A DNA stretch of 63,364 bases, the filler included, from Reclinomonas americana ATCC 50394 (taxonomy: Eukaryota): the NCBI GenBank assembly GCA_048213135.1. It is 16 parts of 16 records of this genome, joined end to end, with 100 filler letters (N's around TTAATTAATTAA, not from the genome) between each part and the next. Parts side by side here need not be neighbours in the genome. Positions count along the whole stretch, not along the records: positions 1 to 2,077 come from AFZH01017687.1; positions 2,178 to 5,244 come from AFZH01017688.1; positions 5,345 to 6,683 come from AFZH01017689.1; positions 6,784 to 8,348 come from AFZH01017691.1; positions 8,449 to 10,227 come from AFZH01017692.1; positions 10,328 to 11,619 come from AFZH01017693.1; positions 11,720 to 14,310 come from AFZH01017694.1; positions 14,411 to 24,296 come from AFZH01017695.1; 8 more parts are not named here. One strand, given 5' to 3'. Position 1 is the first letter of the stretch, and the number at the start of each line of letters is the position of its first letter. Positions 1-63,364 of this stretch are shown here, one piece after another. Under the pieces are notes generated by a model, which had not been told where the DNA came from, did no database searches, and was given only the letters and a program-made list of their open reading frames with translations. The position numbers were made by a program, and so were the translations under genes.

Positions 1-54
<54 letters not shown>

Positions 55-368
55 GGAGGGAGAGGGAGAGGCAGGGGAGATGGATGAGGGAGGATGAAAG
101 AGAGAGGGATAGGGAGGGAGGGAGAGAGAAGAGGGAAGGGGAGGGAGAGAGAAGGAAAGAGAGAGATGCTGATTGAGCACGACGTCGCGAAGAGGGAAGC
201 AAGGGAGCAACAGGAGCGAGATTTGGGGCAGGCAAGACTGGGAGAGAAGATAGAGAGGGAGAGAGGGAGAGTGTGAGAGAGAGAGAGGCTGGTCGAGCAC
301 GACGTCGCGAAGAGGGAAGCAAGGGAAGCGAAGTTGGGGCAGGCAAGACTGGGAGAGAAGACAGTGAG

Positions 369-412
<44 letters not shown>
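1..412. repeat. GA-rich low-complexity/microsatellite tract with internal ~120-bp-spaced duplication (probably intronic)
   Basis: (GA)n at 1-50 and (GATA)n/(GA)n at ~370-412. GAGCACGACGTCGCGAAGAGGGAAGCAAGGGA occurs at ~175 and ~295. Confidence 0.85.
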
Positions 413-484
413 AAACATCGTGACCCGAGAAAGGAGCCGTGTGCTGACCTTTTCCTCTCTCTTCTCTTCACTTCTCTCTTGCAG

Positions 485-3400
485 AGTACTCTGAGCCGGA
501 TCCGCAGAGCGAACTGGAACGCAAGCGACGCGCCAATCAGCTGCGGGAGAGGGGCAATGCCGCCTTTCGCGCCAATGCCGTCGACGGTGCTTTCATCGAT
601 TGCTTGGTTTTGCTCAGCACAGCACGTCGCTTTTACTCATCATTATTCATGTGCGCAGAGGCGCTCGCTCTGTACGAGGAGGCCGAACACGAGTGGCCAC
701 ACTTTGCGTCGGTGTTCCTCAACAAGGCGCAGTGTTTCATGAAAAAGTCGCAGTACTCCGAGGCCATTACGGAGTTTACGCGATGCCTGGAGATCGAGCC
801 GCACAATGTCAAGGCCCTGTTGCGCCGCGGTGTGGCCAAGCACTCCCTCGGTCGCTTCGATGATGCCTTGGAGGGTGAGAGGATGGATGATTGTGCTGTG
901 CACTTTTGCTTGCCGCCGCCGACTCACTTCCCTTTTGTGGTCGCCAGATCTGCATGCGGCGCAAGCGTTGGAGCCGAAGAATTCGGCGGTGGCACAAGCG
1001 ATTGAGGCGTGCGAGGAGGACAAGTCGGAGACGAGTATCGAGCGGCACCTGTCGACCAGTTGCGTGTGCGGCAAGCACTGTAGCTTGACATGCATGTGTG
1101 CTGAACGACTGGCACCAGGGATCGATGCCGGTGTGCCGGAGCATGTGGACGAGGTGCACAGTGAGGACGATCTGTCGGTCGCCGCGCTGAATCGCCTGGC
1201 TCGTGATTTCGCCGCCGCCGCAACGCCAGAGGCGCTGCGTGTGCCTGGCACATTCCTGAAGGCGTCACTCGGCGAGCGTCAGAATTTGGTGTTCCTGCGT
1301 GTTGGCGGTCACTTGCCGGGCATTGCCAGTCGGATGGAGGTCGACCCGAAGTTTACCACCGATGTGCTGGCACTGGTGGCGCAGAATGGTGTGTGTGGCG
1401 AAGGAGAAAAGGGGGTGCCTTTGAAAAACAATGGTGTCAGAGTTACTCAAAGCGCCTGTGTTGCAGCCAAGAATGCGGCGTGGATGGCGGAGAATGGCGC
1501 GGTGGCTCAAGTGTGCTCGTTTGTGCTGCCGGCCGACGAGCCCGCGGCTCCGTTGCGCGCCACTGCGCTGCATTGTTTGGAGATCTGTGCCGAGCATGGT
1601 GCGTGCCACACACCCTCGCAAGAATTGTGGTGAGAGATTTTGACGTGAGATGCAGATGTCGCCTGTCGCGCGATCATGGAGCATCTGTCGCTCGACTTGC
1701 TGCTGAATTTGCTCAAGGAGAACTCGCCGCTGGATCTCATCACACAGGCCGCGGTGTTGAGCATTCTTGATCGCGCGTTTAAGATTGGTGGGTGGCCGAA
1801 GGGGGGCAAAGGGAAAGGGAAGAGGGATAAGAGGGGAAGGGAGAATGCGAGAGAAGGGAAAAAGTGATAAGGAAGGCAAGGAAGTGAAAGAGTGTGGTGT
1901 AGAGAGACATGAGAGGAGGAGAAGAATGGAGTCAGCCTCAGATGCGCGTGAAGTAACGCTTTGGAGGGCACGGGCAGGGTTTGATTGATTGACAGACATG
2001 GCGAAGCAGAGGAGCGAGAGGAGGCAATGGAAGGGGTGGAGTGAGCGACAGAAGTAGAAGAGGGTGGATGCAAGAAANNNNNNNNNNNNNNNNNNNNNNN
2101 NNNNNNNNNNNNNNNNNNNNNTTAATTAATTAANNNNNNNNNNNNNNNNNNNNNNNNNNNNNNNNNNNNNNNNNNNNTTTCTCCTCCGCCTTCTCTTCTC
2201 CTCAGCCCCTATTAGATTTCTCTTGTGCCTCTCCTCCTCCTCCTTCTTCTCTCTCTCTCTCTCTCTCTCCAGTCTGCCAAGTGGGTGGGTTGGCATACTT
2301 TTGTCTCTGCCCCCACTGTTGTCGCCGGGTGCGATTTGCTATTCATCGATGAATGTGAAGCAATTGGGCTGTGATCTATCCCTTTGCCAAGTTGTATTCG
2401 TCTAACCATTCTCTCTGTGTCGCAGGTTCTTGGCGCCGCGAGTTCCACTCCAGCGCCGTCTTGCACCTCACCAGCGCATTCATGCTTCGCGACAATCGAG
2501 CCACGCAAGAGATGGCCGCAGGTGCCTCCTCCTCTCCATCTTCTGTTTCTCTCTCACTCCCACTCACTCTCCTTACGACAGCCTTCTTGATGACCATGTC
2601 GCAAGACGAGTTCCTGCGCAAGCGCATGACAAATCTGCGAGTGTATCAGGCGCTGCTCGAGTTCCTGCGGCGGGAGGTGGGCGCCATGAGTACCGAGCAC
2701 GTGCCTACGTCGCTGCTGCTGGAGGCCACTCTGTCGGCGCTGGCCAATGTGTCGTTGGAACGTTGAGTGAGGGACTCACGCACGCTCCCCTTGTCTCCCC
2801 TCCCGACGCTCACACATCTCGTCTTCCTGCAGACGACGCGGTGGAGCAGTTCGCCAACGCCAACATGGTGCCGGTGGTCGGACGACTGCTGCCAGGGCGC
2901 GGCGAGGAGGGCGAGGAGGTGTTTGCGCCGCCGAGTCCGCGTGGTGGTCAGCAGAGTGCGAATGTGATTGTGCGACGCACTGTGTTGTTCCTCTCGCGGT
3001 GCACCTCGCACGGTGAGCGTTTGTTGCGGAAGTGGAGTGTCACACGGTGTGGTTGCGCTCATTGTCGTGTTCTGCAGAGCGCGTGGTCGCGGCGTTGACG
3101 GGCAGCGAACGGTGGGTGTTGGCGCGAGTGACGCCGTATTTGCGAGAGGTGCAGGACGAGATTGCCGAGTCTGCCGTGCGTATCTTGGCGGCGTGTGTGC
3201 AGCGAGGTGAGAATTTCGTTTACATGGAGGGTGTTCTTGAGTCGATCGCCTCATTGATTGCCACAGAGCCAACGCTGCTGGTGGCGTCGGGTTCGCTGGG
3301 TAATGTGATTGCACAACTCAGCTCGACTAATGTGCGCACTGCCGCCAATGCGGCGGCGTGCATTGGACGAGCGGCTGTCGAGCGTTGCGTGCAGATGTGG

Positions 3401-3721
3401 GTGCAAGGCGATTTCCCTTCCACGTGCCAGCTCACTTGTTGATTGCAGCCAACGTGTCGGTCGCCGTGCGACAGATGGGTGCCATCGACAAGCTGGTGGC
3501 CATGCTCCGCGACGGAGTCGATACGATCAAGAAGAAGGCCGCGTACGCGCTCGCTCGTCTCGCGCAAGATCGTACGTCGTCGCGCTCTATACGTCGCCTC
3601 ACGTGTTCGTGCGCACTCACGCTTTCGTCGCGCAGCCGAAAACGTGTCGGTCATTCGAGATCTGCACGGCATCGATCTGATGATGCAGTACAAGAACAGG
3701 CTGCTCGAGGAGCGCCGATAG
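485..3721 (+). CDS. TTC12: TPR + armadillo-repeat protein, TTC12-like (5' exon(s) outside window; spans gap 2078-2177)
   Basis: Spliced exons give TPRs (ANQLRERGNAAF, VFLNKAQCFMK, PHNVKALLRRG) followed by ARM repeats. The C-terminus AAYALARLAQDPENVSVIRDLHGIDLM resembles the TTC12 end (…LRKLHGLEIL). GT-AG introns are frame-consistent; stop at 3719-3721. Confidence 0.7.
2078..2177. other. Scaffold gap with artificial six-frame stop linker (first of 15)
   Basis: 44 N + TTAATTAATTAA + 44 N. The same linker starts at 5245, 6684, 8349, 10228, 11620, 14311, 24297, 28459, 37623, 41976, 44293, 50999, 54631 and 61310. Confidence 0.98.
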
Positions 3722-3806
3722 AGGAGGAGGCGGGGGTGTGTGCACATGGGAGCAAGTTCGTAAAACAACGATGAAAAACACTACATTTTTTTGGAGGGGA
3801 TGTATG

Positions 3807-5160
3807 TTACCACGATCCGCCTCCATTGTCATTACCACCGCCACCGCCATTCCCGCCGCCAGGTGTCTTCAACACCCAGGTGCCGGGGCATGTTCTGGAG
3901 AGCCAGAATCCCCACGCAGAGCCGAACACCAGTCCAAAGTTCAAACCAAATGCCTGCGTCACGTTGGCGGTCAGCATAACCATTGCGAAACAACGATCCT
4001 CTTTCAGCAGCTGCTGCTCACCATGCACGTGCCGACAAGCTCCTGCAACCGCCTCCTGTGTCGTGCCGACTTGATGCCACGTCGATCAAGCTCGTCATCG
4101 TTGGCTGCCGAGGTGCCGTAGATCATGCACAGTGCTGCGTCGCAGAAATTAGTATCAGGTGCAGATCCAACTCTTCTCGTTGCGCGAATGGGTACGCACT
4201 GCCCACGAGACCCTGCGTGAAACCGAGGAGAATCATGACAATAATAATGCCGGCCGTAGAGGAGATTGTGCGCGGCCAGATCTGCTCGACAGGAGAGATG
4301 AGAAGGGATACAGCAACAAGCATTTTGGAGAACGCCGCGCACCATGTGCAGCATCACGGGAATGAAGACGACGGCTCGTACCGCGGCTGCCGGAAGGAGC
4401 CACGAGCGGCGCAGCAGCAGGCCGTAGCGATTCACAAAACGGCCAACAAAATCCGATGCGTTGACAGCGAACTGCGTCAGGAGGGTGAGAGGGAAGACAG
4501 AGAAAGGATACGATTCTTGCCACGCACAATGTTGATCAGGGGCCACAATCCGTGCGACAGTGTCCACGTCGATGGCAGTGGGATCTGCGGGAGTATGGTG
4601 AGCCAATGAGATGGCACTTGTAGAGCTGCTTCCTCTGCCAAACCTCGGTGATGAATCCCGGGAAGAGAAGGAGGGTGACGCCGTAGGTCATGAACACGGC
4701 AAGGGCGTCGGCCCAGCAGTACTTGGCGGCCTCGCCGACCTTGCCGAGCTCGCGGAGAATGGAGCCGCGTCGCTTGAGGGTGACGGCTGCGTGCGTCGCA
4801 ACCGTCAGACACTTCCTCACATTAATCTCCATTTCTCTCTCTCGCTCTCTCTGTCTCTCTGTCTCTCTCTCTCTCTCTCTCGCTGTCTGTATCTCTCTCT
4901 CTCTCTCTGTCTCTGTCTCTCTCTCTCTCTCCCACCTGGCTGCGACTGCGCGGCATCCTTCTCGTGTCCCTCCAACAGCGGCGACTTGAGCGGCGACTGC
5001 TGTCGCGACAGCTCCTCCTCAATGTCTTGCTGCTCCCGCAGCTTGCGTACGGTGTAGTACTGCCAGAACGGTGTGCGCAGCACGTACAGGTAGCACACCA
5101 CGCAGGCGAGCAGGATGAATGCTGACAGGGCGAAGAAGATGGCGGCGCTGTTGCGGAGGT
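3807..5160 (-). CDS. Equilibrative nucleoside transporter (SLC29/ENT family), 3' half; 5' exons lost in gap
   Basis: Exons give SAAIFFALSAFILLACVVCYLY, AVFMTYGVTLLLFPG, NASDFVGR, LLGFTQGLVGTLCMIYG and ELVGTCMAFGLNFGLVFGS, matching the ENT TM6-TM11 pattern. Confidence 0.85.
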
Positions 5161-5344
5161 CTGCGCAGGGGGAAAGAGGAAGGAGGGGGGAGAGGACGGA
5201 GGGGGGAGAGGGAGTGGAGGGGAGGAGGAGTAGGAGTAGGGGGANNNNNNNNNNNNNNNNNNNNNNNNNNNNNNNNNNNNNNNNNNNNTTAATTAATTAA
5301 NNNNNNNNNNNNNNNNNNNNNNNNNNNNNNNNNNNNNNNNNNNN

Positions 5345-6245
5345 AGGATGATGGGCATGGTGGCACGGAAGGGGACAGTGGTAATGCAGAAGCAAAAAGA
5401 GAAAGAACAAGCAACGAGGCATCAAGTCCGAGTGCAAAACAAGTACAACAGGAGACGAGAAGACCATGGCAAGAGCGACACGGGCAGCCGAAGTCCGTGA
5501 GAAAAGGGGAAGAACGCTGGCTTGTAAGGGGTGGAGAGAAAGAGGCAACAAGAACAACTGGAGACGGTGAACGCCATGAGAAGTCCACGAGAAGAACACG
5601 TGAGTGCAAGCAACAAAGAGGCATCAAGTCCGAGTGCAAAACAAGAGCAACAGGGGACCATGGCATGAGCGACACGGGGTAGCTGAAGTCCGTGAGAAGA
5701 GGGAAAGAACGCTGGCGTGTAAGGGGTGAAGAGAAAGAGGCAACAGGAGCAACAGGAGACGGTAAACGCCATGAGAAGTCCACGAGAAGAACGCGTGAGT
5801 GCAAGCAACAAAGAGGCATCAAGTCCGAGTGCGATACAAGAGCAACAGGAGACGAGAAGAACGCTGGAATGTGAGCGACGAAGAGGCATCAAGTCCGAGT
5901 GTGATACAGGAACAACATGACTAAGAGCGACATGAGAAGGCAAGGAGACCATGACACGAGGCAGGAAGTCCGTGAGAAAAGGGGAAGAACGCTGGTGTGT
6001 AAGGGGAAAGAGGCAACAAGAGCAACAGGAGACGGAGAACGCCATGAGAAGTCCACGAGAAGAACGCGTGAGTACAAGCAACAAACAGGCATCAAGTCCG
6101 AGTGCGATACAAGAGCAACAAGAGACCATGGCATGAGCGACACGGGGCAACCGAATTCCGTGAGAAGAGGGGAAGAACGCAGGTGTGTAAGGGGTGAAGA
6201 GAAAGAGGCAACAAGAACAACAAGAGACGATGAAGACCATCATCA
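5345..6245. repeat. Degenerate modular minisatellite, ~200-bp unit, ~4.5 copies
   Basis: (G/C)AGGCATCAAGTCCGAGTG at ~5416, 5618, 5813, 5883 and 6086. GCCATGAGAAGTCCACGAGAAGAAC occurs 3 times and TCCGTGAGAA 4 times. Confidence 0.85.
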
Positions 6246-6309
6246 TGAAATCATATCAATCACCCATCCCGCACACACTCACCCTCTCATAATGCACTCT
6301 TCTCTCTAC

Positions 6310-6659
6310 CAGTTGCTGCAGTTGAAGGTGTTACCCGTGGCCTGCGTCTCCGCAAACGACGACGGATCCGCCATTCCCATTCCGTACGTCGGCACACTGC
6401 CGGCCACCGACATGCACCCACCGTCCACACTCGAGTTCTGCGACACGAGATTCGCCAGCTGCGCGCGAGTGGAGAAGAGTGTGAGAGAGAGATAAGTGTG
6501 TGCCACGCACTTGCTCTCTTTGTGTGCGTGTGTCTACTTCTCGCACTCTCGTTGAATCTGTGCATCATCGTGTTTTCGTCTTTACACACACACACAAGCA
6601 GTCTACTCTCCTTCTCCAGTACTCACCTGTGGGTTCGCAAAGATCGCGTCTTGGTTCAT
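6310..6659 (-). CDS. Two exons of an unidentified gene (MNQDAIFANPQ|LANLVSQNSSVDGGCMSV…NCSNW)
   Basis: CAG|GTGAGT donor and GCGCAG acceptor join in frame, then a donor at 6309. No recognisable family; may belong to the RRM gene across the gap. Confidence 0.4.
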
Positions 6660-6837
6660 TGCAAAAAAAAACTTTTGATGGCCNNNNNNNNNNNNNNNNN
6701 NNNNNNNNNNNNNNNNNNNNNNNNNNNTTAATTAATTAANNNNNNNNNNNNNNNNNNNNNNNNNNNNNNNNNNNNNNNNNNNNTGAATGGCGGGAAAACT
6801 CACTTTCACAAGAATGTTTCTGTGTGAGACACGCAAC

Positions 6838-7090
6838 AAGGCAGGTTCTTGATCACAATCGTATCATTGGGCTCCGCGGGCTCCACAGGCACCAGTGAGG
6901 CCGAGGCCGCGTCCATCACTCCGCCATCATCGGGAGACGCCATGTCGTCCTCAAAGTCGCCCCCGCCACCCGAGGCGGTGGCCGCCAACATGCCTGCACC
7001 CAGAGCACCCACGTTGGCGCCCGGCTGCGGCACCTGGCCAGTTGTAAAAGTCACTTCATCAAAGTACAGCTCTCCAGAGAGATGAGACAT
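6838..7090 (-). CDS. First exon of an RRM-domain RNA-binding protein (Pin4/Cip2-like start)
   Basis: ATG at 7090. The ORF ends in NDTIVIKNLP, an RNP2-like motif, followed by a phase-1 GTTGCG donor at 6837. The rest lies in the gap. Confidence 0.55.
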
Positions 7091-7976
7091 GTTGTTTCGA
7101 ACGGCTTTTTCTTTTTAAACAAAAAACACACAAAGTGGTTAACGAAGGAGGAATGAGGGGATATACGGGATAGAGGGGAAAGGGAAAGGAGGAGAAAGAG
7201 AGAGAGGGAAAGAAGGAGAGCGGGATAGGAGAGGAAAAGGTAACTGGAGGACAGCGCAGGACAGGATTAGTATACCATGGTTTTGCAAGTGAAGAACGAG
7301 CAGTCGACAAAGCATATTTGCCTCACTCGTTCTTCGGCTGCATTTTGCATATTTGAGTAGAGTAATGGCAAATTATAAGCACCCCCGTTTGTTGCAATTG
7401 GTGAAGCTCGTTCCGCAGAAAGAAAGCGACGAATGCAAAGGTGCTGTTGTGCTTGGACATGCGCTAGGGAAGCATGAAGGTGCATAGGAAGACCATTTTG
7501 CAGCGCGGTCTTGCGTGCGTGGCCATGGGGAAAGCGTCGACGTCGAAAATCAGCCGACGTCGACGTTCAAAATTGTGCAGAGAGCGTTCATGCAAGTGAC
7601 TTTCACGACAGCGTATTCGTCAAGGCACAAGGACGCACGTAAGTGCAGTCGAAACTCTGGCGCGAGACATTTGCACTCAAAATCCTTTTGAGGCAGATGA
7701 CGCGCGCGTTTGATACCAATTTGCTTCCTGAAAGGGAAGCTGAGGCACATGTTGGAGATGTGTCGAAACATTGTTGATGTGCCAAGGCCATCATCGGCAA
7801 GGGATTTGTGGACATTTGTTGCATTTTCTGTCCTCGACGTCATTGATTGACTCACTTGTGTTCCTCGCCTCTGTCAGAGTGTACATCCCCGCTGCAAGCG
7901 CTCTTCCCCTTTGCTCCTTCTTCCCCTCATATTCTTTGTTTGCAAGTGTGCAAGTGCGTGCGTGAGTGAGTGAGTC

Positions 7977-8296
7977 ATGCGACATCCCCCGGCCTCGTCT
8001 GCGGCGCCCTCGGCTTCTGCGCCCGCCGCCGCACAACAACCACAACAGGCACCATCACAGCAGTTGTCGTCGTCTGCATCACAGTCGTCGCTGATTGGAA
8101 GCATCACGTCGGTGTTTGCGGAACTCAAGAGCAAGTGTGAGGAGAGAGGGAGAGGGAGGGAGGAAAGGGAGGAAAGGGAGAGGGGAGATGAGGGGAGGAG
8201 AGGAGAGAGAAGAAAAAGAAGGAGAAGAGAGAGAGAGATGAGATGATGAGATGAAGAGATGAGAGAATCGCAGTACACACGCGCGCAGATGCATAC

Positions 8297-8348
<52 letters not shown>

Positions 8349-8467
8349 NNNNNNNNNNNNNNNNNNNNNNNNNNNNNNNNNNNNNNNNNNNNTTAATTAA
8401 TTAANNNNNNNNNNNNNNNNNNNNNNNNNNNNNNNNNNNNNNNNNNNNCCTTCCTCCTCTCTTCTCT

Positions 8468-8511
<44 letters not shown>

Positions 8512-8768
8512 TCACACACCCTTGCTCCTTCTCGTTTATTGTTCTGCCTCTTCTCCTTTGCCTTCTTCGTGCTGATGATTTCTTCCTTCTTGTGCCCCCG
8601 CAGACGAGGAGGAGAGCACACGACGGATGCGTCTGATCGATGTGTTCTTGGTGTTTGTGGTGATGGTGGCGGCGACTCAGTTCGGATACATGCTGCTGGT
8701 GGGCTCGTTCCCGTACAACTCGTACTTGTCGGGATTCATGGCGTGCGGTGGAATGTTTGTGTTGGCCG
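7977..8768 (+). CDS. DAD1: Oligosaccharyltransferase subunit DAD1/OST2 (3' exon not seen)
   Basis: Exons join across the gap as ELKSK|YEEESTRRMRLIDVFLVFVVMVAATQFGYMLLVGSFPYNSYLSGFMACGGMFVLA, matching the DAD1 signature ([20 protein letters not shown]). Confidence 0.92.
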
Positions 8769-9769
8769 GTGAGTACGGAGAGGGAGAGGGAGAGGGAGGG
8801 AGGGAGGGAGAGTGCAGATTCTCTTTCCTGCTGCTGATAGGAGAGGGATGGGCCACAGGACAGATTGTCGCTTGCTTCAGTCTCTCTCTTGCACACACTT
8901 TCTTTGTGTCTGTCTGTCCGTCTCTGTGTCTGTCTGTCGTGTCGCTTTCTCTCTCTGTTTGAGTGTTTGTCTATCTGTTTGTCTGACTGCCTGTCTGTCG
9001 CGTGGCATCTCTGCTTCATGAGGCGCTCTCCCTGTGTCACGACCGTCTGTCTATTCATCAACGCCAATCCGACGAGGCACGATGGTGCACCGTGTTTGCG
9101 TTTCTTTCCTGCTGCACAATCGCGAGCTTGGTTTTTCCTGCACTTGACTTTACAGCGTCTGGCTTTGCACTGTGTCTGGTTTTGCCCTTTTCCATTTCTC
9201 CTGCAATCAACTTCTTGCCTTCCTCGCCAACTGTGCATCCCTTCTGCTTTGAATTGTCTTGTTCTCTTTCACTTCCCATCGCAGCACATGAACTTCACCT
9301 CGTCTTGCTCTCCCACTGCTAGTTGTCTTGTTCTTCGCCCCGCTTGAGCCACCTTGTCTTGCCCATCAACACCGCGCTGTCTTGCACGTCATCAGCTTTG
9401 CCTCTTCTAGCATTCCTCCCATTCGATCTCATCGGCTTCGTGTCTTCGCAATGCACGCTGTCATTGTTAATCTGCCTTTGCAATGCTCTTGACTCTCCAC
9501 CGAGCACGCTGGTGTCTCTCACTTCTTTCTTTTCCGCTCGCACATCGTGTTGCATCTAGAGTCCGCATGATCGCCCCGTCTGTCATGCTTCCTCCAAGTC
9601 CTTTTCCCCAATCCCGTCTGTCTTGTTTCAGCGCATCGCGCGACATTCTTCTCCACGACATCTCTCACTTCTCAGTTGCTTTTCGCCTCTCTGCGCACTC
9701 AGTCCACATCCCGTGTGTCTTTCTTCGCCTTTACAAGACTTGCACGTCTCATTCCTCCCGCCCTTTCTC

Positions 9770-10227
9770 TGTTGCTCGGCGTTTCTCGTGCGTACCCTTT
9801 CGAGTCCCCTTCCCGTCTGCCATGCTTCTGCTTCTCCCTTGCGAGTCTCTCGCTTCTCATTCCATCCGCGTTTCTCTGTTGATTAGTTTCTCGTGCGCAC
9901 CCATTCGAGTCTCCCTCCCCCTTCCCGCCTATATTGCTTGTGCTTCTGACTCACGAGATTTCTGTGTCCCTTGCCCCTGCACTTCTCAGTTGCTTGGCGT
10001 TTCCCGTGCACACCTTTCGAGACCCTTTCCCCTTCCCACCTGTCTTGCTTCTCCTCCCGCTCGTTCTCATTTGCTTGGCGTTTGCTGTGCATATCTATGC
10101 AAGACCCTTTCCCCACACCCTATCGCGCCCCTTTCACCCTTCCCTTTCCTCCCCCGCCCTCACCCTTTCCCTCTCCCCCTCCCGCTCTTCTCATTCGCTT
10201 GGCGTTTGCTGTGCACATCTATGCCAG
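9770..10227. repeat. Degenerate ~85-125-bp-period tandem repeat
   Basis: TTGCT(T/C)GGCGTTT…GTGC…CCC-like units at ~9771, 9880, 9989, 10071 and 10195. Confidence 0.6.
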
Positions 10228-10359
10228 NNNNNNNNNNNNNNNNNNNNNNNNNNNNNNNNNNNNNNNNNNNNTTAATTAATTAANNNNNNNNNNNNNNNNN
10301 NNNNNNNNNNNNNNNNNNNNNNNNNNNACACACACACACCACCACCACACGACGACGAC

Positions 10360-10687
<328 letters not shown>

Positions 10688-11719
10688 GACACACGACGAG
10701 CGCTCAGCAAACAGCCAAAAAAACAAAAAAAATAGGGAGCAGAAACGAATCCGGAGAATACGCTCACGGGCGCCGAGAGAAACGGCGCAGAGTGGAGAGG
10801 AAGAAAACAAAAGCGCGGTCGGTTGAGGAGCAAAAGTTAAAAATGCAACACGAGAGAAGAAGAGCGGAGCCAATGAATGAATGTCGAGTCGTGACAGTGA
10901 CGCTACAAAACGGACTTTTCACACAGCCAGCGAGAGGCGGAGAGAGGAGGAGAGAAAGGCACACACACGCGCACACACACAGAGAGAGAGCAAGAGAGAA
11001 CACGGGGGAAAAAACAAACTCTTTTTTTAACCATCACGTGTCAAGCCAAGAATATCACTGCGACTTTCTCTCTCCTCCCAAGTCACACTGCTCTTCTGTG
11101 CGCGCCTCCCCGCGCGAGAAAACTACAGACAGCGGAGAAAAGAAGAAAGAGAAGCAGTGTGTGTGTGTGTGCGTCGTCGTGCGCGTAATGGCAAAGACAC
11201 AACTCACACACACACACAAAGACAGACACGCACACGCGCGCAAGTCATGCACGCGTGAGACAGGGAGACAGGAGAGACACACGGCGCGCATGGCACAGAG
11301 AGTGCAGATGGCACGAGTGACGACAGTGACGAGGAGGAGGAGGAGGAAAAAAACGAGGTCGGAGATGCGCGACCATGTGCACACGCAAACACAACCCCGC
11401 AAAACACCACACACACAAGAAGAACGCCAGAAGACAAATAGCTTTCACACACAAACACCCTATCCGCCGCACACCTCCGTCATCTGATCTCGAAAGCTTG
11501 TGTGAAAAAAAGTCAATGAAAGTTACCGCGGGCGTCGGTAAGCCGCCTTGACGATTGCGTAATTTCCGCTCAATCAAAATCCGTCCCGCCATTTTGCAAT
11601 GCAAACGGGAGAGTTGGTCNNNNNNNNNNNNNNNNNNNNNNNNNNNNNNNNNNNNNNNNNNNNTTAATTAATTAANNNNNNNNNNNNNNNNNNNNNNNNN
11701 NNNNNNNNNNNNNNNNNNN

Positions 11720-12152
11720 TGTAGATGTTGCCGTTGCAGTAGACGCACGCCACCAGCTTGGTGCCGTCGGTGCTGGAGGCCACACTGACCCAGTAGCGAT
11801 TCGTGTCGCGCGGCGTCCATGTCGCACCCGAGTCGGTGGAGGTGTAGATGCGGCCGAACTCGACGACGGCCACCAGCTTGGAGCCGTCGGCGTTGGAGGC
11901 CACCGACCACCAAATGCGCTTCGACTCGTGAGCGGTTGCGGCAGTCGGTGCCGCACATGTGGTCCCTCCACCTGGTGTTTAGCAGTCGTCGTCAGTCACG
12001 ATGAGGTTGCAGGGAAAGTGAATGCATGACCACCATCATGAGCATGCAAAAACGCAACGGACGCTGATGGACGAGTCGTGAGCGTGAACAAGCGCCGAAG
12101 CACACACCAGCGCCAGCACCAGTGCCACAAGCACGCTGGTCCAAGTTGTCAT
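11720..12152 (-). CDS. Secreted beta-propeller repeat protein, paralog B (3' part lost in gap)
   Basis: Signal peptide MTTWTSVLVALVLALVCASALVHA, intron 12058-11972, then repeats WWSVASNADGSKLVAVVEFGRIYTSTDSGATW. Near-identical to the paralog starting at 14991. Confidence 0.85.
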
Positions 12153-12260
12153 TGGTTTATGTCAAGCACTGCCACACACACACGCTGGAAAATTTAACGC
12201 GCGCGAAAACGGGGCGAACAAAGGGCGAACCCGAATGGCTCGAGCGAATGGTGGGTGACA

Positions 12261-12306
<46 letters not shown>

Positions 12307-12798
12307 AGGCGTGAGTGGGTGCGAAGTGGGCCGGCGCATGTATCGCAGCGTGTGCTGCTCACGAACGACTGTACCTGCTGCTGCACGACGAAGTGTACAA
12401 GATGCAAAGCTGAAGCACTCACCAGTATCTGAAGAGACTCGCCAGTGTGTGAATTACCACGCAGTTCTGTCGCAGCGAGGTAGAGTACGAGAAGAGTGTC
12501 GCGAATGTGCAAACACACAGCGTGCGAGAAACCCAAATTGACGGAGTTTGTTGTGCGGCGAATCTGGCATGGAAAATGTTGCATTTAAAGTAACCAACTA
12601 TGTGCAACCCATTCCTCCTGCAATAAACGTATCACGTAGTGCAGAGAATCGAGACAACAGAAACTTAAATAACTCGAACGGTACGGAAAGGAACCACGTA
12701 CGCGTGCACGTGATCGGTTCGAACGTTCATTCACGATTGGGTGACACAGAACGCGTTCCCGCTGCGGTGCGGATTCCAGTTGCCTGCATTCCCCCAGA

Positions 12799-26470: not shown

Positions 26471-28401
26471 TCACCAGACGCGGCACTTGTGCTGCGGGTT
26501 CATGTTGGACCCGACGGGGCACTGGAAAGCCTCGGCGAAGGGTGTCGAGTTGGACAGCGGACCGTTCACACGATACTTGGCCGGCGAATGCGGATCCGTC
26601 AGCACCTGCAGGCGAGCGTACGCCGGCTGCGAGTGCACAGTGTAGCCATGTTAGCAACTGAGACGCAGCATGTTTTCTTTGAGGTGGCAAACGCACCGTG
26701 GCCTTGGTGCACCACACTTGAGCGTAGGAGACAAAGTACAGCTGGTCATTGGTAAGACCGGAGACGATGCTGGGTTCTGTGCGGGGAACAGTGAATTTAA
26801 GTACTGGGAACACAAAGAGCAGCACCAATGTACCAACCAGCGTTTTGGCCCGGCTGCAGCGTCTTGCGGTAGGCGGCAAAGCCGACGCCCACACCACCCA
26901 TGTCGGCAATATTTTCACTGACAAAAGACGCCGAGACATCAGTCACTGATTGCAAGTGGCATCCTCGGCAACAGCAGCAGAACGCAACCCCAGAGTCAGG
27001 TTTCCGTTGACGGCCAGCATGCTGCCACCAATGTCCACCTCGTACGACGAGTACAGGTTGCTCACACAGTTGGCGCGCTCGACAAATTTCTCCACCGCCA
27101 TCTCGTTCCACCATGGCGACAAGTGACCACTGCATATCGATGATGAGCTCAACAACAACAAGAAGGACCTGACGATCGGCAGTTGCGCAACGTGGCATTG
27201 TACTGGCGTCCCTGGTCGTCAAGGCCGTGACTGATCTCGTGACCCATCACAGCTCCCTGCAAACACACAAATGAGTGCAAGCACACACAAACACATGCCA
27301 CAGAAACCGCCGTTGCGTCACGAAACAATCTGCAACACACAAAGTGAGACGACCGGAGCTGACGTGCGAGAGGACTCGCGACCACACACAGCTCACGCAA
27401 CAGCTCCGTAGTTGATGGCGGCAGGGAATGTCTGATTGAAGAAAGGCTGCTGCAAGATGCCGGCAGGGAAGGCGATCTCATTGGCCTCGGGCTGCGGAAA
27501 GGAGTGTGAGACGTGACGTTACCATTATGTGGGACCAACAGACATACCATGTAGTACGCATTCACGGTCGGAGCGGTCATGTACCACTTGGTGGGATCCA
27601 CAGCCTTGCCAACCTGTCCCATCAATGAGAAACAAAGCAGTCACGTTAATGCACCGACGACAGCGCCCCACCGATTGAATCTCCTTTTGCGTCTCGTAGT
27701 CACGTGCGGCTTGCACACTGGCAAACAGCGAGTCGGGCCGGAGCTGCGGAATGAGCTCCGCGTACGATTCCCACTTGTCGGGGTCTGCAGGTGAACATGC
27801 GTAAGTGCACAGTGCACACGCACAAGCGGCAGCAACAGCAACGCGCAACATCCAATCTTGTTGCGAATGGCACGCAGTTTTCCGACGGCGCGAGTGCGCG
27901 TGTCGGCATCCATCCAGTCGAGACCCGGCAGCGAGTCCTCAAACGCCTTCTCGACGTCGGCAATCATGCGCTTGGCAATCGTCTTGCTCGCACCAGCAAA
28001 CATGCGCTGCACGTAGTAGCGACCAACGATGCTGCAAGTGCGACGGGTGAGCACTCTGAACCGATGCACTTGCACGGATTGCATGACGGTGTGTGCGCAA
28101 CTCTCCGAGGTACCCGTCGACCATGCCGACACACGTCTTCCATCTGCGACAAGACGCCACGATGAGCGCAGCACATCAAGGGGAGATGCCCCCCACCACG
28201 TAGTTACCGAGGACGCGGTGCCTGCTGGCCACTGATGATTGACTTCCAGCTAAAGTCCTCATCCTGGAAGGCCTGCGACAGCTGGTTCGAGTACGCGTTG
28301 ATCACACGCATGCGCAGGTACGCGCGAATGACCGTGCGAGGCGTGTGGGCGATCAGCAGGCCGAGATTCTCAAAGTAGGTCGGCGACTGCACCACCAGCA
28401 A
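26471..28401 (-). CDS. M13 family zinc metallopeptidase (neprilysin/ECE-like); 5' part in gap
   Basis: LDWMDADTR, KIG|YPD, VNAYY, EIAFPAGILQQPFF, NYGA|I|GAVMGHEISHGLDDQG, LTLG|ENIADMGG, QLYFVSYAQVWC, TDPHSPAKYRVNGPLSN and CPVGSNMNPQHKCRVW*. Confidence 0.96.
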
Positions 28402-28558
28402 CTGCACCGAGACACACAGTCATCAGGTCAGACGTGCAAAAAACGCGAAAGAGAGAAANNNNNNNNNNNNNNNNNNNNNNNNNNNNNNNNNNNNNNNNNN
28501 NNTTAATTAATTAANNNNNNNNNNNNNNNNNNNNNNNNNNNNNNNNNNNNNNNNNNNN

Positions 28559-31500
28559 TTGTGGAGGAGGCTCTGCTCGACTGACGCAGGCGAAGAGGAC
28601 TAAACAACGAAATTCGAACTGTAACGGTCAAATGGATCGCTGCCAGCTCGATGCTGTTTTTACTTGCCAGCGGATCGCGTGGAGGCTTGTGACGGTGTCG
28701 CAGGCGAGGTCGCAGTTGAAGAGGCCGACGAGGAGGAGGAGGAACTGGGGCTGGACGAGGCCGGCGGACGCAGGGTTGGAACGGCGCCGGGCGACTGCGG
28801 CGGGCACGAAGGGGCTATGCGGTGACGCGCCGCGGATGCAACTGCGGGCGATTCTCGCACTTGCGAAACCGGGACCGCAGAAGCAGTAACTGTTGCCGCC
28901 GTCGTCGCCGTTGGTGGAGGGGTGACCAATGTCTCGCCCCGATCACCCGAATACCGGAGTACGGACGCGGGCAGCTGGCTGGCGGGCGTGCGACCGTAGG
29001 CATGTGGCGCGTCGCGGTATTCTGCTGCCGGCTGCGTCGCCAAAGTTGCTGTTGAGCTCAGTGACTTGGCGGCGAACAGCGATGGTGGCACCGGCGCGCG
29101 GTAGGTATCCGTCGGATCCAACAGCGGCTGCACGTCCACGTACTTGTGAATCTGCTGCTCGACCGGCTGCGGCGGCGGTGAACTCCTCATCGACGTCGCA
29201 GTGGATCCGGTCGATGCCGATGCGGATGGCACTGGCGTTGGCGTGGGCACCGAGGCGACTCCGCCACTCACGGCGGCGCGAGCCAGAGTGTACTGCCGAG
29301 AGAGACTCTGCGGCTCGGCGAGCAGCGGAGTCGGCTGATCTTCAGTTGAGGGTGGCTTGGTGACTGGTGGAGCTGCCTGCACCGGCTCCGGCATTCTCCG
29401 TCGGAGATCTGCTGAATGAGGACTTGACTGCGGTGCAGAGCGCAAGTGTGCTTCTCCCCGTCCACCATTGCCATCGCCGTCATCGTCACCGACGCCATCA
29501 TCGCCGCCGTCGTCGTCATCGTCATCGTCGAGAAGTACTTCGTCGTCGTCATCCCCGTCCTCCTCTTCCTCCTCGTAGTCTTCTTCGCTGTCGTGTTGTG
29601 CCGCGGGATACCGATTCCAAGCATGGTCGTCTCCGTTGCCGTCACTATGGCTGCCGCTGTCGCTGTCGCCGTGTGCCACACTCGTAAAGGCCGACGCACG
29701 ATGAATATTTGCATCCACGGGCCGCTGCGCCAAGAGGCCCGCACCGTTCCGAGAGCCAGGGGCTGCGGTTGGAACGTGCACGCGCGGTGGAGAAACGACC
29801 CAACCGGAGTCGCCGTCAACGGGTTCCATGGCCGCCGGGAACGCAATCATGTCGGACGTGACGCGCACACCATGCGGAAGGCCCATGCCGATGCGATCTT
29901 CAATCGTCACCGGGCCGAGCACATCCAATGCACCCTCCACGTACAGGTACTCGGCATCGTCGACATCCTCCTGCAAGCCGGCGCGTACATGAATATGGCG
30001 CCAGGGGAGGCGACGGGAAGGGTGACGAGACGCAACATCACTGTCTTCCAACTCGCTCTCCGGAATCGTGCCCTTCTGGTACTGCCTTCGCGGCTGTGGC
30101 CTAGCAGCGCGTCCCTGTTGTGCGAGTGCGATGCGTCAGTAAAGTTCCGCTTCACAGACGGCCGAGAAAAAATACGCACTCCCTGTGATGAGTTTCGCGA
30201 GCCCACAGTCTCGACAAAGTATCCCGCGCGAGTCGGCGAAGGCGCATTGGCTCCTGCGGTGTAGACCGTGAGCAGAGGGCCACAGGGTGAGGAGGGGAGC
30301 TATCATGAGTACGAAACTGCGTCCGACCGACGACTGCAAGCGATTCGCGGCAGCGGCGGACGGTCGCTGCAGACAAGACCGGGAATGAGTCAGCAGACGC
30401 AGAACGGATAGTGTGCGTGTGTCGGTGTGTCGGTGTTTTCGTGCACGCACCAAGTGCGCATCAGCAAGCTCCGAGTCAATCGACTCGCTCTTCACCACGC
30501 TGTCCGAGTCCTCGGCGTCGGCGCTGTAAGACGGCGAGTACAAACCACCACTCTGGTCGACACCTCTGCCACCATCGCCAATGTCGGCGACACCATCATG
30601 CACATCCACGTACGGCGGAGCACGCACGCGCACTGGCGATACTATCGAGGCAAAATCTGTAAGCGCAGTGCGGTACTCGCGCTGATGTACACGCATAAAA
30701 AACCGCACCGGCTGACGTGTGTCGCATGAGGTTCCGCTCCGACAAGACATCTGCCGACCATGAGTCCTCTTGCTCGGCATCCTCCAGTTGCATGTCGTCG
30801 GCGCCAGCGCGCTCGTCACTGCAGAAGAGAGAGGGGATGTGAAACGTGTGTCGCTGCGAGTAAAACGATTAGGAGACGCCGACGCAACAGGTCATAGTCG
30901 GGGGGCGGCGAGTCGGAATCAGCTGCGTATCGCGAGGCCGCCGCAGCTGCTGCCGCGTGCTGCTCGTCCACACAAGAAAACACAGTTCGTACGTTGGAAA
31001 AATCAAACTCGATTTCGCAAACAGAGACATGCGTATGATACACACCTGCTGTAGCTGCTGCTGATTGTGCCACACACTTGCCTCCTGCAGCAAGTAGTGG
31101 ATCCTCACCCGCTCAGCACACCCAACACACACGACGCCACAGATCAGCTACGACAAACTGACAAACCTGTCCTTCTTGTTCCGCTTCATCACTCCCTCCC
31201 TCGCCGTCACGCACCAGATACTCCACTTCGTCACCGTCGGAGGAGGGCGGTGAGACAGCTGCCGGCTTACGTGGTGGTGCCTCATGTTCCTTGTACCGAT
31301 GAGCTGCTTCTGACTGTCCATGGCCACCATCGGCGCCAGCTGCTCCCGGCTCATTCCACGCCTGACGAACGGGGTACATGGGCCTGTGCACGCAAACAAC
31401 AACGCGACGAATCAGTACGGTTGGAAGTATCACGTCGAGAGCAGTGCCACGCAACCCAAAGTGCGTTGCCGGCGGCGGTTGATGTGGTTGTGGCTGCGAC

Positions 31501-32209
31501 GAGTGCAGTTGACGCAGGTAGCTCTCGAACTGAGAGGCATTGAGCTCGAAACTGTCGAACACGCGGAGGAGTGAGGTCGGATCTACGGGGAATACTCATT
31601 CGTGTTGCTGATTTGCTCACCCATCGGGACTCATGTCGTCCAGGCCACCACCGACATCAAAGTCACCCGGCCCTCTGCGGATCAATCGCAAGTGAGCAAG
31701 GACCACAGTCAGCCACCACGTTTGTGTCGCCGCACTCACCGCTCACTCCAATCACCCTCGTCGTTCCAATCTTCGGGAGCGGCGGCAGTGGCATTCGGTG
31801 GCCAATAGCCCTGCGGAGGTGCGTGACCCCAGTCTGCCGCCGAGTACAACATGCCATCGCCCATCTCCAGATATGGCACACGGTCATCCATGCCATCACC
31901 ATACGCGTCTCCGAACAGTTCACCAGCCGCACCACCTTCATCGTCCTCCACCTCTTCCTCGTCGTCGTATTGCACGTCATCTTCGCTCTCCCGACCGTAC
32001 ACACGTCCACCGTCGCCGCCGCCATCGCCGCCACCGCGGTCGCCACTCCACGGCAACACCGGCTGCCCACCGCCGTACGAGCCATACGGCATGGGCACAT
32101 TGGGGAACCAGTTGCCGTACCCAGGCGCCGGAGCCGCAACCGACGACTGAGAGTAGTAAGGCGGGTTGCTGGACACGAATTCCGCGTCGCCACCCTCAGC
32201 AGTGGCCAT
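28559..32209 (-). CDS. Large low-complexity (acidic, Pro/Ser/Ala-rich) multi-exon hypothetical protein; 3' end probably in gap
   Basis: Probable ATG at 32209 (MATAEGGDAEF…). Long ORFs 31736-32209 and 28660-30051, plus frame-consistent small exons (e.g. PDYDL|DERAGADDMQLED). No family recognised. Confidence 0.55.
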
Positions 32210-32290
32210 GCGCTGCTGCCGGTGCTGCACACAGCACAGAGCGAACTCGCGTGAGACGAGGCTACCGATGGAAAACACACTTAACGGCGC

Positions 32291-35200
32291 TTACGAAACA
32301 GCAAACGTGGGTCGCACATTCGAGCGACTCGCTGGCGGCTGCACAGCGACAGGTCAGCAACCACAAACACTGGGGCACGGGTCACCTCCTACACTGCATA
32401 CCTGATACAGTCGACGCTCTCTGTTCACCATCGACACGAATGCATCTCGAGAGGGCGCTTGCGGTCGACTGCGTAGCGAATCAATGTGATTAAGAGGCGT
32501 ACAGTGTCAAAATGGTATGTGCAGAGGAAGCACCACACACACACACACACACACACCTGCTGCCACGCTGACCAGGCGCTGCCGCGTACGTGGATCGGGC
32601 CACTGGCTGCGGCCTGTCGTCGTCGAAAGTGGGCATTGGTGTCGACCGATATCTGCCATCACCGGCGAGACCACCACTGCCAGGCATCACAGAGCCACCA
32701 CCATTACCGCCCACCGCACCGCCACCCATCGCGGACGACACGCCAGAGTGCATCAACGGCGCCCCACCTGGATGGAAGTACGGCTCTGCCCCCGGTCGCT
32801 GTGAACGGAGTTCTTTAGATATACAATGAGGTGAACGAGAGCGTCATGTGCACTGCAAAGCACCAGCATCGGGGTTCCAGCGTGGTTGCGTCCCATAACA
32901 GCGGCATTCGCCGCGAGTTCTTCTGGTCGAGGAGCACTGACACGAAGTTCGTCAAAGCCTTGTGAAGGTGCTTCGGGACCAAAGGTGCGATCTGCGTCGT
33001 CGAGGCCTCGCAGTTCAGTAACTTTGGCATTTTTTGCACACGCAAACCTGGTGGTATCATTTTCAGCGGACGCAACTCAGTCGCCATGATGGACGCAGGC
33101 GCGACTTCTTGCGGCGGACTTTCTTGAGCGGCTGCATGGTTGCTGCAGTCGCGCCACCGATCGACCCATCGCGTGATGGTCGCTGCGCGGTAGTCAGCAT
33201 TCGCCAGCACCATCGACAAACTAGTGGGGGAAAAGAAAAAATGACGCACTCTCGCGAAGCGGTAGCCAATGCGGCCGGAGCCAGCCGACTGAGACCGATA
33301 CGGTCGCACGTCACCAATGTCTTGTCGATCAGACTCAAGGCCAAACACTCCTTCGCCACGGGTGGATGGTGAAGCGCCGCGAGGGAACAAGCGAGTTTGA
33401 TACCGCCTGCCACATTGCTTCGTGAGTGTGCAACTCCACGTGACAGTCGTGTACCACTCGCACATACCGATCGATGTAGCGGGCAAGTTCCCGAGCAATC
33501 AGCTGCTCCAGCAGATCCACGCTCTCATCTTCAGCGTCGTCTCCATCCACATCTACAATTCCCAACTCCTCGTACGGGTCTCCGTCGGTATCGAGCGAAA
33601 GTCCACCCTGTGTACGTACGCGCAACGTGCAGTGAGCCCGATCGCACAGGACCACCATCCCCCTCTCTCATTTCATCTCTCACATACAAACACACCTCTG
33701 CGCCCCACCGCGACTGAGTTGCCACTTCGTTGTCCTCGACTGGATCCCTCGCTGTGCATGACACATTTCAGGGGCGACAAACAGATGGCCAGTCGCAGAA
33801 ATATCCACTGCTACAAACCAGGAGTTCCAACTCCGGCGCCGCCGGTTGCCGAAGACCACGTTGTATAACGTGGAAGTGACTCGCTGTTGCTTGCCCGCAC
33901 CTGATGCGGAAGTAGTGCATGTGAGCATCGGTGTCGTCACCCGCCACGCCTCACTATTCAGTCAAGTTGCAAACCTCTTTCCACCAGCGTGCGAAAGGCG
34001 TGGATGGAGAATCCGACGCGCGATTGCTTCCATCCTACAAGCAGACAGAAAACTGAGTCGGCGACACTCACTTCACGAACTCGGCTTGTGCACGCACCTC
34101 ACGCGATTTCCTCCATGGTCGGGGCGGCGGCAATACACTGTACACAGGCCGCTCCTTGCCACGGGCAAAGTCCTCCAGCGTCTCGCAGTCGTGCACTGCC
34201 TTGGCCGAGTCGTCTCGCAAATGCACTGGCATGATTCCTGTTCACACAACGTCACAAACACAATCAAACACGCACGCGCCCACACACACGTTACCCGCAG
34301 AAGCAGCCAATCCGTCGTCGCTTGTCTCCAGTGTGTTACCATACACCTGAGTCAGTAAGGAGCGGAGAGCTGTTGTTCGATGCGCACTCGGCAAGAAACA
34401 GGAGACGGAGCTGTGCACGCAAAGTCAGAGAACGCACGCACTGCGAGTCAAATAACGACGACGGAGAAAACGTCACCTGGTGGAAATGGACCCAGCACCC
34501 TGAAGCGGCATCGGCACCCATGGCGGCACCGACTCGTGGTGCGCAACAAGTGCCCCCCACGCAGCGACCACCGCACTGGCAAGTTCACCACCTTCCGGAG
34601 GCCTGCTTCCTTCAACCGCCTCGTCGCTCGGATCGAGTTTTCGAAGCAGGGCGGAATGCAGTGCACTACACGACCAACAACAATTCAGCGTCTCTTCATC
34701 TTCTTCTCTCTCCCTCAGCGGGGCGGCAGCACAGCGAGGCAGGAAACGAACCTGGCGCGCACAGTTACCGATTCTGGCCAGTCGTCCTTCAGCGAGGCCA
34801 CCTTCGCACACACAGCCTGCACCAATGCCTTCTGCGACTCACGGTAGCACCTGAGAACCAACCACTCGACAGGGCCTCACACAGCACACGACGACACACC
34901 TCACAGCGCGCTCCATCGGACGTCATCAGAGCCGACAGCATGTCCAACGCGCCCGCACGCATGTGCCAGCTGCGGCTGTCAAGCAGAGCCAATACGTCGT
35001 TTTGAATGCTGCTCCGCAGTGACTCAGTGAGCTCTGCGGTCTCACGTTAGCAGCAGAGACGAGAAAATGTAGCGGTTGCGTGGACGGTTGCGTGGAGAAC
35101 ACGCACCGGCACCAGCACCACCAGAGGCCAGTTTGCAAAATGTGCCCAGCAAGCACAAGGCGGCCAGCTGCAAATTGTGCCAACATCTGTAAAGGAGCGC

Positions 35201-37454
35201 ATAACAGGGCTCCCACAGTTTTGTCACCACAGCAGACAGCAGTTGCCTCAGCGTCTCGTCGGTAGCCTCGTCGGCCGTCATCTGAAGCCCACACCACATC
35301 AGACCATACCAACACTTCGACATGGTCGACCATGGATGGCCACCCACCTTGTTGAGCAACACTTGCATGAACTGGACCACCGAAAAGGCGAGCTCGTCGT
35401 CGCGACTGCGGAGGCAGGTGACGAGGATGCCAGACACGGAGGCCATGCGCTCGTCAAGAGCCACTGCCACGCTGCGTGTTCATGTTCGATGAGTCTCTCC
35501 TTCTCTACCTACGCAGCAACGACGCGAGTCAAACCTCTTGCCGTGCTTCTCGGCCGTCTCGCACGCCTTGGCACACAGCAATGACACAATGTGAAATGCG
35601 TGGTGCCGAACTTGCGCCGCGGGGTGGGACAGAAGCTGCTGACAGGCCTCCACCAGCACATCGAACAGGCTCGACTGCTGCACAAACTGCATCTGATCGT
35701 CGTCCATGACGCAGACACAGTCCTGCAGCATCGCAGATTCTTCAGTACGTCACTACCGCATCACCGAAAATCGCGCGAAAACGGAACCTTGAATAGTGCG
35801 AGACGCTCAACGTGACTTTCGTGCTTGATTTCGAGGGCCGCCCAGTCGACCACACCGAGCGGACGGCCAGCACCTCCTGCAGTGACCATTCAGCAATCAC
35901 ACATGCATGCCAACAAGTACTGACAACCACCACCACTACACCTTCATCGGGGACGGGATTGTCGAGCAGACACACTTTGACCATCACGAAAAACATATAC
36001 ACGCGACGCGACCCATCACTGTCGGTCGGTGGCATCTGCAGGGTCGACACGGTCTACTCAATCGGGTGAGTCACACAGAATGAAGTGACAGTCAATCCCA
36101 GACGACGCACCGGTCGAAATGCCCACGGAGCCGTCCAACACTCCTGCAGTACCGACTCGTCGACCTTGGTGGTGGCGCGCATCAACGTGTTGATGGTGGA
36201 CTGCAGGCATTCGCGGTACGATTTGCTCTTGACCGTGTAGCTGCGCGGTGATGAGTGAGCGCGTCGCGGTGGACAATAAAAAAGGACGACGAGAGAGTAG
36301 TACCGGTCGAGCAGCACTTGAATCACAGTGGCCACATGCTCCGGATGCAAGTACTCGGCAGTCAGACGCAACAGCGAGCGCAACACAAAGAATGTTTCAT
36401 CCATCACGCTGTACGGTATCCACTGTGTTGCCATTCACAGTCAACATCCCATCTCCCATGTCGGTCGTTGCAGGGACGGAGGAATGCACCTGACAGAACA
36501 CCAGCAGAAAGTCGACTAGTCGACTCGCACACTCGGCATTCGGCATGCAGCAGCGCAGGACGACCTCCAACGCTCGGAGTACCACCTGAGGAGGCGACGA
36601 GTGCCTGCAAAACTCGTATGCGCTGTCGACGAACGGCAGAAGCATCTTGTCGACAGCGGGCACCAACGGCGCTGTGTCGCAATGCCATGTGAGTAGAAAA
36701 GGCACTCAGTCGCGCCACCAGCACTGCGAGTACCTGGAATGGCGAGGCAGACACTCTCCACCGTCGCCCACACGAAGGCAAACTCAGAAACGTCATTGCT
36801 CCCAGCCGCTTGTGCAGGCGGCGACACAGCCTGCAAACACTCGCTGAGTTTACCAAGTGTGCACGTCGCCGACAAGTAGAATTACCATGGACTCGAGAAG
36901 AGACATGAGCGGTGGCAAACACCGACATAATTCCACAGCACTTTTCGCCATGGCGACAGTGCACTGTATCTGCCTGTCCGAGGCTGCGTCGCCGGAAAAA
37001 CGTGACGTCTGCAGATGCCACGCCACCTGCGCACACACCAACTGCAGCAGCTCCACGACCGCTCGTGGCACCAAATCGGTGACAGACAGGCTCATGATTC
37101 GATCTGTGAACAAGAGAATGTGGGAATCATTGACTTGTCGGGACGCACATGCGGGCACGAAACTGACACCACCGCTGCTTCGCAAATCATCCGCAGCGGC
37201 CTTGCTGTCACCGCCGTCCGCTCCCGCAATGTGATGTGCGCTAATGCGCTTCAACCAAATCTCGACCCAATCGGCGAACTCGCGCACTGACACAGCACAC
37301 AGTGACTCTGCACAGGCAAGAGTGAGAGGTGCACGGTCTCTGAATCACTTCAAATGTCGCCGCAACGAGATAGGTGCTGGCAAAGTGCGGCCCACAATTT
37401 GTGTGCGGCGTTGCGGGTCACCGATGAACTGCTTTCCGGCAGCATGCTCAACAC
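32291..37454 (-). CDS. Large HEAT/ARM-like repeat protein with low-complexity C-terminus; 5' part in gap
   Basis: Many short exons encode amphipathic helical units (LVEACQQLLSHPAAQVRHHAFHIVSLL; VLALLDSRSWHMRAGALDMLSAL; LVTCLRSRDDELAFSVVQFMQVLL). The exon chain near 33000 is not fully resolved; inferred stop at 32291. Confidence 0.55.
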
Positions 37455-37509
37455 CTGCACCGAAAACAAGAATGAGCACACAGCGACGACGAATGTACAC
37501 CGATCGACA

Positions 37510-37597
<88 letters not shown>

Positions 37598-37722
37598 CTA
37601 CGTCGTCGTACGTACGTAGGTANNNNNNNNNNNNNNNNNNNNNNNNNNNNNNNNNNNNNNNNNNNNTTAATTAATTAANNNNNNNNNNNNNNNNNNNNNN
37701 NNNNNNNNNNNNNNNNNNNNNN

Positions 37723-38768
37723 CCACTCAATATTTGGTGCAGTCCAATCCGGAACCATTCACCTTCCGCCGATCGCTGTCGCCCGACATGACACGCACTG
37801 GCGGACGCGACCGACGCGTCATCACCAAGGAGAGCGAGCCACAGATGATGGAGCCTCGCATTCGCTACCACCCGGAGGACGCAGGTGCGAAGATGTGGAT
37901 TGTTTTTTTGTCGTCCATTCTGCTGGCTGACTGTCTCCTTTGTTTCAAAGACGTGCATGTACATGAGCGTCCACCACAAACCGACTTCAGCCGGCAGCTG
38001 AGACGAACGGAGACGGGCAAGGAGTTGCAGCACATCAATCTTGGCTTGGTGAGTGGTGGCAGTTGTCTGCGGTCGGCGTGTACGTGATTCTCACTGGCGC
38101 GCGCGCAGGAGTACGACCCGACATGGGATCTCGTGCAGCCGCGTGTCTTGGGACCCAACATGCAGACAATGCGGCCACACAACGCCGATCGTCCACGCGA
38201 ACCACCAGGCCTGCACTTGGACTACGATCCAGACGTGTCGCCGGTGCGGCCGCGCATGCCGGTGCCTGACTTGCATGCCGGCACGATGCGAGATGTGCCA
38301 AGCCAGCTGGAGCGTCGTCTACACAAGCCTCTCCTCGACAAGGTAAGCCGCGTTGTGTCGACCAAGGCTGCCAAACAAGTCACTGAATCCTTCCTTCTCC
38401 TCCTCTTCAGTTCTACGACCGAAAGTACGACTTGACCGACGCACACCAGCGAACGGCCGTGCTATCCCTCACCGCCGAGCGCTCACTTACGCAGCCACAC
38501 TACGTCACGGTGAGCAGCTTGATGCACACACCAGTGACAGAATTCCGTTTGCGCAGTACGACTCACTCCGTATGTGTGTGTGTGTGCTCACCTATAGGAC
38601 GTGATGTACTCGCCGTCGTTCAAGTTGGTGGAGCCGCAACCGCCTGGCTCACCCACCTTTGGCAAGCATCTCTTGCGCGACAGCAAGCGTGGAGTGCACG
38701 ATGTTCGGCCAAACATGTCGCGGGAGCACGAGCCAGCAATCGCCGAGCGTGTGCTCAACGTCCGATAA
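37723..38768 (+). CDS. SHIPPO/ODF3-like repeat protein (putative axonemal), 3' part
   Basis: Recurring Y-D/S-P-x4-V-x-P units: EYDPTWDLVQPR, DYDPDVSPVRPR, FYDRKYDLTD and MYSPSFKLVEPQ…TFGK. Five exons; stop at 38766-38768. Confidence 0.5.
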
Positions 38769-38896
38769 TGGTTCCTCCCCCCAGCGTCGGTGTTATTGTT
38801 CGCAGAGAGAGAGAAAACTGAGAGTAAAAGTATGTGGTTGTTTTCACGCACCATCTATTTAAAGAGTTAAACAAGAACATTTTTTCCATTTTTGCA

Positions 38897-41800
38897 TTAC
38901 CATTCATCACTATCGTCGCCGCTCATTGCACCAGCGTCTTCCGAGTCCAACTCGCGGTCCAACGCCAGGCGGAACGGCAGTTTGTCTGTGCACAAGGTCA
39001 TGTCAGTCACTGCCGGTTGTCTTCACGACCACCACCACCACCACAGAAGCTCACCAAGTTTGCCACACGCCCGCTGCAGCGCGTCAATTGCACCTGCTTG
39101 CCAGAACGGTGACGACTCTTCGTAGTATCTTTCCAAAATGTCGCTGTCCGACAACACCGCGCTCAGGAATTCACACAACACATGAGTGCTGCAAACGCAG
39201 AGGGTGGTGGTGCGTGAGTGATAATCAGGCGTGTCGTCGGGGGTGTGTGGAAGCGGCGACTGCGAAACTTGAGTGCGTGACAAACGAGTGTGCGGAACTT
39301 GACGTCCTTGTCGCCGGAGCGCAGACTTCTCTCGACCAGATCGTCAATGCTGGAGACCGCCGTGGCAAGAGTGACACCAAGGCCTCTTGCGTTCTTGGAT
39401 GCCCGCACAAACATGTCCCACAGATGATTCGAACCAAACAGACGCTTCGCCTTGAACCCTATTGACAGCACCGTGGCCACCGCAGTGCACAAGTCACCGC
39501 GCACCAAGACAGTGATGGCCGGCGTAATGGAATCATCGCCAAGCAATTTCTGGCGGCACACATGTCGATTAGCACTCCACACATCATCATCAACGACAAC
39601 AACAGGACGGCGCACGTCGACTGCCACGCACCAAATCGCGAGCTTGACCAGTTTGCACAAAGTGTCTGGCAATCGCCTTGACCACAGCCACCAACGGAGC
39701 CTCGAATCCAACCGCAGCAGCAACTGCAAGACACAAAACAACCCGTCAATACGGCGTATTGACACACGTAGTATAAAGCGCAAAGACCAACGCACCGGGC
39801 TTGGGCTGAGTAGGGGCGTCTCGCGTTCCGAGCTTGAACGAGAAAGAAAACTATGCAAAAAGACACGCAACGTGTCAGTGAACAAGAGAGGCTATCTTCT
39901 CGGTGTCACGCACACACAAAAACACACCTGCAACAGCAGTGCCAGTACGCCAAACAAATCATCGAGTCCGGCCGGATTCGCCATCAGTGCTGTTGGATGG
40001 TACGTGGTCTCGACGAATCCCGGTGTCGTCAACGCGATTTGCAACATGGTCGACAAGAAGCGCTGGTTCAGGCAGTACTGAATAAACAGCAGCAGCCCGA
40101 GGCGGTTCAACTGCGCCTCGGTAAGCTTGCGCACATCTGCAATACACGGATTGAGAGGCATGATTATCAATAGCTGACACGTGTATGTCTGAATGGATCA
40201 GCGCAACTGGACAAGGAGTAAAAGTCGCGGAAGGCAGCGTCGGCGTCGGGTGATCGCACTTGACTGAGGATGCGGAGCGGATCACCGGAAACGTCATACG
40301 CTTCCTGCACAGCACTCCAGTCTTTCAGCAAAACTAAACGAACTGGGAAAAAGGACGAGCAAGGATTCCGCACCCGCACACGATCCGTCAGAATTGCATG
40401 GATCAGCTTCACCGCCTGCAGCGCCAGAGTCGCCGTTGGGGCCACCACATAGTAGCCGTGAGCGTCTCGCACGCCTGTTGCAGTGTGAAGTGAGTCTCGA
40501 TATCATTGCGGAGAGAGCACAGCAGGTGCACAACACACCTACGACGCCGTGCAGCTCGCGCTCCGCACACTCGGCCTTCAGATCACGCAAACTCGAGGCC
40601 AGTTCCTCCACTAGGTCGCCAGCATTGATGTGCGTCACCGACAGTCGCTGTGGTGGTGTGGAGTTCTCCACGCGATTCATGGGCGACGGTCTGCATTCAC
40701 GATAAGTACACCATCGATCGATCGATTGACATGCGCGCGTGTGCGTGTGCGCTGACGCAACGGTACTTCCAGCGAGTCATGTGAGGCAGGACTGCTAATC
40801 GGAGGTGTGTCCGCGTCGCGATCAGGCGGCACTGTCACATCAATAGGCGGTGCACCCGCCTCCACCGCCGACGGAGGGGGCGCCTGTGACGCAACGCAGT
40901 CAGACCAGGTAAAGGACAACACAGCGACACGTTCGTGAACATCGTACCGGATTCACAATGGCAGAAAGAGAACGCGCTCGTCGCGTGGCCTGTTTCTCCG
41001 CCTCGAAGTGCGTCGTGGTGCTCTCGGCCGTCGGTGCCGCCTGCACCAACTCCCAGGTCGAGTACCGGAAGCCAACAGTAAGCTGCAAGCATCAACCCCG
41101 CAAGGCAGTCAGCGGCAGCAGAGCACACACATACAAACAAAGAGAGTGGATTGTTCCACCGCTGCACAGCGCACGAACCCCGCCAGCCAGCACCACTCGC
41201 CGCATTTCGTTATCCAGCCGGGTCAATTCCTCCTGGCAGCGAGCCGCAGTGTCAGCATTGCCCTCCGCCGAGGCCTCTGCCATCTTCCTCTCCAGTGTGG
41301 CGATTCGGTCTCGCAGCCGTTGCGAACGGGGTCCAGCCCCAATAGAATTCTCCGCGCACAGCGAAAAGGTCTTGTCCTTGCCGTATCTCAGCAAGATGCC
41401 CGACAAGGAAATTCGATCACCGGGGCGCAGTGGCGAATCACTGTCACACAAGGGACATGGTGAGAGCGGAGAACTTGGCGACAAAAGAGACGCTCATAGC
41501 CGCCTCACCCGTCCTCGGTCTTCAGCAGGTCCTCCAAATCTTGCGGCGTAAACACAGAGTGCAACTCGCCACTCTCGCCCTCGTCGTCATCGTCCGTCGG
41601 GCCAGAGCCCACCACCGCATCCTCCCCGGCAGAGCTGGTGACGGTGCTTGCTGCAGCAGCAGCAGGTGGCGGGGCAGAGGCCGCAGCAGTGCCGCGTGGC
41701 GCAGCGGGGGTGACAGTCGTGGTCTCTCCAGTGACGACCACAGGTGATGCGGCGGTGGATGGCGGAGGCGGAGGAGCAGTTACATCTGCATCCATTGCGA

Positions 41801-44754
41801 TGCGCATGAGAAAAAAATACGGGAAGGGAGCCGCAAAGTACAGCTCTCGACACACACCTTCTGCCTTGTCGGAGGCAACCCGCTGACGCAGACCCATCTT
41901 GTGAAGGCCCTTCTTGGCGGACGCCTCACTACCCTTCCCTTGTTCGCCACCAGAGGCAACGGCGGCAGTCGCCGGNNNNNNNNNNNNNNNNNNNNNNNNN
42001 NNNNNNNNNNNNNNNNNNNTTAATTAATTAANNNNNNNNNNNNNNNNNNNNNNNNNNNNNNNNNNNNNNNNNNNNCACACACACACATAGAGAGAGAGAG
42101 AGAAGGAGATGTTATCAACGTGCTTCTGTGGCAGGTTGCTGCTGATCACAAGAGTCAATTGTATCACCTGAATGAAGAGACCATCGGAGAGACGCTTGGC
42201 CGGGTGAACTTGGCTGAGCAACTCGATAATCTCCGCTCGTTCACGCGACACAAACATAATATCATACTCGGACGGCACCATGAGGGCAAATGTCTCCTCA
42301 TCAGCAGTGCTCACCACCACTGACGAGATGTCCTGCACGCATGAATGAAGTTGCGTTGAGAATCCCGGGTTACGGAAGCACGCGGGTAAGTCTCCACCAA
42401 CCTTGATTTCGATGCGACGCAGACACGCAAAGTCCAAGTCAAATGTGTACACTGTCGCGTCAGTGATGCACAAGTACCGCTGTTGCTTGGTGTCGCGATG
42501 ATTGACCTTGGCGAGCAGCACTGAGAACAGTACTTTGGTCTCGCCTTTGTGGGAGAGATGAGATGATGAGCAATGAGCAAATAATAGTGCTGCGCGACAG
42601 CAACTACTCACCACCTGCGGCCAGACTGGCCATGCTTGTGGGGTGATGTGCCAATTGAGCCAGATCGCGATCCGCACCGACCAGCTGCATGCGACTCAGC
42701 TCTGCAGCACACAAACAACAGTCGTGATCAGATGCGCCTCCCATGCAAGCACTGCCGGTCATTCGCGCGACCCTCACCATTGATGTCGTCGGGGAGCGCG
42801 GGAGTGATCTTGTCGCGGTGAAGTACGGTGCGCACATTGGACACACGCTGTGGCAGACAACGGCGCACGACAGTGAGACTCAGATACAGAAGGGAGAGGG
42901 AGAGGGAGGGAGAGAAGAGCATTCCGCCACGCAACTGTGCACGGCAGACGTCGTTCACTGCGCGACTGCGCCAGCTGCACAAACAGCTCCACCAAATCCA
43001 CTCGATTCGGTGACAGCAACAGAAAATCGTGATCGCCGTACACACGGAACGCAAGGCACGTCGATTCTTCCTCCGACAGGAAAATGCCGGCGAGCTGACA
43101 ATAGGACGTCAGGGAGAAACAAGAATGTACACAAGGCCGTGCACACACACACATTACCTTGTCAATGGGAAGGACATGGAGTACAGAACTCGAGGCACTG
43201 GGTGGCGTCAACAACACTAAGGCACGCTCCAGTACACAGAGAAGGCGTGCTTGCCGCTTGCCGCGCTTATTCTCCTTCTCCACAATATCCGACATGACCA
43301 ACACGCCGTTTTCTACTCCACAGAAATTGCGTCAGCGCAACGACACAGCGGCCCCGACTGTGCGCACAATTACTGCCTACTCACCATCGGTCTTCAACAA
43401 ATTCATAATGCTCTCGCGTGAGGCGATGTCGGCAAAGTCCTTGACCAGCGGAGACACACCCCGCATGGTCGACATGCCAGCAATACCCAGACTCATCACA
43501 GGCTGTCGCGGAGTGGCTGCTAACGAGCGAATGAGTACGGGCAGGCTCTCGGCAGCACAAATCGACAACACACCTGGCGGCTTTGCTGTTGCCGTACTCT
43601 CGCCCTCTCCGCTACCGGCTGAGCCCGACGCTCCGTTCGCAGAAGCAGTGCCACCCGCAGCAGCAGCAGCAGCGGTGGGTGTGTCGGGCGAAGACGCAGC
43701 GCCAGCTGCAGTGCCACTGCCGGAACCGGACGCAGCAGATGCAGCAGAGCCTGTGGACTCGGTGGAAGCTGACGGCCGCCGGATGCTTCCAATTCCCGGA
43801 ATTGGCACAGGCGATGACGAAGAATCATCGCCAGCCACAGCAACTGGGGCCGGACGACTGGAGAGACGCGATGGTATCTTGCCGCCGGACTTGGGCGAAC
43901 TGCTGTACTCGGTGGCGCTTGCCGACATTGACGGGACGCTGGCGAGACTGGCGGCAGCGAGGGCCGCCACAGAGGAACCACCGCTACCAGCAGTGCTGCC
44001 ACTGCGTCCTCCCGTGCTGGAGCCTCGCAACAACGCGGACCCGCTGTTCGACACTGGACCGAGGCCCGTGCGTGTACCCGACAGTGCCTGCGCTGCAGCG
44101 GTGGTACTTGCTGAGGGCCTCTTGGCGCCAGTCGGTGTGCCGGGACCAGAGGCGCCACTGCCAGAGGATGAACCTGAATTGCTTGTTGTTCGACTGGCGC
44201 GAATGCCCGACACAACCAATCCGCTCGTTGGCTGCTGTACTTCCTCGGCCGCGGCCGTGGTCTCCGTAGCTGGAGTTGCAGCAGCAGCAGCANNNNNNNN
44301 NNNNNNNNNNNNNNNNNNNNNNNNNNNNNNNNNNNNTTAATTAATTAANNNNNNNNNNNNNNNNNNNNNNNNNNNNNNNNNNNNNNNNNNNNTGGTGAGG
44401 CCACAGCCACCGCCGGCTTGCTCGGCACAGACGCCGTCGACGCCGTCGACGACGCCGACAACACCGAAGCCTCACTGCGTCCACTCATCGACTTGTGATC
44501 TACACACCGTGTCAGCATCACCACCGTCACCACCATGACGACGACACACCATACCAACGCACCATCATCATCATCATCCTCGTCCTCATTACCACCCGCC
44601 GACGCCGTCTCCAGCGCCTCATCGGGGAAATCCTCCGCCGGCCGATCAATCCAGTCCATGATCGCCTCCACCCACAGCACACGCGAGTCAGAGTCCTCCG
44701 CAAGAAACGTGTACGTGCGCTCCGAGGTCACAACCTGGCAGACGATGATGAGTT

Positions 44755-44794
<40 letters not shown>

Positions 44795-45205
44795 CAAGAG
44801 GGCGCACTTTGATGCCGAATTCGCGGTACTTTTTCGGTCCACTCGGCACCTCGTCTTCGTAGTCGACGAGCGAGACGGAGCGACGCGGTATGAAGGAGAT
44901 GGCGGCGGCACCCTGCTTCTTGCCATACTTTAGGCGCGCTCCATCGAACCAGAACCATCGTCGCTTCCATGTCTTGATGGCACCGCCTTGCTTGTGCAAC
45001 CACCCAGCAGTGTCCTATGCGGAGACGAGAGAGTGAGAGAGAGAGTGTGTGCAGTTTGTTGTGAGCATGACGACATGGCGCGCGGAAGAACACTCCTCCA
45101 TGCATGCAGAGACGAGCGATGGAGATGGTGGTTGCACGAGGCGCGTGTGTAGGCGAGGGAGCCGTGTGTGCGTGAGAAAGCGCTCACCTCGAGACCGCCG
45201 CTCAT
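38897..45205 (-). CDS. Multidomain protein: PH + Ser/Ala-rich linker + two myosin-I TH1-like domains + coiled coil + two RUN domains (assumes continuity over two gaps)
   Basis: PH: AGWLHKQGGAIKTWKRRWF…ERTYTFLAEDSDSRVLWVEAI. TH1-like: VMSDIVEKENKRGKRQARLLCV and VLFSVLLAKVNHRDTKQQRYLCITD…VPSEYDIMF. RUN: FIQYCLNQRFL…YHPTALM and LCTAVATVLSIGFK…HLWD…KFRTLVCHALN…ERYYE…LPFRL. Confidence 0.7.
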
Positions 45206-45640
45206 GGTGCTGATGATCAAGTGTGTCCTGTGCGCAAACTTCACGCAAGCACGGAGAAAGACGTATATAGTCAAGCCGCAGACAGCGTGTGTACTCTCGA
45301 GTGGTTCTGCATGCTGCGCCCTTGTCGGTTCACGTCGTCGATCGACGTCGGGGAAGACTATCAGTCATCGACGTCGACGTCGCGCACTCACAACTGCAGG
45401 CAACAACGAGCGATGCACAAGTGGCAAAGCAAAGCACGCACACGATCATACTAGTGAGTGCAAGATGCACACTGCTGGCATATCAGCTCGTCGAATGCGA
45501 TCGATATCGCAAACGTCGACCAACTGCACTTGCGATCGTCTCAAACACAGCCCGCAGCCAGCACTCTTCCCCTTCGTCGACCCACTCGTCGACATCACAG
45601 CAGACAGCGTGCAGGACCGCGCTGTCCAATTTCTCATCTC

Positions 45641-45970
45641 ATGTCGCCACATCGCGCGCTCCTCACCATCGCTCTTGTCTTTCTTGCCTGTGCGCTTCTG
45701 CTGACATGCAACGCCGACGCACGTGAGATCAAGCGGAAAGCCAAGAAAGACTCTGCTCCTCCTCCGCCTCCTCCTCCGCCTCCTCAACCAACACCACGCG
45801 AGCTCTTCCTCGCCGCCTGCCTCTCCGACGAGCACAATGTGTCTCTGCGCGCGGTCGATCTGCACGAGGCGCGCACAATGACGGATGTGACTGGCGTGCT
45901 CATGAGTGTCGATCAGGAGGAGGCAAAGGTGTTGTCGGTGGTCGGCAAGAGCAACACGCATGAAGCAGGT

Positions 45971-46004
<34 letters not shown>

Positions 46005-46897
46005 CGCAGACTGACACACACACACGCACTGTGGACACTCCCTTTCTCACTCCCTTCACCCACCCAGTCATCGCCTTTATGCGGGATCGTGCCATCGACG
46101 AGTGTGCGACAGTGCGCAATGTGCATGCAGCGCTGGTGTCGGCTGTGCGCGACTCGGTGGCTCGCGCGCGGTATGCAGAGCGCGAGAGACTGGTGGCCGC
46201 ACTGCCGGAGGGCACCTTCCCGCCGAGCCCGCCCGACAGCGAGTTGTTCCTCGGCGACGATTGGATGACGACGTCCATGTTCCCGCAAATGTTCTACAGC
46301 TTTGTGCCGTTCAACACCACGCTGCGCATGCTGGAGGTCGGCAGCTACGAGGGCCGCTCGGCGCTCTTTATGATGCGCAACTCGTTGCCGGAGGCCACAA
46401 TCGACTGCATTGACTATCACGGACCGGTGGAGCGCTTCCAGCGGGCGTTGAAGCCGTACATGGAGCAGGGTCGTGTGCGGTACATACACGAGGAGAGTCT
46501 GCCGGCCATGATGCGGCTGCTGACGGCCGACAAGCCGCGCACCGAGTTGTACGATTTCGTGTACGTGGATGCGTGCCACACGGCGACCCGCACGCTGGAG
46601 GACGCCGTGCACGCCTTCCATTTGCTGCGTGTGGGAGGCGTACTGGCACTGGACGATTACTTGTGGATGTACGGTCGGCGGCCAGCGCATCACACCCCCA
46701 AGCCGGCCATTGACGGCTTCTTGGCCACGTACGCTGGCGAGTTGGAGGTGCTGCATGTCGGCATGCAGGTGTGGGTGCGCAAGCTGGAGCCGGAGAACGA
46801 TTTCAAGTTGTGCTGGACAGATGAGGTGGCGTTTGCGCATGTGAAGCAGGAGAAGGAGGAGGACGGGGAGGAGGTGGCAGTGGTAGAAGACAAGTGA
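45641..46897 (+). CDS. Signal-peptide/anchor-bearing class I SAM-dependent methyltransferase (Methyltransf_24-like)
   Basis: Hydrophobic N-terminus (ALLTIALVFLACALLLTC). Motifs MLEVGSYEGRSA, YDFVYVDACH, LLRVGGVLALDDYLW and PKPAIDGFL. One intron at ~45969-46067. Confidence 0.85.
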
Positions 46898-46976
46898 ACG
46901 CGCAGGCGATAATTCAGAATTCATTGATAACAAAAACAAAAACCTTGGGGATAAAACTCGCGCTCCACTTGCAGAA

Positions 46977-49900
46977 TTACCAGGCGATGTAGGCCAGTCG
47001 ACCCTGCGGCCAGCGCCGCACCCACCATTTGCGAACTTCGTCAGCCGCGAAAATGGCGCACGCAAAGGCCACTGGAAAGAACCAGTATTCGGCCTTGATG
47101 GCGCGCGTGTTGAAGAGACTGCATTCGGACGACTCGGTGGTGAGCGAAGCAGGCACAGGTGCTGCAAGAGAAGCAGGTGATCTCTCACGAAACTCGTGGA
47201 AGACAGGCACATACACCACAATGACGGCAAATGCAAACGCCATTCCCTGGTACGTGATAATGGTCAAGTTGCGCGCCGGGCCCCACAGTGGGTTGTGCGA
47301 GAAGAACGAGACGCGGCGAGTGCGGGTGGCAAGCAGATTGCCCATCTGAATAACGACCAAGCACACAAAGTAGCACGTCTGAGCTCGGAACAAGTGCTCA
47401 TTGAGGTCGGTCTTGCTCAAGCCGTGATAGCCGTCGGCGTACTTGTCGTAAGCGAGGAACAAGTCGCTCGGGTACAGATTGGCCTCGTGTGCCATGTAGA
47501 AGAAGTACTGTGTGCAGGAATGGAGATAATAATGCGGGTTGAGAGCGAAGATGATGGAGAGAGCGTGGGCATCCGTTATGAACCATAAAGTGGCACGCCG
47601 TCGATTCGAGTACACCAAGGAAGAAGTACGCGTGAACAATTCTGCAGTGGAGGATAAGTGAGGGCTTCTGTCATCCTCCCTTGGTCAACAAGGCTGGAGA
47701 ATGAGTTACGCAACAGCTTCCAGTTGATGAGACGGTCCTTGACGCGCGAGCGAGGCTTGCGCAGCATCACATCGGACTCGGCATTCTCGGCGATCAGTGG
47801 GAAGCAGGTGACGAGATCGGTGACGACGGCGAGGAAGACCATGTAGAATGGCGAGAGTGGGAGCGGTACACCGAGAAGCACGTAGACGAGCACCGGGACG
47901 AACTCGGAGAAGGAGCCGGCTGTGATGCACATACGGAGTAAGCATTCGCTTGAGCGGGGATGAAGGTCAACCCAGCAATCGTCCCCACCTGGCAGCAGAT
48001 ACAGGCACACTTTCTTCAAGTTGTCATGCACCAAACGCCCGAGACGAATACCGTCGATAATTGAGCTAAAGTTGTTGGTCAGCAGAATCATGTCGGCCGC
48101 CTCTCGAGCCACATCGGAACCAGCTCCCATGGCAATGCCCAGATCACTCTGCTTGAGCGCCGGACTGTCGTTCACTCCATCGCCCGTCACGGCCACCTGA
48201 CACACATTTTAGTCACATAAGAGACGTATGCATGGACAACGGACGAAAGACGGCACCATCTTGTCGCGCTTCTGGAACTGCTTGACAATCAGCAGCTTGT
48301 GCTCGGGTGTCGTGCGGGCAAAAACAATCTCCTTGCGCGAGGTGACATACTCCCACGCGGCGTCGTCGAAGCCATCAATGTTGGTGCCCTTGATGACCAC
48401 CGCATCGTCGTCGTTGGCGTACAACGATGCCGCGGGGAGCACCTCGATATCCGTGCGCTCGGCGCGGTTGTTCTGCAGCAACAGCGGCAGCGTGGTGGAG
48501 TCGACCTCGTGCACCACACTCGCCGCCGAGATGATGCCGACTTGGCGGGCAATAGACACGGCCGTGGACGGATGATCGCCAGTCACCATGGCGACACGAA
48601 TACCGGCGCGACGCATGGCCGCCACCGCGTCCGGTACTTCCGCTCGCGGCGGATCGATGATCGCCACAAGCCCCAAGAAGGTCATGTCCTCGAGACGCAG
48701 CCTGCCGTCGGCCGACACGTCATCCTCGCCGAACCGCTCAAAGGACTCGCGAGTCCACTGCAGTGGATTGAGCTCCAGACGACAAATGCCAATGACACGC
48801 ATGCCTTCGGCACCGAGGTCATCCTGGCATTGCGCAATGGCATTGCGCTGGTCATCGCTCATAAACGTCACCTCGCCCGCCTGACCCGTCACCATGCTGG
48901 TGCACCGATGCAGCAGTCCCTCCGGGGCGCCCTTAAGAAGCACCACCAGGCGCTCTTCGTCACGGCCACTCTCGGGCGCCGGAGGATACGCCACCACCGA
49001 ACACATCCACTTGTTGCGCGAGTTGAACGGCACCTCGCCAATCACCTCGTGTGTGGTGCGGAGCTGCTGAACGCTGACAGGCAGACGCTCCTGTCCAAAC
49101 ATCAGCAGCGCGCAGTCCGTCGAGTTGCCCATCAACTTCTGCTCGGACAGCGGCAGATGCGCTGTGGTGGCGTCAACAATGGCCTGGTTGCAGAGGACCG
49201 AGGACGTGACAAGTTCCAAAAAGGAGCGGTCGTTGGAGACAAGCGCTTGCACCCACGACACGGCGTCGTCGGTCGCGACACCGTCGACCTGCTGCACGTA
49301 CGACCGCTGGCCAATCACGAGCTGCGCCACCGACATGCGATTCTGCGTCAGCGTGCCGGTCTTGTCGGAGGCGAGCACCTCGACTGAGCCGAGTGTCTCC
49401 ACCGTCACGAGGTTCTTGACGAGCACGCGCGCCTGCAACATACGGCGTGCGATAGCCACCATGGTAAGCTTGACGCACACCGGCATGCCTGCGTGCAATG
49501 GGGTATCCGTGTGAGAGACACAATCACACTCCCGAACTCTATTAATGTCCTCACTCTTTTCAACCATGCACACACCTGAGGGAAGCACTCCGACCTCCGT
49601 GCCAATGACCGTGGTGATGATACCCGAAACGGTGATGAACTCCGGGAACGACAGATGCAGCCACGCGCCCCAAATCACGAGCAGCACCGCGCCCATGGAG
49701 ATGGCGAGAATGGCAATGAAGCGGACGAACCAGTTGATTTCCTGTTGCAGTGGCGTGGCGGCCGGACTTGCAGAGGCCGTTAGTGTGGCAATCTTGCCGG
49801 CAACGGTCAAGCCGCCAGTGCGGAAGACGATGCCTGCAAGGAGAGTGAGGAATAGTATCATAAAAGGAGAAGAGACACGACTCTCATCTTTCTCCATTTC

Positions 49901-50805
49901 TCACCTCGTCCACGACCCTCGGTGATGGAGGTTCCGCCAAACGCCAAGTTACGCGACTCCATTGGACTGGGATCGGTCATGGTAGTCGTGCCGACCACCG
50001 GCTCGGCCTCGCCCGTCAGCATCGCCTGGTCCATCTTGATGTCGTCAACGTCATAGAGACGCAGGTCGGCGGGGACGCGGTCGCCCGACTGCAACACCAC
50101 AACGTCGCCCGGCACCAAACTCGCCAGCTCGACCATGACAATGTTGCCGTCGCGAATGACGCGCGCGTGACTCGGCATCATCTGCTTGATGGTGTTCATC
50201 ACTTGCGACGAGCTGTGCTCCTGGTAGGCAGTGAAGCCGAACGAGATGAAGATGATGACGAGGAGGAGCACGCCGAGAGCTGATGCACGGAAGGGGTGCA
50301 TCGGATCAGAGACCAGCTAGCAGGAAGACTCATGAAAAGAAGACGACTGCGCTCACCAAGGTTGACGATATCAGGCGGGTCACCGATCGGACGGTAGGCG
50401 ATGAAGCAGAGGATGGAGGCCACCCAGAGAATGGTGCCGAAATCCGCAAACAGCCACTCGATAATCTGGAGGAACAAGTTGTGCTTCTTTGGTCGGATGA
50501 CGTTGGGCCCGTACTGCGACAGTGCCTTTTTGGCTTGCGCGCTGGTCAGCCCGGCCTCAATGTCAGTGTGCAGCCGCTTGCTCAGCACGGATACGTCCAC
50601 CTGCGCACAGCGAGTCAGCGGGAGTCGTCGCACGCACATGGAGGGCCGCGCGCGGTGCACTCAACCTTGTGCTCATCAGCCAACGCGTCGGCAGCCACAT
50701 CGGGCGACACAGCCAGGTCCTGCTCTGCGACACCAGCCTCTCGAGCGGCGATCACATGGCTGAGTTCGTTGGAGCGGCTGCGGAAAGCAATAGGCAGCGT
50801 TGGGT
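46977..50805 (-). CDS. P-type ATPase, P2C (Na+/K+, H+/K+-like; fungal-type LLPAGSFSE M5); 5' exon not seen
   Basis: YGPN, LVPGDVV…GDRVPADLR, LTGEAEP, DKTGTLTQNRM, PFNSRNKW, KGAPE, DPPRAEV, MVTGDH, FARTTPEHK, VTGDGVNDSPALK, NLKK…LLPA|GSFSE and ESDVMLRKPR. C-terminus DEVRKWWVRRWPQGRLAYIAW*. Confidence 0.95.
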
Positions 50806-50852
50806 CTGTGTGCAAGTCATGTGAGCAGCGAGCGAGAGAGAGAGAGAAAAGA

Positions 50853-50900
<48 letters not shown>

Positions 50901-51110
50901 CGGTAGGAACGGTAGGGGTGGTGTCGTACGAGGACGACGACGAACGAAGTAGGGAGGAGGAGGACGAGCGACGGTCCGTACAACAACGAACGTACCGGNN
51001 NNNNNNNNNNNNNNNNNNNNNNNNNNNNNNNNNNNNNNNNNNTTAATTAATTAANNNNNNNNNNNNNNNNNNNNNNNNNNNNNNNNNNNNNNNNNNNNCG
51101 AGACGACGAG

Positions 51111-51161
<51 letters not shown>

Positions 51162-51361
51162 CGCCGGTGGACAAAGGGGGTTGGGTGCTTCAGGAGACGC
51201 ACAAATGGAGGAGAGGCAGCAGCCGTCATCACAACACGTTCGCAGTGACACAAAACACGAAAGAGTTGGCATGACACCAGGACACACCGATTAGAGTTGT
51301 CTACAACTCAGTGGTGCGCACATGATCCACCGAGTGCACAACAGAGACTACCACGGCTCAC

Positions 51362-53411
51362 CTTGCAAAAACACGGACGGCAAGTTCGCCAATGGCACCA
51401 GTCGCGCTGCGGCTGAGAGCAGTCGTCGCATGGCGGCCTCCGTGGACGTGCCACCCACCACGGTGACGCATCCGCGTTCAATGGCACGAGTGATGCAGTC
51501 AACAATGGCCTGAGTGCCGGCGGCATACGCGGGATTCTCGTATGCTCCCATCGGTCTGCACACAGAGTGAAGGAGATGAGCGCAGCGTAAGTGGCGCGCG
51601 CACTCGTCCATTGCAATCCGGATCCGGCCGGAGCGAAGAAGGGAGGGAGCACACGCACCCGATCCAGAGAATGGTCCGCGCATTGTCGAGTGTCGAGGTG
51701 TACCGGCGGACTGTTTTGGGGCCGATATCCATGACACGGTTGTCACGTCAACAAAAAGGAGTCTTGTGCCGGGACAATGTTCGCCTGGTAGTATCGATAT
51801 CGTCAGTGTGCCCGAACTCGTCAGAATGGAGCCAGCGAACAAAGCATGCACACGCACGCACCGCTGCAGTATCCGCGGAACTGCTGCACACAAAATCCGC
51901 CGGCAGCGTCAGAGGGATGTTGTGCTGCTCGGCATGAGCGAGGAACGCGGAAATGTCGGTGGCATCCTCGGCGGACACGGCAGCGGAGCGGTGGCCAGTC
52001 GGGTTCCCTGTCTCCGCCACAGAATCGATCACCGTCTTGAATGCGGCAGCGACGTTGCCACCGAGAAGCACATGATCGCACTGATCGCCAATGTTTCGAA
52101 GAATGCGCAACTTGCTGGCAATGTCGGAACTGAACAGCGGTTGAGGCAAGGCTGTACGAGTTTCTTGCATCACGCACACACGCACCCGCCAATCACAGCA
52201 ACCACAGGGCGCGCCAGGGAGTCCACGTTGGATAGCTGCTGCGCTGCGCGCGCAGCGTCCGGGATGATCAATGAGCTGCAGATATCGAATCCGAACGTCA
52301 ATGCGCATTGTGAGGGAGAAAGAGAGCAACGAGGGAACACACCAGTAGTGACGACCAGTGCGCGACGTCGATCCACTGCGCTCACGAGGCGTCGCAGAGC
52401 CGGTCGAGTCGGCTCCTTCGCTGGCGCTGGTGCCTCTATTAATTTGATGTGCACATGTGAGCGCAACAACTGCAACAAATTGCGCACTCGCGCACCACCA
52501 CCAATCTCACACATCGATTGAGAACGCAAGGAAAATGACTGATCCCTCCGCCGTCGATGCCGCCTACAACGAGGTCGAGGCAGAGAACTTTGTGCTGGAC
52601 GAGGCCGGTGTCGAAGTGGGTGTGCCGGTGATTCTGTCGCCAGCGGGTGGGCGTGCGCCTCCATTGCCACCATCTCCCCCACCACCCGCACGCCACGCAA
52701 CAGCCGTTTCGCGCTCTGTCTCAGCGTCGCCCTCGCTGGGGCCGAGTGCATCAGCTCCTGCACAGCGCGTGGCGCCCTCCTCAGCCTCCAAGGAGGGCGG
52801 CGTGCGCAGGAGCTGGCTGCCGCTCGCGTCTGGTGCCGCCGCCAGTCTCTCAGCAAGGCATGCATGATTCTTGCACATGTGACCACTCTCAATAGCTCAC
52901 TCCTTCATCGCTTTTCCACTTTCTTTGTGTGACTCTTCCCTTCCTGACACGCCCTTTTGTCACGCACAGCACACTGGCGGTGCAGCGCGAGGGCACTGGC
53001 ATCTTTGGCACACCGAAGCTTGCGTTGCGTCTGCATTCGTGCACGTGTCCAGTGCCCCTCTCGATCTCTCTCTCTTTGGCTCACTCGCTGACTGTGTGCC
53101 CAGTCCACGCGGGTCAAGGTCACCGTACTTGTCGCCCGCTCTTCCACCAGCGATGCCACTGTTGCGTGCGACTGCTGCGCTGTGATTGTCGTGCGCGTCA
53201 GCAGTTGTCGACCGGTGCGGAATTCCGTTGAGGGAGGGCGCCCGGTGCGCAGACCACGTACAGAAGGACATGTAATGCGTTTCCCTCTCCTGCCAGCAGC
53301 AGCCGCTTCGATTTGTCGTCTGAGCAACAGCCGAAAACTGATAAACTGTACAAGCTTGATCAATGCATTGACACATGCGTCCATCAATGCGTTTTTTCCT
53401 TCTTCCTCCGC
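51362..53411 (-). CDS. Highly divergent phosphoglycerate kinase-like protein (probable pseudoenzyme); both ends uncertain
   Basis: RPVVAVIGG|SDIASKL, DHVLLGGNVAAAF, LTLPADFV, MDIGPKT, ARTILWIG|PMGAYE…AAGTQAI and VTVVGG align with the PGK C-terminal domain. Upstream exons (GKNALMDACVN) show only weak N-domain resemblance. Confidence 0.7.
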
Positions 53412-53912
53412 CTGTGCATGCTCAGGGCGTCCAGGGCAACACACAGAAGGACTGGAGTTTTACCTGACAGCATCGAAACTTTGCGTGTCCAAAACAGCAA
53501 CCGTTGCAACGTGTTGTCAAGATTCGTGAGTTCGATCGCGAGTTCGGATCCAAAACCGTCAACGTTATGGAGCAAGCGCAAGGAAACGATGTTCAGGAAG
53601 GATGATCGGGAACTGAGTGTCGGGATCCAGCCGTCGCCGCTCACGCGCGCTCATGGCCAAGGATCGATCGATTGACAAGGCGAACAAAGTTGAATTTGGT
53701 CAAATGCAAGCGATATCAGTATCGATTGTGTTTGCTGTTGCGCATGCAGCCTGCGGCTGACAGCAGGCTCCAGTACAGCACAACCACACACTGTAGCTGC
53801 GCGTGGTGAGGGTGTTCCAAACGCTGCGCTGCGCGCCTGATTGCAAGTTGTCGACTTCTCGACACTCCGGCCATTTCATGAGCAAATTCAAGTGCATTGT
53901 CTCATCGTGGCC

Positions 53913-54504
53913 ATGGTGAACGACACGGCAATCGGGTTCGTCATCTCACGTCTCCCACCCACCCACTCTCTCCCTATTGCCCCACTTCACGCACTCTCCA
54001 CTCGTGGAGCACGAGGGCAAGCGCTCTGCGTGCAATGTTCCGCACGCACACACTCACGCCGCTCACCTCTCTCCTTCTCTCACTCTCTGTGTGCAGCTAC
54101 CTTGGCGCCCTGGTGGCCATTCTCTTCTTCGGAGTTACACACTCTCTCTCCCGCGCTCGCTTCTCACACATCACATTGCTCACTCACTCATGCACCCTTT
54201 CTCTTGTCTCTCACACGCAGTCCAACTATGTCGTCGTCAAGTGGGTGAACACGGAAGACGGCTTTGTGTTCCAGGCACGTGTGTGTGAGAGAGAAGAGCG
54301 TGTCTCTCTGTCTGTCTGTCTGTCTCACTCACTCCCGACTGGTGCAGTGGCTAATGGCCACTGGCATCTTGGCCATGGGATACATTGATCAGGCCATCTC
54401 CGGCACATTCACATTCGTGGCCACGGGTATTCTGGGTGGTGGACTGTGGGCTCTCGGCAACATCTTGGTGATTCCCATTATCAAGTTGGTTGGACTCGGG
54501 CTCG
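53913..54504 (+). CDS. TMEM144: TMEM144-like DMT-superfamily membrane protein, 5' part
   Basis: IG|YLGALVAILFFG|SNYVVVK…DGFVFQ|WLM…GILGGGLWALGNILVIPIIKLVGLGLG matches TMEM144 (FGSNFVP…DGMFFQW…GGxxWATGN…PIIKxIGLGLG). Confidence 0.88.
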
Positions 54505-54730
54505 GTGAGACAACTGCGGAGGCAGAGGCAGAGTTTGAGTGAGAGGCGGGGTGAGGGGGAGTGAGGCAGGGGAGAGGGCGCCTGTGAGTAAGGAGTGACA
54601 GTTTGCAGAATCATGTCGTGGCAGATGGAGNNNNNNNNNNNNNNNNNNNNNNNNNNNNNNNNNNNNNNNNNNNNTTAATTAATTAANNNNNNNNNNNNNN
54701 NNNNNNNNNNNNNNNNNNNNNNNNNNNNNN

Positions 54731-57700
54731 TGAGAAACAGATTGCGAGGGAAAAGCAGTCGTCTGCCTACCTTGTTGCCGCCGATGCGATACAGGGTACC
54801 GCCTGCGGTCATGGCGTTGCAGGTCTCGAAGCGAGCGTGGAAGGGGACTGTGTTGTTCAGAGGCATACGCAGTGAGCAAGTCTGGAGCATGATTCAATCG
54901 CTGGCCGTGCGACTCACATGTGGCATTGTTGGTCGGCACCTGCGTCTGTGTGAATGTCTCCGTGGCTGCGCGTGAGGGACAAGTGATCAGTTGACTGCGC
55001 ACGCTGCTGACATCAACACGTGCGCAGCGGGACGTACCGCAATCAAACACGAGTCGCTCGCCGAGAACTTGGTTGGTGGTCTTGCTGACGCCGCCAAAGA
55101 TCCATACTTGGTTGGCATACTCAAACGCGGCCGCCTGGATGCGCGCGTACGGCGTCGACGAGGTCACAGTGGACCACGTGTTGGAGCCTGCAGTATCGAG
55201 AATGAGCGTATGCGCGGGAGAGTGAGAGAGACGGAGACTACCCCTCCCGCTTCATACCGATTGAGTATTTCAGCAAATCCGTCAGCACAGTGCCACTGCT
55301 GGAGACACCGCCCAACACGTAGATGGAGGTGGTGGAGGAGCAGGCAAACACAGTGGCGTCGACTCGTGCCGACGGCGCGTTGGCCAGGCGTGTGGCGGTG
55401 ACTGTTCCGGCGCCCGATGCGTTGAATGACCACAGCTCGTTGAGTGGTGCCTCACCCGAACTGAGTCCACCAAAAATGTAAATGAGCGTGCCCACCACCA
55501 CGGTTGAGTGCCGGTACCGCGCCGACACAGACGTGCTGAAGGTGGTAGTTGACCACGTGCTGGTTCCTGCGGCAAGTAATGTGAGCAACAGCGACTCTTC
55601 TGCTCGTCAACAGACCAGCAATAGCACGAACCAAAACTGAAGCGCCACACGCTGCTCAGCACGCCAAAGCTCGTCGACCCAGGGCAATGGTACGGGGGTG
55701 TGTTCTGCACGCAGTCGGTGGTCGTCCCGCGACCGCCAAAGAGGAACAACTCGTCGCGCGACGGATTCATCACCAGAGTGTGGCCGGTACGCGGTCCGGG
55801 AGTAGAGGCGCTGGACGAGCATCCGGTGGGTGCCAGCACTCGCCACGTCTCTGCAAGTGGAGCAACACAACATGAGAGGACGCCTCCTGTCATGCCGTGA
55901 AGGGGTGAGGGGAGACGAAACGGCTGACGGTATTGTACGCCCACAGCCGAGGGTCGGCTGCGAACTCTTGCGTCGAATCACCGCCAAACAGCACAAGATC
56001 ATTGCTGCTGCTGCGGAGGGCGAGACCACACATGGCGCGTGTGAGCGTCGGTGATGTCCACACGTCAGTGCCAGCTGTGATGGGATAGCACGTGCAATAT
56101 GAGGACAAAGAACAACTTTTTGGTGGTGAATGCAGCAACGCAACAGAACGGGCCGTAGTAGGAACCGTACGCGCTGACTGAGGCACCAATGGCAGAGCGC
56201 ACACGAATGCGGTAGGCGTACAGGTCTGCGCACAGTACATCGGTGAGCGAGTTTGTCTTGTAAGCGAGTACCGTTGACGTGAGGAGACGCAACACTGCGC
56301 CGGGATCTTGACTGGAATCGGAGTGCCGTTCGGTGGCGCACTAATGCCAGTCTGCTGATTGATGTACACGGAGCTGCATGCACCGAGAAAAAAATCAGCC
56401 TTGGGGAGAACTATTATGTGCTTCGAGTATCCATCAAACGCACACAGCAGTGAGAGCAGTGCTGTCGGCACAGCTCAGCTCAATGTCCAATCGCGTCAGC
56501 AGCGATACGTTGAGACCGATCGGTGCCAGTACGTTGAATTCCATCGTCGGCTGGTCGTAGAATGCCGTGGAGCCCACATGTCGACTAAAGTATGCCGGTG
56601 GTACGTGCGACACAAACGTGACCGAGGCGCTGTCAAGGTTCATTGGCGCCGGCACTGCAATGTGTGCACACTGGTGAGCAACAAAATTGGAGGCGCAACT
56701 GGTAACACGGAGTCCGTGCACGCACATGTAATCAACGCTGCGACAGAGGAAAATGCAGAGGATGAGAATGTAAGCGAGAGAGCAGCAAGCGCAAGGAACG
56801 CAAAAAAACTCACCATTAACGGTGAAAGATGCCGTTGTGCCAAACACATCGGAGATGCTGCTGGAGACCTGTGTGATGTCGTTGGACTTGAGGCGCACCT
56901 CCACCGTGTGCCCTGCAAAGTGCGCAACACAAGCGTTGGTCTCACAAAGGTGGCGATGAGTGCGATCGTCGCAGCTCACCAGCTCCAGAATACGGATAGC
57001 TGAGTGCCAGCGTGTAGTTGACCGTGTTGACGGTGCCGGCCGGCGAGCATGTCGGCGTGACTGATCCCAACAGTGTGCTGTTACTGCCCTGCTTGAGGTA
57101 AATGTCGGCGCCAATGTATCCGCTGCTGTTGTCAGGCGCACTGCACGTGTAGGTGACGGTGTTGCCGAGGCTGACGACCCACGGTGTGGTCGTGAGGGTG
57201 ACGCTGGTGATGGCGGGATCTGCGTGCGATCCCCCCCACGTAAGGTGCGACGCGAAGAAAGGCACACTCTCCAGTTGACACGCAACTCAAGTACTGGAAG
57301 TTGCTGCTCGAGTCGAGATATCGGAAAGACACTGTGTCTTGCAAGCGCAGTGTGTAGTTTGTGCCGGACACGGCCGACGTGCTGGACGTCAGTGTCGATA
57401 CGGTGACGGGGGTCACCGACGGCCTGTACGCATGACCAAAGTTAGGCTCGCAATGCAGCGATCGGTGACTTCTCGACACAGAGAGAGACGCAGCTGGAAG
57501 GTGGACGAAGGGTTGAACGTGATGGCCGGAGAGCACATGGCATTGCATGCCGGTGTGACGGCCACCAGCTGAATGGAGCCGGGCTTGTTGCCGACAGTGA
57601 ACTGTGCTCAAATATCACGCGATACACATACAGTGAGATTCTCGTGTTGCAAAAGGCTGACCTGCAAGTGATTCACGCACCGACGACGTGAACGGGAAAT

Positions 57701-58980
57701 AGTTCCACACAGGGGTCGGCACCGGGGTGGTGTACGCGACTGTGACATCACGGTTTCAGCAAGCCATCTACAAGCACACGAATAAACAGGCAAGAAACGC
57801 AACGAGTCGGCGTCGACGACGTGCACACGCTGTTGAGCACTGGGCGGAAACAAAAAAAGGCATGAGCAGTGTGACACGACCAGCTGGCCTACGACGACCC
57901 CACATACACGCAACTGCTGTCGAGTTGCGATGCCAGCGTGGAGGCCAGTTGCGAGGGATCCACCGGCGGCACCGACACGTACAGCGGCACACCCGTGATG
58001 GGGTCGGGGGAAGCGTACGGAATCATCTCTTGGTTCACAAACGTGTTCAGCGCAAACGCATCCACTTGCGACTCGATGCCGACCGTGGCCACGAAAATGT
58101 TGCTGTTCTTGAGAGCAGTGGCCGCGGCGACAGCGCGGTCCTTCAAGGTGACGTACTCGGGGACTGCGTGTGTGTGTGCGCAAGGAGCATGTTGAGGAAT
58201 CGAAATTGCAAAGCAAGAATTCGTATACACGAAACAGTCGGTCGGGTTTGTGTTGACAATGTACGAGAAGCCGCTGGGGTCGTCGCACACGTTGCGCACA
58301 TCGGCAAAGAACGCCTCACAGCGGTTAAAGTTGCTGGAGACAAAGATGAGGAACTTGCTGGCACTGGGGCGCACCGAGGGATCCGTGTCGAAAAAGTTCT
58401 GCCCACGCACAACGTGAGAAGAGGAGTGGCAAAGGAAAAGAAAAAAGAGAGACGCACCTTGGCCCACTCGAGCGCCAAGTACGCCGCCGTGTTGGCACTG
58501 CCAATGCGGTCGGTGACAGCGGTATCCAACGCCGGCTTCACCACATTGGCGAGGAACGTGGCGGGATTGTCGGTGGGGAAACTGGCCGTGTTTGGTCGCA
58601 GCGAGAAGCCCGTCGTCGAGCGCGTATCGACAGCCGCACTGAACGGCTGCAGCACCCAGTTCGGATCGTAGCTGCCAGTGGGATACGAAACATCGTCGCT
58701 GGGTGCAGACCCTGTACATCGGAAAGGCAGTGAGTGTGACAACAAAAGGCACACTAACTGTGCACAGGCAGTAGTAACATTGTCGAATGGACAGGTGCTG
58801 CTGCGTAAAGTCCAACGAGCTGGCAAAGTTGTAGATCCAGTTGGGCACCACGTCGGGCACACCAGACAAGTTCTCCGATCCTGTACATGTGTGAACACGG
58901 CGAGGGGGAGTGAGAACACAATCACTCACTCACTGCACACTACTCTTTGTCTCTCTCTCTCTCTCTCTCTCTCTCATCTC

Positions 58981-59015
<35 letters not shown>

Positions 59016-59148
59016 GACTGTCTGACTCACCATCGAATAACACCAGGATGTCGACCTTGGCCAGTGGACACAACAGTGCAGCATACACTCGTGTGGACAT
59101 CACCAGCAGGAGGCATACCACAACGAGAGTCACTCGTCGCGACACCAT
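54731..59148 (-). CDS. Secreted/cell-surface protein: signal peptide + vWA domain + Ser/Thr-rich beta domains + Kelch repeats; 3' part in gap
   Basis: MVSRRVTLVVVCLLLVMSTRVYA. vWA: VDILVLFD|GSEN…ANTAAYLALEWAK…KFLIFVS…ALKNSNIFVATVGI. Kelch: LVLFGG, PRTGHTL…LFLFGG, ARYRHSTVVVGTLIYIFGG…ELWSFN, IYVLGG and VWIFGG. Confidence 0.8.
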
Positions 59149-59770
59149 TCTTCTCACGCAGAACACTCCGGACACTGTCGGAAAAACGCAAGATGCACGC
59201 AGCCTGTGTGCGCGTGTGCGTGCGTGAGTGTGTGTTCTCTCTTTGTGTCAGTCTGCGTCTCTCTTGCGCAAAGAGGGAGAGTGTGGATGCTTGAGCGAGA
59301 AAAAGGCGATGACTGCGAGAGCCGCCGTGTCCGTTGATGACAACTGCATGGCAATACACGAGCACAACGAAAGGCCACAGTCACCACTGTTTTTTGTTGC
59401 TTAAGAACAGCGAGCAGAAGTCACTGTGTGACGATGAAAGCAATGACTGCATGCAGAAGAGTTAGACGTCGACTTGAAATCAATGCATATGCCGACGTCG
59501 ACCTCAAGATCGATGCTGCAACTTTTGCTGACTCCGCTGCAAGCAACAGCTACAACACATGCACTCTAAGGCCAAGAATAAAAGCAGGCATTCACAGCAT
59601 GCACAGCGACAACTGGACAATGTCTGACAATGATCAACGTCGACGCCTTGCCTCGCACCCTCTCTCTTTCTAGTTGTGCCTATCGGTAACTGCCTCTCTA
59701 CACTCGCTTGGCGACCACATCCATACTCTCAGTTCTTTACACAAACAACGCCTCATGATCAGTCGACGCC

Positions 59771-60040
59771 CACCATCAACACCAAAAATGAAAATGTCAT
59801 CTCTCATTTGCTCCACTCTTCGAAGCGCAACAAGAAGAGACGATCGCGGACGGACACACAGTAATAAGAAAGAGCAGTAAAAAAAACCTTCACGACCTCT
59901 TCAACAACGCTGTCCACCATCAACAACCAAAAAAGAAAATGTCATCTTCTCTCATTTGCTCCACTCTTCGCAGCGCAACAAGAAGAGACGATCGCTGACG
60001 GACACAGTAAACAAAAAAAGAGCTAAGGTAAAAACCCCCA
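59771..60040. repeat. ~145-bp tandem duplication in intergenic/3'-UTR DNA
   Basis: CACCATCAAC…GAAAATGTCATC…TCTCATTTGCTCCACTCTTCG(A/C)AGCGCAACAAGAAGAGACGATCGC at ~59771 and ~59915. Confidence 0.85.
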
Positions 60041-60095
60041 ATCAACGCTGTACAACAACAACAACCCTCTAAAGAAGAAACACAAACTTCCGATC

Positions 60096-60662
60096 TCACA
60101 CGGCAATGGGCGTATTCGGAATGCGAGTTCCCGGTGGCGCTGTCTCCATAAATGCCGGCATGCTATGATGCGTGCGGTGATCGATGCGCGCTGGTTGAAT
60201 GAACGGCCTGTGCGTGTGTGTGAAAGAGAGTGAGTGTGAGTGCGAGTGGGCAAGATATCGGATCATCATGAGTGACGCAACTCCAATCGTGGTGCGTCGA
60301 CCACCAATGTGATCAGCAGAGTGGCGCCCACAAGGAACACAGAGCCGACCACCCAGTGCACTGAACCGAAGAAGTCGCGATTGAACTGTGTGTGTACGAG
60401 TGTGTTAGAGAGTGAGAGGCGTTTCATAGGGCTCTCGCAGACAATAATCGAGCCCTCTCCTTTTCTCGCATGTGTGTGACAAGAAGAGAGAGAGAGAGAG
60501 AGAGAGAGTGTGTGTGTGTGTGTGTGAGGATAACCTTACCTGAGTAAACGAGGAGGCCGGCACCAGCGAGCGCATCAGTGTGTAAAACACAAAGCCCGTC
60601 CATAATATCAGCACACACGCAATCGACACAAACACCGCCTTCCATCGCGTATGAAACCCCAT
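60096..60662 (-). CDS. Small two-TM hypothetical membrane protein
   Basis: MGFHTRWKAVFVSIACVLILWTGFVFYTL…FTQ|FNRDFFGSVHWVVGSVFLVGATLLITLVV…LE|PFIQ…PIAV*. The third exon is inferred from the GTTGCG donor at 60281. Confidence 0.6.
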
Positions 60663-60796
60663 CTTTCTCTCTCGTGCTCTCCAACACACTCGACGATCAG
60701 TTGGCGCGCTTTCTCTCGCACAAAGAGTGATTTCCGACGAGGGTTACCGCCTTGCAATTGTGTGTGCTGCGGGCAACGGTGACCCGACTTTGGTGA

Positions 60797-63304
60797 ATGG
60801 CCGACGAGGGAAGGTCTGTGGTGCCACTCTCCACTCTGTGTCTCTCTTGCTTGCTCGCTTGCTTGTTGTCTGCGTCTCTCGTTTCCGCGTTGTTTGCGTT
60901 GTTGTCGTGCGTGACATGTCCACTCACACTTTGACACACAACACACAGACGACGATCAAGTCGTCGCTCAGCAGCAGCAGGCAGTGAGCCTCCACCACCA
61001 CCACCACCAGCAGCAGCATCCACACGTCGCGGTCGCGGTGCATCGCGGAAACGTAAGTGCACGTGTGAGTCACACACACTCTGTCTCTCTCTGCTCGTCA
61101 CACTCACGCGCACGCGCTGGCAACACAGAGGACGATGATGTTGAGATGCACGCAGCGCCGGTAGAGAGCGTAGAGGCGCCGGCAATGGAGAGCAGCAGCG
61201 CGGGTGAGATTTCATTGTCGATTGAGGAGACCAACAAGATGCGCGCCAAGCTCGGCCTCAAGCCGCTGCGTGTGGATCCTGCGCCTTCTGCTGCTGCTGC
61301 TGCTGCTCCNNNNNNNNNNNNNNNNNNNNNNNNNNNNNNNNNNNNNNNNNNNNTTAATTAATTAANNNNNNNNNNNNNNNNNNNNNNNNNNNNNNNNNNN
61401 NNNNNNNNNTCTCTCTCTCTCTCTCCTTGCACCTTCACTCCCTGTCTCCCTCCCTTTCACCTTCACTCGCTTCCTTCCCCTCTCTGCATTCTTCTCTTTG
61501 TGCCTCACTCTCTCCCCTCCCTCACACACTTTCTCTTTCTATCCCTCCCTCCCTCCCTCTCTGCATCTGACTCCCTGTCTGTCACCCAGAAACTCGTCGG
61601 CGACGACGACGACGACGACATCAAGAACTGGTTGCAGAAGAGCCGACGCATGGAGGTCTGTGGACTGAGCAATGCGCGCTTGCATGCTTGCCGTGCCGAT
61701 GCTCATGTGTGATGCACAAAAAACAAAAAAACAGGAGGAGCGCAAGCAGGCAGAGGAGGCGCGCAGAAAGCAAAAGAAGAAGCACGATGAGGAGGACGAG
61801 GATGATGACGACGATGACGACGAGGAAGGAGGAGGGTCGCGAGGCGGACGGGGTCTGTCGGGTTTGAAGGTCGCGCACAAGATGGATACGGTGGCGGGTG
61901 GCGACGAGGTCATTCTCACGCTCCGCGACTCGTCCATTATCGACGGCGAGAAGTTGAATGAGAGTTGCGAAATCATCCCTTGCTGCATCCGTGGTCGCGG
62001 ACGTGCGTCGCTGACTCTGCGTGCGCGCCACAGATGAGGACGAGCTGGAGAATCCGCTGTTGGTCGAAGCCGAAAAGGCACAATGGAAGAAGAAGCAGAA
62101 GGATCTGGTCGCTCGCGGCGGTTACAATGCCGTGGAGGAGTACGAGCAGGGTCCGTCGCGCGCCCTTCTCTCGCAGTACGACGATCAGAATCGGGAGTTT
62201 ACACGTGAGGTGTGTTTCATTTCGTGCACCTTTCTTGGGGCGTCCCTCACGCACGGTTCGTACAGTCGTTCCGGCTCGGCGGAGAAGAGACGTCGGAGGA
62301 GGCAAAGCAGAAGCGCCTGGCGGCCGTTCGCGCCAAGTTGCTCGGCTCCAAGGCCATGTCTTCGGCGCCCACTGGTCCGTCGCGAGATGTGTTGGAGGCG
62401 GTGAGTTTTCCGCTACTCCTTCCACCTCCCTGCACGCGTGCGTCTCTCGTACTCATCTTAAATGCAACCGTGTTTCGCAGACTGGTGGTGAGGTTGTTGT
62501 GCAGGAGTCCGCCGACGGAAAGCGTGCAGTCAAGCTGAAGTACTCGTTGGAGGACTCGCGTTGCGTGAAAGAATTCGCTCATTTTTCATGTGACCGCCCG
62601 CTTCCGTGCGCACTCACCTGCGTGTCTCCCGTACAGAACCGACCATGGCACGCGATTACTACACGGTGGAGGAAATGTCACAGTTCAAGAAGAAGCGTGT
62701 GAAGGTTCGAGTTGCAACTGTACCGCGGACACATTTTTCAGTTGGTTTCTCATTGCGGGTGAGAGAGCAGAAGGTGAAGAAGAAGAAGAAGGCGAGCAGC
62801 ACGCTGGAGGAGTTGGACGATATGCTGCCGGAGACCACTGCTGCGGATCATGGCAGTCGCAAGAGTCGTGGTGGGCACGTGAGCAAGCAGCGTGCCGCTG
62901 AGGACGCACTGAACGAGGAGCGGCAAGCGGCATATGCGTTTGCTGTACGCAAGAAGGAGGCGGCTGCGCGTGAGAAGCTGCGTGTCGATGACGACGACGA
63001 CTCGCCGCAGCTGTCGCGTCGCTTGCAGAATCTTGGTGCAGGTGGACCCAAGGGCGACGAGCGTCTTGCCATGCTCGGTGAGTGGCGCTTTGTCATGGTT
63101 TGTTGTTGGCATTCACTCACGTACATTTGCCATGCACATGCAGTGTCGGCGTCTGCACCGGCGGAGAGCATGGATCAAGATGGCGATGGAGACGACGGCG
63201 GACTGGTGTTGGACCCCACCGACGAGTTTGCTCGCTCGCTTCCGACGTTGGCCGGCCTGCAGGATAAGAAGAAGGAGGAGGACGAAGTCGCTGCGCAGAA
63301 CCAG
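60797..63304 (+). CDS. SART1: U4/U6.U5 tri-snRNP protein SART1/Snu66 (continues beyond window)
   Basis: HIND motif GEISLSIEETNKMRAKLGLKPL, plus LSGLKVAH, VILTLRDSSII, EDELEN, LLSQYDD, DYYTVEEMSQFKKK and GLVLDPTDEFARSL. Confidence 0.95.
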
Positions 63305-63364
63305 GTACGCGTGGACAGTGTCCTCCCTCGTTCATCCATCCACCACCGCCTTACCCCCCTATTT

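What the first reader, a model, noticed from the sequence alone, without database searches (positions are those of the whole stretch)
3384..62566. Atypical one-base-shifted 5' splice site GTTGCG(T) used as a major donor class
Seen in sequence: besides ordinary GTGCGT/GTGAGT/GTGTGT donors, reading frame or conserved motifs point to GTTGCG donors at about 20 introns. Donor G positions: +3384, -6837, -12058, -14888, +17971, -21123, +24836, -26988, -27191, -27401, -27849, -28101, -30888, -31455, -47714, -56144, -57286, -60281, +61964 and +62560. Related donors are GTTGAGT (+2762, ~-50664) and GTTTCG (-27326, ~-47194, ~-39268). Several are fixed by invariant motifs (M13 KIG|YPD and LG|ENIAD; MCM8 AHF|IDKF). 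GTTGCGT is the local consensus GTGCGT with an extra base at +3, and most cases follow a non-G exon base. Established: in mammals, rare GUUAAGU-type donors are read by U1 pairing in a +1-shifted register. Inference: this lineage uses a shifted or bulged register, or a variant U1/U6 snRNA, as a mainstream splicing mode.
Basis: partly seen in the sequence, partly recalled or inferred. Interest (0 to 1): 0.82.

Follow-up and report, generated by a model that had tools for sequence, protein, structure and literature searches.

The report
Second splice-donor class, GTTGCGT, one base shifted
In this unidentified microbial eukaryote roughly a quarter of the short introns start with GTTGCG(T) instead of the usual G|GTG..., which looks like the normal splice signal read one base out of step, a mode that is very rare in humans but appears routine here.

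Summary
All 20 listed sites read GTTGCG. At 6 of 7 sites in conserved genes (P-type ATPase, MCM8, M13 peptidase), only the G of GTTGCG as intron base +1 gives a gap-free match to family profiles. Starting the intron 3 nt later (GC-AG) forces a one-residue insertion. The seventh site (27401) is ambiguous.

A home-made gene finder given no donor model beyond GT made GTTGCG its top donor hexamer: 18 of 176 introns against 2.45 expected. After self-training it was 21 of 100.

Signals sit one base later in this class: G at +6 and T at +7. The exon-end G is present in 17 of 18 ordinary verified donors and in 1 of 9 GTTNCG donors. This fits a +1-shifted U1 register better than a bulged one.

C far outnumbers A at +5. 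A standard U1 5' end does not predict that; a U1 with G at that position would.

No RNA run, whole genome or snRNA gene was available, so the mechanism is inferred. New variant of a known kind.

The parts
47642..47714 (-). P-type ATPase intron, 73 nt, donor GTTGCGTA after exon base T
   Evidence: Best of 28 in-frame junctions, 68.4 bits against 63.5 for the GC alternative. Gap-free alignment across NWKL|IVHAY.
47119..47193 (-). ATPase in-frame intron, 75 nt, donor GTTTCGTG (related class)
   Evidence: Removing it gives one contiguous profile match of 126.0 bits. Read-through splits the match into 62.9 + 42.1 bits.
21059..21123 (-). MCM8 intron, 65 nt, donor GTTGCGTT
   Evidence: 65.5 against 60.8 bits. 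Gap-free across AHF|IDKF, 43.0 against 37.1 bits.
28032..28101 (-). M13 peptidase intron, 70 nt, donor GTTGCGCA
   Evidence: 84.2 against 78.2 bits; 41.7 against 35.7 bits locally.
27785..27849 (-). M13 intron, 65 nt, donor GTTGCGCG, splits KIG|YPD
   Evidence: 99.3 against 91.5 bits; 38.4 against 28.1 bits locally. The GC alternative inserts a residue inside the motif.
27330..27401 (-). M13 intron, 72 nt, donor GTTGCGTG, if a 3-nt microexon follows (ambiguous)
   Evidence: The microexon model scores 77.1 bits. A single 142-nt GC-AG intron scores 73.0, and a single GTTGCG intron 66.0. The gene finder chose the microexon model.
27257..27326 (-). M13 intron, 70 nt, donor GTTTCGTG, after the putative microexon ATT at 27327-27329 (ambiguous)
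27130..27191 (-). M13 intron, 62 nt, donor GTTGCGCA
   Evidence: 88.3 against 80.8 bits; 57.7 against 48.8 bits locally.
26918..26988 (-). M13 intron, 71 nt, donor GTTGCGTT, splits LG|ENIAD
   Evidence: 76.3 against 68.6 bits; 40.3 against 31.2 bits locally.
3384..3448 (+). Predicted intron, 65 nt, donor GTTGCGTG
   Evidence: Chosen by the gene finder both without a donor model and after self-training.
14809..14888 (-). First intron of a sortilin-like gene, 80 nt, donor GTTGCGTT
   Evidence: Gene finder. It joins the signal-peptide exon to the frame that carries the Sortilin-Vps10 match.
11972..12058 (-). Paralogous first intron, about 87 nt, donor GTTGCGTT
   Evidence: Aligns with the 14888 intron. 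Indels are confined to the intron. Not called by the gene finder; an N mask lies downstream.
17971..18037 (+). Predicted intron, 67 nt, donor GTTGCGTA
   Evidence: also chosen without a donor model.
24836..24894 (+). Predicted intron, 59 nt, donor GTTGCGTG
   Evidence: also chosen without a donor model.
29971..30036 (-).
   Evidence: also chosen without a donor model.
30819..30888 (-). Predicted intron, 70 nt, donor GTTGCGTC
   Evidence: also chosen without a donor model.
40137..40207 (-). Predicted intron, 71 nt, donor GTTGCGCT (new; low-scoring gene)
   Evidence: Gene score is only 10.
40691..40761 (-). Predicted intron, 71 nt, donor GTTGCGTC (new; low-scoring gene)
   Evidence: Gene score is only 10. 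Chosen only with the trained model.
56075..56144 (-). Predicted intron, 70 nt, donor GTTGCGTT
   Evidence: also chosen without a donor model.
56226..56293 (-). Predicted intron, 68 nt, donor GTTGCGTC (new)
   Evidence: also chosen without a donor model.
57220..57286 (-). Predicted intron, 67 nt, donor GTTGCGTG
   Evidence: also chosen without a donor model.
57740..57803 (-). Predicted intron, 64 nt, donor GTTGCGTT (new)
   Evidence: chosen only with the trained model.
57840..57914 (-). Predicted intron, 75 nt, donor GTTGCGTG (new)
   Evidence: chosen only with the trained model.
61964..62033 (+). SART-1 gene intron, 70 nt, donor GTTGCGAA
   Evidence: Gene finder. The Pfam SART-1 profile runs to position 113 before the intron and resumes at 113 after it. 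Resolution is a few residues only.
62560..62636 (+). SART-1 gene intron, 77 nt, donor GTTGCGTG
   Evidence: also chosen without a donor model.
2762..2832 (+). Predicted intron, 71 nt, donor GTTGAGTG (shifted form of GTGAGT)
58164..58235 (-). Predicted intron, 72 nt, donor GTTTCGTG
55851..55921 (-). Predicted intron, 71 nt, donor GTTTCGTC
6832..6837 (-).
   Evidence: The expected 3' end lies in the N masks at 6684-6783.
31450..31455 (-).
   Evidence: Weak coding signal on both sides. A CAG lies 72 nt downstream.
60276..60281 (-).
   Evidence: Weak coding signal. A CAG lies 74 nt downstream.

Best explanation
These are ordinary short U2-type GT-AG introns (55-80 nt, CAG acceptor, CTSAY branch-like motif). 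Their 5' splice site belongs to a second, discrete class, N|GTTGCGT, with minor forms GTTTCGT and GTTGAGT. The class makes up about a fifth to a quarter of the introns in this window.

Shown: the cut falls before the G of GTTGCG. The ordinary class is G|GTG(A/C)G(T/G). As seven-letter words, GGTGCGT and GTTGCGT differ only in the second letter.

Inferred: U1 snRNA binds both words in the same place. In the second class the intron's own first G occupies the slot normally filled by the last exon G, which is a +1-shifted register with a U opposite the C that normally pairs with +1. The later steps (U6, U5 and the catalytic core) then cut at the only GU available, one base upstream of where the U1 register would place it.

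More speculative: this lineage's U1 carries a G opposite intron position +4 (+5 in the shifted class), as reported for Mastigamoeba. That would explain why the shifted class insists on C there.
For: Cut position. GTTGCG is the top-scoring junction at 6 of 7 homology-testable sites, and the alignment is gap-free only with that cut.

Frequency.
- 7 of 27 homology-placed donors.
- 18 of 176 introns with no donor model, against 2.45 expected, p = 8e-11.
- 21 of 100 after self-training, when 19 of 22 verified introns were reproduced.

Displacement of signals. In GTT donors: +4 G 22 of 32, +5 C 25 of 32, +6 G 24 of 32, +7 T 21 of 32. In GTG donors: +5 G 26 of 35, +6 T 16 of 35. The positions are not independent: 2.5 expected, 19 observed.

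Complementary use of the exon-end G. 17 of 18 against 1 of 9 in the verified set (p = 3.5e-5), and 38 of 52 against 1 of 23 in the predicted set (p = 1.6e-8). The donor model used cannot link position -1 to +3, so this is not built in.

Same 3' machinery. CAG acceptor in 50 of 52 against 23 of 23. Branch-like motif in 38 of 52 against 17 of 23, at 19 against 17 nt from the 3' end. Length 68.2 against 69.0 nt. No U12-like signals.

Precedents. The shifted register is described for human 5' splice sites (PMC4856993, passages). U1 5' ends that co-evolved with donors are reported for Entamoeba and Mastigamoeba (preprint 10.1101/2022.06.08.495308, passages).

Energetics. With an ACGUAC-type U1, ViennaRNA gives GUUGCGU -5.0 and GUUGAGU -0.4 kcal/mol. 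The shifted pairing (-4.8 to -5.0) is at least as good as the bulged one (-4.0).
Against: - No transcript evidence. Every junction is inferred from protein homology or from my own gene finder, which misplaced some ordinary donors (for example 49554 instead of 49575).
- No U1 or U6 sequence of this organism was seen.
- With the standard U1 5' end the class pairs very weakly: -1.1 to -2.7 kcal/mol, against -5.8 and -10.2 for ordinary donors. GUUGAGU should then beat GUUGCGU, the reverse of what is seen.
- In a shifted register the exon base -1 would face the U1 base that normally pairs with -2. No A preference is seen there (A 4, C 5, G 1, T 9 of 19). The near-absence of G is not predicted either.
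- Exonic GTTGCG is not avoided: 6 seen against 5.8 expected. The hexamer alone does not make a donor.
- Site 27401 can also be read as a GC-AG intron.
- The data come from a single 63-kb window.
Confidence: 0.5

Rival explanations
1. A dedicated second recognition RNA. A variant U1-like snRNA whose 5' end is fully complementary to GUUGCGU reads this class in its own normal register. The organism would then have two U1 specificities working with one U2-type catalytic machinery.
For: The class is more sharply conserved than the ordinary one: seven near-fixed positions, with T at +7 in 15 of 19 GTTGCG donors. C at +5 is nearly obligatory, 25 against 2 A, whereas ordinary donors take A or C equally at +4, 15 against 13, p = 3e-4. 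The standard U1 pairs poorly. Lineage-specific or multiple U1 5' ends are reported for Entamoeba, Mastigamoeba and Physarum (passages).
Against: No such RNA was seen; no snRNA of any kind lies in the window. A full complement would not by itself explain why the exon-end G is avoided. One U1 with a single changed base, used in two registers, explains the same data more simply.
Confidence: 0.2
2. Bulged-U register. U1 pairs with G+1 and U+2 as usual, one of the two U's at +2/+3 bulges out, and pairing resumes at G+4.
For: A register with a bulge at +3 (or +2) is experimentally established in human cells (PMC4856993, passages). It also places G at +6 and U at +7 opposite the usual U1 bases. The bulged structure is within 1 kcal/mol of the shifted one in the model.
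Against: In this register U1's second C stays free for the exon-end G, so -1G should be as favoured as in ordinary donors. It is present in 1 of 9 verified and 1 of 23 predicted sites, against 17 of 18 and 38 of 52.
Confidence: 0.12
3. GC-AG introns. The exon ends in GTT and the intron starts 3 nt later at GCGT.
For: It keeps the same reading frame, so frame alone cannot exclude it. At 27401 a single-intron model prefers it, 98.3 against 88.7 bits.
Against: At 6 of 7 tested sites it scores 4.7 to 7.8 bits lower and forces a one-residue insertion, twice inside strongly conserved motifs. It would need a fixed GTT at exon ends in all three codon phases: 4, 10 and 5 introns in phases 0, 1 and 2. 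At 27401 a microexon model does as well.
Confidence: 0.04
4. A family of recently spread mobile introns ('introners') that share a GTTGCGT end.
For: The M13 gene, whose nearest named relative is bacterial, holds 5 to 6 of these introns among 11. That could hint at recent intron gain.
Against: The intron interiors are no more alike than those of ordinary introns. Mean best local alignment score is 7.44 over 171 GTTGCG pairs, 7.21 over 595 GTG pairs and 7.37 over 665 cross pairs. No shared 3' module beyond the general branch and acceptor signals.
Confidence: 0.04
5. Artefact: the junctions are mis-called and GTTGCG merely lies near the true donors.
For: There are no RNA data. The gene finder is home-made and errs by multiples of 3 nt at some donors. 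Three of the 20 sites could not be tested.
Against: Three unrelated conserved genes give the same answer at one-residue resolution. The enrichment appears with no donor model. There is also a strong link to the base at -1, which the model cannot encode.
Confidence: 0.04

Closest known systems
Shifted-register 5' splice sites of mammals (Roca and Krainer 2009, Nat Struct Mol Biol; seen only as a reference-list entry and as described in passages of PMC4856993)
   Same: GU is followed by U, then the consensus is displaced by one base. All U1 pairs are shifted by one position while the cut stays at the GU.
   Different: In humans this is a rarity. All experimentally proven non-canonical registers together are put at 3119 of 201,541 sites, or 1.5%. 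Here one such word is the commonest donor, about 20-25% of introns. Here C is near-obligatory at +5, which a standard U1 does not explain.
Bulge +2/+3 register of human 5' splice sites (Tan et al. 2016, PMC4856993; passages read)
   Same: An extra U lies after GU, and downstream pairs are restored by looping out one base.
   Different: 68 sites were predicted and 54 curated in human. This register predicts that the exon-end G is kept, which is not seen here.
'Left-handed' and 'right-handed' 5' splice-site classes governed by LUC7 proteins (Kenny et al. 2025, PMC11842720; abstract read)
   Same: There are two classes. One leans on matches on the exon side of /GU and the other on the intron side. 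Here the ordinary donors need -1G with a loose intron side, and the GTTGCGT donors have no -1G and a strict intron side.
   Different: The published classes share one register and grade into each other. Here the intron-side class is displaced by one base and is a discrete word.
Lineage-specific U1 5' ends co-evolved with atypical donors: Entamoeba (U1 AACAAAC with GUUUGUU) and Mastigamoeba (U1 ACGUAC with GUGCGC) (bioRxiv 10.1101/2022.06.08.495308; passages read)
   Same: Donors with U at +3 or C at +4 are matched by a changed U1 base. An ACGUAC-type U1 would account for C at +5 in the shifted class.
   Different: Those genomes have one donor consensus read in the normal register. Here two registers coexist. 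The U1 of this organism is unknown.
U12-type (minor spliceosome) introns
   Same: A second, sharply conserved donor class sits beside the main one.
   Different: No (A/G)TATCCTT-type donor or TCCTTRAY-type branch was found in 75 introns. The 3' signals are identical to those of the main class. The defining motifs are recalled, not taken from a call.

Membership tests
U2-type GT-AG spliceosomal introns | GT at the 5' end and AG at the 3' end, and removal restores the reading frame and the homology | tested here: met
   Six GTTGCG and one GTTTCG intron in three conserved genes. CAG acceptor in 23 of 23 predicted GTTNCG introns.
U2-type GT-AG spliceosomal introns | Branch-point-like YTNAY motif shortly upstream of the 3' end | tested here: met
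   CT[CGA]A[CT] found in 17 of 23 introns, median 17 nt from the 3' end. Ordinary introns: 38 of 52, 19 nt.
U2-type GT-AG spliceosomal introns | Spliced junction seen in RNA | not testable with these tools
   No RNA run was listed and no genome is held.
Shifted-register 5' splice sites | Consensus bases displaced by one position (G at +6 and U at +7 instead of +5 and +6) | tested here: met
   +6 G in 24 of 32, +7 T in 21 of 32, +5 G in only 5 of 32.
Shifted-register 5' splice sites | The intron's G+1 takes the place of the exon's G-1 in the U1 helix | tested here: met
   Indirect evidence only: -1G in 1 of 9 against 17 of 18 (verified set) and 1 of 23 against 38 of 52 (predicted set).
Shifted-register 5' splice sites | The shifted pairing to U1 is more stable than the canonical pairing | tested here: inconclusive
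   With the standard U1 5' end no register is good, -1.1 to -2.7 kcal/mol. With a hypothetical ACGUAC-type U1 the shifted pairing reaches -4.8 to -5.0. The organism's U1 is unknown.
Shifted-register 5' splice sites | Rescue by suppressor U1 designed for the shifted register but not for the canonical one | not testable with these tools
   This is an experiment.
GC-AG introns | The intron begins with GC and the junction fits the protein family | tested here: not met
   Lower score and a forced one-residue insertion at 6 of 7 sites. One site is ambiguous.
U12-type introns | Conserved (A/G)TATCCTT donor and TCCTTRAY branch site | tested here: not met
   No match in 75 short introns.
Introner-like mobile introns | Sequence similarity along the intron between copies | tested here: not met
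   Interior similarity equals that of unrelated introns.

The most novel reading that the evidence does not exclude
This lineage runs two 5' splice-site recognition modes side by side on one U2-type spliceosome. About a quarter of its introns are defined either by a U1 bound one base out of register with the cut, or by a second U1-like RNA made for GUUGCGU. In either case the position of the cut is set genome-wide by the catalytic core and not by the U1 helix. That would be a natural, large-scale uncoupling of splice-site recognition from splice-site choice, with a changed U1 5' end as its enabling step.
Probability: 0.4. Interest if true: 0.85.

Novelty: new variant of a known kind. Interest (0 to 1): 0.68.

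Why it matters
How the spliceosome fixes the exact cut site after U1 has left is usually studied with a handful of odd human sites and with engineered U1s. An organism in which a fifth to a quarter of introns carry a donor whose U1-type signal is displaced by one base would give hundreds or thousands of natural test cases.

It would also show whether a small change in U1 can open a second register, and it would add a discrete case to the emerging picture of exon-side against intron-side donor classes.

On the practical side, gene predictors trained on position-independent donor matrices will mis-call these introns. They may choose GC donors or read through the in-frame ones, so annotation of this genome would need a two-class donor model.

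Tried and rejected
- Whole genome: none is held. There are therefore no genome-wide logos and no snRNA search.
- RNA: no RNA holder was listed for window 24400-28450.
- Earlier notes of this scan: nothing on this genome, on look-alikes or on these words.
- A word-index protein search with the M13 exon found nothing. It was replaced by the exhaustive search.
- Rfam on the window: 0 hits at gathering score. Nine weak hits at E up to 1, all miRNA or snoRNA models on low-complexity or N-flanked DNA. No snRNA.
- Metagenome scan with an MCM8 exon: 80 loci were returned and six were opened. Donors were mapped in the closest two, L013 and L001. Their 6 and 7 mapped introns are longer and none starts with GTTGCG. 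No close relative was found, so conservation of the trait could not be tested.
- Cluster look-up of ten best homologues gave no name that places the organism. The best identities are 52% (MCM8), 43% (ATPase) and 48% (M13).
- Literature: full-text searches for GTTGCG with intron and donor, and for GUUGCG, GTTGCGT or GUUGCGU, listed only primers, aptamers and the like in the 15 and 25 rows shown. Nothing on a donor class. This covers open PMC and bioRxiv only. Roca and Krainer 2009 (PMC2719486) is not held.
- Exonic avoidance of GTTGCG: not detected, 6 against 5.8 expected, with low power.
- Rejected readings: GC-AG, introner family, U12-type and mis-called junctions (see rivals).
- MCM8 junctions left out of the verified set as unresolved: profile 285-336/343-365, 343-365/368-417 and 563-616/632-682 (GTTTCG 98.3 against GTTCGA 97.7 bits), and 681-734/727-793 (both parts in the same ORF).

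Full report
**What the window is.** It is 63,364 bases of nuclear DNA from a eukaryote: 56% G+C, with GC3 of 0.76 in conserved exons, and dense with short introns. Fifteen pairs of 44-N masks interrupt it.

Pfam places a TPR gene, a nucleoside transporter, DAD1, two sortilin-like genes, MCM8, CGI-121, an M13 peptidase, a methyltransferase, a P-type ATPase, a PGK-like gene, a Kelch gene and SART-1. The best homologues are only 43-52% identical, and cluster names do not place the organism.

**Is the sequence there?** All 20 positions read GTTGCG. Of the five related donors, three are exact and two are one base off. The hexamer occurs 85 times against 64.4 +/- 7.0 in dinucleotide-preserving shuffles, and 0 of 100 shuffles reach 85. 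That is a modest excess, so the case rests on where the copies lie.

**Homology test of the junctions.** I collected homologues of three conserved genes and built profiles from 60, 50 and 55 of them. For every gap between profile-matching exons I enumerated all in-frame, stop-free GT-or-GC...AG junctions and scored the joined peptide.

- Ordinary introns came out cleanly, for example 50356 GTGAGC, 49904 GTGAGA and 48256 GTGCCG.
- GTTGCG was the top junction at 47714 (68.4 bits), 21123 (65.5), 28101 (84.2), 27849 (99.3), 27191 (88.3) and 26988 (76.3).
- The runner-up each time was a GC donor 3 nt downstream, 4.7 to 7.8 bits lower.
- Local alignments show why. With the G of GTTGCG as +1 the match is gap-free. 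The GC alternative forces a one-residue insertion in all six cases, including inside KIG|YPD and LG|ENIAD of M13 and AHF|IDKF of MCM8.

The seventh site, 27401, is ambiguous. One 142-nt intron favours the GC alternative. Two introns of 72 and 70 nt around a 3-nt microexon score at least as well and have the normal length.

The related GTTTCG donor at 47193 is supported. Removing 75 nt turns two profile fragments (62.9 + 42.1 bits) into one contiguous match of 126.0 bits.

Four MCM8 junctions were unresolved and left out.

**Unbiased count.** I wrote a small Viterbi gene finder. It uses codon log-odds trained only on profile-aligned segments, requires GT...AG, and has a length prior.

- With no donor model it predicted 176 introns in 11 genes scoring at least 25. 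GTTGCG was the commonest donor hexamer: 18 against 2.45 expected from all sense-strand GT sites, p = 8e-11. Next came GTGCGT with 10 and GTGAGT with 5.
- After self-training of a first-order donor model and an acceptor matrix, it reproduced 19 of 22 homology-placed introns. It predicted 100 introns: GTTGCG 21, GTGCGT 11, GTGAGT 6, GTGTGT 5, GTTTCG 4. At +3 the counts were G 53, T 37, A 7, C 3.
- The finder is imperfect. At one ATPase intron the profile prefers 49575 to the predicted 49554.
- Site 12058 is supported by its paralogue 14888.
- Sites 6837, 31455, 60281, 39268 and 50665 could not be tested.

**Anatomy of the class.** Among 75 short introns, GTG donors (35) have G at -1 in 26, A or C at +4 (15 and 13), G at +5 in 26, and T or G at +6 (16 and 11). 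GTT donors (32) have G at +4 in 22, C at +5 in 25, G at +6 in 24 and T at +7 in 21. Only 5 have G at +5.

Under independent positions 2.5 GTTGCG are expected and 19 are seen, p = 4e-12.

The exon-end G is used in a complementary way:
- Homology-placed set: 17 of 18 ordinary donors against 1 of 9 GTTNCG donors, p = 3.5e-5.
- Predicted set: 38 of 52 against 1 of 23, p = 1.6e-8.

The donor model cannot couple -1 to +3, so this is not built in.

Lengths are 68.2 +/- 9.9 nt against 69.0 +/- 5.0 nt. CAG acceptors are found in 50 of 52 against 23 of 23. Branch-like CTSAY motifs are found in 38 of 52 against 17 of 23. None of these differs between the classes, and nothing looks like a U12-type intron. 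Intron interiors are no more alike within the class than among ordinary introns, so this is not a family of mobile introns.

**Mechanism.** Written with the last exon base, the ordinary consensus is GGTGCGT and the second class is GTTGCGT. One letter differs, and the cut always falls before the only GT.

That is the geometry of the shifted register described for rare human sites. The absence of -1G argues against the bulged-U register, which would leave U1 free to pair with -1G.

Two facts do not fit a standard U1. First, nearest-neighbour energies are poor for GUUGCGU in any register (-1.1 to -2.7 kcal/mol). Second, GUUGAGU should be better (-3.5), yet C outnumbers A 25 to 2 at +5, while ordinary donors take A and C equally at +4, p = 3e-4.

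A preprint reports U1 5' ends that co-evolved with donors in Entamoeba, and an ACGUAC U1 in Mastigamoeba (passages). With such a U1 the model gives -5.0 for GUUGCGU, -0.4 for GUUGAGU, and -11.7 and -7.0 for the two ordinary donors. That reproduces the observed tolerance of A in the ordinary class and its absence in the shifted class. The shifted pairing (-4.8 to -5.0) is at least as good as the bulged one (-4.0).

This step is inference, because the organism's U1 was not seen. A separate U1-like RNA made for GUUGCGU remains possible.

**Points against, or unexplained.**
- There are no RNA data.
- The evidence comes from one window.
- There is no A preference at -1, which a shifted helix might predict, and the depletion of G there is not explained by either register.
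- Exonic GTTGCG is not avoided, 6 against 5.8 expected.

**Comparison with what is known.** In humans all proven non-canonical registers together are put at 1.5% of 201,541 sites, and the +2/+3 bulge at 54 to 68 sites. The LUC7 work defines exon-side and intron-side donor classes that share one register (abstract).

Full-text searches for the motif as a donor found nothing relevant in the rows listed.

The two nearest MCM8 loci found in metagenomes have no such donors among their 13 mapped introns. They are other organisms, so this says little.

**Verdict.** This is a new variant of a known kind.

Noticed in passing
window 27257-27401 (-): The M13 gene has either one 142-nt GC-AG intron or two introns of 72 and 70 nt around a 3-nt microexon ATT (27327-27329). 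The 3' ends of the two sub-introns are almost the same 19-mer, as if the intron's 3' part had been duplicated.
   Followed up: partly
window 49489-49575, 47920-47988, 47119-47193 (-): Three ATPase introns are in frame and free of stops, so ORF scans read through them. The profile scores show they are introns: 126.4 against 98.6 bits, 158.4 against 138.6 bits, and 126.0 against 62.9 + 42.1 bits.
   Followed up: yes
window about 11700-12200 and 12800-15000 (-): Tandem sortilin/Vps10-like paralogues, the larger one with a lamin-tail domain. They share a signal-peptide exon and the same first intron with donor GTTGCGTTTTT. The indels between the copies lie inside the intron.
   Followed up: partly
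window 26400-28420 (-): The only named relative of the M13 peptidase among the ten proteins looked up is from a Myxococcales metagenome bin. Yet the gene carries at least 11 introns, 5 to 6 of them of the GTTGCG class, against 1 of 8 verified introns in MCM8 and 1 of 8 in the ATPase. This may indicate intron gain after a late acquisition.
   Followed up: no
window, 15 places from 2078 to 61409: Pairs of 44-N masks separated by 12 bases recur through the window. They cut several gene models (for example near 6700, 11650, 14350 and 28500) and hide the 3' end of the putative intron at 6837.
   Followed up: no
window 19474-19547, 47508-47583, 26777-26837 (-): Other homology-placed donors with T at +3 do not fit the shifted word: GTTCCT, GTTCAT and GTTGGT. 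Two of these three keep G at -1. The predicted GTTCGT and GTTCGA donors (G at +5, normal register) all follow an exon-end G.
   Followed up: partly
window 32000-46000: This stretch has strong positive AT skew and poor coding score. The gene finder makes only weak models there, although a myosin TH1 match (42027-42695, -) and many sense-like GTTGCG copies on the minus strand are present. It may hold a long, poorly conserved gene.
   Followed up: no
window 8299-8511 and 15048-15359: Weak Rfam matches to miRNA models on both strands, far below gathering scores. They lie on low-complexity or N-flanked DNA and are most likely chance.
   Followed up: no

Follow-up and report, generated by a model that had tools for sequence, protein, structure and literature searches.

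The window, a stretch of 63,364 nucleotides from the assembly of Reclinomonas americana ATCC 50394, is composed of 16 short contigs (about 1.3–10 kb) joined by N44-TTAATTAATTAA-N44 linkers, and genes on either side of a linker are not real neighbours because the linkers join separate contigs. On the minus strand of the part at positions 24397–28458 lie the 3´ two-thirds of a gene for an M13 (neprilysin-family) peptidase, which was located at 26471..28401 by Pfam matches to exon ORFs, tblastn and a spliced model. Its 5´ end is cut by the end of the contig and by the linker that starts there (N run at 28459–28558). By homology, the window also contains MCM8 (18433–21186, minus strand), CGI-121 (22665–23315, minus), a methyltransferase (45458–46894, plus), a P-type cation ATPase (47007–50600, minus), phosphoglycerate kinase (51351–52506, minus) and a SART-1 family protein (62594–63364, plus). 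Best identities were 38% for the ATPase, with matches named as fungal-type sodium/potassium or calcium ATPases, and ~70% for MCM8, and for both genes the matches were spread over many eukaryotic groups.

The M13 gene model, built from sequence and homology, comprises 12 exons of 3–194 nt and 11 introns, all of the latter with a CAG acceptor. Its spliced frame is open for 402 aa and ends in CRVW, followed by TGA (26473–26471). The profile PF05649 (Peptidase_M13_N) matched exon ORFs of the gene with E values of 1.4e-16 and 5.5e-13, PF01431 (Peptidase_M13) matched the exon that precedes the interval analyzed below (E 5.2e-10), and tblastn with the bacterial-like homologue P0001 was collinear over residues ~300–682, that is, to the C-terminus. 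NAYY, HEISH, GENIADMGG and a C-terminal CRVW are all present in the spliced model; we take the HExxH zinc motif, the downstream glutamate of ENIAD and the substrate-binding NAYY to be the hallmarks of the family. Because the spliced frame is open and NAYY, HEISH and GENIAD are retained, the gene looks functional. It shares with neprilysin, ECE-1 and PepO the M13_N and M13 domains, NAYY, HExxH, ENIAD and a C-terminal CxxW, and differs from them in that just the 3´ two-thirds are available here and in that its closest sequences are bacterial-like and at most 55% identical over one exon.

With regard to these relatives, P0001 (55% identical over one exon) has a lipoprotein-like N-terminus, and metagenome loci reached at most 51% identity over the exon and look like uninterrupted bacterial genes. 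Of the three genes that we examined, the M13 gene has the highest intron density, with 11 introns in 1.2 kb of coding sequence, and it may conceivably have come from bacteria and then gained many introns.

Our analysis centred on 145 nt (27401–27257, minus strand) that lie just before the catalytic motif of the M13 gene. The exon upstream of this interval (27402..27491, minus strand, 90 nt), delimited by the sequence, Pfam and the spliced model, encodes PEANEIAFPAGILQQPFFNQTFPAAINYGA and ends with AAC TAC GGA GCT in phase 0. The downstream exon (27192..27256, minus strand, 65 nt), for which tblastn was used in addition, begins with GGA GCT GTG ATG GGT CAC GAG at 27256 and encodes GAVMGHEISHGLDDQGRQYNA(T), which includes the HExxH zinc motif; another GTTGCG intron (27191–27130, minus strand) comes after it. 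A preliminary description of the locus had divided the interval into two introns with a single codon between them and had pointed to a branch-like site in each intron. When the sequence was re-read, all of its coordinates proved exact on the minus strand, and both branch-like sites were found as described. Intron 6a (27330..27401, minus strand, 72 nt), called from the sequence and from position weight matrices (PWMs), reads GTTGCG...TTGCAG and carries the branch-like CTCAC at 27348–27344. It is followed by the putative 3-nt microexon ATT (27327..27329, minus strand), which would encode Ile, is in phase 0 on both sides and was called from residue spacing, a family HMM and splice signals. Intron 6b (27257..27326, minus strand, 70 nt), called in the same way as 6a, reads GTTTCG...TTGCAG and carries CTCAT at 27275–27271. 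In both introns the branch-like A is 15 nt from the 3´ end. The retention of 6a or 6b brings an in-frame TGA into the message at intron positions 7–9.

The two introns resemble each other at their ends, opening with GTT[G/T]CGTGA and closing with CTCAYTTTGTGTG(T)TTGCAG, and both begin with GTTNCGTGA (27401–27393 and 27326–27318, minus strand). An origin of the pair by tandem duplication gained no support: the alignment score of 9 was reached by 5 of 351 pairs of reference introns, but also by 325 of 2000 shuffles of the interior.

Gap-free homology fixed the positions of 27 reference introns in three of the window's genes (18529–21123, 26627–28207 and 47119–50356, all on the minus strand); nine belong to the M13 gene, eight to the P-type ATPase (homologues P0006 and P0008) and ten to MCM8 (P0291 and P0370). 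MCM8 introns M4 and M9, which fall in variable regions, and the first M13 intron, truncated by the contig end, were left out as their borders could not be fixed. Reference lengths ranged from 54 to 87 nt, with a mean of 67.9 and an SD of 8.1, in a set from three genes that is too small to exclude a rare tail of long introns. Measured against this set, a 145-nt intron has a z score of 9.5, and introns of 72 and 70 nt have z scores of 0.5 and 0.25, respectively, in agreement with the earlier statement that both are of normal size for this genome.

The donor consensus of the reference set is unusual and degenerate, GT[G/T]NNN, with G or T at position 3 in 25 of the 27 introns and with C and G equally frequent at position 5 (12 each). 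GTTGCG, the first donor of the interval, was the commonest donor hexamer (6/27), and ATPase intron A8 (47193, GTTTCG) has exactly the 9-mer found at the 6b donor, GTTTCGTGA. The higher share of GTTGCG donors in the M13 gene (4/9, vs 2/18 in the others) was not significant (Fisher p = 0.14). A literature search on GTTGCG as a splice consensus showed nothing relevant among the papers listed, judged by title and abstract, and no Rfam RNA family was detected in the window and hence no U1 snRNA with which the donors could be compared. CAG acceptors were found in 26 of the 27 reference introns, as was a YTNAY motif at 7–27 nt (median 16.5) from the 3´ end, most commonly in the form CTCAC. Thus, 6a and 6b each combine a full set of signals with a length typical of this genome. 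One feature counts against the microexon: both flanking donors carry T at exon position -1, instead of the G present in 20 of the 27 reference donors.

Scores from PWMs built on the 27 introns (leave-one-out medians of 5.1 bits for donors and 5.6 bits for acceptors) were 5.2 and 7.4 bits for the donor and acceptor of 6a and 6.7 and 9.0 bits for those of 6b. Such scores discriminate poorly because the donor consensus is weak: among decoy sites in the three genes, 58 of 611 GTs equalled or exceeded the score of the 6a donor and 19 of 611 that of the 6b donor. For acceptors, the respective counts were 14 of 364 and 7 of 364.

A further line of evidence came from the protein family. The upstream exon, when read through, covers positions 3–36 of PF01431, its proper end (Ala) falling on position 35 and a read-through Val on position 36, and the Gly that opens the downstream exon starts at 37; position 36 is therefore empty without ATT. 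In order to set this gap against the family, 1.84 billion representative proteins were searched with the 41-aa read-through piece, and the best 150 together with five earlier matches, 155 in all, were examined. The full motif was found in 108 of them and amounted to 115 instances, the other 47 proteins being fragments without HExxH or without the required motif pattern. In all 115 instances, N[YF]G and HExxH are separated by exactly seven residues, which bears out the earlier remark that the protein is one residue short when ATT is skipped. The residue at the missing position was I in 73 instances, M in 17, L in 15, V, F and T in three each and A in one. In this locus, seven residues are obtained with ATT or with a GC donor that yields Val, and a single GT–AG intron gives six. 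The alignment with solved M13 structures (among them 3dwb, 9eyg and 1dmt) extends here as far as NYG(A/G)I. With ATT included, the gap that separates NYGA from GAVMGHE is filled, the frame is maintained and the conserved protein sequence is complete again. ATT is the codon used for 10 of the 20 Ile residues of the gene.

A local family HMM, built from 113 of the motif segments, gave 100.8 bits for the model with Ile, 99.3 bits for the model with Val, 90.3 bits for the one-residue deletion left by a single intron and 74.3 bits for an in-frame retention. The skipping of ATT thus costs 10.5 bits, and the HMM cannot separate Ile from Val, at a difference of 1.5 bits. As for conservation of ATT or of its splice sites, no close relative that could show it was found among homologous proteins searched with the 60-aa exon, in the representative library searched with the 41-aa piece or among metagenome contigs. 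In the representative library, many short ORF-like fragments (P0146, P0147, P0152, P0155, P0215, P0170 and P0213) are normal through NYGAIG(T/S)V or NYGG and unrelated thereafter. Their sequences suggest that other eukaryotes also carry M13 introns within a few codons of the NYG site, and a microexon was found in none of these short M13 fragments.

We also enumerated all in-frame, stop-free solutions of the interval with GT or GC donors and AG acceptors. Of the 24 obtained (seven with one intron and 17 with two), only two produced the spacing of the family, namely the microexon solution, NYGAIGAVMGHE, and the solution with a GC donor and Val, NYGAVGAVMGHE. The former had the top summed signal score among the two-intron solutions, 28.4. 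For the chance level, 200,000 sequences of 145 nt were simulated with a first-order Markov model trained on the reference introns. Of these, 11% contained an internal AG-NNN-GT that offered a sense codon and left two halves of 54–87 nt. The number fell to 101 of 200,000 when the codon had to be Ile and neither site could score below the lower quartile of real sites, and to 20 of 200,000 when a family-compatible codon had to go with acceptor and donor scores that equalled or exceeded the observed ones. The acceptor–ATT–donor pattern is more than chance.

A scan for double-length introns, which the preliminary description had proposed for the genome, was run on the 63-kb window and yielded three acceptor–NNN–donor pairs with an acceptor score of at least 6 and a donor score of at least 5. 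Apart from the M13 site, these were two pairs (42614 and 21666, minus strand) that are an ordinary exon end and an exon interior.

Taken together, each test applied to the sequence (donors, lengths, branch-like motifs, CAG acceptors, spacing and summed score) favours two ordinary introns around ATT, as had been put forward. We consider it likely that the 145-nt interval consists of spliceosomal introns of 72 and 70 nt around a 3-nt exon that is constitutively included in the main form of the transcript, and we infer that ATT is present in the mature mRNA. This mRNA would read GGA GCT ATT GGA GCT, and the protein would read NYGAIGAVMGHE, in which the catalytic HExxH helix starts with the spacing usual for M13.

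With regard to the order of splicing, splicing in this short-intron genome probably proceeds by intron definition, with every intron recognised as a whole, and sites are likely paired across introns because introns are ~68 nt long and the shortest exons other than the microexon go down to 42 nt. Between the 3´ splice site of 6a and the 5´ splice site of 6b lie only the 3 nt of ATT, where the footprints of U1 and U2AF would leave no room for both complexes at once. Because of this 3-nt gap, 6a and 6b would most likely be removed one after the other and not simultaneously, and either order would leave the remaining intron beside an exon of normal size.

The simplest gene model is a single 145-nt intron (27401–27257), whose outer donor and acceptor score 5.2 and 9.0 bits; the protein would then be NYGAGAVMGHE and the internal AG-ATT-GT a coincidence. 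Alternatively, ATT may be an exon that is mostly skipped, as is reportedly common for microexons in animals (PMC7935315, PMC8378409, PMC8042270). Together, these two options appear very unlikely. Such an intron would lie 9.5 SD above the mean, the longest of the 27 references being 87 nt, and its six-residue spacing occurs in 0 of 115 family motif instances and lowers the HMM score by 10.5 bits; furthermore, internal signals of the observed quality arose in just 20 of the 200,000 simulations. A related arrangement is the stwintron, or zero-length exon, in which removal of an inner intron rebuilds the outer splice site and no nucleotides are left in the mRNA. This kind of nested or recursive removal without retained bases was rejected here, as it gives the six-residue spacing (0/115) and no splice signal is interrupted by another intron.

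A different way to recover the spacing is a 142-nt GC–AG intron that runs from the donor GCGTGA at 27398 to the acceptor at 27257, so that Val replaces Ile (NYGAVGAVMGHE). Seven residues are restored in this model, Val is found at the position in 3 of 115 instances, and the HMM places it merely 1.5 bits under the Ile model. We nevertheless regard it as the least probable of the explanations: the GC donor has a PWM score of -3.9, in a reference set with 0 of 27 GC donors, and the length of the intron remains about 9 SD above the mean. The model would also use GTT, a rare Val codon in the M13 gene (2/29), and it leaves unexplained both the perfect GTTGCG at 27401 and the internal acceptor–donor pair. 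Finally, the assembly could be wrong at this locus, the gene copy could be decaying, or part of the region could be retained in the transcript, for instance with a GTGAGC donor at 27396 and the acceptor at 27330, which would insert 25 residues in frame and without a stop. The assembly is indeed very fragmented (the 63-kb window takes in 16 contigs), and the 5´ part of the gene is missing from its contig. However, splicing of the remaining exons gives a single open frame that contains all the M13 hallmarks, and the two halves of the interval are not duplicates of each other (325 of 2000 shuffles being at least as similar). In addition, the GTGAGC donor has a PWM score of 0.7 and is out of frame unless the 25 junk residues are inserted, and the retention model reaches 74.3 bits against 100.8 in the family HMM. 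This group of explanations is therefore highly improbable.

The putative constitutive ATT exon has counterparts in known systems. Coding microexons of 1–15 nt, such as the 1-nt exons of APC11 and VPS55, have been described in land plants and are usually missed by annotation, and it has been argued that their flanking introns cannot be assembled on simultaneously and are spliced in sequence (Nat Commun 2022, PMC8831610). Like ATT, these are tiny coding exons between two introns that keep a conserved protein intact, and they are mostly included. They are backed by RNA-seq, RT-PCR and cross-species conservation in that report, whereas the M13 exon is predicted from the sequence of one genome. The setting differs as well, since here introns of ~68 nt with degenerate donors, in an intron-dense microbial eukaryote, enclose an exon of exactly one codon, with phase 0 at either end. 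Animal microexons are reported to have a size of 3–27 nt and to be neuronal and SRRM4- or PRP-40-dependent (PMC7935315, PMC8378409, PMC8042270). Their lower limit of 3 nt, their in-frame nature and their role in adjusting protein surfaces or motifs recall ATT. In contrast, according to the same sources, they are alternative, tissue-regulated and located in long introns, and ATT is probably constitutive and lies between two minimal introns.

If the ATT exon is real, standard predictors would give an M13 peptidase that lacks a residue beside its catalytic motif, or one with an odd GC donor, which makes the locus a concrete annotation trap. It would also offer a clean test case for minimal exon size when introns are the units recognised by the spliceosome. 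Knowledge of splicing itself is unchanged by it, because coding microexons of 1–15 nt are already documented in plants and animals. A more far-reaching version, which we hold to be unlikely, is that ATT is alternatively included, that skipping shifts the register of the HExxH helix by one residue and leaves an inactive or re-specified peptidase, and that the genome may hold many sub-codon or one-codon exons. Were this the case, the splicing of a single codon could switch a peptidase on or off, and many such exons, given the tight introns of ~68 nt and the degenerate GT[G/T]NNN donors, would be present in no predictor's output.

As regards the composition of the window, GTGTGT/ACACAC was by far the commonest GT-hexamer, with 383 occurrences on both strands, and TG/CA microsatellites fill intergenic stretches and some of the polypyrimidine-like tracts of introns.
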